From positions 4,091,253-4,155,252 of the forward strand of contig CAJINV010000003.1 in assembly GCA_905178155.1 (NCBI GenBank): a stretch of 64,000 bases of DNA, given 5' to 3'. Of the stretch, positions 1 through 64,000 are shown piece by piece. This DNA comes from Amoebophrya sp. A120. Taxonomy: Eukaryota > Protista > Dinoflagellata. Both the position numbers and the translations under genes were made by a program. The first letter of the stretch is position 1, and each line of letters starts with the position of its first letter. The notes under the pieces are model-generated. The model was not told the DNA's origin, did not search any database, and saw only the letters and a list, made by a program, of their open reading frames with translations.

Positions 1-1442
1 ATATCCGGAGGCAATCACCCGAAGCACGAAACACACTCAACATCTTGCGTTTTGCCACAATTGGGAGTAACAATGCAGAGTGGCAGACAAAATTTCAAAA
101 CAAAAAGTCAAAACGCCTAAACGTGCATTTTTATTTCCGAGATGTTGAAATTATTAAGATTTAGAATCAAGTTCCTGAACTTTGTAAACGAGGTACGTTC
201 ATCGCGTTCCTTGAGAAAAACGGAAATGGATGTTGACGCCCACCCTTGTTAGCTTCACGTTGACTTCAAGTCTGAAGTGCATTTAGCTTCCTCACAAGCA
301 CAACACGAGAAGAGCGTAAAAGAACTCGCGCTTTAGGAGAGGGAAGCCAGTACCTGAAACACCGAGACTGACTGCATTGACATTGAGGCGAGCAAAACAA
401 TTATACTTTGTCACACGGATGGGGATGTGACGTGTTGCAGGTACCGATAGATTCGGAGACTATTCGCTCTACTAAACAGAAACACGGACAACAGCACAAC
501 ACGAAAAAATGGACAGAGATGACACAGGCAAAGAATTCATTCTGGACTAAAAACCGAACCAAAGCCAAAGCTTACAATTTATGAACAACGGCACTTCCTA
601 CGGATGATACTTTGAAGCCCGTCCGAAGACGCGCCAATGCGGCTACCCAAGCTTTGTCTTTCACAATCCCACCCGATAGCGATACGGCTGCGCTGCGAAT
701 GAATGAGAGCCAAATACCTCCTTGATACTAGCGTTGTTCGAAAACAAACTACGTACAGTCGTCTATGTCTCGCTGTCGCTTATTGCGGATTTCGCTTTGA
801 ACGAGATGTATCGTCCGTGCCTTTGGAAGATTTAGGTTGTTTGAAATATCATCCGCTTTTCAAAGAAAGCCAAATGTACATTACATGACTCCGACTTCGT
901 CTCGACGGTGCTGCACCGTCCCCTGGCGCAACAATAAATTATAACGGTTTCATCCCCAGTCGTACATCACGTACTCCGTGTGTAGTAGACGATTCCAATG
1001 ATCCTACATGTTCGATTTTTCGTGGTCTTGTTTTTTCTGGGACTCGTTTATTCTGGTCTTTCTCTATCATGGCGATGAACACAATTAGCATAATCTTACA
1101 TTGCTTTACCGCTTTGGCTTTGGCGCTGTGTGAAGATGAAAATTCGCTTTGGCTTTGTCGCAAGGGTGCCATAAAGAACCCTCGATGGAAGATGCGCAGT
1201 AGTACGTACCCGGAAGATGGGTAGTTGGTCGTAGAAGACGATCCCGAGTGTAAGATCATCCAACTGCTTGCTCATTCTTGTCTCCACAAGTCGATAGAAC
1301 CGTTGAGATGAAGTTGAAGGCACCAGAAAGCAGAAGGCCGTTATAATGATGTTCTCCATTGAACGGGAACGTGTCGGCGGCAGCAGGGAAAATGATTTTT
1401 GGTGTGCAACAACCAAGGCACGGGCGACGCTTTCCTCTGGAC

Positions 1443-4400
1443 CTACACATCCCGGTCGCGTTCGGCTGGCCGCCGTTTTGAGGCGGACGACGGTAGATTG
1501 CTTTCGTCCGTTTCGGATTCAATGCGGACGAACTCGGTTCGTGGCGACTTTGGCTCGAAGTTTGTAAGAAGACTGCTCTGGGAAGATACCGTCGGTACCT
1601 GGCTGCGCGTCGACATCGAACCTGTGGACGAGCTGGTGTGGTGGTCGCGCTTTGAAGATGTCGAAGTTATTAGGTGCACGTTTCTTGCGCTAGAGCTAGT
1701 ACCTACTACGCCGGGCATTGAAAGGACGGAAGATACTATTGTAGGCGGATGATCTTTGCTTCCATTATTTCTGAGCAACGCCGAATGCTCGCCCTCAAGC
1801 TGCTTGCTTTCGGGTGAGCGCGGGTTGGGTGGAGCGACGATCTCTTCCGACGTCAACAGCTTCGATTTCTCGTTATTTTCGTCGTCGTCCTCCGGGGTTA
1901 ACGGACCACCTTCACGTCCAGATGTTGTTTGTAGCAGCTTTGCGGTACTCTCGTCAGCAGGAGCTGCTGTTCTTGCCGCGGCTGTTGTGGAGGTTGTGAG
2001 CGGTGGCGGTTCAAACTTTCTTCTGACCTGCTGGCCGCTCGCTGCTGTCGACGCGGCTGAAGCAGTAACCGTTCCTGACGGCGGCCTTTTAGCGGTCTTG
2101 GAGGACGCAGAAACGGCAGACGCGGAGGAGGTAGTTGCAGCTGCGCCAAATGCTGGAGTGGTCGAGGCCGAGCCTTTTGTGGACGCCGTGGGGCTTTGAC
2201 TGGGCGTGCTGTCGATTTCTTCGTCGGCGCCGGCAGGCAACAAGTTCTCGTTTAGAGCCTGGTACTTGCCACGACTGGAGGCCGAGGAACCTCCTCCTGC
2301 CGTGGCTGGCAGCAGGTACTTGCCGACCGCGCGAGTGGCTTTCGTTGCCAAAGAGGATCCGGATGTGGCATCGGCAACGCCCGCGCGGCCGCCCCGCGGG
2401 GAGAGGCGGTAGTGGTCGGGGTCAATCTTGGCCTCGTCATGAATCTTCACGCGCATCTGCTGACTGGCATCCTCTTCGTCGTCTGTCACCTCATCCAGGA
2501 GCTCCTCGTCGTCATCCATGTCCTCGTCTGCGGTAATGCCAACAACTGTGAAATTGTGCTTTGCGTTGGAATTGCTGACTGTGAAGAACAAAGGAGCTCC
2601 AATCAAAAATTTCAATATACTTACTTTTGTCGTCCACAACTAAGAGCATCGGCGATCGCGTGGATGCAAGCTTCAGACAAAAAAATTTATACCGCTGCGC
2701 ATGCGCATGATTCGTTGGTAGAGCTCAGCGCGCAGCGCTTCGGTTGACTCAGGATCCGCAAGCGAAATTGTTTGTCGCGAAGCTGCGGAGCCTCCGCAGC
2801 AGAAGAAGCAGGAGCACAGCAGACCGACCCAGGTTTGCGTTTTCACGTCGATGAAGAGTCGGCTGTCGTCAAATTCGGTTGTGATCTTGCCTAGTGTGGT
2901 TTCCGTGATGCCCAGGGAGCCCGTGCCGGTGAACACCGTCAGCGAAGAGTTGGGCAAGTTGTCCAGAAGGATGGACCGAAGGTTTTTACGACTGCGCAAG
3001 ACATAGGGGGCGTTGACCGCAAAAGTGATGTGGTCCACCGTGTCGCGTAAACTTCGGTGTCTCTTCAGAATCGGGTCCCAACATATCTCTTTCTCGCACA
3101 GCTCCAACATGCGCTCGATTATTTGAGTCCTGGTTATTTAATCAGACTTGCTGCGAAGATCGAATCCTCAGCGTCACTAAGTGTCACTGTGAGGGACTGA
3201 AGCTAGGATGAGAATGAGGATGGCGGAGTAAAAGTATTTGAAACTGAAAGAATAAGGTGTTGCAAATGTTGAAACAGGCAATCAAATGTACCAATTACGT
3301 ACCTGTAGTGCCGGTTTCGTATGGCGAAGTCGGTGGTCATCCAGCCCAGACTGAGCCAGGCTTTCGGGACGCGTGCGCATTGTTGCGCAAAGAACTCGCC
3401 ATCTATGAATCGTGGGGCAAAAAAGCCGGGTGCCCCAAGGGGTCCGTAGAAGATGTCGGCATTCAGCATGAGGCAGGGGACATAATCCATCAACCGCGTC
3501 TCCAGGATGATGTCAATGGCAGCCTGGATGCACTCACTTTTTTTGAAGTCGAACTTCACTCCCTTAGGCGACAGGGTCAAACCTAATGGTCGGTTTTAGT
3601 TTTTGTTTTTCACGTGAACTACGTGAAGCAAAGAATCAAATCGACTTGTGCTCGTTCTTGAACTTGTCGCAGCAGGTGCCGATGTGTCATAAAAATGTCA
3701 ATCGCAATTTAAACTCTTGGAAACCTTCAATCTGAATCAGCAGGAGTGCGTGATCAGAGGAGCAGCCAGAGTCCTTTTGCAAAATCTTTAGTCAGATGAG
3801 GTTCACAGACGAAATGCACCATATGCAGGCCACTGGCCTCCAAGAGCAAGAAAAGCAAAAGATCTGTCATAGTCATTACCTAATGCCCGGCCGACTTTCT
3901 TCTGAAGGTCCTTGCCGACCTTCTTCGCTCCCCGCGCGACTCGCTGTGCTTCCTCGACGGCCTTCTGCCCGAGCTCCTTCGCCACGTGTTCGAAACTGTC
4001 CAAATCGAAAGTGAGCGGGCGGTTGGGGGTAATCGCCCCGTCATCCGGCACCGTTGAGGAATCTCTACGCTCGAGCGGTTCGCGAACTCCGGATTCCAGG
4101 TCAATGTCTAGGTGACTTCTTACCTCAGCTGCGCTGTCATCTTCTTCTCCCGTTCGGATTGCTTTCGGCGGGTTTCTTGTTCCTCTCTTGCTGGGCGACA
4201 CGTTCGTGCCAGGTTCCTTTCCGCTCGGAGGCGGAGGACCGGCGCCGGGGGCAGATGCTTTATTTTCATCCTCCACCACGACCAGCCGGAAGTCATTGCT
4301 TGTACTTCCTAGCACACCTCCTCCGCTGGAGGTAGAGGGAGACTCGTTCGGATTGGCTGTCGCGGTAGCTGCACTACTGCCACCAGCAGTTCCGGCGGGC

Positions 4401-5409
4401 CAGAAACCATGATCGCCATCAACACTGCGCGGCTGGCTGGTAATCGACTTTTTGGCTGGTGGTGCAGCTCCAGCTGCACGACTGGTGGACGACTGACTTC
4501 CGCCGATCTGCAGTGAGCCCCGCACTATCACAGGATCATCACCTTGATCCTCTTCCCCGGTAGTTAGTGGCGGCGCGGAACCAAAGGCGAGTTCTCGCGA
4601 TGTTAGCCTCGAGAGGGACATGGGACTCGCGGGTAGCCAATGCGACATGCGTTCAATTTGGTCTTGCGAAAACACACTCTCGAGGAATTGGGCGGCAGCT
4701 ACGTTACCCGCGCCCCCGAGCGTCGCCGTCTCGCGCTGCATGCGCTCCACCGCGATGCTGTGAGCGATGAGTTTCTCGCAGAATTTGCGGAAGCTCAGGT
4801 TGCTGCCAGGCTGCTGCGGCGGGTGCGCCATGATGAGCTCCATCTGGGACGAGGAAGAGCTGTTATTGTTTATGGTTCCGTTGCCAGCAGGAGGCACTCC
4901 GGAGGCGCTTGTCGACGATGTGCTGTTCACGGATCCCGTACTTGCGGTTCTGGGAAGCGTGGGCCCGCGACAAGCGTTCCAGATGGAATCCGAAGGCTCC
5001 GTGTTCTCGTCGTATGGGCCAAAAGACACATCGGCCTCGATCATGTGACAATCCCCTTGCAACGCATCCTCCAGCTTGCTGCGGGTGTTGACCTGAAGAG
5101 AAGATATTATCAGAGTTTCATGTATGTCGACTGCACAGAAACAGCAAGTGGTGTGTGTTGTTTATGAAACGAACCTGCTGGTGAGCTTTGAACTGAAGCA
5201 TCGAGTTTGAATATTTGTCCTCAAATAGCTAAAACTGATTTACATCATGTATTTTTCGCAAATGACAATCCGTTCGTTTTTTGTCTGTATTTTACCGCGT
5301 GTGCCCATTTTATCTCGGTCGGCTTCTCCACCTCAAACTTCTCGGCAAGCTTCAAAGGAAGGTGCGAATTGCGCCGCCCAGGATAAAAAATCGACGTCAC
5401 TTCGGACAT
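1443..5409 (-). CDS. FAM151/menorin (DUF2181)-like protein, paralogue A, with long low-complexity insertions and C-terminal tail
   Basis: Exons 5409-5296, 5092-3880, 3582-3303, 3129-2693, 2639-2625 and 2545-1443 join in frame through GT-AG introns. Family motifs: KWAHAVN, IEADV, IMAHPP, KGVKFDFK, LNADIFYGP, LSLGWMT, HITFAV, SSLTVF. Confidence 0.8.
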
Positions 5410-6600
5410 AGCCGTCACGAATGATGAGCGGGTTTATCAGCGAAAATGTTCATCATTAGTTTCTATTCTTGCTCTTCGTGTTCACTACTGTCTATACGAA
5501 TGTAACAAAAAGGGCCTTTCTGCGCAAGGAAACAGAAACACCCTGCAGCCACAAATTCCGATCTAATGAGCGGTATGTTGTGCCAATTGTGCCACTTACA
5601 TGAATATACGCAAAACCATGAAATAATCGGCGAAATTCAAATAAATTGTGCCTGCGTTTTATCTGTGCAAACTCGTACTCGATGAATAAACTACTTGCGT
5701 TGCGGATGCATTGCTAAAAACTAAGTCGTGTTCGATTGGATTTTAATGAACCCGTAGCGTTGGCCAAGAAAAAATCTCGTCAAATCATGCGCTACACGGT
5801 AGACACACACAGGTAGTTGTGTAGCGGCAGGCCTGTGGTAGAACCAATACTGAATCTCAGTCACATCATCATCATGGGTAGACAAATTGGGATTAAATGT
5901 TCGCTGTCCTTCCGATGTGATTCAACAAAAACAGAATGCCTTTGCTTCCTTAGCAGCAAGTCTACCAGAAGGGTGCAGCTTTAATGCGGAATCGGCCGAT
6001 ATCACTCCAACAGAAAAACTTTGATTCTTTTGCACAGGACAACAAAACCGCTAGACTAAAACTTCTGAACCTAATACCGCGTTTTTTTCAGCATACAGCT
6101 TTCATCAATTTGCTTTGGATCGTACTTTTCGATACCGATTCAGCATTGTACCGAGCGATGTGCAAAAGCAGATGCAGCATCGAATTGCTTATCTTCCAGG
6201 ACGACTTGTTCGTGACTGTCGGAAACTGTTGCAAGTATATGAATGAAGGTAGGATGAAGTCGGACTGACAGAAAATATCTCCACCGACAGAAGCTGCAAA
6301 GCGCGCGGACCACCGGAACAGCTTCAATTTTGGCGCAGAACAAACTGATTGTACACATCTTCGACTCATATCAACGTTGGCCGAGGGTCAAGGCAACATC
6401 ATCAACAGGTGACGCTAATCCAATCGTATAATATTGTGAAGATTGTGATTGTACTTAATATTCAAACGCAAACCGTTTGTGATTGATCACACTTGCGCTT
6501 CTTTCTGTACAGTCTAATTTTTTCGAATCGAATTGTTTTCAGTCGCTAGATGACACGGTTTTGTTCTGGGTGCATTTGCTGAGTCGCGTCAATATCTTAT

Positions 6601-6960
6601 CTAAAGCTCATGTGCCAGGTGTGCTTTGACTTCGTTGATAACGTAGTCCTGCGGCTTGCGGCCACTGAACCAGTAGATTGCGCTTAGTTGGCCGAGCGCA
6701 ACACAGGAGCCAAAGATGGTCAGCATTTTTGAAACTCCCCTTCGTATTCTGTGCTCTGGTCGCAGCTGCAAGCCGATCTCCCACACCCACGGCCAGCTGA
6801 TATTCACCATACTTGTGACGACACAAAAACCAAAGGCGAGGTACAGGTTTTGTCGGGACACTGTCCGCAACACCTCTCTGCTTGACCAGGTGGGTAGGAC
6901 ATGCATGGGAATTTCCACGTCGCGCACCATGTTGATGTTGCTGAAGTCGTCTCCGTGAAG
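6601..6960 (-). CDS. Small hypothetical membrane protein (last exon; 5' end unresolved)
   Basis: Open frame with two hydrophobic segments (LYLAFGFCVVTSMVNISWPW; MLTIFGSCVALGQLSAIYWF). No family recognised. Confidence 0.45.
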   Translation of the reverse strand, partial: LHGDDFSNINMVRDVEIPMHVLPTWSSREVLRTVSRQNLYLAFGFCVVTSMVNISWPWVWEIGLQLRPEHRIRRGVSKMLTIFGSCVALGQLSAIYWFSGRKPQDYVINEVKAHLAHEL

Positions 6961-7834
6961 ATGTGGTTTGTTAGAGATTCATACTAAAAGATCATGATGT
7001 AGCGACACAATTACGGCTGAGCTGCTTGCTAAATTGACTAATTCCCGACTTTTTTTCGTAGTGTTTTCTTGCTGCAAGGGTTCATGCTTGTATCTTGACC
7101 AAGGGAGGGGCACTGTGTGGTGTGAACCTGGGAAGAAAAGTGAGAATAATGAAGAAAACGACGTAGAGATACAGCTTCTTATGCAAGTGAGAGCCTCTGG
7201 CTCTGGTGCATCAAGATCAAACAGCACGATCGAAGAGAAGAGAACCTCTTGAGTTTGGTGGATGAAAAGGTTCTTCTTGTCGAGAAGACAGACGTGATGC
7301 TTCGCTTGTCCTCGCATAATTCGAGTAGTCAACTACACTACAACGCTGCGGACGATCGGCTGGAAAAAGTGATCCAAACTAGGATTGTGTGCGAACATCA
7401 GTATAGTTTCTGTCGATTATGTTCACGAACCACTGTGACCAAGGCCGGCGTTTGCTGGAGTAATGTTGCTGTGTTGGCTCTACTTCTTGAAAAAATGTGA
7501 ATGTTGAAGACTTCGTCGCCTTCGGAAAAGTTGCGTTCTCGCGTGTCGTTTTCAATCGTCGTGGGTCATTGTGGTCAAACCGGCATTTTTGGCAACCAAT
7601 GTAGCAGGCTGAAACTATGATGAAAGGTGCAGGATAGTCAACCTGGATGATGTTTCTTCAACCAGACTGACATTTGTGCCCATGGAGTGTCAACAGAGAA
7701 TCTGTCTAGGAAAATGTCGCTTTGAGGCCGCTCGGGGGGAGCGGTATCTGTGAAAATTTCTCATTGGACTGCCGAGCAGGTTGATACAACTAGTACACTG
7801 CTCCTGTTCAAGTTCATGATCCTCACGTGCACAA

Positions 7835-10800
7835 CTACATGAGGGCGCAGCGTTCTGTGCCCAATGAGCTCTGCACCTTCTTGCCCTTGGAGGTCGCGTC
7901 TGCGCGCGTGTAGACATCGACAAAGAGGCGGGTAGTGTCAAAGTTTTCCTCGATCGCTTGCAGGTCGTCAGGGGTTATCCCCGTGGTCATGGTGCCCGTA
8001 TAGACGGTAAGCGACGAAGAAGGGACCAGCTCCAGGAGTTGCTTCAGGACCGGTTGACTCGCGAGGGCGTACTTCGCCTGCACACAAAACGTGATGTGGT
8101 GCGCGATGGCCGCGGGGGTGTACAGAAAGGTGTCCTTCCCCCGCAAAAACGGGCGCTGCACAAGCTCGAGCATGTCGTTTATCATGCGCTGCGTGTAGTG
8201 CTGGGTGACGGCAAACTCCGTGGAGATCCAACCCAGCGACAGAACGACGTCTGGAATACGGCAACAACGCTGTAAAAATTTCCTGCCGTCCAGCACCCAG
8301 TTCGGCATCAGGGGAAGGCAACCGGGTCCCGCGGCTATATCAGCGTTCAGCCAAACACACACAACCTGTTTTTATTTTCTCATCTTTTGAGAATCTCTAC
8401 TAAAACTATCTGAAGTGTTGAACCATGGAAAAGTCCGAATCAAGACTTGACGCGATTCGAGACCGTCGCCCTCTTTTTCGGGTGCATATAGGTAGCATTT
8501 TCGCTCTCTAGTTCAGTTTCCGATACAAGTATTCGCCACTTCTAGGCGCGTCTAGAAACACTACGAAAATGTTGGCCATGGAAATCGATCCCGCACACAC
8601 GTAGCACGATCGCCCCAAATGAAGCCTGTTCCGTGATGAAATGACAGAGAAGATGATGAGAAATTGACTAGATCTGACTGGTAACGCGATGGCACTAAGG
8701 CCATACGCAATCCAGTCACATTGCCCAGATTGACGACAGTGAGCATAGTGACTGTTTACGCCATACGCAAAACAATCACACTGCACCCACTAGAGCAGAA
8801 GTAGAAACAATTGAGGCACTTCCTGGACCATACGCAAAACGGTCACAAAGTGCCAGAAGGATGTAAATGATCTAGAAGGAATCCCATGAAATTCAAGAGG
8901 AAAGTGATCAAGGTGCCTATTTGCGTCATACGCAAAACAGGCACAAGCAGAATGATCACAGTGACTGTCTGCGCCATACGCAATTCAGTCACATTCTGGC
9001 GGGTTGCGGTCATACGCAATTTCGTCACATCCTGAAACTTGATGAATTGAACCTACAGGATGTAACGCAGCAAGAGACTTGCGTCACTTGCTTGCTTACT
9101 TGCAATTGAGAGAATTCATCTGCTGTCGATAACGAGCTCAGTGGAGCAAACGTGTGTAAGTGTGTGCGAGTGTTCTCAAGTCCACTAACAGAAAATCATA
9201 AAAAAATTTTACCTGCGCCCACACGTTCATGCGCATGAGCAGCTCGATGGCGGGTTTCACGGCTGCGAGGTCTTTGAAGTCGAGTTTTATGCCCTTGGGC
9301 CTTCGCCGTGTTCTCTTTTCCACGGTGTTCATACCCAAATGCTCCTGGAGTTCCTCGTTCATCAGCAGGATGCCATGATGGCCGCTCGTGGACGAGGACT
9401 GCGACCGCGTGTCGGAATTGCCGTCGGCGCTGGAGCTTTCTTCCAGAAGTTCGCGGAGGTCGCGGTCTTCGTCCTCCGTGATGAAGGAAATGTTGTTGGG
9501 GATCTCCACTCCCTCCAGCAGCGTCGTGTTGCCGCGGATCACCTCGGTCCGCCGGCCCTGCACGAGCGTGGGGTCCACCATGCAGTTGTAGTGGCAGATC
9601 TTGCGCACAAACTGCTCGAGCGTCAGATTGCTCCGCCGGCTGGGAGGGTGCGCCATGATCACGGTGCGGTCGTCTCGGACCGCAAGTCGTGTTCCCGCAG
9701 AACTTGGGGGTGCTCCGGGGGGTGGTCTCGGTTTATTTGCCTTCGGTTTGTGTAGTCCTGCCAGGGCGGGGTCCGAGCTGGATATTAGGGGAGCGTTAAT
9801 ATTATTCGGTTGCACGGTAGTTGCACTCGGCGGCAGTGCCCGAGTTTGCGGATCGAAGGATACGCCGCGGCGCGACGCGGCACTGACGGCTTTGGACTGG
9901 GGTACAGCAGGGGCGGTGCTGCTTGCCGAGGGCCCGTCGCCGGTCAGCATCGGTGGTGCGAAGCCTTCCCCCTCGCCGGAGAGTTTTCGCAGCGGCGGCG
10001 CCAGGGGGGGACTTAGTGACGACTCTGGATCGTGCACAGGCGTTTCTTCATCCGCGTCATCCATCGGCGAGGCGAACTTATTGTTCGGATCATGCGGACC
10101 ACCACCACCCGCAGTAGAAATCATACCGCCTGTAGTAGTCCCGCTTCCTGCCAGAAGCAGGTTGTCCGCGCTCTGCGTGCGCCGGGTATCTTCTCCCAAA
10201 ACGTTGGATGACTTTGCTCCTGCGGCAGCTTGCAGCGGGAGGTTGTAATTCGGGTCTTCATCCGGCACCGCATCTCCTTCGGGCGCCCGTTTCAGTCGTA
10301 CGGGCGCGGCGCGTGAGGAAGATGCGACGGAGGCAACGCTGGAGGAGGCCACACTAGAACCGACGACCACGTCCGAGGACGTTTTCTTCTTTCGCGACGA
10401 CGAAGCGCCGCCGGGAGTCGACGAGCCCTGTTGCTTATTGTTCGCACCGCCGAAGAAGCCCACATCCTCGGTGCCTTCGGTTTCTTCGTAAGTTCCGAGC
10501 GTGACATCCGCCTCGATTAAATGAACGTCGGATCGCAGTGCTTGTGCCAACTTCGCCTTGGAATTGCAACTGTGATACCACGTGAGCTGGTGTACCGAGC
10601 TTACCTGTTACGATGTGGTGAAATAGAAAAGAGTAACATATTAATCTATACACATCAAAAGTGTTCTTGTTGGTCCAATTGCACACTTCAAGGTGATTGC
10701 CCGGAAAGTACGGTGGCGTTAACACCGGTTTTCCTTTTCGTTCTTTTGTGTCGGGCTTGTGGTACTACGTTCAACAGAAGCTGCAATAAGCAATTTGTAC

Positions 10801-10839
10801 CTGAAATTTCTGGCATAGCTCGACACAATAGCGGGACAT
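7835..10839 (-). CDS. FAM151/menorin-like protein, paralogue B
   Basis: Exons 10839-10801, 10604-9213 and 8365-7835 with GT-AG introns 10605-10800 and 8366-9212. Motifs TWYHSCNS, LIEADV, IMAHPP, KGIKLDFK, WLNADIAAGP, LSLGWIST and HITFCV align with paralogue A. Confidence 0.8.
8700..9029. repeat. Six-copy dispersed array of CATACGCAA-N5-(T/G)CACA inside an intron
   Basis: Copies at 8700, 8760, 8827, 8925, 8973 and 9009. Most form the 3' arm of a local hairpin. Confidence 0.85.
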
Positions 10840-11506
10840 CTGAAGTACGGATATCTGGTGGCGCAGAAGTTCCTTCCACCTATCCGTTTTGGTTGCGTAT
10901 TGCTATTGCTGCAAGCTGGAATATAACGCAGAGAAACTAGTACAGCAGTAGTACCGTTGAGCGATCATCCATTCAAAGGGAAGAGATTCTCTGTACTGGC
11001 GGAGGATTGCCATAGATGTATTTCTAGCTCGTATTCTTCAGAAGCGCATACTACTAGCAAACTCCTGCTAGTATTGTCAAAAATACTTGACATCAAAAAC
11101 TTAAACTGCACCCTATTTATAGCTTGCCGACTGCTCGATACGAAACTTACTTCTGTATGAATCGCAATCGCAATCCTGCAGTGAAGGAAGCACAAAAATA
11201 GTCTAGCAGCTTCGTTTACGTCGTCATCAATGATGAGCAACCGATCGATTGAACATGGGTCTACTTTCGAGTTGCATGATTGCCAAGCCACTTTCGAGTT
11301 TGATCTACTTTCAAGATTTTTGGATCGAAGCAAATTTCAAAAAAATGAACACTGGAGGACGCTCTGAGTGTGCCTTTAAAAAGGGTTCAGCACCTACGAT
11401 TTTTCTGTGTAGATCCGGCGTGTTCGCACATCATCCACATGCAGCTTACTTTTGTTTTTGTTTATTGTTTGGCTGCATCGGTTTCTGTGCGGGCATCCTG
11501 GTTTCT

Positions 11507-14291
11507 TCAGAATCCCTTGGAGTAGTTTTTGATTTCCTGTAGGATTGCAGAATTCGGCACAATCAGTTCTTGCACATTCCGCAGCGCGTTGAGTTTGTGC
11601 AGGCATTTCTGATACCTGGTGTAGTAAAGCAACAGTTGCGTCAAGCACTGCTTGAGGATCTCTTTGCCGTTGTTGAAGTTGACAAACGCGTTCATGATGA
11701 AGGCGTGCAGGGAACTCATGTTCTGCTTCCAACTGCCAGCGAAATGGCGACTGATTTTTTCGGGCGTGCTGTTGAGGTCTTTCACGTCTAACGATGACGC
11801 CGCGCTGCCCGCAGGGCGCTTCGAGTTATTTGCTGGCTGTTCACTTGCTGAGGCATCGCCGCTGGAATGATGTTGATCCCCGGCCTTGACCTCGTGCGCC
11901 TGCACAAAATCAATCATGTCGGGGTAATAGAGTCGAAATTGCATTTCGATGAACTCCGCCACCTCGGTACGCAGCAGATCTTCGAAGTGCCCCGTCACCT
12001 GGGGCGGGAGCTGGCGCTCGTAGAAGACCGTGAGTATCAGGTCGTAGTTGTTGATCAAGAACACGCGGGCGTCGACTTTCGGTAGACAGCGGCTGGCCAC
12101 GGCCTGCAGCTCCGTGACGAACGCTGCCTGTAAGGTGGCGAGGCTCGACACGAGGACCTCGTCAGGTTCCGTGGTCGCTTTCTGCTGCTCCAGCTGGTGC
12201 GAAGAGAGAGCCTTCGGCGCGCCGGACGTAGAGCCTTCAACAACCGCTAGCTGATGAACAACGGGTGCCTGCAGCAGTGTCAGCGACGCGAACAGCTCTG
12301 CATAGCGGCGAGTCACAAAGTGCGGATGAGTGCAGGAAGACGGGGCCGACGTTGTACCTTGCGTGTTCGCGGCGGCGTTTCCGGCTGCGGTGCCCGCGAC
12401 GGGAGTGGTCGTGCCGCGATCCAGAAGGCTGATGTTACGAAACTCCTGCAGGGAGTTGGTGTTCTCCGCGAGGATCAACCGCAGGCGGGGCCACATCTCC
12501 AGCAATATTTTGTCGAAATATGCGTCCAGAATGTGCAAGTTGCGTCCGCTTGTCATTTTCTCCTTGTAATATTCCACGACCCGGATCTGGATCAACAACC
12601 CCACTGAGTCGTAGCAGCTTTCCGTATATTCCACCATCTTCTCGTGAAAAAATTGCAGGGTTCGCTCGAACACATCCTGTGCATTGTGGTGAAGGGCGGA
12701 TGGTGACTTTATGAAGATTTATTTTAAGTAAAAGTATTCTTACAAAAACGACAATCGCGGCAATTCCAAGCACAAATTTTTTTGGCTGCCTTGGAACATC
12801 AAACCACGTGAGTACCTGAAATATTCGGGCGCCGATGTTTTCGCCGAGAAAAAACTCGGTGAGGAAGTGAAACTCCGAAGAGGCGGTGTCGATCAGAAGT
12901 CGCTGGTGACTTCGAAAAAGGGCCTCGGGGTAATATTTCAGCTCGGACTTCAAGTGCGCCACAATCGGGTCCTTGTCCAAGTCGTTCTCGAGCACGGCAT
13001 TGCGGCCGGACAGGGAAAACACGTTCCCCTTTTCGTTCATCTTGGTCTTGAACAGGCTCTCCCCGATGCCGAGGTAGCTGGCCATCTTGGCCATGTTGCC
13101 TGTGGCATCGTTCAGCAACGCACTTTCCGCTCCACCCGCGGCGGACGTGCCGAAAAAATTGCACAGCAAATCCGCGCGGCCAGGGCCCCACTCCAGCTGC
13201 AGTTTGGATAAAGACAGCAAATACGTCTTGAACTGCTGGAGGTACACCTTCCCCATGGTTTGAATGTAGCTCTGCCGGATTTCCGTCAGTGCCTCCGGAG
13301 CGTGCTGGCCGAGGAAAGCGTTGAAGTACTTGAAGCTGAGGAGCACGTTCTGTTGCAGAATCTGTAGATTGGTCTTCGGCTTTTTCAACGTTTGGATCTT
13401 CTGGAGCAAAAAGGTGTGCACCCGGTAAATGGCCTTCAGCTTCAGCCGCTCGAGCTCGGGAAGGGCGCCATGCTGCTGTTCCTCGCCCAAGGCTCCTGAC
13501 CCGGGGGTCGTTCGCGGCGGAAACTGTGCCCTGCTGCTAGAGGAACCGCCATCGCGGGATCCTGGGAGGGAGTTTAGGAGATATAATCACGGAGCGTTTT
13601 TCTTCCCCTTCTGCAAAGACAAAACCCAAGTGCGCAAAGATGTTCTTCCGCTAGTTGTAGGTAGATGCGAAAATACTTCGAAGAAGCTGATGCATGTAAA
13701 TTCTATACCGCGACTGACCCCGTCCAGTTTTCGACAGAGTTCTTCCACTTGCTGCACGTAGTGATCGTCGATTTCGCCTTCGCAAATGGTGCGTGCGAGC
13801 TCTTGCGAAATGATCAGGCCGTTCACGTAGTTGGTCAACAAGTGGCTCGCGGCGCGGCGGTTGCGCAGGTTCGTGCTCATCTGCATGGACTCCGTTTGTA
13901 GGCTCTTGATTTCGTCCGAGATGGTCTGCAGGTCCGAATGAAAGTTGGAGAGCACTTCGCCAATTGACGCCAGCGTCTGGTCGCACTGCTCGATTTCGCG
14001 ATCCAACTCGCGAAACTCGGGCATGCTCGCAGTGAACTGTTCGAGAATGTCGCTTTCCTTGGCTCGCAACTCGTCGGCGACTTCGCAACATTCCTTTTCG
14101 AGGCGCTCCAACTGAGATTCCACGGTCTCGGTCGCGTGGGAGGACGCAGCTGGGACAACTCCTTTAATATTCTCACCGGATGTTCTTGCCGCGCTGGGTG
14201 TCGCGTTGGAAGGTAAAAGAAACTGGTCAAGCACGTCGTCCAGCCCCTCAAACTCCACGTCATAGCTCTGCATCACCGCGGCAGCCGCCAT
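11507..14291 (-). CDS. VPS52: Vacuolar protein sorting 52 (GARP/EARP complex subunit)
   Basis: Exons 14291-13709, 13561-12816 and 12676-11507 with GT-AG introns in phase. Vps52 hallmarks: FHSDLQTISDEIKSLQTES..NLRNRR, PELERLKLKA, KKPKTNLQILQQNVLL, YPEALFRS, PHFVTRRYAE, FLINNYDLIL, FVNFNNGKEILK..LTQLLLYY. Confidence 0.93.
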
Positions 14292-15030
14292 CACTAACTG
14301 ATACTATCCTTTGGTCCCGCTTGGTGAACCAGTTTTTGTTCAGGCACAAACGCCGTTCACCAGGTACAGCACATTGCCATATGCGCGATGATGCAACCAA
14401 ATTGGGATTTCATTTCATACATGCATGGGATCACAACGTACATAACATTCTGATTATATCACTTCTGGACAAAAAATGCAGCATCCATCACGAATCAAGA
14501 GTTCTATTTGTATTTCACGAACCGAGAAACTACAAAAGCTGTGGCCGTGGAGGTGGACGAGACGAAAAGACCAATTTTAGTCTACTAGTGCGGGGTCACA
14601 GGTTTCTTGCAGAACTGGAAGCGAGCCCCACAAGCACGATGCTAGGTCCTATTTGGTTGCCTAGAAATAGCATGTCAAATACAAATAGAACAACTTGCAG
14701 CATATTACGCCTTGCAGCTTTCATCAGTGCAGCTTCATTATTATACGTGCTGTACTTTTTGCAAAGTCGTACTTACTTTACTTTGCAACATGTATAACTT
14801 ATAATTCCGATATTCTTTATTCGCAAAATCAATATGATGGAGCGCTTGTGCGTTTTCGTTTTTTCGTTTTGCAAACGCAGCATTGTCATCGTATGCGAGC
14901 CTTTTTATACACATGAGCGTTCTACTTTTTTCGTTTGTCAGACATTGGTAGATTATACTGGATTTTCTTCTTTACGACCGGGTATATCTCTTCATCGCTT
15001 TGGCGGTGTCGGCAATGTCCAAAACCAAGC

Positions 15031-17526
15031 CTAAGACAGTGGTCTTGATACCACGGATGGTTTACTGGAGTCAGCACGCCACTGCTCTAAACTTTTTTCC
15101 AGTTTGTGCACAAATGTGTTTGATGTTTCATTTGGCGCCGTCTCTCCCTTGATCTCACAGTTCTGCATCTGTGTCACCAGGTCGCGCAGCGTTAAGCAAG
15201 CGCCTCCAAGCTGCGCGCTCTGGTCTGCATCTGCGTGCTCCCGCACCTGCGCCGTTGCAGTACTATCGGAGTCAGAAGCTGTCCTCACCTCGGCCTCGGG
15301 TTTCGTCTTTATTCCCTGTTCTGTGTCGTCCCCGAGACCAACCGTGCGATCGACCCAGGGACCATAGAACGGGCACGTAACGGGGCTCATGAAGTACCAG
15401 CACATTTGCCCGAGATCCGTCCACGTCAAGGCCTCCTTTGCTTCATCTTGAAAGAGTATCGCCTCCTCAGCATCCTGGTATGGGCCGAGAATCTGGATGC
15501 CCTTGGTGCCGTCGCTTTTTCTGGCGTCCGCAAAGTCCACGACGTAGTACTCGCCATTTTTTGTTTGCAGTACGACAAAGGCCTCTGTCCACACCGTTCC
15601 CGCACTTTTTGGCGAGCAGCTGTCGTTCGTGGTCGCACCACACGCTGCGCAGGCCTGCCAGACCCGCGCCATGCCGTTCCCGAGGGCATTTACGAGAACC
15701 GGGGCCCAGTCCCACCGGTAGCGCAGAACCCGCTCGCACGAGGTCACTTCTTCATCCAGGCAGCGGACGTCCGGCACGTGCACGGGCGGCAATACGCACT
15801 GTAGCCTGCAACTGCCGTCGAGCGACACACCGCTGCGCGCCGCGGTACTCCGAAACTCTTGTAGACACTCGCCGGTCTTCCAGCTTGCGACATCCGGGGC
15901 TTCGACACAAAAGTGAGCGTTCTCGAAGCGACGGAGAAGCGGGACGGCGCTGTTTGCAGAAGCACTCTCTACTGCAAGAGAGCAATCCGCTGCTGGTCGA
16001 GCTTGTTTTTCGCCGGATCTACTTGTCGTTCCTGCTCCTAGTCCGCCGATAAGGGGCTTTATTCGCGGGAAGTCGGCGCTGGGTCGAAAATAAACAAAGC
16101 TCGGCGTGCTTCTTCGTCCGAACGGTGTCTGCGAATCGACATAGACTACCAAGTTCGTGTCTTTGATCGCTGGAAAAAAAGGCGAACCACTGGAACAGAG
16201 TTTTGCTGTGAACAAGGGACAAGTGTCAGGTTCGCGCACGCCGGATGCATGATCGCAAGGTTCTTTCGCACGCCGCCCGCAAGAGGTGACAGTGAGTCCA
16301 CTGCTTCCTCCTGCGTGTGGGTCAGGAGCAGAGCAGGCTGGCTGCATGGGTGGTGGAGCCACGTACACAATTGTGAGCTTCTCTTGCTGCTTTTCCTTTG
16401 CCTGCATGGTCGTCACTGGAAAATTGCTTCCCGGCCCATCCTCTGGTAGAGCACCTGCTTGATTCGTATTTTTAGCAAGCTCATCTTCACCAAACAAAAC
16501 ACGATGCGCTTCTCCCGACTGCTGCAAGTCCCGGATGACTTCATCGTAACGCTCCAGGGGATAAAAGTGCACGCGTCCTTGCAAAAGCTCCGGGGGAAAG
16601 TGGTGCCCGTCGCTTTTTCCGTTTCGACGGGCTTTCTCGAGTGAGTGCAGGCATCGCAGTCGCAGATTAGAAGAGTGCACAAAAACATGAGCTTCCACTT
16701 TTGGAGCCGCGGGTCGTTCGTCAGCAGTGCTAGAGTGCCGTTCTTCGGTGGAAGCACCTCCACGTACCGCATTCCGCGCTGATGACACTTCATCGTCCTT
16801 GTCATTCGTTTGCGTCTGCGGTTTGTTGGCTGTCCATGTCCTTCGTACCGGGAGGTTTTCGAGTATCAGTCCGCTGAGCGTGTCCAGGATCTCACTCGCA
16901 CGCTCGCGGCTTTCGACCAGCGCCACCTCCTGTTCCGCAGCGTTGGCGGCTCGGTGCCGGTCCCGGTTTCCTTGCTCGTATCCTGAGTAAAAACGTCCCC
17001 ACACCAGAGTCAAGATGGGGATTTTGCAACACAAACCTAAGAGCCTTGGACGTCACGCATGACAACTTGCATTCCATAGTGTAGTGCAGGTTAGCAAGTG
17101 CAGCCGCATCACAGATCCATATGCTTATCCTGTTCACAGCATCACAAATTCCTAAAACACGATTGGAAATGGCTACCATGGGTATGCGCATCACAAATGT
17201 CCTCGTCAATGCAAATCTGCATGACAACTCTGAGGTGGGGACGTTTTTCCTTATGATAGCTCGATCAGATTATTCTGTGTCCGCAAACTCGCGGCTATCT
17301 GCATCGTCTGGTACGCACTGACGCTGTTTGCGAGGGCAGTCACTGATACCGCACCCGTCGCGGCCATCATCGCAGCATTCTGAGTCCCGGCATCAAAACC
17401 GACAGTAGTCAGGAGCGCATTACCACCTTGCGTGATGCCGTCCGCGATGGAGTTCGTAACTTCCGCGGAAAGTCCGTTCATCATCAGCTGTGCTCGCTTG
17501 CGGCCAAGCTGCAACGCCGCTGCACC
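15031..17526 (-). CDS. Hypothetical protein interrupted by an introner; upstream exons unresolved
   Basis: ORFs 17251-17949 and 15031-17034 fuse in frame (..QNNLIE-QGNRDRHR..) once element 16979-17258 plus one TSD is removed. Confidence 0.65.
16979..17258. mobile_element. TIR introner family 1, copy a (280 bp, TSD GCTCG)
   Basis: Left end tatcctgagtaaaaacgtccccacaccagagt pairs imperfectly with right end actctgaggtggggacgtttttccttatgata. GCTCG at 16974-16978 and 17259-17263. Homologous to 30028-30306 in the opposite orientation. Confidence 0.93.
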
Positions 17527-18555
17527 TGGTAGAAACCCACGATTTAAGTTTATGCTGTCCGGCGGTAGTAGAGAAGTTAGGCATTGAAACTCGCCTCCGA
17601 AAAGGCTCCATAGGTTGGAGAAAAAGCACAAGAACCGGAACCAAACGACTAAATCCATTTTGCTAACGTTTATCTGCGGTGCGCCGAAAAGACAATGGGA
17701 AAGAGTAAGAGCTCTGTCTTCTAGAATGTAGAATATATGGTGCCGCGTTGTGCCTTGACCAAAGCGAATTCCAGGTGGAAGTTTACAGAAGCAAGTGTGT
17801 GCGTAGGGAACTTGAAAGTGAAGGATCGGAGTAGATCGACGAGGCAAAAGACCGATGCAGCACGAAGAGCGAAGTGACACGAAATTGAATGATCCACAAA
17901 TGTCAGTTAGCAGTGAGGCCTGAATATGATTTACATCATCTTCATGCAACTAAACTCTTGTCGTTGCCGCAACACTGCCCAAAAAACAGGAACACACGAA
18001 TGCGCATCAGTATGTTAAGAAGCAAATTGCTCCTCACGAATACAGGGTTAGTCATTCGCTCCTTTTTGGGTCAAAAAAAAGCTCATCTAGGTAAACAGAA
18101 ATGAAGCTCGAGCTCGTTCTCGTTTGAAGTAGTTCTCTGGCACAAGAATATGACTGCTTTATTGTACTCGTCGTCCTCGTCGTCGATCCTTGTGCGGAGC
18201 GAGCACCTGGATCAATCGATAGTTGTCTCATATGTTCTCTGCCTCTAATTTGGAATGGGAATGATAAAGATCGACAAGATGCGATCTCGCATAAACGAGA
18301 GTGTAAGCTTCACCGCATTCTCTTCAACTCGCCATGGACATGGTGGTGTTCAGGCGAAGCAAAGAGCTCGATGTCCTCATAGATTAGGTTTCATTGACGT
18401 TCTTCAGGAATATGGAGGATGAATCCGAATCGTCAGGAAAGACCGAAGCATTGAGTTTCGAAAGACAAAGAGGGTAGCGTTCTTGGGTTCTTACTATACT
18501 AAACTGCCTGCGTGCCCAGAGAGATAAGGAAGACTGCAATTATAGCTTTACTTGA

Positions 18556-21222
18556 TTACTGAAGAAGTTTTGTGTCGTTAGATGTGTCAAGATGTTCTAG
18601 CACTGCTTGCAACAGCGCCCTGCCGTCTTGATGCCACAGTTCCGGAGATTCGCCTGCATAGGATTCAAGGGTGTAGGAATGACGTGCGAATCTTGCGGCC
18701 ACGGCTCTACCGCTTCCACCGTTTTTCTCCTTTGCCTCTTTAATTTTGAAACGGCACTGTATGCATTCTTGCATCGCAACGCTGGTGTTCGTGACGGTCG
18801 ACGTTTTGTCCGGGCCGGAAGCGGAATCGATATCGGCGATGCACATATCTTCGTTGTCGTCGGTTCCCTGGTGATACATGAAGGATTTAGACAACCTTTG
18901 CGGAGCAAAGGGATGGAGCTCTTGGAGATCGCTAGAGCCCGCGCCGCGCTCCGTGCCACTGAGATCTTGCGCGGAAGACGCCGCCGCACCGTGCTCAAAA
19001 CTGTGGAAGTCAACGTACAGGCAGAAGTCAGTAAACGATTGCAACACTGGCCAAACACGTTCCACAAGAGCCGGCACGGCATCGAAATCAGCTGCCACTA
19101 CCGCAGACGAGGTCTCTGGGTCCCCGACGGCTGCTGGGTTCTTCTTCAACCTTCGTGTTGGTTTCTGCGTGCCCCGGCCACCCTGCTTAGCCATAGCCGC
19201 CGCAGGAGACGCGCCGCCGAGTCTGTGGCTGTCGCTCTGGTAACTATAGCATCGGTTCAGATCGTGGCCGACGGCGTTTGCGCGGAAGTGACCCCGGGTA
19301 ACTCCATCCGGGTTCAGCATCGGAACCAGCACGAAGATCCAGTCTTCTGCGCTCCACTTTTCGCACAGCGCCGACACGAAGCCCTCAAAGGCAAACGACG
19401 CTGCACTTTCGGTCGGGTGACAGCGCGCGGAGCAGAATACTGCTTTGAGTGGCTTCTTCGCGAGGGGAGTGACAACTATGCTGTTACTGCTTTGGAGCGT
19501 CACGAGCGGCAATTCTCTTACTACCGTAGGTACTAGATTTTCATCCTCGGCCGGCGGTCCGAAATTCGCGAAATGTGCAATCTGCGGTGGCTGTTCAACT
19601 TCAAACTCAACATCCATCGGGGACGCAACAGTGGAAGGAGCGGTCGAACAGGTACTAGCAGTGTCGTCATCAGCCGCGCTCTGGTGTTGCGTCTGTTTGT
19701 TCTCCATGCGTCTCAACAGCGCACTGACTTGCTCCCTGTTGCTTTCACAGGAGAAGACGTAGAGAGGAATTCTTTCCCCGTCGCACGACATTCCGAGGAC
19801 GGCATCGCTACGCGAGAGAAAAAACGGTCGCCTAGTTTTGAGCTGGCCAGGTTCACGAACTGCAGGGGCATGATCCTCTTGGACGACGTGTCGCTCTCGC
19901 TCCAACCTGGGTCGTGCTGACGTTGACAATCTCGTCGGGTGCTGGCACAACAAGTTTCGCCGGCATTGTTCCATGAACTCCGAAGCCTCCGAGGGAGCAT
20001 ACGGCACACTGTGCGCAACTTCGATAGCAGAATAGGCTGACATTTCGTCTTTAAGAGCGAGCCGGTACTTGAACCGTTCCGGGCCGGCAAAAAGCTGGCG
20101 TTCCTTCTCGACTGTGACTAGGGTTGCCGGCCAGCGTTTCCAACTCGACCAAAGTACACCATTTGTATTGCCATTCGTCCGATCCAACTTTTGATGTGTT
20201 GCGATGCTGTCCATGTCCTTGATGTGGCCTCCACTCTCAATGCGGTAGCGGTACCATGGGGTGTAAGAAGCACCACCGGCGTTCTCGCCGCCTTCAACAT
20301 CGCTTTCGTCTGGTGCACCTCTTTTCCAGGAGGCGGAGCTTTCGTTCTTTGTCTTCATGCGCTGCCGCATGTTGTGCACAACAATGTTTTTGACCTTCGT
20401 CGACTTGTTCCCGTGCCTCCCGAATTGACCATGAAGACCGGAAGCGTTTTCATCGCTACTGCCCGCACCCGGACCCGGCGCGTCGCGGTTTCCGTCCTTA
20501 TCCGTGTCGACGACGCTGTCAACTGGTTGTTCGATCCGCAGATAAAACCAGCCACCGGGAAAGCGAGGTAGGCAATGTTCTTCAGGCAGCAGCTCGCGAA
20601 TCCGGCCAATGGAAAAGTCGCGTCGCCAGTCTGCTTTGGAGACGACCACTGTGACGTCGTCGTGCTCCCGCAGCTCCCGGGACGGCGAGGTCAGATGCTT
20701 CTTTGTACCATCTTCACTTCCTTGTCGGAGTTTTGTCCTGTGAAAAGCAAAGCCTTCAACATCCCGCAGCGCGTTTTTTTGTTCCTTGCCACCACGCGCG
20801 ACGGCTTCCGAAGTACAGATGAGGACTTCACAGCTGCACTCACTTTCGCCATTCCGATTCCTCGCACAAGCACTAGCACCCACCACATTGGCTTTGGAAT
20901 CCGTCCCACCTGGCGTGTCGTCATCGTCCTCCGTTCCGTGTCCCGCACCTTGCGTGAGGTCGAGAAGGCATCCGGATCCACGATGCGCCGCACAAGTTCT
21001 CACGTATTTCCGGCCCGCGCGCGGCCATCCCGTGCGTGGAGCAGCGACATACACATCAAGGACCGCGGTGGCACTGCAATATTTCGCGCGCCCGGCACCA
21101 TTGCCACCGGCGAAGTCGCTGCGGACACGCAAGAAAGAAGAAACTTTGCAATTACCTTGCGACAAGGGCTCCACGGTATTCAATTGACACGACTCTACTT
21201 CACGACCATGAGACCGAGCCAT
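18556..21222 (-). CDS. Zinc carboxypeptidase, M14 family, cytosolic carboxypeptidase (CCP/AGBL)-like
   Basis: 888-aa ORF with SARCHPTES (HxxE), VLVPMLNPDGVTRGHFRANAVGHDLNRCY, YVDFHS and SYTLES, plus an AHSVPY motif N-terminal to the catalytic domain. Confidence 0.85.
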   Translation of the reverse strand: MARSHGREVESCQLNTVEPLSQGNCKVSSFLRVRSDFAGGNGAGRAKYCSATAVLDVYVAAPRTGWPRAGRKYVRTCAAHRGSGCLLDLTQGAGHGTEDDDDTPGGTDSKANVVGASACARNRNGESECSCEVLICTSEAVARGGKEQKNALRDVEGFAFHRTKLRQGSEDGTKKHLTSPSRELREHDDVTVVVSKADWRRDFSIGRIRELLPEEHCLPRFPGGWFYLRIEQPVDSVVDTDKDGNRDAPGPGAGSSDENASGLHGQFGRHGNKSTKVKNIVVHNMRQRMKTKNESSASWKRGAPDESDVEGGENAGGASYTPWYRYRIESGGHIKDMDSIATHQKLDRTNGNTNGVLWSSWKRWPATLVTVEKERQLFAGPERFKYRLALKDEMSAYSAIEVAHSVPYAPSEASEFMEQCRRNLLCQHPTRLSTSARPRLERERHVVQEDHAPAVREPGQLKTRRPFFLSRSDAVLGMSCDGERIPLYVFSCESNREQVSALLRRMENKQTQHQSAADDDTASTCSTAPSTVASPMDVEFEVEQPPQIAHFANFGPPAEDENLVPTVVRELPLVTLQSSNSIVVTPLAKKPLKAVFCSARCHPTESAASFAFEGFVSALCEKWSAEDWIFVLVPMLNPDGVTRGHFRANAVGHDLNRCYSYQSDSHRLGGASPAAAMAKQGGRGTQKPTRRLKKNPAAVGDPETSSAVVAADFDAVPALVERVWPVLQSFTDFCLYVDFHSFEHGAAASSAQDLSGTERGAGSSDLQELHPFAPQRLSKSFMYHQGTDDNEDMCIADIDSASGPDKTSTVTNTSVAMQECIQCRFKIKEAKEKNGGSGRAVAARFARHSYTLESYAGESPELWHQDGRALLQAVLEHLDTSNDTKLLQ

Positions 21223-23053
21223 TTGTTTTCTTTCACGATGTCGTCCGGGTCGTTCTAGAACATCTACATCAAGACATGGTCAAGAGAAAAAACAGAAGAC
21301 GAATAGGAATATCAAGCGATTCTCTTCCTGCTATAACCTATCGCTACATCCTCTTCATCTTCTTATGTATCCTGCTGATTTTTTTTTAGGAAGCTCATCA
21401 ACTGCAAATCTTAATTCGGACGAGAACCTTTTGCGATGGGCATCACGATTTGGATTTGCAGCTCCTCTCGACGATCACGATTGCGATTTGAATATGCTAA
21501 AACTCACTCACAGTCATAGCCACAGGAGAGAGATAAGCAGACCACTCCAAATTGGCCACGAACGAAATTCATGTTTTGGTCTAGCTTTTTTATTTTTGCT
21601 ACCAACGCAGAACATGCAAGAATATCGCGCTTTGAAGCCGAAACCGAACTGAAGTACATATGATGTAGGCATACACAGCTGCCGCGAACCGTGGAGCTCC
21701 TTGTTCCAATCACATTTTCGAAAGGAAGAACCGGATTTTTTCATCGTTGAACAGAGAGGATCATATTAGCGTTACTACCGACGAACGATTTTCCCTTGGG
21801 ATTGTGTATTTGCGGATCGTCTTTCATGAGCTTCTTTTTCTCTGCGCAACTTTTTCGCTTTCTTTGAAACTGATCATGATCGTGCGCCTGCACTCCACTG
21901 TTTTTTCTTCATTTCATCTAGATCAATGACATTGTGATCGTATTTACAACAGCAACCAACAGTGCCGGTTAGCGGGGAAATGCATTGTTACTCGCTTGCT
22001 CGGAGAGCGCCTTTGGCTTTGCTAGCGATTTTCTCCTGCTGCCAGAGCCCTCAGACCGAGAAATTGTTCCCTTTACGATTACGCGCCACATCATGATGGA
22101 CCTCACCGAAGGACAAAAAGGAATACCAAATACAGGAACAATTTAAGGTCACAGGATTATGATCGTCATCATGCCACAGCAGCTGTGTCGCTGCGGTGGA
22201 CGACACCAGAAACGAGAGCCGGCGTCTCAGCGGCAGGCCATTGTTCCGCGAATGCTAGGTGACCTACGTCTCATGTGTGTCTCAGAGTTGCGGTACAAGC
22301 GGCAAAGGGACAGAGTCTCGAAACCGTCGGCGTGAAATGCACACGGTGCTATAACAGAATTGGAGGAGTGGAGAGCGCCGGAGCGCCCTTGTGCACCTCC
22401 ATCAATCATCAACAAGTCGGGCCGTTAAATAATGAAATGAGCGCTTTAGTAAAGAGTAGTACGTGCAGCTGCAGTGGTGATTCTTTTGGTAGCAGTCGTG
22501 TGTTCTAAAAGGAGGTGATGGCACCAGACACCTTGCTTCACCAGCTCCATGGCCATACGGGTTACATTGACTGTGCCCATGGCTATGGAAGATGCGTGGC
22601 GGCAAACAAGACCAGGTTGCGATTGGAACCAGGTGCGAATCTGTGTCGTACAACTGAGATGAGGAATAACCACTCGTATTCAAAAAGTTTTCAGCGGGTG
22701 CCTTTGAAAATCGGCAGCAGCAGTAGACATTGGTCGCACTCGCACTCGTAGTTTGATCGCCCATAAGAACCATGTCGAAGGACGCGCTAAATTCGGCTCT
22801 GCGAAGGCAGCCTAAAAATTGATCGATTTCAAGAGATGGTGCCCGAAGGATGCTAGTTACGTGAAGATGATGGTGTTTCTGCACACGAGCAGTTTCTCGT
22901 CGTTCTTCTACAACATGAGGATTTTCTTCTTGGATCAGGAGGAAGTCGTGTAAGGAAAGTATGTGCGCTGGACCACCTCCAGGACGATCTCAACTAGTTG
23001 TTGTACAAGAACTTCTAGCAGGATCGATGAAGTGAATATTACGTGTAGTAGCT

Positions 23054-24071
23054 TTAGCACAATGTGATTTCTCCGCAGGCTATACGCGCACCCGCGTTCC
23101 CCGTCGTGAGTGAGGTCTTGCCGTTTACGCCCGGTTCACTGTGGTCTCCCTTGCCGAGGTCATCTGTTATAGTGATGTGGATGTGGAAGTGGAGGTTGAC
23201 GAATCAAGATATTTGAAAAATCATATGGATCAGTTTCAACGAATACGGTTGATGTTGCACTTGGTTCACAAGTTCTGAATCAGAGTGCAGATCAGTACCT
23301 GGATCTTCGTGAACCATGACACTGCGACCAATGACGGTGTATTCGCCCTCCAGTTTGATTAGGTGATCTGTCAAAGAGCCCTTGGAGTTTCCGTCTGCGT
23401 CCACTTCGATATTGCCCATGTCTCCCACATGACGATCCTCATCCGTTGGCGCGCCATGATTCTTGCCTGTTTTTCGTAGTTTTTTTCTTTTTTATTTTTC
23501 GATACATACAGCAGCGTCGCCGACGTGGTATATGTGTTTCTTTTTTTTTTCTCCGAATTCGTAGTATGCACAAGATTTAGAATGCGTCGGTCGTGATAGC
23601 AAAGTCGGTTCCCAGAAATTACACTACATTTCTTTGCGCGCATGTGATTGACGTGAAGTCGAATGATAGCCTCGATGTCTAGGCCGACCTTAAGCTTATG
23701 AATTTGTGATTATTTCGGAGGCATGGTCGATTGTAGCAAAACTAGTTCCTACTCCTTAGTAAACAAGGTATACCAAAGGGGTTGTAGTGCGGTCCCGCTG
23801 ACATGCATCCGTTACTGAAGTCAGCCTTTTCGTGTATGTGAAACCCATGAAGTCCTGGCTTTCCGCATCCCTTGAGATCCCAGGAAATGACGCACTTTTC
23901 CGCGCTTTCTTGCACGAACGAAACCACGCCGGTGCACCCGGCCGCCGCTTCCTCCCCGCCGTGACAGGGCTTGCCCTTCGGGGCCACTACGCACTGAGCC
24001 TTGATCGGGTAAGACATTTTTCTGTTTGGCAGCACGTCAAAAATGTCGTACTTCTTTTCCTCGTTGCTCAT
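23054..24071 (-). CDS. SOD1: Cu/Zn superoxide dismutase
   Basis: Exons 24071-23774, 23466-23299 and 23163-23054 with GT-AG introns. [67 protein letters not shown]. The start could instead be the second ATG (MSYPIK). Confidence 0.96.
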
Positions 24072-24858
24072 GGACGATTTTCTAAACCGAATCTACAGTT
24101 GGAGTTGTGCTGTTGTGTTTATGGATCAAAATTCTCACGTGCTGACGAGATGAAAAGCAGGTTATTATGTTCCCCCGGATCTGTTGGAAATTAGAATTAC
24201 AGGCGTGGCTCCACAAATCCAATCAAGTCTGAAGACAGCTACTGAAAAACCTTTCGATTATTTCGTGCAGCTGAGACAAGTGGAGAAACGTAGTTATTTC
24301 GACGAATGAAATATGTTCAAAATGCTGTCGCGAATCTATAAGGAAGTGGAAGAGACTGACTGTGAGCAGGTTGAATATGACAATTTAAGGGGCAACCATA
24401 AAAAAAGACTACCACATTCTCCGTTTTCAAGAACTTCCCCGCGACTCGGCCGCATCTTCCTAAGGAGAGATCACATTCTAATTCAGGCTCTCGTGAGGGA
24501 CATCAATATCGCAACTACTTTCTACTTCTTTCCGACTCGCTTCATGGCTACGGAAGCCAAAATGAAAATGGCTTCCGTCTATAGACAAGGCAAAGGCCTT
24601 GAGCCAAAATGGCTAATTGCCGTTCGGTATGCTCGCACTCAGTTGGTGCGGCGGAACAGCAGTTTTGTGGAGAAACGCAAAAAACCCCCAATGAGAGATA
24701 GAGCTGGACGGACTAGTGGAGAAAAACAAAAAGCTACCCTATTTCTTACTTAAAAACGTTGAAAGAAAAAGGAGGTAACGAAAGAGAGGGAGACAGACTA
24801 CCTTGACTGATGCTGATGCTGATGGCGAAGCGCGGGCGCAACGCGGGCGGAGGGGCAC

Positions 24859-25174
24859 CGACCTGAAGGGTCCGAAGACGTGCCTTTTTTCGGGGGGTAG
24901 AAGAGGGCTAAACCCGCGCGCAAAACTTCGGCGGGCCTCAATCCATCAAAAAAACAATTTGTGCGTGAACGCAGCAAAAAGTAAAAATGACGGAAGGAGG
25001 TCTTGCAATGTAGCTGATAGCGCCACGCGGACGTGACCACCGGCGGCAGGGACGACCTGAAGGGTCTGGAGACTCCCCTTTTTTCAAGGGGGGTAAGAAA
25101 GCTAAATCCGCACGCAAAACTTCCGCGGGCTTCGAACTACACAAAGATCCTGGATGTGCGTGAATGCTGCAAAA
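24859..25174. repeat. Two-copy ~120-bp imperfect direct repeat, offset 194 bp, hairpin-rich, intergenic
   Basis: cgacctgaagggtc..gctaaa(c/t)ccgc(g/a)cgcaaaacttc(g/c)gcggg..tgtgcgtgaa(c/t)gc at 24859 and 25053. Confidence 0.8.
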
Positions 25175-25253
25175 GGATCAGGAAGTAGTAAGAAGTCGAA
25201 TAATATATTTATAAAGCCTTCGAACCACCGACATCCTTATGTTCTCATGCTGT

Positions 25254-25805
25254 TCAACTCCCGACGGTGATCGCAGCACCAGGAGCCCACACGAACTGGA
25301 AGAGTAGCGCGCGGCTAGCAGAACTTTCAGGCGCGAATCGCCGACCTTCCACAAGCGGAGGCCAAACAATAAAATGTTTTTCCAAGCAGAGCTGTAGCGA
25401 GCGCGATAGCGCTGAGGAACAGGTAAGTTGTTTAGAGCCCCGGCGCCAAATGAATCTACTTGCCAGGATTAGCAGACCTGACCCAAAGCTATCTACAGAT
25501 TGACGCCATAATGGAACTCCGCAGACAACGAACCAGCCTCCGATCAGCATATAAATGTCATTCATATCAACTGCGGAACCCGAGTGAGAAAGAACGAAAA
25601 GAGCAACGCTGATAAAGCTGATAAAATAGCAACGCTGATAAAGCTCTACTCGTGCCGAGACAATTCTTTGCTGATCCCAAGAACAGGAAGCGGGCCTCCA
25701 TCTCTTGAACATTTCGACTTCCCTCAAATTTGTTTTTGATCTTTCCGTCGCCATACGAAAAACATGTTCTTTCTGTATCTGCGCATCTCGTTGTACGAAC
25801 ATCAC
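25254..25805 (-). CDS. Possible small membrane protein
   Basis: 183-aa ORF on the coding strand with two hydrophobic stretches. No family recognised. Confidence 0.25.
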   Translation of the reverse strand: MMFVQRDAQIQKEHVFRMATERSKTNLREVEMFKRWRPASCSWDQQRIVSARVELYQRCYFISFISVALFVLSHSGSAVDMNDIYMLIGGWFVVCGVPLWRQSVDSFGSGLLILASRFIWRRGSKQLTCSSALSRSLQLCLEKHFIVWPPLVEGRRFAPESSASRALLFQFVWAPGAAITVGS

Positions 25806-26055
25806 AGCGCTGCTATTGCAGGCCTCCTACGGGGGGCTGCTTTTCTGTGCCTGCTCGTTGTGCAGCAGCAGAAGTTGCAGATTCAGATACAAAAACAAAA
25901 GGAGTGGTAGACAGAGTGGAGAGCAACAGAACTTTGCAGAACTTTTCAGAACTCAGATCGGTGCTTTTTCTTCTCAGTTTCTGCAGTGGCCATGCCCGTG
26001 GCGTTCTTTTTGTCTTCGAACCTCACTTTCGACTGCAGACAACCGACCGAGCCTT

Positions 26056-29000
26056 TTATCCGATGCCGCCCCCGAACCCGCCACTACTTCGGGGCGGTTT
26101 TGCATGCGAGGCGGTTTGACGACGTTCGGGTGATGCTCCGCGTTTCCTCATGCCACCCTGACAAGCGTACCGAGCCCCAGCACCGCCCTGGTTTGAACCT
26201 ACTGCGGATGGCGCTGCCAAAACCCGGTTGCCCGGCAGTCCGCCAAGCCCCACGGGCGCCGGGCTAGTAGCATTTGAAGAACCTCCTACCGCAACTTCCT
26301 GAATTCGGCGCGTTCCTTGCTGAAGCTGGTGGTCGCCGCGCGGCATGGTACCTGCTGGGGTCGTCCTTCCCCTGGCATCCTCCTCCTCCGCAAAGCTCTC
26401 ATCTTCGCCGTCGCGAGCGTGTTCATCTGGACTGGAAAGCAGATCCTCTGCCTCTAGGAGCTGCGGACCGTGGCGGGCATGAAGATCCGGCTCCGCACGC
26501 TCGCTCCTTCGCCGAACCCCAGGAAAGTCGGGCAAGTGCTCCAGAATCCTAGATATCATATTACCTGCAGCCAGAAGGAGGTAGTAGGAGAATGTGGATG
26601 GAAAACCGAAACACCATGAGAGAATAGGAGCAATAAAATATGAATATACTATCTAACGAGCAGCAGTTCGAGTGAGAAAGAAGGAACAAACCCTGCTGCG
26701 GTCGCATGAATCATGTACTTAGTTCTGTTACATCAGATTCAGCAGGAGAAACATCATGGTTGTGCTCTTCATCATCTTCATCACGGTTTTTTACATATAC
26801 CTCTGATCCTCTCTTGAGCTGTGGCGGCCACTATTGCAGTCGGGGTCGTCGGCCGGCCTGTTTCTCTTTTTCTTGTTCGATTTCTCGTCGCCATGTCAGA
26901 CTCATCAGCTTCTGCATCCTCTAGCAGGGTCGTGCCTGCGCTGCCTGTGCGCGTTGGAATTTGTGAAGTAGTAGAGAGTCTCCGGTCAGTGCTCGTAAAC
27001 GAAGATGAGGAGTTGTGTTTGTTTGTTGTGCCAGGGCTCCTCGATCCGGAAGGGGGATTTTCAGTTGTGCCGCGCGCGGCCTGGTGGCGGCTGCCACCGA
27101 GCGAAGTGCTGGACGAAGAGGAGCCTCCTCGTCGTGTGCCGGCGCCGCCGATGTTACCGTCGTCGTCTGACGGATCGTCCTTCCGCGACGAAGAGGATAG
27201 CAAGGTGGCATTTGCCTCGATCAGCCGCTGTTTTTTTCTCAGCTCTTCTTGGCGCCGCTGCAGCTGCCGGGTGGCCCACCAAAACTTCACGTGCGGGCGG
27301 TACTTCAGAAACAGTTTGCTCCCCAAAATCAAGCACAGGATGGTAATCACCGTGATCAGATTCCTGTTGCGTAACGCCTCTGCTTCCCGTTTGCGCCGCC
27401 CACTCTCGTACTGCGCCCACTCGGACTGTGTCACGGTTAGGATCGGCCTTGCTTCCCACTCTTGGACAGGAATTTTTGCAGGTGTCGCGCCAGCTGCAGA
27501 CGCGGTTGATGCCGTTGCAGGTGTAGACGCGGTCTCATCCGTAGTTGTGCCGACCATCCGTCGCTGTAGTCCGAACACATCCACGGTGTACGGGATTACG
27601 ATGGGCCTGTGTGCCTCCGCTCTCATAGATTCCAAGACGGAATCTTTTGGTTGATGCGACTCGGTGTTGTCCGCTGGTGTTGCAGCGTCCGCTTCTTTTG
27701 CTTCAGCCATTTCTTCCATTTCCACTGCCTCGTTGCGTCGCACTCGAGTCAGTTCGTCCTGGTATCTTCTCTCAGCTGCGTGCTTTTGGTGCAGTTTTTC
27801 TACCAGCAGTGCCTCATTAACGCTGAAGCCTCCAAAGTTGTGCTGCACGTTCGGCCCCTTCCAACGCGCTCGAGTCCACAATGCTAACACCAGGTGAGTA
27901 CAGAAATCGATGGGGAAGGGCTGATGTAGAGGAAGAGAATTGAAATCGACAGTGGTCTGCATGAAAATGAAAGGTAGAATGGGGAAACACACGCGCAGCT
28001 TTCTAGTAGCGTGACATTGCACTCCAACTTAGAGGTGAAAAAGAAAAATGGTTCGTAGTCGTTCATGTGGAAAATGAAAATCAGATCCGGCTCGCCGCGT
28101 AATTATGAACCGAGTGCTACAAAAATAATTCGTGCAACAAGTGCTGAGGTACCTTATGCGTGATTCCGCTCGATGTGACTTCAAAGAAGCCGCGCTCTGC
28201 GTTTACTTCTGCAAAGTGGACGTCTCCTGATAGAAAGAGCGTGCGATCCTTGACACGCTCCAACAGCGCAAGAAGCCGTTCCTTGTCGCGCGCAAAGTGC
28301 ATCCAGCTCTCGAAGAGCGGGTTCGACGTCAGCACCTGAATCGACGAGCCAATGACGAGCAGTTTCGGAACTTTACTCGGTGAGACGAGTGACGGGTCGC
28401 CGCCCTCGCTCGTAGGACGATTGTTCTCGTTCCTTTTTTCGTGTTGATCTACTCTGTCATCTTCTCCGAGAAGTAGTTCAGCTCCGCCTTGTTCTTCCGG
28501 GGGAAAGACCTCCTCCAACACGCTTTCGAACCAGGCAAACTGCTCCTACCCCGGTTTTTCATCGTTTTTCAAACTATTGAGCAGGTCTGAAAAATAAAAA
28601 AATGCGACCCGGTCACATGACCCGAGCGTGTGGACCTGAGCGACAGATTCTGTGCACTAGCTAGGGAAAAGGTGGACGATGTTGAGAAGTGACCTTGTGC
28701 ACACTAGCCACTTACTTTATCCGAACCATGTGAGATAGCTCGCTTGGGGGAGCAGATGGGGAAGAATTGAGCTCGCTAGGTGTTTGGTCAAGGTCCAGGC
28801 TTTGGGAGATGTCCCGGACCCGCGGGCCCACAAATTCACTCGAGCCGGCCCTAGTGAAATGAAAAATTGCGAGCCGGTCAAGAATTAGAAAAAATCAAGA
28901 AAAGTGACGCAATTTGGCGCAATGAGCCTGGATTGCCTGCGTTTGCCGTTAGGTGCATGCTCAGGCACCTCCCCCGACGGTTTTGCTTGTATTTTTCGCA

Positions 29001-31658
29001 AGACAAAAATGGCGAAAATGGGCGCCGTGCTTTTTGTTTTGCTTCCGTTTGGGTTTTGTGTCTGGGGTTTTAGCTTGAACATGCATGGCATGCTCGATGC
29101 GCGGCTTGATCGAAATATCTGCCGCATGACGACAGTAAAAGTGCCAAGTTTGATCGGGGGCATAGATTGAACTTGCATGGCATGCTGCACGTTTCGGCGA
29201 CGCATGTTTTGATACTTGTGAGCAAAACTATGGAGCGGCTTAAGTTTTTTATTTTTTTCGAGCTGCTCCATATTTTTATTTTCCAGATCCGCAGAATCTG
29301 TGGGTCTCAGATCTCAGATTCCGGCTCATCCGGAAGACGAGATCCGAAAGCCATGCTCATAATTCTAAGTGTAGACAAATACATATAGGACAACATGAGG
29401 GGCGAGCTGACTCCTGTATGCAAGGTATAATTTCCTAGCGGTCTACATGTGCCAGAGCTAGTGTTAACAAGATCCTCCAGCTCAGGCACCGACGTCGCCG
29501 GGACGTGTGAGCAGGTATCGAAAACATAAAAATCGAACCTGCTCAATAGTTGGAAAAACGATGATATTCCGGGGTAGGGGGAGAAAATTCGTAGGATAGA
29601 TCCTCAGGGGGGAAAATTCCTCCGGGGGGAAGACCTCCTCCATATTGAGAGGAAAAATCCCCCCTCCCCATATTGGAAACGCATTCGTCTGAAAATTTGT
29701 GATGCAGATTTGAGGTCACAAATCCTGTCTGTCTTGCAAGAAGGCAAAGCCAGAGAGTCCGCCGCATTATGCCGGCGGTTTGCAATGCTGTTGGGCTTAC
29801 AGAGACGACATCTGTCATGCTAGTCCCCTACGTCAAAACCTCTCGACGCAGGCTTGGCATATGCCTGCGCTCCTCTCCAGCAAGACAGACCTGATTTGTG
29901 TACGCAAATCCAGCATCAGAAACTTCGTTTCGATATGGGGAGGGGGGATTTTTCCCTTTGATACTCCAAGACGCTTTCGAACCAGGCAAACTGCTCCTCG
30001 CCGAGCAGCTGAATTTTGGCTTTCGCCTATCCTGAGTAAAAACGTACCCACCCCAGAGTTGTAATGCAGATTTGCAATGACAAAGACATTTGTGTTGCGC
30101 ATCCCCATGAGAGCCATTTCCAATCGTGTTTTGGAATTTGTGATGCTGTGAACAGGATCAGCAGGTCGATTTGTGATGCAGCTTTCCTTGCTAACTTGCA
30201 CTACCTTACGGACTGAAACTTGTCATGCGTGACTCACAAAACTCCTAGGTTTGTGTTGCAAAATCCTCATCCTGACTCTGGTGTGGGTACGTTTTTACTC
30301 AGGATATCGCCCCGCTTTCCCACCACCAACCGCAGAACCACGGAAAAGGGAACAAATTCAGAAAGTACTGGGCTGTTCGCGCGAACGCATTCATCACCGG
30401 CCAGAAGATGTGAACCGGTCCGGTGTTGGTGGTGCGGTAAAAAAACTGCAGGAACGGGTTCGTTATCACCAATTCGTTGAAGCTTCGCAGGTCAAACGCC
30501 ACAAAGTGTACCTGGTAATGAAAAAAGCACAAAATGATCGTCCACATCGCTTGTTATTGTTTGCATCTTGTTGTCCCGAAGAATAAACGCAAATCAATTC
30601 TTCAACCAGAATCAATGGATGATCCAAATGGAACGAAACATGTGGAGGCCAGGAACATCATTCTGTTCGATAGTATAATCAGCAAGAACAAACCTCGTAT
30701 TTCTGCTTTTGGGGAGTCGCTTGTGAAAATTGATCATGGTTCCTGCCCCGCGCTCCAGCTCCAAGGTCGACTTCTCCGTCGAAGCGCTTCCAGAAACTGA
30801 GTCCGGGCCCCAGCTGAATGGAGTCGGACTCTTTCACATCTGGAAACACCGCCCGCATATTGTCCTGCCGAACTTTGAGCTCCTCCGGCGGCACTGACGT
30901 TCCGATCGCGTCGTTCAGGCCGAAGTCGTGGTCGTCCCATGGGTATGGGAAACAAAAGCCATGTCGTCCGAAATCCCTTTCAGCGAACAATGCTTCCCTA
31001 GAGCTTGCAGCCGGGGTTTGTGACCAATCATGAAAAGATGAGTTCTTGATCTAAATTTTGCTTGATCAAAAATGCGATGATCAGGGGGTGCCAGAGCTTC
31101 TTGCTTCTTTATCTCGTATCTGCTGTTTTTGCTGCGCTCTTTTCTGGAATGCATGACAGACGCAGATCGAAATTCCGGGCGACTTGGAATCTTTCGCGCA
31201 CGTACGACGCCTAAAATGGTCCGATTTTCGGCGAATTTCGAGTACCAGGGGTTTATCCCGTTGTCTTTGGAGAACATGTCTTCGAGATGGGCCGTGGAAA
31301 GCGCATCGGTCGTGTTCTGGTACGCGCTGTCCCCGAGCCAGATCCATGGCACCTTGTTCGTAGTGGCAGTTGTAGTGCTGGCGCCCCCCGGAAGGTCCAT
31401 CTCGCGGTCCAGCGGCGACGAGCATTTATTTGTTTGCGGGTCGTCGTTCTTGGGGCACGTAGTTGTTGTTCCACCAACATCCTCACTTCCTTGCTCTCCA
31501 AAAGATCCTTCACGTAGGACACGATCTAGCTCCGTCCAGGGCTGGTTTGCGTGAGCTTGCTTCGCGCACGAGCCAAAGCCGAAGCTTACAGGAGCAGCTT
31601 CTGCTAGAGTGATGTAAGCTTCCAATGAAAGCAGGGGGTAGACAAGCATGCCCACCAT
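26056..31658 (-). CDS. phoD: PhoD-family alkaline phosphatase with signal peptide and C-terminal TM anchor; multi-exon, three introners
   Basis: Motifs in order: FGFGSC, WIWLGDSAY, ILGV-WDDHDFGLND, FDLRSF, LLGEEQFAWFE, IGSSIQVL, ESWMHF, FLSGDVHFAE, EVTSSGITH, NFG. Canonical introns 30512-30693, 27957-28152 and 26565-26800. Confidence 0.9.
28549..29574. mobile_element. Non-autonomous TIR element (~1.03 kb) flanked by TA, inside a PhoD intron
   Basis: Left TA-ccccggtttttcatcgtttttcaaactattgagcaggt is the inverted repeat of right acctgctcaatagttggaaaaacgatgatattccgggg-TA. No recognisable transposase ORF. Confidence 0.8.
29643..29963. mobile_element. TIR introner family 5 (321 bp, TSD CTCCA)
   Basis: tattgagaggaaaaatcccccctccccatat pairs with atatggggaggggggatttttccctttgata. 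CTCCA at 29638-29642 and 29964-29968. Removal gives ..ESVLE-EVFPPEE. Confidence 0.88.
30028..30306. mobile_element. TIR introner family 1, copy b (279 bp, TSD TCGCC)
   Basis: Perfect 24-bp TIR tatcctgagtaaaaacgtacccac. TCGCC at 30023-30027 and 30307-30311. Removal gives WWESGA-KAKIQLLGEEQFAW. Confidence 0.95.
30944..31204. mobile_element. Decayed TIR introner in PhoD
   Basis: Left tatgggaaacaaaagccatgtcgtccgaaat versus reverse-complemented right end tacgtgcgcgaaagattccaagtcgcccggaat. The flanking 5-mers have diverged. Removing element plus 5 nt restores the ILGVWDDHD motif. Confidence 0.7.
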
Positions 31659-32203
31659 AGCGACCTCGATTCTCGTGCGCAGGGTCGTCTGGGTCGTCTT
31701 TATGGCGCAAGAATGCAGTATGTTTCTTCTTCTTCAATACCAGGGCGTGAACTTGTGCTTGATGTGATGTAACATCAAGAATACATGCACATCCATATGC
31801 GAAAATGGCAATTCAGTGTCTTTTTACTTTCCGTTTTGTTTAGCGACAAGTCTTTTTTTACGTTGAAAATGTCGAACTACGACTACCACGTCTGTGGGGG
31901 AAGGACATTAAAAAAGGCACAAAACAAACTTAACAAACCAACGGGAACATCACCGAATTCATTGCTGTGTCCTCCTCCTTGAATATGCGTGCTGCCAAAG
32001 AAGCAAAAACGAACGTAGATACATAGAGATTCAAAAAAGCTACATGATTCAACAATGTGATCGAGATTTAACACATTCACATCTCACGAAAAAAAAAGGC
32101 AAATCAGAGAGTGAGCTCGCACAATTGATTCGTCTCGAAAAAATCAAAATGATCGAGACCGAGACGGAGAAAAAAAAAGAATACGCACCTTTCTGGTTGC
32201 TTC

Positions 32204-35200
32204 ACCAGCTCATCTGACCACACAGACAAAAGAGCGAATTCGCGTCCCGCTTTGCTGAAGAGAAACAGGAAGCCTCACAAAAAAAAAAGCGCGCGGATCG
32301 GAGGGCTGGTCAACTGCGTCCGTTAAGTATCTGTCAGTATCTATCGTCACGTGTGATCGTGGCTTGGTAAGTCTTCGGTGAAGACAGAGACACACTCACC
32401 GATCGACTTCTGGGTGCTCATCAGTACGAAGAAGAAGACACGGAGACATGGCCGGTCGACCAGTGACGGTGTCCACACTCTTGCAAACAAAGGCAAAGCG
32501 CTTGCTTCAGGGCCTGCAATAACATTGCTATGAACTTCACCCCGTGTGTGAGTTGTTCTCCGAAACAGGAAAACGAGAAACGTATTTACTGAATTTCTTT
32601 GGGAACGAAGGACGAGGAAAAATCAATGAGAGTGCCCTGCAAAAAAATCTGTCAGGTGGTAGGTGGGTCTTACTCGAGAAGAAATCATTACACCATTCCT
32701 TTGGTTCTGTGACTGCGTTCGTCGTCACCGCATCTTCCGATGTCAAAAATCCTGAAGTACTTGTACACTAACACTTCTTCTTGTGGTCTAAGAAACTACG
32801 AGCTCTGATGTTGAACAAATACAAAAGCACGCCAAAGAAACGTAAGTATTATACATTTTTTTCAATTTCAACTTATACCTACCAGTTTTCTTTGCCTGTC
32901 ACTGTTTGCGACTGATCTCGTACGATGGCAGCAAATCGGGACGAGGTATTGCAACATCCGTTGCAGCTGGTCCACGATTTTTCTTTCTCTGAGTGTTAGG
33001 GGACATGAATCCTCGCACAGGTGGGAGTTCGTGAACATCAACATAGTTAGCTGCTTTATAGTCAACAACACCACACGCACACGCTTCGCTTTCTCAAGCT
33101 TGACGATGACGTGATGTTATTAGTTAAAATCACGAGCGTCGAAGAACTTGCAAACCTATGCTCACTTCTTTGTCGCATCTGGGACGTCGGTTCCAGCAGC
33201 ACGCGCAGTAGATGGTTGTTTTTTGTTGGCTGCGCCCGTTGCTGGTCCGGAGGATGAAAACGCGGAAAAAAGATTCATGCTCCGTAGCGACGGTGACAGA
33301 GACAGGGAGTGGGAGGCCGTTCCCACCCGCGCCGGATCGGCGCTCGGGTTGGTGGTCCGCTGATGTTGATGTTCCGGGTGCGGCACAAGCAGGGACATAA
33401 AGGACGACGACCCGCCCGCCGTTCCTGAGGAATGGCTGCGACTGCCCCTTCGTGATAAGCTGGTCTCAGGGCTCTGTCCACTGGTGCCGCTGAAACTCAG
33501 GCTCTCTTCCATGCTCAAACCGACCCCACCAGAAGTTCCACGCGCGCGCGGTTTGAAGTCCAATAAGCGCTGCACGCGCTTGGACCGGGATGTGCGCTGC
33601 GGCAAGCCGGGGAGGCCCTCCGCCTCGCGTCTCAAACGGAGGTCTTCGCGCCAGGCCTGCAACGGAGAGAGCTTCGCGGCAGCTTTGGCTTTCGCGGGGG
33701 AGGCCGGTGCAGTCATGCTTGTGGCGAAGTTCGGAGACTGCAGGCCCGTTGCTCCACCCATCAACGTGGCCGTGCTGGAGCCACCTTAGAGATGACGATC
33801 ATATAGATGAAACGATAAAAGAACTGAGCGCACGACCCCACGAAGTCCAAAGGAAAAAGGACGAGCATTGCAGATTTGAGCCTGCATCTGAATTTCGATT
33901 GGTCATGTTTGGTTTGTTGAAAAATTTTTCGTAAAACGATAAACAAAAGCGATGTTTCGTCACAGCAGTGTACCAGGTAGCAGTCCACCTTCCGCTGATC
34001 GTGCTTGTGGCGACTCAAGGACGCTGGTTCCGCCTATTCCGGAAAGCGTCAACTCCTCCTTGCGCGAGAGCAAATTCATGTTGGACGGCGATTTATCACC
34101 TCTCTCCTCGCGACCACTTTTCGGCGGGTACTGTTCCTGCTCGTGGTCACCAGAGGAGCTACTCGCAGAAGAGGACGGTTCGGGGAAGAGTTCTTGCTTT
34201 CCAGGTTGCAGCGCTGTCTTCCTCTGCTCGCGCTGCAACTGCCGCTGTTTTTTCCGCGTCGCGGGGCTCTGAATCCGGGCGTCGTCTTTGACCACGAGCG
34301 GCTCCAGGTCCACGTCCGAGCCGTCTTGTTCCAGCGGAATTGAACCTTCAGCCCCCGCCGTGAGACTGAGATTGTCCGGGGACCCACTTCCCGACTCGCT
34401 TGTCTTGTTCCCGCTGGCACTGCGACCGTGGGGCGACTGACTTCTCGACTTGGCAGAGACGCGCTTCGCCTGCTTGAAAAGCTGAGTAAAGTTCGGCATC
34501 ATTCCGGGGCGGTCACCCGGCGACCGCTCGTCCTTCATCATGACGTTTGCCGTGGAAACCTCCGCATCAATGTCGATGTCCTCCATCTGAAACATGCTGG
34601 CCTTTTTCGCCGGCTTGGTCACCTGGCTCGTCCGCGTCGCAGCACCGGCCGCCGCGTGGTCGGAGGTGCCGGAAGTGGAACGCACGAGGTCCGCACGTGT
34701 TGCCGCGCCCAGACTGGTGCCCGCCGGAGGAGCGAGGTCATCCACATCCTGCTCGTCGACTGCAAGGAGGCGGTTGCCGTTTTTATCGGTGGAACCGCGG
34801 TCACCTTGCGCGGCCATTTTGGCGGGCAGCAGAGGCCTCGGACCCCGGCTATGCAGCGCCCCGTCGATTTCGCGGGTAGTGGTTCGAGTACTTCTTCGTA
34901 CTGTAGTTCCTTGCTGATGATCCTGATCGAGTTCGAGGACCCCTCCTACTAGTACTTCCTCTGTGGCGGGTTGTTCTAGTAGTACTCCAGTACCGTGGTG
35001 GTGCTCTTCGGACGCCGTTCGCGGCATGGTGCTCGCTTGCGGGTCATCGCGCAGGCCTCGCAGAGCTTGCGTAGCATCGGACGCGAAGTGCTGGGAAGAG
35101 AAGTCTTGCTCCCGGCCAAAAGAGGCTTGTTGGCCCGAGGCAGACCCACCCATACGACCGCCCGGACGCGCGGCAAAGTCGTCCTGGCCCATGTCTCGTA

Positions 35201-38200
35201 GCGCCTGTTCCCGCTCCTTCGCCTCCTCATCCTCGTCCACTTTGGTCGGCGACGAAAGTTTCCAGCGCAAAGCCTCGGTTATTGCGGTCAAGTATGGCCA
35301 CGGTTCCCGCTGCTCGGTGGGAGAGAAGGGCTCGGCATCGATGTGCCGCTGCGGGTCAATTTCGGTCCGATGCGCGCGTAGCGTTTCCCGAGCCTCCGGA
35401 CTCCGAGGATCAATGTCTTTCGGGAGCTGGTGAAACTGGATCCCTGCGTCGAGCCCGGCCCGACTTTTGGCCATCATATTGCCACTTTCGTCCTCGTACA
35501 TCCAGTTGTGGTCTCGCCACCGTTGCCCCACGGGTACGGGTCTCTTCTTCGGCACGGCGTCTGCTTTCACAGACATGCGAAAGCTCTCGTCGTTTCTGTC
35601 GATCGGGAAAGTGCGCACAAATTTGGAGCGCACGTGCGTCATCTGGCCCGGGCGCGGGGCGTTCGTGAGCGCTGGCGCGCCGCCCCACTTCAGATTCGTA
35701 AATTGCTGCTGCGAAGTTGAAGGGCTGGACATTCCAGGAGAGCGCTCGCCTGGCCGCGGCGGTGGGGACCGGCTTTGCGAGTTGTCTGCCCTCCAGGACT
35801 GTTGGAGGTTCTGCTGCTGCGGTTGTCCGGCGATCGAAAGACTGCTCGGACTGGTCCCCAGCATGATGCGATTGACCGCATGATCGCGGTCTGGCGTACT
35901 CCCACCTCCCTCCGAAGAACCTCGTGCAGCGGTCCCACCACGTGGCCCAGCTGCACCTTGCGCGGCCATCAAAGACTGCGATGACAGGAAACCGCCTTGT
36001 TCGGAAGCGCCAAGCGGTGGTCCCGACCGCAGGTAGTTCGGGTTTGGACTCTCGGCGGAGCCGCTAGCACCCCGCACCATTGAAGTAGTTCCCAGAAGCG
36101 TGCCGTCGGCCGTCATGAGCGGGGCACCTGGCAGCGGGGCACGGTGTACGTTAATCATGGCGCCCATGCGCTGCGCTGACGAGAGGACCACCTCGAAGTA
36201 CCGGTTCTGATTGCCGACCTTCATGACGGACGGTGGCTGCTGGGGAAGGAGGCCGGGGCCGTGCGTCCTCATCTGCGGGTCTAGGAAAGACGTGGGCGAC
36301 GCCTCCCCTTGAGCACCACGAACTGAGGCACCCAGGGACCCAACCTTCTCCCTTGAGGACGAGGAGGACCGACTCTCGCGTCTGCTTTTGTTCGGGACAG
36401 ATCCTGAGCCGCTCGACTGGGAGTCGTGCTCCGAGTTACCATCGTTAGCGACGGCCACGGTCTGCGAAGCGCGTCGCTTTTTCTTTACCTTCGGACCGAA
36501 CCGCGTTCGCGGCTGGCCACTTGCGTAGACGTTGTTCTCTGGACTGCTTTTGCGCCGCGACGAGCCTTTTGTTCCCAGCAGGTCGTCCTGCGCTGCTCCG
36601 TCCCCGTCCAAATCTGCACCTTGGCCCTCTGGCCCGACTCCGGGGGGTAGATCTGTCTTTCGTGACCCGTCCAGATTTGCGGCCATGGCCGACTTATTTT
36701 GGATCGGTGAACCCGGGGGGCTTTGGGGCGAACTGATGTCGGAATCGATTTCCGCTTCTGCGATGCGCTGGAATTGCTGCTCCTCGCGTAATGTGCGGAT
36801 CCGCTTTCTCGTTTGCTCCACGCGCCGCAGCAACGCGGGATCGGGAATCGCGGGCTTCGCAGCTCCTCTGCTGGAAGATTGGTCACTCTCGTCCTTTGAG
36901 CCGGACGGTTCCGGGCTGGGTTCTATTTCGTCCACTCCGTCTTTGTTCATCTCCGATTTGTTGTTCATCCCAACAGATGCGGACGAGCCCTTGCTTAGAA
37001 ACCGCAGCAACTTCCGCCCCATGCCGGAAGGTTCGCCGGTGCCGGTTGCTGCGGCGACTTGTTGCAGGAGCTTCCGCGCTTCCATGATCTCTTGGCGAAT
37101 CTCCTTCTCCGTACGCAGAGACGCGGGGTGGAAGTTGTGTGCGGGGCTCCGCGGCATCGCACTGGAAGACTCCTGTTGAGGGGACCCGGGTGGAGTTCCA
37201 CCTCCCTGTTGCACGAACAAGCGACGGTCTTTCATCGCTAGCCGCAACTTGTACCATAGCCGCTGCCCCGAGCTTCGCTCGGTCGCTGCAGTTGCTGGGC
37301 CTCCCGGAGTTCCTGCATTATCGATATTATCCTCTTCCGGACCCCCTCCATCCAGAGTGCTGTCGCGGAATCGCGGTTCCCCCGCTGTGGTACTACTGCG
37401 CTTGAAGGGTGACCGCAGTACGTTCAGCCCGCGCTCTACGTATTTTTTTCGCCGCAGCATGGCGATCAGCTGTGCCACTCGCTGCTGTCTCGCGCGCCTG
37501 CAGGTGTTTATTTTCCAGTTTGCGTGGTCGCACCGTGGAGATGAAGGTATTCTTGACTTTGGTTTTCTTGCAACGTTGGTTTGTTTTTCATCATCATCAG
37601 CACAAGTTAAAGATAAAGGCAACAGTTTTTCATCTTTTCTCACTTTGATAGCAGCTCGTAGCAGATCCAGAAGTAGAACGCACAGATGCCGGCCATATGA
37701 AGAACGTTGAAGACGCTCAGGAATGGTACGAAAGTCGCTGCGCGCTGGCTGGGATCGACGATCTCGCCCCAAACATTAAAGTTCTGAAGCCCGTCCAGGC
37801 TGCCGATACTGAACCCGAAGAACACGTTGAACCAGGTCAGGGCAACCAGCAGAATGGCCACGGGAATCATACCCAAGGCGATCTCCGAGGGTACTGCACC
37901 CACTGAATCACGCAAACGCAGCCGCGATTCCAGAACCCGCTGCAGCTTGTCATGCTGCAGCTCCGCTTCGTCTAGAACCGTGTCAAAGACAGTCTGCACC
38001 TGATGTAGTCATATCGATTGCAGTCTCAGTCGGAATGAGTTCATGGTTGATAATACTCAGAAGTACGTCGACGAAGACGAGTGCAAAAAGTAGTACCTCA
38101 ACGAAGCGCTCTTGGAGGGTAGAGTTGAGCTCATGTAAAGTTTTGGCAATCAGATCGGCCCGGCCGGTATCAAATGTAAAAATGTCTGGGTCTGGAAGGT

Positions 38201-38803
38201 TGGAACTTGTGATGCTAACTTTGGACTCTAAAAAAATCTGTATTGCATGACCAGCAAGAGGAGTCTAGTTTGTGCTACACGGGGAGGGCATTTGTCATGC
38301 GGAAAAGGCATCAGGAGGCCTGCTAAAAATCTGTGATGCTAGGTCGTGCATTACAGACATCCTGGGTCATACAAAATATGCATGACAAACCCGGCAACAT
38401 TCCAGACCCAGACATTTTTGCATTTGATAGCCGGTCATGCGTGCATGCGTCTTGGCGGTGAAGTCGAACCAGTAGTGCATTTCTCCGCAGCTCTATCGCA
38501 AGAAAAAAGTGTTACAGTTACACATTGTGTTCGCGAAACAAGCAAGACAGGCAACCTTTGTCATGCCGGATATGCATAGGAGCCTCGTTTCATAGGTGTT
38601 TTCCCGTAGGATTTCTGCATTGCAAGTTTTCTCTCTCATACACGGGAAATTTGTGTTGCTGAATTAGCTACAAATGTGTAACTGTAACACTTTTTTCGTG
38701 GGATAAGCTCCGCTCGATCCCCCGCAGGGCGGCGGCTGCGTTAGCGAACGCACACAGTACGCTCGTGTACTGGTACTCATTGAAGCGGTGTTTGAACGGC
38801 ATC
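32204..38803 (-). CDS. Large hypothetical protein: N-terminal TM segments, then a long disordered region; both ends uncertain
   Basis: Frame ..LRGIERS-CGEMHYWFDFTAKTHARMTG-RADLIAK..RFVE|VQTVFD.. is continuous after removing two introners and one GT-AG intron. It continues through ORFs 37640-37999, 33960-37772 and 33162-33764 and probable small 3' exons near 32985, 32751, 32513 and 32255. Confidence 0.6.
38168..38429. mobile_element. TIR introner family 2, copy a (262 bp, TSD GCCGG)
   Basis: tatcaaatgtaaaaatgtctgggtctggaa pairs with ttccagacccagacatttttgcatttgata. GCCGG at 38163-38167 and 38430-38434. Confidence 0.95.
38494..38705. mobile_element. TIR introner family 3 (212 bp, TSD AGCTC)
   Basis: tatcgcaagaaaaaagtgttacagttacacatt pairs with aatgtgtaactgtaacacttttttcgtgggata. 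AGCTC at 38489-38493 and 38706-38710. Confidence 0.93.
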
Positions 38804-39806
38804 CTGGCGAGGGAGGGGGTTGCGGGTGAGCTGAGCGCGGAATAAAGCGTCTCAGATTATACGAGCAGCCACGAGAACGCGGTGCAAAGTCGTGTAAATT
38901 GATACAGTATCCGAAAAACAGGACGCACAGGTCGGCGCTGTGGCTGGATAGACCAAAATTTCAAAAAACGCAAGGCACAACTTATCGGGTCGGCTGGCGT
39001 CGTTCTCGTCGTGGTTTCGCTTACACTACTTGCTTCCTCCGGAATGTTGAAGCCGATTTGAGCCGAGATCTGCATTTGTCATCCTTATCTGACAAAGAAA
39101 TAGAAGGCACCCGCGGGTGTATAGGACAACCACGATAGATGAAACACATTTTAGTTTGCTTACGCCGAACTAGTAGCCGACCCCTTGGCAACGAGAAAGA
39201 CGGGTCTGCACCATAAGCACGAGCCATGTACTAGAAATCTTTTATTTCTATCGCTTGTGCTGAAAAATCATCATTATGATAAGAATCTTCAATATGTCAG
39301 GACGCGCACCGCAAGGGTAAGAAAGCTGCTGGTGTAGTCCTCGTCGGACAAACTGAAAGGAATAAAAGCCCTCGCTTGCATGGCAGTGGACACTTCAACT
39401 TCATTATTGCGACACGGCTGAGTAATATCATCTTGTCGGGAAAAATTTGGCCGACAGGCGAACACACATGCAGCTTTGGAATGTCCTCCTTCTTCTTCTT
39501 TGGAATGTCCTTCTACATTCCTCATTGGCGAAAATCTTCTGTCGTTGCGGTCAGTCGCACCCTGCTCGAAATAAAACTAGTCGCTCTGATCCTGATGGTG
39601 ATGAATGTTGTACGCTACTTACAGTTACAGATACACGTACGAATTGTTGTCGCAACCGTGAGGTGGAAACTTTCATATTTCGAATCTGGATTGAAATAGA
39701 TTGGTGGATACTTCTGAGTCGCTATTTCATCTGAAACACCGTAAATAATATACTTCTTTTTCTTTGCTATTGTAAGTCTAAGTCTTAATTTCATATTCGC
39801 TTTCGA

Positions 39807-40481
39807 TCATGCTACTCTCGCGACGAGCTGCTCAACTTCGCGCTTCATGGCATCATTCCAGCTGGCCACATCCTCCACTACTTTCTTCTTCGCTTCGATT
39901 CCCACAACGTCGGCAACACCAAGTTCCGCCTCGTACACTTTCCTGTAGTTCGTCTGTGCTTTTTCCAGTGCACCGCACACAAATCGTACTTGCGGCATCG
40001 CGGGAAAAAATGCGGCGGTGGATAGCGCTTTGGTCTGCCGTTCATCTTCCTCCAGTAAACTGATGGTGGCGTCGCCGAGCTCTCCGCCTCCAGGAAAGTC
40101 GTCGTCATCGGCTGGGTCAAGCTCCTTACTTTTGCTCGAGGACGAACCTCCGCCGGCAAGGACGGTGATTCCGCGCAACAGCGCCACGGCAAAGCTGACT
40201 CTCTCGAAACTTTGCCGCGCGCAAACACAGAAAACTAGCACTGCTTTGTTTCCGTCTGCGAAAAGGCTGCTTGTTCCGGTAGTACTGGTTATCGATGGAC
40301 TTGTTCTTGCCACGGGCGTGAGGTGCAGGACTCGTAGCTGCGATTTCACGAGCTCCATCTCGCCGAAGGCTTTCACGAGCTGCTCGCGAATACTCGCAAA
40401 AATGTCCTCCTTGCTAACCGACAGGCGCCGCACCCCGTGGAAGCTGAGCTGGACTCCGAAGTAACGCCGCTGTGGTCGCAT
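39807..40481 (-). CDS. RNase P/MRP subunit Pop5/Rpp14-family protein
   Basis: MRPQRRYFGVQL start, IREQLVKAFGE, SFERVSFAVALLRGI and VRFVCGALEK match the Pop5/Rpp14 pattern. Confidence 0.7.
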   Translation of the reverse strand: MRPQRRYFGVQLSFHGVRRLSVSKEDIFASIREQLVKAFGEMELVKSQLRVLHLTPVARTSPSITSTTGTSSLFADGNKAVLVFCVCARQSFERVSFAVALLRGITVLAGGGSSSSKSKELDPADDDDFPGGGELGDATISLLEEDERQTKALSTAAFFPAMPQVRFVCGALEKAQTNYRKVYEAELGVADVVGIEAKKKVVEDVASWNDAMKREVEQLVARVA

Positions 40482-41206
40482 TTTTTACTTCGATCCTCTG
40501 AGCGGGTAAACAGGTTCAACTCAGCGATAGGTCGCAATTATGTTTGACTAGACTACATCGATAGGAACGGGTATCGGTATGATAAATCAGGATTGCGTAA
40601 CATTGTCGCCAACTACCTGAATGTGAATGAATCTCAACAATAAAGGTCGTAAATTTCAACATTAGGATCTGATCAGCATCAGCTCGTTCTTCATAGCAGG
40701 TACCTACGTTGCTACGGCTTCACAGCTTGTGACCAAACGATTTTTGCAAGCGTTCTCGTGCTTCAAAGCGGATCTTTTTTTTGAACGTTTTACTCGGTCA
40801 CCAAGGGATCAAGCGGAAGATCGCGAAACCGTTGGTCCAAAGCATGAATCGGCTTCGGCAGTCTCTAAATGTCCATAATGTGGTAGAAGATTTCCGACAG
40901 AGTTGCGACCACTGCCATTCAGGAAATTCCATTGAATTTGCTGATCACTGGCGCAACTTCTAATTTACCGTCGATCAAGGTAGACATAGATCTAGTAGAT
41001 CTCATGTTCTATTTCAATTTCTTGGTATACGAACAAACTGAAGACCAGCACGGCCTTGCAGTTGCAGCCATATGCCACTTCTAGTTACAGCAGCGCGTCA
41101 CTGCTAGTAGAAGCAATCAAGCAACGACTTCAAAATCGCACGCGCTTGAGGAGTTCGAATATAGGAAGAGAGCTCGGCTGCAGTTCATTTGCTGGTGTGC
41201 AGATCA

Positions 41207-42633
41207 TCAGTAAGTCAGCTCGACTGCTGGTCCGTCGTCATCCACCTCATCTACTACCTTTTCCTGCCTCGTGAGCACAACCGGCGTCGCTACAACTTCC
41301 GCTGCTCGCGCAAACACGCTCTCGAGAGACGCTGATTGGTCTTCCGTCGCGGATACGTTTTCTGTGTCAGTGTCGGCGACGTCGAAGACCGGTTCGTTGT
41401 TTTGGAGATCCGTGGTCCCGTCGGGCAAATCTACATCTGCGTCCACGAGTCGGTACACGTCTCGGACCACGTCTTTGCTTTTCTTCAAGGCCTGAAGTAG
41501 TTCGTCCTGTGCGGCTATCAAATGTAAAAATGTCTGGGTCTGGAAGAATCCGAAATCAAATTTGTTCTGCTGTTTTTGCATGACACAGAATGTCTGTCAT
41601 GGAAGCCCTAGCATCACAGATCTTTAGAGGCCTTCCTGATACCTATTCCGCGTGACAAATGCCCTCCACGCGTAGCACAAACCGGACTCCTTTTGCTGGT
41701 CATGCAATACAGAATTTTTTAGAGTCCACAGTTAGCATCACAAGTTCCAACCTTCCAGACCCAGACACTTTTGCAATCCATAGCGGCATCGCGTGTGCGC
41801 TTTGAGGTCGGCGACAGCCGACTGAGCTCATCAGGTGTATGCATTGCAAAACTATCGTACTAGTAATACGTATAAATTGCATTACAAATTTTCCCAAGAA
41901 CAAAAATGCAATTTGTCATGCTGTTTCACGTAGAAAGTTGAATTTGTCTTGCATATCTGCGACTAGTACGAGTACGATACTTTTGCACAGGATAAGGTGT
42001 TGCGCCGAGCAACGTCGTCGTGCTGCCGCCGGCTTGTTCGCCAGTAGACGTGTTATTGCCACTTGTTTTCATCTGGGCTTGTATTCGGTCGTCCTGCAGC
42101 TGCGTTAGGTACGTGTTCATGCGTCCAATCTTCTCATTCAGATCCGGCAGGTGTAGCCTCTCCCCATCGAGGCTCTTCAAGTTCCGCAGATTGCTTTCGT
42201 TGAGTAGGGTCACGCGGTACTGTGGGTGCAAGCACACCGGACACTGCCGCGCATTAACATTATCGACGTCTTGGAAGGAAATGTGTTCCAGTTTGTCCTG
42301 CCCGCGCAGCCCTTCGAGGTCTGCCACTCTCGAAATTGGGTTGTTCTGCAGTCGCAAGACTCGAAGTGCACCCTGCACAGGAAGATTCTCGCATTTGCTC
42401 AGCTTGTTGGAGGAGAAATCCGCGTGCTCGAGGAACGAAAGATTCGTAAGAGACGATCCGAGCGTGGTAATCTCATTCTCAGATAGGTCGAGAAATCGGA
42501 GGTTCACCAACCGTTCCAGTACGTCGACGGGGCTGCGAATCCGCTTCTTCGATAATACCAAGCGGAACACCGTTTGCAGGTCGAATTCTCCGGTCTCACT
42601 CTTCAGCTGCTGGGCCGTCAGCACAACAGACAT
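41207..42633 (-). CDS. Leucine-rich repeat protein, LRRC61-like, two introners
   Basis: LKSETGEFDLQTV N-terminus, LRRs (LRFLDLSENEI, LRVLRLQNNPI) and LRR cap (CPVCLHPQYR..LKSLDG). Frame LGATP-DELSRL..RDAA-QDELLQ is restored by removing both elements. Confidence 0.8.
41516..41782. mobile_element. TIR introner family 2, copy b (267 bp, TSD GCGGC), inverted relative to copy a
   Basis: Same TIR as 38168. Its interior is the reverse complement of about 38200-38343. GCGGC at 41511-41515 and 41783-41787. Confidence 0.94.
41838..41994. mobile_element. TIR introner family 4, copy a (157 bp, TSD AGGTG)
   Basis: tatgcattgcaaaactatcgtact pairs with agtacgatacttttgcacaggata. AGGTG at 41833-41837 and 41995-41999. 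Confidence 0.92.
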
Positions 42634-43417
42634 GATGCCGTACTAAGTCGCTTATGTCTATGGTTTTGCAAACGTTTGTAAGTTCTGCCCTGATGTTCAT
42701 GTTCATGTTTTCATCTGTAATACATGAACTAACGCGTCTTCAGTAAAATCACTCTAGTCATTTTGCTCAAGATCATGACATGTCCGTACTGTGCGGACGC
42801 GGTGCTGTGAAGGTGTTGTGCCGAGCGCCACTCCTACTCGTGCTCTTCCTCTTCTCTTGTTGGTCCCGCGGACCTCCTGCCCTAATCAAAGGAAAAAGCG
42901 CTTCGAAAAAGTGCAGCGGGTGGACCTGTCTCGCGATTTTTCGTCGGTCTGTGCTGTCGATTGTTTGCGTTTGGTTTGGTGTCCCGTGTTCAGCGAATGA
43001 AAAAATCTGCCGGCCTTACTTGAGAGGAGGAGGAGGACTAAAGCAGCAAAGCGAACATATCAAATATTAAAGAGGCTGAGGCCCGAACAAAGCAGTGTCC
43101 GGTAGTGGTATTGTTCATCCTGCGCTGCAAAATATTGTTTCGTCCTGTATCTGAGAGGGTCGCCTCAGTGTCAATTTTCAATAAAACCGCTGCGGAGATG
43201 GAGATTATCATTTCGTTTTCCTTTTTGTTTTTTCTGCTTTCTTCGTCGATTATTTAGATTAAGATTTTACAATGCCATACGGGACGGACGACGTGCATGC
43301 GAAACAAATCAAAAAAGAAACATAGACGATTCTTCAGCATCAGTTTTTACAGAAGCAGTCCGAGTCCTTGGACTTGCAGCTCAGCTTGGGTCCGTAATCA
43401 ACCCTCGTCGTGGATTT

Positions 43418-46400
43418 CTACCATGAAGATTGGTGTAAACAACAGTATCTATAGTGAAAAAGGGACTTCAGGTTCTCAGGATCAACGTGGTAAAACAAAA
43501 AACAGTTCTCGAAAGCATAAAATTGACGTCGTGCTCGTGAGTCACGTTTTTCTTCTTGTTCCTTCGTTGGAAGCAAAAGCAAAAAAGCAGGAGAAAAAAA
43601 CCGCAAAAAACTGCTGATTGCGAAAGCGTGGGCATTTTCTGTAGTTTCATCCTGCACGACCCGTACCATTCGCAGGTGGTGATCCAGTTGCGGAAGGATG
43701 TGCGCCGCCAGCACGGAGGTCTGTCCGCAGCGCCCGACTGGTCGCGGGTTTACTGCATCTTCATTTGAAGATTTTCATAGCAGCGTACAGTTCTCCATCA
43801 GAGCTCGTGTAGCCGGTTGGCTGCTCTCCCTGCACTGAATCTGGATCTGTACCGAGGTGCTTTTTCTCCATTTGCTCCTTACTTTCCTTAGAAGGTAGGC
43901 GCTGCGCTTGCAGGGAGCTCGTGCTGAAAGCGGACTCCTTGCTGCCGTGCAGATTTCGTTGTGCCTCAAGCTCGTGTTCCTCCACAAAATAGGGGTGCTG
44001 TACCCAGTCGCGGCAGTGTTCGTTGATGAGTTTGCGAATCGCGAATTCAAGGTCCTCGTCGGTCATGTTCCAAAACCGTTTTGTCGACGGGTTGTTAGCT
44101 GTGAGATTTTTACATAATCAGTTACTTTAGGACGGCAATGGCTGCGTGAGCAGGACCACGACCAGATAGGACCGCTGTTCTCGATTGATCCAAGTCCAAT
44201 ACTTCTATTGTCGAGGTGTACTGCTCCTACTCATGTTTACGAACCACCTATTTTAGAAAAAAATCAATCGAAACACAAAGAGCACAAGGAGAAGTTTCTC
44301 TAAGAGCAGTACTCGGCTCCATTTCTGACTTCGCCTTGTCAACCTCTGACTCTTCGACGCCCATCCTTCGGAGGAAGTTGACCATCTGTGCCTGTATGCA
44401 CTGCAAAAGTATCGTACTCGTATAAATGCATTACAAATTTCCTCAGCACGGGAAATGAAATCTGTAATGCGGATTTACCTTCAGAAAAAGATTTGTAATG
44501 CATGACTGCAAAAATACGAGTGCGATACTTTTGCACAGGATAGCCTGCTCCATGTAGCAGCGTTTGACGGTCTGATATAGTTATTTTTCGTGTCATGTAA
44601 GTCCATTTCTCAATTACAATTACTTCTGCACGGGCGGCGAAATAAGTAGAGACGAGTTCTTACAGGCACACAACGGGACAAATGTGCACGCTAGCGCATG
44701 CCATAAGCCCCAATTGTTAAAACAGCTACAGACACAGTATGTATTCGCTTCGTCTCGTCACTTCCGTGTTGAAGTTGATCAAGCAAGGGCGACGGCAAAA
44801 TCGAAATGTAAATGCACAACTCATCGTCTGCAGTTGTACCTTAAACATGGCAGCGGCTGCCCGTTGATTCTGAAGCATGAGATCGATGTAGAGCTGCTGA
44901 ATGTAGTCCTTGCGGATGTGTGTCGGTACTCGGAATTGCTTCCAGTTTACGCCGCCTTTTTGTCGAGTAAAATTCAACTTTCCTTTTCAGAAATCCACCA
45001 CGACAGGTCCTCTGGAGGGCAACTACATCGTGTTTCAACAATTCGTTCATACCGTAGCAACGAACAAGCGAAAAGGCAAGATAAATACCGCCGCTCTCCA
45101 GGATTTCCATGATCGTGTCGTCTTTGCTGGCACCTATGGATTTCTTCCGCGCTTGCACCGCCTCCTTGACAACGGCCGCTCGTAGCTTGCGGAAGTGCGT
45201 TTCTAGCATGTCGTCCTCAAAGGTCGCCCACTGCGCTTCCATCTCACCGTGTCGCTTGCGCTTATTTGACAGGTAAATCTTCACTCGCACAGGAATACTA
45301 CGCAGTGTGGTAGAGAACCGCAATACCTGTTTTTCGTCATATGGGGCTACGTCCTTCTCACACAGAAAAGACGTTTACAATGCCCAGCTACAGCTACTTG
45401 AAGTCGTCGCAGCGTCTATTTCAATCTCTTTGCACGGAAAACTTTGATAATACTGCGATGCAACTAAACCATGTCAAAATTTGTGTCAGTCTTAAAGGGG
45501 CAGAGGAATCAAATTCAAATCACATCAAGCTCACCGCCCTTTTGAGTGCTGAGCTGGTCTCAACCATTCGAAAGAGCCATATAATTCGCGACACGGCTCT
45601 TCTTTTGGCTCGCTGCTTGTAGAGTCGCTGGAGCATACGAGTAGCGTAGAAAACGAGACTCCACAGCCCTTCCGTTCGTTGCGCGCGTTCGAGTTCTTGG
45701 TCGCCCGCATCGGCGGCCTCCTCGCCTTCTGCAGGAGCCGCGCCGCCTTCGCCACCGTCGCCTCCCTCAACTGCCGTTATGAGTGTACGATGCGATCAAG
45801 TCTAGCTGAAACTCGTTCCTCGGAGTGAAAAATTTGTTTCTACCAAGTGTTAGTTTACTTTGTGCGCTCTAGCTCTGTTCATTGTTAAATCTAGAGTCGA
45901 AGAAAAAAAACTTTTTGGAGGTGTACCGGAGGCTTTTTCTGCTTTTGCTTTTTTCCTTCGCTGCATCTTGAGCCGTCTAAGCTCCTTGCTGTTTCTCAAC
46001 TCGTCAATGGATGCGAGGAATTTCCACGTCGCCAGCATGACGAACCATTTCCGTTGGCTCATCAAAATTTCCTCGGCGGCTTCTCGTAATATCGCTGCTG
46101 CCGCGTCGCGCTGCGCCTTTTTGTAGGTTCGCGAGTGCAGTTTCTTGTGTTCAATCCTGTCCCGTAGTAGGTACTTTCTGCGATACCATGCCTGTACGTA
46201 CCACTCCTCCTCTTCGACTTGAAGCGGGAGCACGGACGGAACACTGCGCGATCTGGACGCGTGCCCGTAGACCGAGGCGCCGAGCTTGTTCTTTCGCAGG
46301 AAGTTCACCGAAGTTGCGCTGTCTTCGTACTGCATCTCCTTCTGCTTTCGCTTGTACGCGGCCATCAGCTGCTCCAGTGTGGGCGCACCGCCAGACATCC

Positions 46401-48490
46401 CCATGCACATGGCACCTTCCGCCAGCTTCCGGACGTCGACCAGCTCTGTTGTATTGTAGATGCGACATATGTTATTTTTTTCGACCGAGTCCGCCCTAGG
46501 AAAAAGAACCACGATGCCACTGCTTTTTTAGTACTATTTCAAATAAACCTATTGTGCGTTGCTGTAGTTTTCATGTAGAGTGCATCTGCAGGTCGAGGTT
46601 GAGCAGGCAAGGCGAACAGACAATCCGTATCCGACCGCTGTGCTCTATTAAGTCGTCCTCAGTAAAGGCGCACCAATAATTAAAATCATGAGTATCATTC
46701 TGTACCGAGGCTTTCGTGCGTGCCGGGTATTTTATAGTTTGTGAAGGGGACCTGGAGCTGCAGTTCGGCGAGAGCAGCTGGCTTTAGGGCGCGACGCTCG
46801 TCTACATGCCCCATGACAATATCTTGCTTCGTTTTGTGCTTGTTCGGGTCTTCGTCTTTTGCACTGGCGCTTAAGTCGGTCTGCCCACCACCTTTCGGAC
46901 TGCCTTTTGCCATTCCGCCACTTTGCGTTGCCTGAAGAATCGGAATTTTCATTTTCTTTGCTCAGTCTTTGTCTGGTTGTATTTCTTTATAACAGAAATA
47001 ATACCGCTGCAGCATCAAAAGAAAGCCCAACCGGCACTATCAGTATATCATAGTCATACATCATGTGCTCTGGCCGACTAAGTACGGTGACGTCGTTCGC
47101 ACTCGCACTCTGAATCCAAGAAAGTTCATCTTGTGAATCAAATCAAACCTATGTTTGTAGTACTTTCATCTCCTCTGTTTTGCTTGTGTTGAGTCCAGTC
47201 GGCTTTCCAAACTGAAAGTTTTTGAACTCCCGTATGTTTCGCATGTCGCGATCCATGTTGGCGACGAGATCCTGGGCGTTGATCCTCTCGAAGTTCATCA
47301 GCTGACTTTTGAGTTCGGGTGAAATTTTGCTGCCCTCCTCCCCTGAGCTCCCGCTGCCGGAAACCCCGCGTCTTTCGTCCGGATCGTAATCGTCCGAGAC
47401 CATGGCGTAGATGCGCTCGTATTCCTCCAGGGTGTAGTTCTCCAAACCCGTTATCGGTTGTGGTGTGAGTGGAAAGCGCTTGCCGCCTTGCTGCAGAGCT
47501 GCGGTGCTTGACGTCGATGCGGACGCGCCTGGCGGCAAAGAGGTGGTTGAGGTGGAGTGCTGCAAGTGTGGCTGGAGGTTCGACGACGAACCGCTAGAAA
47601 CGAGCCCGCCGTGGCTCTGCAACCGCGCGGAGCTGTTCTGGTGGTGCATCGAAACCGAAGTGGAAAGACCTGGGAAAAGAGGTTTGATTTCAACAAGTAT
47701 AGACGCTGTTTTAGTGCCGCCACTGGAGCAAGCCAAATTTCAAAAGTCATCGAGGAGCGCGGCTGCGCGGCGGCGGATGATTTCATATTGACAATATCGT
47801 CAGAAGTAGCGCCATTGCTTTTGCTACTGGAAGAACTCGACCAAATGTGTCAAAGTTGTAAAAAATCATTCACCGATGGCGCCACTTGACTGGGAGCCAC
47901 GCCGTGTCGATGGTCCGCTGCCACCACTCGTCATGCTGTTGTATTTGTGCCGGATCACACTGCTCACCTTGCGTTCCGCTTCCGGAAACTCCGGCGCCTT
48001 ACTGTGTTTACCGCCCACAGTGGGCTTGGTTAGCCCGATAGGGGGCAGCAACATCGTGTCCGTGGTGGTCGAGAAGGTTTTCGTGGCCGTCTTTCGCTTC
48101 CCGAGCTTACTGGCGTTCCCCGAAACTGAATGATCTCAATACCGGGACCTGGCAAAGATTTTCTGCAGGAGGGGTGCTCGCTTTATTCCAGTCTTTTGTG
48201 CCGGGTATGAGAGGACCGGCGCTGGCGGCTGCTCGACCTCGAGCCGATGGCAATCGATCAGTTAATTGCCCATCGTTTAAGTCTCGACAGCAGCGTGGCA
48301 GCATCCATAGCTGTTCATCTCCATTTGCGAAGCGCAACAAGCAGAAGTGCGCCAGCCACTATCAGCCGCTGGTCCGGCACGTGCTCGATGTGCAAAAGCT
48401 TCGAAGGTCGCTTTGGTTCCGCCTGTGGCGCCAAGAACGGTGCTAGAATGAGTCAGATGAGAGGCGCTGCAGATAGTCTGATGAAGCACT
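43418..48490 (-). CDS. Multi-exon hypothetical coding region (one or more genes); boundaries approximate
   Basis: A chain of coding-like minus-strand ORFs (47866-48340, 47149-47736, 46695-46952, 45850-46460, 44841-45323, 43761-44066) separated by AT-rich GT-AG gaps. No family recognised. Confidence 0.5.
44395..44542. mobile_element. TIR introner family 4, copy b (148 bp, TSD GCCTG)
   Basis: tatgcactgcaaaagtatcgtactcgta pairs with tacgagtgcgatacttttgcacaggata. GCCTG at 44390-44394 and 44543-44547. Removal gives RCYMEQ-AQMVNFLRRMGVEE. Confidence 0.92.
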
Positions 48491-49339
48491 AGCTTGGCAC
48501 GATTGCTCCTTCCACCGCCGCGACGGCGCAATTTTCTCCAGGTCAAAAACAAAAAGAAGAAACTTTATCCGCTCAATAAAACAGCCAGTCCTCCTCGTGC
48601 CACCTTAGGGGTATGTTTTTCTACCTAGTAGTTCTTTGTGATGCAGCAGAGCACGATGCGAGTTTGGCTTGGCAGATACAGATTTATTATGATCTTCATC
48701 GTTTGGTTGCTCGTGACTCTCGACATTGGCAAATTTGATTCATCTCTTGCCTTCCTACCGAAACCTGAAAGGGAGCTAAACATTGCGATTTCACTTTGAG
48801 GTGGCTCGCTCCACGCTGTAGTTGCTGTTTTCCCACTAATATCGCTTTGTTAATTCTCACACGTCGACTCGCTCCACTTCATCTCTTTCTACATCTAGCA
48901 TATGATTGGGGAAGACGAAGATTAGCATCAAGAGCTCCATTTTATTGCGGAAACACACCTTCCCAGTGTAAAGATCTGCGTTGAAAGCGCAGAAACAGAA
49001 AGCAAGTTTCAAAATCTCACGAGATGTCCATTTCGTCCCGAAAACCTAGGACTAGGCCAAATCCGAATTAAGCTCCAAATTTACCCAGTTTTTCTACGGC
49101 AAACTTCTACTTCTTGGAATGCGAGTCTTTGAGTTCGAAAATGATGAATCATCAAGATGCAATCGGGATTTGCAACAAGCGCACGTCGCGGCAAGCGCAC
49201 AGATGAAGAAACATCGAACTGGTTCAGAAAATTGGGTTGTCCGTAGTTCAACAACAGCGCACGAGATAAAACAAGCGCATGCGGAAAATCTTGTTCAGAC
49301 TAGTAGAAAGATTGAAAATGAGTTTGGGCGGCACTTACT

Positions 49340-50566
49340 TTATTGGTTCTTGTTTTTCGTCTCCGCCTCTGGACTTGCGCTCTCGGCAGCTCCGGCGGTC
49401 GCCCGTGAATAGGCAAACAAGCCTCCTATCGTGAGGACGAAACCGATCATCTGCACCGGCGAAACGGGATTTTGAAACATCACCAGGCCGGTCGCGATGC
49501 AGCAAACCCGATTCAGGTTCGCGATCACCGAACAAAAAACGCTTCCCCGCTTTTCGATGAGCAGGCACTCTGTCACATACCACGTGGCCGTGCAAGCGCC
49601 CTTGCACAGGATCAGCAGCAGCACCGGGATGACCACCGAACCGCCGAAAATGCGAAAATCCTTGCTCGAGTCCGGATCTACTACGCTTGCGGCGTTGAAC
49701 TGTGGGTTTTTCAAAAATGCAGCAGTGCTCTCGTACACTATCTGCCATGGCTTGGCGCCTTCCAGCCACGCCGAAAGCATCAGGACGGCGACCATGTTGA
49801 AGGGCATAATCGAGAGGGCCAGGTCGAGCACCACACGCTTCTGGCACTGGCCGTGGCGGCGCTTCACGACGACAGACGTAAAGAGCATACGGAGTGCGCG
49901 AAACGCCAGGGCGGCGAGCGCGAAAAACATACCCAACGCGTGGAAGTTGACTTCGCCCGCGGAACTAAGTACGCCGCCGAAACAGAGCGGCACCAACGAT
50001 AGGAGCATCGGCAGACTCTTCCAGAAGTCGAAATTTTCTCGGCCTTGCACGAACAGGATCGAAAGCGGCACCTGAAAGACCGGAAGCGCCATGGAGACCC
50101 CCTCGGTGACAGACGGGAAAAGAAACAAATTGGACCCCATTCCGCAGGTGCCAGTTCCAATGGTCATCAAACTCATCGGCGCCACTTCGCGCAAGAAACC
50201 AAAGGCCGTCAGCCCGAGGGCGTTCACCTCCTTGGGCTTGCTATCTGTAGTCGTGCGCCCGTCGTTCTTATTGAGCGTCAGTTTCCGCATTGTGAGGATG
50301 GTACAGAGGGACATGATTTGGTCCGTGAAGATCAGAAATAGCGGAAAGGGCATAGAAGAGCTCATGAGCAACTTGGCGAGAATGATCATCCACACGTACC
50401 CCGCGGTATGAAGCACCGCCTCCACCACCATCAGTAGCCACCCAAGCATCGTCGGAGACGAGGTGCTAGTGCCTGCAATAGTGGCTGGTGGATCCGTCTT
50501 CGCAACCACGGCGCGCTTTGAGGTACTGCGACTGCGCGACGTGCTTTTGCGCTTCGCGATGCTCAT
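49340..50566 (-). CDS. Triose-phosphate / nucleotide-sugar transporter family (DMT, SLC35E-like)
   Basis: About 10 TM segments; KLLMSSSMPFPLFL, AGEVNFHALGMFFALAALAFRALR, SVIANLNRV..VMFQNPVSPVQMIGFVLTIGGLFAY. Confidence 0.85.
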   Translation of the reverse strand: MSIAKRKSTSRSRSTSKRAVVAKTDPPATIAGTSTSSPTMLGWLLMVVEAVLHTAGYVWMIILAKLLMSSSMPFPLFLIFTDQIMSLCTILTMRKLTLNKNDGRTTTDSKPKEVNALGLTAFGFLREVAPMSLMTIGTGTCGMGSNLFLFPSVTEGVSMALPVFQVPLSILFVQGRENFDFWKSLPMLLSLVPLCFGGVLSSAGEVNFHALGMFFALAALAFRALRMLFTSVVVKRRHGQCQKRVVLDLALSIMPFNMVAVLMLSAWLEGAKPWQIVYESTAAFLKNPQFNAASVVDPDSSKDFRIFGGSVVIPVLLLILCKGACTATWYVTECLLIEKRGSVFCSVIANLNRVCCIATGLVMFQNPVSPVQMIGFVLTIGGLFAYSRATAGAAESASPEAETKNKNQ

Positions 50567-51125
50567 CTTGTGTAAGTATCCTGATTTCGAAATAAACAGA
50601 AACGAGAGAGGGAAAATTGGTCCGTGACCGTGCCCCAAGAACTTGTTGGCGGTGCAACGAGAGCACTATTCTTATTCAATCTCTAGTAGGACGAGAAGCA
50701 CCAGAAGAAGACACACCAGGACGCCGGTCTCATATGCGAATGTCGCGCATGATGTAAAACCAAGACAGCAACGAAACGAAGGAACAAATTTACGTGTCAT
50801 TGAAACAAAGGTAAAAGGGTCTTGGTTCGGCTCTTTTTTGAGTTTCCGGTGCTTGTCTGTCACTGTTTCACTACGTCACTTTGATGGCCAATATCTTGTC
50901 GGAGGTTGCTCGCAATTTTTTGCAAGTTATTTGCTCGCATTGTCCGTACGGATATCAGTTGGTGCGCAGAGCACTTCTGTCGTGTAACCATCATCTTTTC
51001 TTGCATGCACTTGGTTGTATGCAGTAAACGCTTTTTCTATGGGGCAAAAGTTTCAGTCACTTTTGGTTAGCCACGAAATTTTACTTCATCCTTGTCGAGT
51101 ATTTTAGTACTTCTTTCTAGTCTAC

Positions 51126-52490
51126 TTACGAAAGAATATCTGTATCTTCACCCGTTGGCGATTCTTCTTTTTCACCCGTGTTTCCCGTGTCACAGTCATC
51201 GCTGTTAAGAGTAGTATTGCTCTCACGTGAGCCGTGGTCTGTTGTGCTGGTACCGCGTCGGCGGCTCCGGCTTCTGCTGCGAGAAGCGTGTCTTCTCGTC
51301 GCACTCCCGGTCGACGGGGTTGATCTGCTTATTCTCGCCTCGAGCCTGTTGTTCGCACTCGGAGAGACAGAAGCCGATTCACGCGCAGCAATGTCGCGCT
51401 CCAGCCTGGTCTCTCGCTGGCTTGCTGGACTAGGAGACGCGTAGTGAGCGCGCCAGGCTTCGGTAGCTCTCTGAAAGATGACACTGGAGGAAACTCCGTC
51501 CATTACCATAGTCAGTGTTCGCTTTTGCACTGCAAGCGACTCCGCGGGTGGACGTTTACAGGGATGCACGAGATTGTGCTGATCTACGACGAAAAGGCTA
51601 AGGACCTCCTGGTACCCCGCACGGAGATCCTCTGGGAAGCGATAGCGACGTCTGGAAGCCTTCAGGTCCGGGACGAGTAGATCCCGAAGCCTTTGTTTCT
51701 GCGCCCGGCAGGCGGACTTCGAGGGAGCAAAAAGCGTTTTCGTCGGTTTCCCCCCGCTGTACTTGTCCGACGTAGTTGCCTCTTCCAGTTCCACAAAGTA
51801 GGGCTTTTCTTCCATGGCTGAGGTCAGTGACCCGTACACATTGGCGGTAATTTGTGTGTCCATGCGGCTGAGTCCCAAGGCCAAGCACTCCGGCGGCGGA
51901 GGCGGATGGCAATGCGCGATCCAGCTGTGGATGGTCTCAATGTGCATCGCGAGACCTGGCAGACCGCCGCAAATATTGAGGGCTTCTTGGTCAAGTTTGC
52001 GGTAACCCTTCGGACAAGCGTGGGCCAGGTGTTCCTGCAATTTGCGCAACGGGCCACGGAAATCACACCCAGCGTGCGGACAACGACGTGGAACGACGCG
52101 GCAAGGGTCGACACTTGCGCAATAGTGCCAGCTTTGATCATCGTGTTCCCCCGGAAGGTGTCCCAGTTCGCGCATCCCTCCAAGTGTCGTCACTTTGCAG
52201 CACCACTTACACTGAACCCGTTCGGCGTGCAGCGATCGTGTTGCGAAATGACTTTTCTGAAATCCGAAAGCATCCCTGCCAATCGGAAGGTTACAGTGGA
52301 AGCACGCGTCACGAAATGCGCACTGTTTGCTGCAACTCTCGCATACTAATTTTCCGCAGCATGTTGTTTCAAATGCTGCGTCCAGAATCGGATCACCACA
52401 AAGTGGACAGGTACTTTCAGACACGAGGCAGGCTGCTTCAGGAGCGTTCTGGTTCAAAAACTGGAGGTCCGGCGCCATCTTCTCCTTCAT
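51126..52490 (-). CDS. RING finger / TRAF-type zinc finger protein (putative E3 ligase) with RS-rich tail
   Basis: CPLC..CCGKLVCESC..CFHC RING, then CKWC and RCPHAGCDFRGPLRKLQEHLAHAC. Confidence 0.75.
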   Translation of the reverse strand: MKEKMAPDLQFLNQNAPEAACLVSESTCPLCGDPILDAAFETTCCGKLVCESCSKQCAFRDACFHCNLPIGRDAFGFQKSHFATRSLHAERVQCKWCCKVTTLGGMRELGHLPGEHDDQSWHYCASVDPCRVVPRRCPHAGCDFRGPLRKLQEHLAHACPKGYRKLDQEALNICGGLPGLAMHIETIHSWIAHCHPPPPPECLALGLSRMDTQITANVYGSLTSAMEEKPYFVELEEATTSDKYSGGKPTKTLFAPSKSACRAQKQRLRDLLVPDLKASRRRYRFPEDLRAGYQEVLSLFVVDQHNLVHPCKRPPAESLAVQKRTLTMVMDGVSSSVIFQRATEAWRAHYASPSPASQRETRLERDIAARESASVSPSANNRLEARISRSTPSTGSATRRHASRSRSRSRRRGTSTTDHGSRESNTTLNSDDCDTGNTGEKEESPTGEDTDILS

Positions 52491-53301
52491 TCCAGTCGCT
52501 CTCCTGAAAAGAGCTACAAAACAGACAAGAGCAGAAAGATCGCTTTCCACAAAAAGAATCACGAAGCACAGTGATCTAGAATGTGCAATAGCAATTAAGA
52601 AAGTGAAAAAGCAACTGACTCTAGACTAGAAGCGATTCCTCTTTATCACAGATTGATAAACATGCCTACCCCACTTATTTTTTTCGGTACAGTTCTTTCA
52701 GCGAAGGGAAAAGACTTCGATGGTGCTATTTGCTTAAGTAGCCTTAGCGTGATATGGCCGCCGGCAAAAACGAATCGATCAGTAGTTGATCAGGAATGAC
52801 AAAGAGCAGCAGACTGTGCACAGATGCAGGGGATCATCATCATAAAAGAGCGAGATCGCTTGCAAAAAAAGAAAAAACTCTGGGACCAGTGCGAGGACAC
52901 TACTTCGCCGGCTGAAAAAAGACAAGTACTCTGCAAGATGAACACCGTGATGGTTATTTTCGCTGTGTTTGTACTCCAATTCTGTCAGCGCATTGATTGA
53001 AATGCAGGAGCTGAGGCTAAAAATAGGAAACCAAGCGTCCTAGCGCAAGAAGATGCGATCCCACTTTGGGGTGCTGATCTGCGGTGATTCTTTCTCAGAT
53101 TGAATTGCATGGGACTCATCTTCGACAAGTCCAGTATATCCATACATAGGCATTTGGAAAACAGCGACTGGAAAACTTTATCAATCTCCCATGGATAGTT
53201 GTGACACTCATATTTTTATTTGACCGTCCAAAACGAAAACCTCCAGATCAAACGAAAAATCTTTAGAATGCAATAAACACTCCGCGTTGTACGACCTGCA
53301 G

Positions 53302-55461
53302 CTAGCGCTTCAAAGTCGAGATGAGGTCGTTCTCCTTGTGCAGGTTTCCGTCGGGATCCGTCCAAAACAAAGCCGGAACGGATTTGGGCCCCACTGCGGT
53401 AACCAGTTTTTCAATCTCTGCTTCTTTCGCAGCGAAAGATTTCCCCGCATCCACGACACTGCTTCCGGGGTAGTACAGCGACAAACTCGAGCCCATTTGG
53501 GCCTTCTGGTCTTCGTTCGTGTGCTTCACGTGGTAAGCTCTTGAAAACGAGAATCGCTGAGAGGTTGCTCCTTCTGAGGAAGGAGAAGAGGTGGACGTCG
53601 CGCGGGCATCATCGCCGGTCCTGGCCGCGTGACGAGAAATTGCGTCGCTTTGCTTTTCATCCGCGCCGTCCCGCACGACAACGTACAACACTTTCAGACC
53701 CGCGCTCTGCATGGGCGGCATCCCTCGAATCACGATGTCGCCGAGTTGCGGGGCAAAAGCCGAGCACTCAGAGCACTGGGCATCGGATCCGACAAGGTAG
53801 ACGAGATCCGGGACCATGTTTCTCTCCAGATCTTCTCCCAAAACGCTGGTTAACGAAAAAACGGAATTCTTGGTCACCATGTCCACCTCCGCAGTAGATG
53901 CGCCGTGAATCTCTTTCTCGCCTCCAGACGTGATGGCTGCTTCAGCTCCTGTATCTGGCTGCGGCGTTGGGTCTGCAACATTGGATGCTGTGGTCGCTGT
54001 CGCGGCGTGGTCAACATCGATTGTAATTTCACTGGATTCCGAATTTGATGGATCAGTAGATGAAGATGAAGAGATGCTGTCGTGCAGTTCCAGTTCATGC
54101 TGCTGTTCTCCGGAAGTAGCACTGTGCGATGAAGCTTTAGCTTCACGATCTTCCGCGCATGATGAAGTGTCTCGCTCTTCCTCGCTTTGCAACTCTTCTC
54201 TGCTCCCTTCCCCTGCATCTTCCATGTTCATGAGTCGTCCACCCTCGCTGCTTGTTACTTCCTCAGCGCGACGAGTGGCAGCGAGTTTGCAAGCTGCTCC
54301 TGCTCCCGGCGATGAAGAAACTCCTGTGAAGGTTGCGCTGGAAGTAGACGAAAACGTATCCTCTCCGATCGCGCTTGAGCTTCCGCGGGAAACAGGCCCG
54401 ATGACGAAGGTATCCCCCCCGCTGCCCGATTGGGATGACGTGGATGTCCGCAGCGCACCATCCACTTTGATGAATTTCTGCAAGTCGGGTAACAAGGACG
54501 CGTATTGGTCATCTTGTTTTTTCAAATTTTTCGCCACGCTTTCATCTTCTCTTACGGAGTCGGATTGGTGGAGCTTCGGTTCGTAGTTGTTGTTTTTCTC
54601 ATCTTTCCCCGTCAATTTCTTTGGTGTGATCCGTGTGTCGCCTGCACTTCCGGAAGCAACTGAGCCGGTGCCTGGGTTCTTCTTGACCACGGGTTTGTCA
54701 ACGTGCTGCTGGCCTTCTTCTTCAGACAGTTCAGCAGGACGCGTATGGGCAGCGCCAGGCGGGTTCAGCTCTTTCACTTTCTCTTCGACGTTCAATTCAT
54801 TTGCATTTCGTGCATCGATGCCGCTGGAAAGTTGCTTCTTTGGTGGGTCTTCAACGTCATCTCGAGGGGTTGAATTCTGCGTCGACCCGCGTCTTTTGCC
54901 GTGGCCGCTGCTCGTACTTCTGCTTGATGGCTTTGTAGTTGTCCCGTTTTTCTCCCTTTTGTTCTTCGCTTTCTTTGCTTCATCTGGTTCTGCTTCACCT
55001 TCCTGCTGTGTATAATCTTGATCTTGTTTCACGATGTGGATAGGCGTATCGTCTTCTTGTTGCGCTTTCGGTTGCTTTCTTTGAGAAGAGCTCGCAACTT
55101 TTGCAGAAGCTGGAGTTGCAGCTGCCTCACCTTTACTTTTCTTTTTGACGGAAACGGAGTCAAAGGTTTCTTGTTTCGAAGCCTTGATGGAGGTGCTCGT
55201 CGGTTTACTTCTTGCCTTCGTCGCCTTCGTAGTCGCTCCCCCGACTACTGCGCCGGCCTTCACCGCAGTGGGACTGGGGGGAGCAGCGACTACTTCATAG
55301 TACGTGGTCTGGTAGTAGGTCGAGGCGCCGATGAGGATGCCGGCTGTGACGATTCCCATCACTGCGGTTCGGGATCGCCCAAACTTCAGCAAAGCATCAA
55401 GCAGAGCCTCAGGGAGAAACGCCGTAAATTTCGTCATGTATTTTGGTACGACCACAGCCAC
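53302..55461 (-). CDS. Membrane-anchored protein with disordered stalk and C-terminal thioredoxin-like (nucleoredoxin-type) domain
   Basis: N-terminal TM (AVMGIVTAGILIGASTYY); C-terminal LVYLVGSDAQCSECSAFAPQL..LKVLYV..KSVPALFWTDPDGNL. Confidence 0.65.
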   Translation of the reverse strand: MAVVVPKYMTKFTAFLPEALLDALLKFGRSRTAVMGIVTAGILIGASTYYQTTYYEVVAAPPSPTAVKAGAVVGGATTKATKARSKPTSTSIKASKQETFDSVSVKKKSKGEAAATPASAKVASSSQRKQPKAQQEDDTPIHIVKQDQDYTQQEGEAEPDEAKKAKNKREKNGTTTKPSSRSTSSGHGKRRGSTQNSTPRDDVEDPPKKQLSSGIDARNANELNVEEKVKELNPPGAAHTRPAELSEEEGQQHVDKPVVKKNPGTGSVASGSAGDTRITPKKLTGKDEKNNNYEPKLHQSDSVREDESVAKNLKKQDDQYASLLPDLQKFIKVDGALRTSTSSQSGSGGDTFVIGPVSRGSSSAIGEDTFSSTSSATFTGVSSSPGAGAACKLAATRRAEEVTSSEGGRLMNMEDAGEGSREELQSEEERDTSSCAEDREAKASSHSATSGEQQHELELHDSISSSSSTDPSNSESSEITIDVDHAATATTASNVADPTPQPDTGAEAAITSGGEKEIHGASTAEVDMVTKNSVFSLTSVLGEDLERNMVPDLVYLVGSDAQCSECSAFAPQLGDIVIRGMPPMQSAGLKVLYVVVRDGADEKQSDAISRHAARTGDDARATSTSSPSSEGATSQRFSFSRAYHVKHTNEDQKAQMGSSLSLYYPGSSVVDAGKSFAAKEAEIEKLVTAVGPKSVPALFWTDPDGNLHKENDLISTLKR

Positions 55462-56125
55462 AACAACTACCCTTTTACCATAAGCAGAGTGCTCTGCCGT
55501 TACACTTAGTAGAATGTGGAGACTTTTTCCCCAGCGACCACCACTCTAGAGAGACCTGCTGGACCTCGGGTGGTCATGGTCAACACGGAGCGGACTTGAA
55601 TTCTCTCTCTGCTTCTCAGATATTTCAGAGCTTGATCGTGATCCACCTATTGCTCCAGATCTCGGCAATGCATGTGCAACGCACCAGATAGTCCTCAAGA
55701 CCGGGACGAAGAGGACACTCTCCTTTTGACACTCACACACACACGCTCAGAGTTCCAGGTGAGTTCAAAATCAAATGCAGAAATAATATATGTTCTGGCC
55801 CAACTAGGTCTATGTCTATCACTAGCAATAGCACGCAAGGCCTCGTCGAACGTAAACACGCTGGAGCTCGCTGGACATTCGGGATATGGCATTTGTTTGC
55901 TGCAACATCTTGCCCTTTCATTCCTATTTTTCCCCGCTATCGCAGTCGTAAACAAAATATATCAGTAATGTGGTGGACGAGGCAGCAATCTGGTGGACGA
56001 GGGTGTATTTGCTTCAACGGCTATGCAATCGCACTTAGACTAAGACTTACGTCGGGCACTTTCATCAAAAATGCATTTGTAAACTTGATGCAAAGACGTC
56101 ACCTGCACTTAGCAAACTTGCGCAT

Positions 56126-59100
56126 CTACAAAACCATCGCACTGTCGTCGTGTGTCGAAGAAGAAACTGTCGCCGCGAGATCAGCGAAGTCCTCCGCAGT
56201 GAAATTCACCCGGCGCGCCTTGTCGCCCATGTCGTCGGCAAGGCCGTAAAGCTCAAGCATAGCCTGGTGGTGCTTGTCTATGCCAACCTTTGCGCGTGCG
56301 AGAGCGGCCTGAACTTCTGCATCAGACGCCAATAGCCTTGGGGGGACCGCATGCAGCAGCTTGAGGCTAGTGTTGTTCTTGGATCGCAATGCCGCAAGCA
56401 CAAGTGCTCTCCCATTGCTGCCTCCAAGCAACGAAGGGGCGACGTGTCGCAATGCGGCGCCGTTGCTACGCACCGCCAACATCGCGGAGGCGGCATCGGA
56501 TCGCAAGGGGGTATATTTTAGTGCCTCCCCATCTTCCCGCAAAATTTTGCGCATCGCGTCCTTGTCGTTGATCAAAGGGTCTGAAAAGCCGCACGCATTC
56601 AACAGCTCTACGTTGCCCCCCTCACCGATGAACATGCTTGCGAAAAAGTCGGGGTCTCTCTCCATAAACCCCACCGAAAACCAAAAGAAGTCCGGATGTC
56701 CTGCGCACGCCACACGGAACAGGTCCGGATCTGAGAGCAATTCTTCGCCCCGAAGGAAACGCCACGCCTTTGCGTTCTGCTTTACAGCCGCGTGAGCGAC
56801 GGGAAGACTCGAGGACCGCACTTCCATACTGCAATATTCAAGCGCTAAGCCGTTGCTCTGCACTGCCGCGAGACAAATTTGCTCGTCCTTCGCGAGCTCA
56901 CAGGACAAGTACCGCAGCGCCAGGCCGTTCTGCTTCACCGCTAGCAGCCCTATCTCCAGAGAATTCCGTAGCTCCCACGAGGCTTCGGAAATGGCATCGC
57001 CATTTCGCATCACCGCTTCCCGTATCACGTTCTCGTCTCGGCAATTGGCTCGCGAAGTGGCGGCCAGAAGGCTCGGGATCATTCCTCGGGGATGATGTGG
57101 ACGAACGTCGCTTGGCGGGGGCTCAACTGCACTTGTGTTTGCAGCCACATCTTTCTCCTTGTCGGAACAGACACTCTGTTTCTCAGCATCGTCCTCGTTC
57201 TCAACGATGCGCACGCGCTTGATAGTTTCAAGAACGAAGTCCTTGTCGGCCAACACCCGCGAGCTAGCAAGTGCAACTGCTGAATCACTGTTAAGTTCTG
57301 CAATGGCGCGAATGAAGTGAATATCATCTCGAAGGACCCATGGCACCCGGCTGCGCTCCCGGAGACCCGAGCGTTTCTTTCCCAGGCTGTCGCCACAGCG
57401 TAAGAGTTGACGCACAGCCGCAAGGTAGAAGTCTTTGCTTTTCTGCGATGACAGCGGCAACCTCCAGAAGGAGTAGAATCTGCAATCGCGCCCCGTAGTA
57501 GAGGCAGCGACAATGCTCAAAGCTGTTGCACGCTGTTCCGGCAAGAGGCAATCGAGAAATTTGCGTGGAAGCTGGGATAGCCCTGTATTGGGCAGCAAAT
57601 TGCTCTCCACTGCTGCGAGAAAGGCTGGGTCCGCCCGCTGGCTGGGACCCAGATTTCTCCACATATCAAGAACTGCACCGCTCCCACCTGCTCGAGCGCA
57701 TTCCTGCAGGAATTTCAGCGCAAGAGCAGCGTTGCTACGAAAGTTTTTTGGAAATTTCCTCCACAGCAGCTGCACGGGGACTGTTTTTGCCATGAGGGAC
57801 AGAAATTCAGGATCGGCGCGCAAGTCGTCGCGATTCATCAGCTCCGACAAGTTGGTCAACAACCAACATTCTTCGTCGACAAATCCCCCAGGCGCAGTTG
57901 CGCAGCTGGCCCGCGCCGCTGCCATTATAGTTGGTTTTTGTTGCGCATGCGCTTCGCTGACATACCACAGGGCCTCAAATCCATACTCTTCAACGGCCAA
58001 ACGCACAACGCAGTCGCGGTTTCGGACTTCTTCGGAGGCAAAGAAAAAAGCGCCGAACCAGCCGGCACGAAGAAGATCACAGACGAACTCTTCATCGTCG
58101 CGCAGGGATACTGGAAGTGCATAGGGACACCTCCCCCAGTCGCTAATCCTATCAGCGATGCTAGCTAGCCGTGTTGCCGGGGACCGGGGCCGTTTCCAGG
58201 GATGGTGTATGCCTCTGTCATTTACCACCAATAAGTGGCCTGCGTCCTTACACAATCCTGCTAGTTGTTCTTCCTCGTAGTGCGACAGGCGCCCGGGGGT
58301 GACACAAAATTGGGTCAGACTAGGACTAGCCAAACCCGAAAGACCTTCACGTGCTAGGACTTCGATCCGGTATAGTCTTGGATTGCCTTGGCGAAGATCG
58401 TACTGGTTTCTTGGCAGCACTACCTTAGCGGATGATCCAGTCTGCCCACCACCCGGATTGCCAGTCTCGGAAGCAGGGGCAAGTTGGCCGCGTGCGGCGT
58501 CTATCGCTCGCTGCCGCATCGCGATGATTTTTGGGTCCGCATTCGGCGGCATTGAGCTCACCAATAACGGTGCAGAAGGGGAATATACACCCAAAACCTC
58601 GAATGGATTTGTGCTGGGTGTTGCTCCTCGACTGGAACTGCCTAGGCGGGTAAACGTCCACAAATAACCGTCCAAGCAAATACCGTCGACGCCTCGGGAA
58701 CTTGCGCCGGCTGCTACCAATCCAAAGCATTCGCGGGCAAGGACTTTCTTGCGGTGAATAGCCATGACAGTAACCAAACCTTGCCGTGATGCGTAACGCC
58801 ACCCAGCTAAACGCGCAGCCATCATCGGGCAGCGCATGTACACTTTCGACAAGTAAGCCGCTCGATTTTGTTCGAGATACAGCCGCTCGATTTTGTTCGC
58901 AACCGCTTCGGTAAGTGCCCCCTCAGCCTCCTCGACGCCACTGCTGCGGCTGCTGTGCGAACCTGCGCACATCACTGCTTCGGATGCTAAAGCCAAAAGC
59001 TGCAGTTCTGTGTCCTCCCGCAATTCCGGAGAGGCGAAGCGAAAATTTGTGCCGTTTGCTCTGATGAGTTCGCGCATTAGTTCTCGGTCGCTTCGATAAC

Positions 59101-60872
59101 GGGCACATGCCACACATGAAAAGAAGCTCTCCACCAGGTGCACATCGCGACACATGGGCGCGAGTAGGTGATCCATCACGAAGTCGCGTGATTCCATGAG
59201 TGGCGAGGCAACTCTGTCCACAAACGCCGAGTTGCTTAAATATGATGCCACAACATCCTCGTCTGCACGAAGAGCGGGGTCAAAATAATCCAGAAAGGTG
59301 CCCGGGGCACGATCTCTCGGCATAAGGTGCTCGCTGTGGCGCATTACGTCTCGCGCAAAGAATTTATCAGAACGCAACCCTTCGGAAAGCCGATCGAGGA
59401 CATCACCCCCCTCGTGCGGCCTGCTCTGGTGTCCACTATCCAGAGCCTCGAGAACGATGCTGGGCTTGTGTTGCAGCCGTTGACTCGCGTTCAAAAACGC
59501 GGCTTCATGCATCCTTACAGCGAGCGTCACCAGATCGTCATCATCGTTCTGCTCCTCGGACAGCACCGTGTATAGCTGTTTTAATTTTGGGAAAATGCTG
59601 GCCCTCATGTTTTGCTGGCTTTGAAACAAACAGCAGCGGCTGTCGCGAGTCTGCAGGCACTCACGAGGCCAAGAAATGGCTGCAAAAGTTGTACTAGCGA
59701 ACAAGCAGCAAAGACAAGGGAGTGTGCGACTTGCTTATAGCAAACAGCAATGCTCTTACCTCTGATCCATTCTCTTTGCTTGCATGGGTGAACAAATGCG
59801 CTAGAAAGCCTTTGTTCCTTCTGAGCGCCTCGCTGCATTTTTGGTAGATCCGCTCGGGAACGTCGCCCGCGGGTTCGCCGGTGCGAACCATAAGCTCCTG
59901 GCAGACACGATCCACCAAAGCAGTTGTCGTCGGCCGATCGTGTCCCGCGATGTCGGGAAACTTCTCGAAAAATGCATCCACGTCAGGAGTCCAATCGTCG
60001 TCGACTTCTTGCACGTGGTCCCCTATCACCAACGCTTTCGCTTCTGCCAAAGCCTCCTGTTTCTCTTGGTGCATGATTGCATAAACAAAAGGCGCTTCAC
60101 TTTGATGATCGAACTCACTTTCTTGTTTTGCATTTTCTTTTTCATTGAAGGAGCTGCACTCGGAGACATTTGAGCTGGCCCTTGAGACACCAGGACCAGC
60201 GCGGCCGAGAGGGAGAGCGATACTGTTAGTGTTACTGCGGATGCTGCTGGAATTATTTGTCGAGTTCTGTTTTCTTCTTTTCGCATCAGGGTAATGGAAG
60301 TCCGTTTCTGTGGTGGAGGGGCAGCTGCTAGTATTAGCCTGTCTGGCGCGAGAATCTTCTGGTTGGGGCTCCTGGTGCGAGTGGTCTATGACCACCTCTG
60401 GTGCGGCGTAAGGCACTCGCAGCCCGGCCTCGGCCTCAGCATTTACCTGGCCGCGGCAGCCCGAAGATGCTCCGCCAGCATTTTTGTTGACGTCCGCGTC
60501 CCTAGTTTCGGAAAGTGCGCCACGCACTGGGGATCGAGATCGTCCCGGGCCCGCCCTTTTTACGAACTCGATCCCATCCTCTTCTGTTCCAGAAGACGAA
60601 GCTTGTGGCAGGCCAAACTCCCCGGCGTCGTCCGTTAAAAGCTCGCCTGTGCATCCGTTGACGAGTCCGATGTGCTCGGGCGGCACATTTTTCGCTCTTG
60701 CTGCGCGCGCCCGTATCTCCGACACTAATAGCGGCTGGGCGTCATCCTCTGGTAGTACGACGTAACATATCACTGCGTCGGACAAATCCTTCACGGGAAG
60801 CTTTTTTGAAGGGACATCACCGACATCGTCTGCCCGGTTCGAGTTTGCGTCGGGAGTTTCAACAGACGCCAT
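56126..60872 (-). CDS. DUF4116 repeat protein, paralogue 1
   Basis: Exons 60872-59760 and 59614-56126 joined by a phase-0 GTAAG..CAG intron. Repeats such as LAVKQNGLALRYLSCELAKDEQICLAAVQSNGLALEY. Confidence 0.85.
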
Positions 60873-61464
60873 TTTTGTAAGTTGTATTGGCTAGACAAAA
60901 AGTCACAGTGCAATCGTGAGAAGTAGATGAAGATGAAGTAAAGCTAAAGTGAATTCATAATTAGGTTTGGTATATTAATTTAAAACTTGTAATCTAGTCT
61001 TTCTGGTTGTATGCTGAGGAAATAGAGAGGCTGAGACAGTTGAGATTAAGATTTTGAATTTGAACTTCTGGCTAGCATGACTGTTTTGCTGTGATCCTCT
61101 TGTCGTCAACAATCTGAGAAACGGAAAACTATAGGAAAAAATGTACAAACGAAACACCGATAAGCACGATCCACAACCACAAGCTCGTTTCGAGTTCCAC
61201 CTAGCAACAGAAGAACAAGAACGTGAACTTTCGACGTCATTCTACACCTGTGCCAGGTTTCAGTCGCATACGCACGCGCATGGAGCGGGTGATGCCTCCG
61301 TCTTGCGAAGTCATGTGCTTTGTCTCATGACCGTGAGGCGAGTGCGCTCGCTGTCACTTTTTATTTGATCTCGATGCACTTTTCGATCCGAGGATTCAGA
61401 TTCGGAACGCAGCAAAATCGCGACCCTCGCTCTACTAGGTAGCTCGCCGGTGCGCTTCTTGCTT

Positions 61465-64000
61465 CTATTCAGCCATCACCATCTCCTCGTCCGTTGAAGA
61501 GGAAACTGCCGTGGCGAGATGAGCAAAGTCATCGGCAGTGAAGTCTAGTTTCCTTGGCTTGCTGTCCCAGATATCCCCGAACCCGCTCGCCTCGCGCCGA
61601 GCCTGCTGCGCCTTTTCCATCGCTTTTTTTACGCACGAAGCGGCTTCCTGGACTTCCGGGTCAGATGCTAATAACCGTGGCGGGACCGCTTCCAAAACCT
61701 CTGCGCAGCAACTACTTTTCTCGGATCGTAGTGCCGCAAGCACGATGGCTTTTCCATTGTCCCCAGCAAGCAACGAAGGGGCGACATATCGCAAAGCAAC
61801 GCCCGTATTGCGCACAGCCAACATGGCTAATGCGGCGTCAGACCTCAACGGAGTGAATGCCAGCGCCATCCCGTTTTTACGCACAATTTTGCGCATTGCC
61901 TCCCTGTCGTAAATCAGCGGATCCGTAGTGAGGTTACAAAAAGCCAAAAGCAATACATTGCCCTTTTCACCCGTTAGCATGCTTGTGAAAAAGTCCGGGT
62001 CTCGCTCCATGAACCCTACAGAGAAACAAAAAAAGGGGGTGTGTCCCGAGCACGCCACACGGAACAGGTTCGAATCTGACAGCAACTTTTCGCCCCGAAC
62101 GAACCGCCACGCCGCTGCATTCTGGTCCACGGCCGCCCGAACAATCTCAGGACTCGAGCTCCTAATCTCCATGCTGCAGTACTGAAGTGCTAGCCCATTG
62201 TTCTGCACAGCAGCAAGACAAATTTTCTGGCTCTTGGCGAGCTCACAAGACAAGTACCGGAGCGCCAAGCCATTCTGTTTCACCGCCAGAAGTCCGATCT
62301 CGGGCGAGTTCCGGAGTGCCCAAGACGCTTCAGAAATGGCTTCACCGTCTCGCATCACCGCTTCGCGTATCAGCTGTTCGTCTCGGCAATTTTTCCGTGA
62401 AGTGCAAGCAAGCAAATTTATTATCACTCCCTGAGGATGGTTCGGCTGCACTTGGGGATACAACGACGACTCATCATGATTACTTGCAACAATCATGAGC
62501 CCTTCATCAACAACTCCACTTTCATTCGGGGGACGACTTTCCTCGATTTTCGTGGTAGTAGATACACGCTTGATTGTTTCGAGAACAAACTCCCTGTCGG
62601 CCAGCACTCGTGAGCTAGCGATTGCAACTGCTGCCTGACTGTCAATCTCCGCGAGGGCACGAATGAACATGAGGTTATCTCGGAGCACCCACGGCACGCG
62701 GCTTCCCTTTTTCAACCCAGTTCTCGTAGAGTACCGTAACAGTTGTCGCGCAACGGCAAGGTAGATGTCTCCGTCGCTCTGCGCAGACGAAGGCAATTTC
62801 CAGAATGAAAAGCAGCTGTCATCGCGTTGACCGATAACAGTACACGCGGAGAAAATGGCTACAGCGGTCGCCCGCTGCTCGGGCAAGAGGCAATCCAGAA
62901 ACTGGAACGGAAGCTGGCTTAACTGCGTGTTGGGAAATAAATTGCTCTCCACTGCTGCAAGAAAGGCTGGATCTGATTGCTGGGCCCGGCTTAGACGCAC
63001 CCACATATCGAGAACCTCGCGAAACTCGCCCGCTCTAGCGCACTCGCGGACAAACTTCAGCGCGAGGGTGTTGTCGTCTCTAAACTTCTTCGGCAACGCG
63101 TCCCACATCTCCGCAACTGGAATGATCCGCGCCATGATGGGGAAAAAATCTGGATCGGCGCGCAGATCGCTGCGATCTACTAAGTTGGAGAAATGCATTG
63201 ACAGCCAGCATCTAGGGCGCTGAAACTGGTGTCTTCTGCTGAGGGGGGAGTTGGTGGCAGAGGCCGTATGCGTATCCACCGCCCGTGCCGCTGCCATTAT
63301 GATTTCTTTTTTTTGTGCATACTCCTCGCTGACATACCAGAGAACATCGAATCCGAATTGCTCGACGGCTACTCGCACAACCGAGTCGCGGCGTCGCACT
63401 GCATCGGAGGCGAAAAGCAAGGCGTCGAACCATCCTGCGCCCAGAAGATCACAGACAAACTCTTCGTCGTCGCGGAGTGCTTTTGGAAGCGGATACGGAC
63501 AGGTCCAGGTGTTGATCGCCTCAGCGATGTTGCGAACTGCTACTGAACTGGGGCGCGCTGAGGTAGAATGGCGGCCGATGTTATTTAGCACCAGGAGATG
63601 GCCTGCCTCTTTGCACAAGTCTGCTAATGCGTACTCAGACACGACCCCAGAACTAAGAAACGGAACGAGACTGGTCAAACCCGAAAGACCTTGGCGCGCA
63701 AGAATTTCCACGACGAGATCTCGTGGATTGCCGTGGCTAGGAGTTGCAGTTGGTAGCACGGTCCCGCTCTTATCATTATTGTTGAGAGAGGCATCATCAA
63801 GTGCTTTTTGCCGCATCTGGAGGATTTTCGGATCTTCGTTCGGTGAGATGGACGCAGCGACTCGGCTAGGCGACGGAGCGTGCAGATTCAAATACTCGAA
63901 GGCGTTTGTGCTCGATTTCACCTGATAGCTGTCCAGGCGGGTAAACGTCCACAGGTAACCATCCAAATTCTTACCAGTTATGCCCCGGGCGACGGCGCTA
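61465..64000 (-). CDS. DUF4116 repeat protein, paralogue 2 (5' end outside window)
   Basis: Collinear with paralogue 1 (DGYLWTFTRL, LRDDEEFVCDLL, EAVMR.G.AISEASW.LRNS, AVPPRLLASD). Confidence 0.88.
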   Translation of the reverse strand, partial: SAVARGITGKNLDGYLWTFTRLDSYQVKSSTNAFEYLNLHAPSPSRVAASISPNEDPKILQMRQKALDDASLNNNDKSGTVLPTATPSHGNPRDLVVEILARQGLSGLTSLVPFLSSGVVSEYALADLCKEAGHLLVLNNIGRHSTSARPSSVAVRNIAEAINTWTCPYPLPKALRDDEEFVCDLLGAGWFDALLFASDAVRRRDSVVRVAVEQFGFDVLWYVSEEYAQKKEIIMAAARAVDTHTASATNSPLSRRHQFQRPRCWLSMHFSNLVDRSDLRADPDFFPIMARIIPVAEMWDALPKKFRDDNTLALKFVRECARAGEFREVLDMWVRLSRAQQSDPAFLAAVESNLFPNTQLSQLPFQFLDCLLPEQRATAVAIFSACTVIGQRDDSCFSFWKLPSSAQSDGDIYLAVARQLLRYSTRTGLKKGSRVPWVLRDNLMFIRALAEIDSQAAVAIASSRVLADREFVLETIKRVSTTTKIEESRPPNESGVVDEGLMIVASNHDESSLYPQVQPNHPQGVIINLLACTSRKNCRDEQLIREAVMRDGEAISEASWALRNSPEIGLLAVKQNGLALRYLSCELAKSQKICLAAVQNNGLALQYCSMEIRSSSPEIVRAAVDQNAAAWRFVRGEKLLSDSNLFRVACSGHTPFFCFSVGFMERDPDFFTSMLTGEKGNVLLLAFCNLTTDPLIYDREAMRKIVRKNGMALAFTPLRSDAALAMLAVRNTGVALRYVAPSLLAGDNGKAIVLAALRSEKSSCCAEVLEAVPPRLLASDPEVQEAASCVKKAMEKAQQARREASGFGDIWDSKPRKLDFTADDFAHLATAVSSSTDEEMVMAE

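What the first reader, a model, noticed from the sequence alone, without database searches (positions are those of the whole stretch)
16979..41782. Introner removal is orientation-independent
Seen: family 1 copies (16979 and 30028) are mutual reverse complements, as are family 2 copies (38168 and 41516), yet all four sit in minus-strand genes whose frames are restored by removal. A spliceosomal intron's branch point and pyrimidine tract are strand-specific, so an interior that works both ways cannot easily supply them. Inference: the signal is the symmetric TIR stem, either an RNA hairpin juxtaposing the TSDs or, less likely, DNA-level excision as for ciliate IESs.
Basis: partly seen in the sequence, partly recalled or inferred. 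Interest (0 to 1): 0.8.

Follow-up and report, generated by a model that had tools for sequence, protein, structure and literature searches.

The report
Two-way transposon introns of Amoebophrya
Small transposon copies inside genes of the marine parasite Amoebophrya sit in both directions and are cleanly missing from transcript assemblies either way; these introns are already published, and their mirror-image ends likely hand a loosened spliceosome the same few signal bases whichever way round they lie.

Summary
Observation confirmed. The four elements are Amoebophrya A120 introner elements (published: PMC7789003): TAT...ATA inverted ends, 5-bp target duplication. The pairs are reverse complements (86%, 84%). 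Transcript-type contigs lack exactly element plus one duplication copy at 30028, 38168 and 41516; 16979 is supported by an annotated protein and an ungapped homolog. In 119 loci of another assembly, both orientations occur in genes (34:22, 24:8, 15:16) and both restore frame.

The inference is only partly right. The ends, not the interior, carry the signal, and DNA excision is unlikely. But two-way introners with normal splice sites are known, so two-way removal does not exclude the spliceosome. I found no RNA-pairing signature (G-U 132, A-C 121). Conservation follows the transcript strand instead: the first U and one A near the 3' end never vary (11 of 11 changes hit their mirror positions). 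This fits a cut 1 base before and 4 after the element, with U at +2 and a candidate branch A at -7. The scan noted this register earlier on other pieces of this genome; the orientation test appears new. Spliceosome use is inferred.

The parts
16979..17258 (.). Introner E1, family 1 (280 bp); 5-bp duplication at 16974-16978 and 17259-17263; predicted intron under the 1+4 register 16975-17259 (minus)
   Evidence: P0001 equals the spliced translation; homolog ungapped
30028..30306 (.). Introner E3, family 1, opposite orientation to E1 (279 bp); duplication 30023-30027 / 30307-30311
   Evidence: joint skips 284 bases in 2 of 4 RNA-type runs
38168..38429 (.). Introner E4, family 2 (262 bp); duplication 38163-38167 / 38430-38434
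   Evidence: joint skips 267 bases in 4 of 4 runs
41516..41782 (.). Introner E6, family 2, opposite orientation to E4 (267 bp); duplication 41511-41515 / 41783-41787
   Evidence: joint skips 272 bases in 4 of 4 runs
29643..29963 (.). Introner E2, another family (321 bp)
   Evidence: joint skips 326 bases in 3 of 4 runs
38494..38705 (.). Introner E5, another family (212 bp)
   Evidence: joint skips 217 bases in 4 of 4 runs
41838..41994 (.). Introner E7 (157 bp), related to E8 in the same orientation (74%)
   Evidence: joint skips 162 bases in 4 of 4 runs
44395..44542 (.). Introner E8 (148 bp); its removal was not checked against RNA
30940..31205 (-). GT..CA non-canonical intron without a repeat at its ends; likely a decayed introner (core 30944-31204) cut 1 base before and 4 after the core
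   Evidence: joint in 3 of 4 runs with no slide; weak inverted ends, 22 of 2000 shuffles as good; no BLAST hit to the element set
15031..17658 (-). Host gene of E1, 780-aa protein P0001, no Pfam family
29484..31733 (-). Host gene of E2 and E3, 397 open codons across both joints; 3' end unresolved; the WDDHD motif suggests a PhoD-type phosphatase (recalled, no Pfam hit on the exon tested)
33165..38856 (-). Host gene of E4 and E5, 1592 open codons, no Pfam family on the pieces tested
41209..42642 (-). Host gene of E6 and E7, leucine-rich-repeat protein, 333 open codons
   Evidence: LRR_4 hit
28492..28547 (+). Diverged duplicate of the E2 insertion site without the element and with one copy of the 5-bp target (53 of 56 identical)

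Best explanation
These are non-coding, inverted-repeat transposon copies that sit in exons in both orientations and are absent, with one copy of their 5-bp duplication, from transcript assemblies; they are likely cut out of the pre-mRNA by a loosened major spliceosome that would read the symmetric ends. Shown: both orientations, exact removal, no need for GT-AG, retention in a DNA-type run. Inferred: the cut lies 1 base before the 5' end and 4 bases after the 3' end; the element's first U then sits at intron +2 (the U of the usual GU) and the first A of the closing AUA at -7, a candidate branch adenosine. Because TAT...ATA reads the same on both strands, either orientation supplies both bases, and the register removes element plus 5 bases, so the frame is restored by construction. 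The predicted 30-bp RNA stem may help bring the ends together, but that is untested. The interior motif repeated every 31-33 bp is more likely a DNA-binding site for mobilisation than a splicing signal.
For: Exact joints for six elements, including the opposite-orientation pair 38168/41516. Orientation relative to host strand in another assembly: family 1 34:22, family 2 24:8, a third family 15:16; frame kept in 78 of 88 confident sites of 219 examined, family 1 8 of 10 and 12 of 13, family 2 6 of 9 and 4 of 4. GT/GC-AG readable in 14 of 196 sites, 11 of 196 on the antisense control. Transcript polarity: among 214 sites the 5' terminal T changed 0 times and its 3' mirror 5 times; the A three bases from the 3' end changed 0 times and its 5' mirror 6 times; 11 of 11 changes, on 7 contigs, in both element orientations. 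Duplication mismatches: 21 at base 1 vs 5 at base 5 by host strand in 206 sites (locus permutation p=0.005), 9 vs 6 by element orientation. At the 1+4 register AG ends 28 of 228 introns vs 13 of 228 antisense and 6.6% background; G ends the upstream exon in 89 of 228 vs 28.7%; 60 of 130 sites would be phase 0. The decayed GT..CA intron fixes the same register. Precedents: U2 spliceosome removes TIR-derived non-GT/AG introns in Fritillaria (10.1101/2025.08.15.670264, introduction); short fixed branch-to-end distances without a pyrimidine tract (PMC2483917); A120 keeps most spliceosome parts but U1 was not found (PMC7789003 section 10).
Against: No lariat, knock-down or cross-link evidence exists here. 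The bases upstream of the -7 A do not form one branch consensus across families. The register rests on one decayed intron of uncertain family, on post hoc statistics not corrected for choosing among six registers, and on host strands that are predicted (leave-one-out 130 of 154 150-nt windows; Pfam agreed in 5 of 5 hits). With single mismatches only, the duplication asymmetry falls to 13 vs 5. A non-spliceosomal RNA enzyme could also be strand-polar. Family 2 shows a 3:1 orientation bias. The RNA evidence is contigs of one sample, so splicing efficiency by orientation was not measured.
Confidence: 0.6

Rival explanations
1. The RNA stem formed by the inverted ends is itself the signal and a non-spliceosomal nuclease/ligase cuts at its base, as suspected for euglenid nonconventional introns.
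For: Stem predicted in both orientations: median pair probability 0.94 for pairs 1-3 and 0.91 for pairs 9-20 in 224 elements. No selection for GT/GC-AG. U1 not found in A120. Euglenid precedent (PMC11282704, passages).
Against: G-U 132 vs A-C 121 in the first 20 pairs of 230 elements, p=0.53; arm duplex equally stable on both strands, 105 vs 103; pairing is weakest at positions 4-8 beside the cut; the terminal pairs break on one side only, keeping the sequence of +2 U and -7 A rather than the pair. The G-U test is weak because a stem of about -37 kcal/mol tolerates single mismatches.
Confidence: 0.25
2. RNA-level removal with a sliding or variable cut inside the duplication, guided by identity of the two 5-base copies rather than by fixed bases.
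For: With perfect duplications every register gives the same mRNA; 163 of 221 sites keep a perfect duplication.
Against: The decayed intron is removed exactly with 1 of 5 duplication bases matching, if it is an old element; strand-polar invariance of two terminal bases.
Confidence: 0.1
3. The elements are excised from DNA before expression, like ciliate IESs.
For: TA-bounded ends and precise loss; one related haplotype (L006) and one paralogous stretch (28492-28547) lack an element and keep one target copy. Life stages were not sampled separately, and 429 joints of the DNA-type run were not shown.
Against: In DNA-type run X1, contigs at depth about 44 run unbranched from flank 24-28 bases into the element at 12 of the 14 ends of E2-E8; the other two ends were not displayed. 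The empty sites differ from the filled ones by 2-9% in the flanks, so they are other alleles or copies, not products. RNA-type runs hold element ends joined to long flanks. Conservation follows the transcript strand, which a cut on double-stranded DNA would not need.
Confidence: 0.04

Closest known systems
Introner elements (IEs) among the non-canonical introns of Amoebophrya sp. A120 (Farhat et al. 2021, PMC7789003; Gozashti et al. 2025, PMC12130899)
   Same: Same organism (P0001); inverted ends starting TAT, then seven variable bases, then a run of A; 5-bp direct repeats; no transposase; RNA-supported removal without GT-AG; hairpin already proposed.
   Different: The text and supplement text I searched give no count of element orientation relative to the host gene, no fixed register and no branch candidate (figures not visible).
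Either-orientation introners of Polarella glacialis (classes 1, 2, 3, 6, 7, 8, 10) and Aureococcus anophagefferens (10.1101/2020.10.14.339549)
   Same: TIR transposons that make introns in both orientations, often with a bias to one.
   Different: They recruit G-starting donors (GT/GC/GA) and, in the classes whose ends I read, AG acceptors from element or duplication; here only 14 of 196 sites can be read GT/GC-AG.
Fritillaria borealis non-canonical introners (10.1101/2025.08.15.670264, introduction)
   Same: Non-GT/AG introns from non-autonomous TIR transposons; removed by the U2 spliceosome.
   Different: Splice sites there are the TIR ends and U1 is conserved; here the cuts are predicted to lie in the duplication and U1 was not found.
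Euglenid nonconventional introns (PMC11282704, passages)
   Same: Inverted ends, duplication-like repeats, non-canonical borders, no pyrimidine tract.
   Different: They leave as full-length circles by an unknown route; the excised form here is unknown.
Ciliate internal eliminated sequences (recalled)
   Same: TA at both ends, precise removal restores frames.
   Different: Removed from DNA; here the DNA-type run keeps the elements and a 5-bp duplication outside the TA is involved.

Membership tests
Amoebophrya A120 introner elements | Genome of Amoebophrya A120 | tested here: met
   P0001, 100% identical, is named Amoebophrya sp. A120
Amoebophrya A120 introner elements | Terminal inverted repeat starting TAT, seven variable bases, then three or more A | tested here: met
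Amoebophrya A120 introner elements | Direct repeat of 3-5 bases at the borders | tested here: met
   perfect 5-bp repeat at 8 of 8 window elements
Amoebophrya A120 introner elements | Repeated family members | tested here: met
   98 family-1 and 44 family-2 copies among 311 elements
Amoebophrya A120 introner elements | Removed from transcripts without GT-AG | tested here: met
   six joints; five of those six elements have no GT/GC-AG reading
MITE / non-autonomous TIR DNA transposon | Target duplication made on insertion | tested here: met
   empty sites keep one copy
MITE / non-autonomous TIR DNA transposon | Known cognate transposase | tested here: inconclusive
   no Pfam hit in 37 open frames of four long elements; no whole genome was held
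U2-type spliceosomal intron | GT/GC...AG ends | tested here: not met
   14 of 196 vs 11 of 196 antisense
U2-type spliceosomal intron | Branch adenosine and lariat intermediate | tested here: inconclusive
   strand-specific invariant A at predicted -7; no lariat data
U2-type spliceosomal intron | Dependence on spliceosome components | not testable with these tools
   needs inhibition or knock-down
Euglenid-type nonconventional intron | RNA stem selected for pairing | tested here: inconclusive
   stem predicted; no G-U excess
Euglenid-type nonconventional intron | Excised as full-length circle | not testable with these tools
   no suitable reads
Ciliate-type IES | Absent from the expressed DNA | tested here: not met
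   one DNA-type run; rare or stage-limited excision not excluded
Rfam self-splicing or other RNA families | Match at gathering score | tested here: not met
   0 matches in the window

The most novel reading that the evidence does not exclude
The 3-base palindromic tip TAT...ATA is a complete, reversible splice cassette: it gives a U1-less spliceosome a +2 U and a branch A at -7, the cuts are counted 1 and 4 bases into any target duplication, and so any insertion, in either direction and at any exon sequence, becomes a scarless intron at once.
Probability: 0.5. Interest if true: 0.75.

Novelty: already known. Interest (0 to 1): 0.45.

Why it matters
How Amoebophrya removes tens of thousands of introns that lack GT-AG is left open in the paper that described them. 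Showing that both orientations work rules out the interior as the signal and narrows it to the ends. The strand-polar conservation turns the open question into three point predictions (cut register, +2 U, branch A at -7) that existing RNA-seq, lariat sequencing or minigenes can test. It would also explain why these elements spread so far through exons: no orientation or target sequence is lost to failed splicing. The elements themselves, the hairpin idea and two-way introners in other algae are already in print.

Tried and rejected
No whole genome was held, so the orientation count uses 119 loci picked by a family-1 end pattern from one other assembly; 64 got a host-strand call. That organism's relation to A120 is not established: two protein searches gave no A120-named hit. 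About five pairs of sites with shared flanks were not removed from the orientation counts; they were removed. The frame caller mis-called E2 and E3, which RNA shows in frame; they are among its 10 misses. The first lay was swamped by repeat contigs, so its joint table could not show excised forms. E1 and E8 were not covered by the RNA-only lay. A 4+1 register (acceptor ATA+N) was considered: it fits the phase counts and the GC-AG reading of E3 but not the decayed intron or the low mismatch count at duplication base 5, and the base after ATA shows no drift to G. The interior motif as a branch point was rejected: 18 of 23 E1-type copies have none on the transcript strand. Substitution-spectrum and left-right covariation counts were uninformative or confounded by descent. 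No transposase in long elements; no Rfam match. Literature searches for an orientation or branch-point analysis in Amoebophrya found none; most subscription papers are outside the library, 39 of 58 A120 rows of one supplement and two supplement files of PMC12130899 were not seen, and supplement figures of PMC7789003 are not visible.
Full report
Observation. A scan for TA-bounded inverted repeats with a flanking direct repeat finds eight strong elements in the window, all TAT...ATA with a perfect 5-bp duplication: 16979, 29643, 30028, 38168, 38494, 41516, 41838, 44395. 16979 and 30028 are 86% identical as reverse complements (61% forward); 38168 and 41516 are 84% (60% forward); interiors alone give 85% and 83%. 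The window is Amoebophrya sp. A120: a public protein of that name is identical to the host gene of 16979 and equals its translation after removing element plus one duplication copy; a homolog of about 55% identity is ungapped across the joint.

Removal. Four RNA-type runs (one sample; RNA is the tool's guess, but the contigs skip minus-strand GT-AG introns and have no cover at 31904-32337) skip exactly element plus 5 bases at six elements, including 30028, 38168 and 41516. The joined models give 397, 1592 and 333 open codons, and break when the element is kept. In a DNA-type run, contigs at depth about 44 pass unbranched from flank into element at 12 of the 14 ends of E2-E8; two ends and 429 joints were not displayed. 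So removal is not a common DNA event in that run; rare or stage-limited excision is untested.

Orientation at scale. No genome was held. A family-1 end pattern fetched 119 loci of one other assembly with 303 distinct elements; 128 lay in 40 loci against 1 in their shuffles. A codon model trained on the window (leave-one-out 130 of 154) called the host strand for 64 loci; all 5 Pfam hits among 126 locus frames were on the called strand. Orientation relative to the host, window copies excluded: family 1 34:22 (p=0.14), family 2 24:8 (p=0.007, one of 13 clusters looked at), a third family 15:16. Where both flanks had a confident frame, removal kept it in 78 of 88 sites (of 219 examined; one third expected): family 1 8 of 10 and 12 of 13, family 2 6 of 9 and 4 of 4. 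A GT/GC-AG reading exists in 14 of 196 sites against 11 of 196 on the antisense strand. Orientation independence therefore holds, with at most a mild bias.

The interior. A 9-base motif first seen in the window elements occurs at 15 per kb inside elements and 0.76 per kb outside, in 309 of 311 elements; 304 of 701 same-strand spacings are 30-33 bp. In family 1 it lies on one strand only, so the two orientations give transcripts with opposite motif content and both keep frame. I infer a DNA-binding site (three helical turns) for mobilisation, not a splicing signal. No transposase was found.

The hairpin. The arms are predicted to pair on either strand, as Farhat et al. proposed (PMC7789003: abstract, sections 10-12, 16, 20, passages and supplement text read). 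If RNA pairing were under selection, G-U should outnumber A-C on the transcript strand; counts are 132 and 121 in 230 elements, and arm duplexes are equally stable on both strands. Pairing is poorest at positions 4-8. This gives no support to the stem as the signal, but does not exclude it, since the stem has stability to spare.

Transcript polarity. Mismatches between the two duplication copies fall 21, 9, 11, 10, 5 at bases 1-5 by host strand in 206 sites (locus permutation p=0.005; 16 vs 1 with stricter and 22 vs 7 with looser strand calls; 13 vs 5 for single mismatches), but 9 vs 6 by element orientation; this test was post hoc. The GT..CA intron at 30940-31205 has a unique joint, weak inverted ends and a 261-base core beginning 1 base after the 5' cut and ending 4 bases before the 3' cut; its family is not proven. 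At that register AG ends 28 of 228 introns (13 antisense; background 6.6%) and G ends the upstream exon in 89 of 228 (background 28.7%), and 60 of 130 sites are phase 0. I reached this register. Earlier unreviewed notes of this scan on other pieces of the genome state the same; the label '1+4' and the lead to two strand-specific bases come from them. I tested that lead on the other assembly: with terminal bases free to vary, the 5' first T changed 0 times against 5 for its 3' mirror, and the third-last A changed 0 times against 6 for its 5' mirror, in 214 sites; the middle base changed 2 and 3 times. All 11 changes spare the predicted +2 U and -7 A (2^-11 if independent, 2^-7 counted by contig), and they occur in both element orientations.

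Mechanism. Shown: two-way insertion, exact loss from transcript contigs, indifference to GT-AG, presence in DNA. Inferred: fixed 1+4 cut, +2 U as donor remnant, -7 A as branch point, action of a loosened U2-type spliceosome (0.6). Known spliceosomal introns have branch points this close and no pyrimidine tract (PMC2483917, passages), and the U2 spliceosome removes TIR-derived non-canonical introns in Fritillaria (10.1101/2025.08.15.670264, introduction). Rivals: hairpin-directed non-spliceosomal cut (0.25), sliding cut (0.1), DNA excision (0.04).

Novelty. The elements are the published A120 introners (also PMC12130899: passages and 19 of 58 A120 rows of supplement 8). Either-orientation intron creation is published for Polarella and Aureococcus (10.1101/2020.10.14.339549, passages; the Aureococcus paper itself was not read), and PMC9860276 (passages) allows for opposite-orientation copies in its method. 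I found no orientation or register analysis for Amoebophrya. Verdict: a real and now better supported property of a known system; the interest lies in the testable predictions for its unsolved splicing route.

Noticed in passing
window 28547-29576: About 1030-bp element with roughly 40-bp inverted ends (TAC...GTA) and no 5-bp duplication, next to a 56-bp diverged copy of the E2 empty site; RNA-type contigs appear to leave the genome near 29600, and the joint was not resolved. No Pfam hit in its frames.
   Followed up: partly
window 30940-31205: GT..CA intron, likely a decayed introner, still removed exactly with only 1 of 5 duplication bases matching.
   Followed up: yes
window 56376-58698 and 61718-63989: Tandem paralogues about 75% identical, 5.3 kb apart; the first frame has DUF4116 repeats.
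   Followed up: no
window 8700-9033: Five imperfect 25-bp repeats between two Menorin-domain frames.
   Followed up: no
L001:3090-3358 and L006:1899-1962: Related haplotypes or paralogues, 91-98% alike, one with and one without a family-2-type element.
   Followed up: partly
L010:2673-3703, L014:3001-4148, L029:3759-4965: Elements of 1.0-1.2 kb with family ends and no coding match; L029 has a 269-bp element at the same site in L042, so some may be secondary insertions.
   Followed up: partly
whole window: All fifteen 4-kb blocks score as minus-strand coding, a long co-oriented gene block (partly circular, since the model was trained on the window).
   Followed up: no
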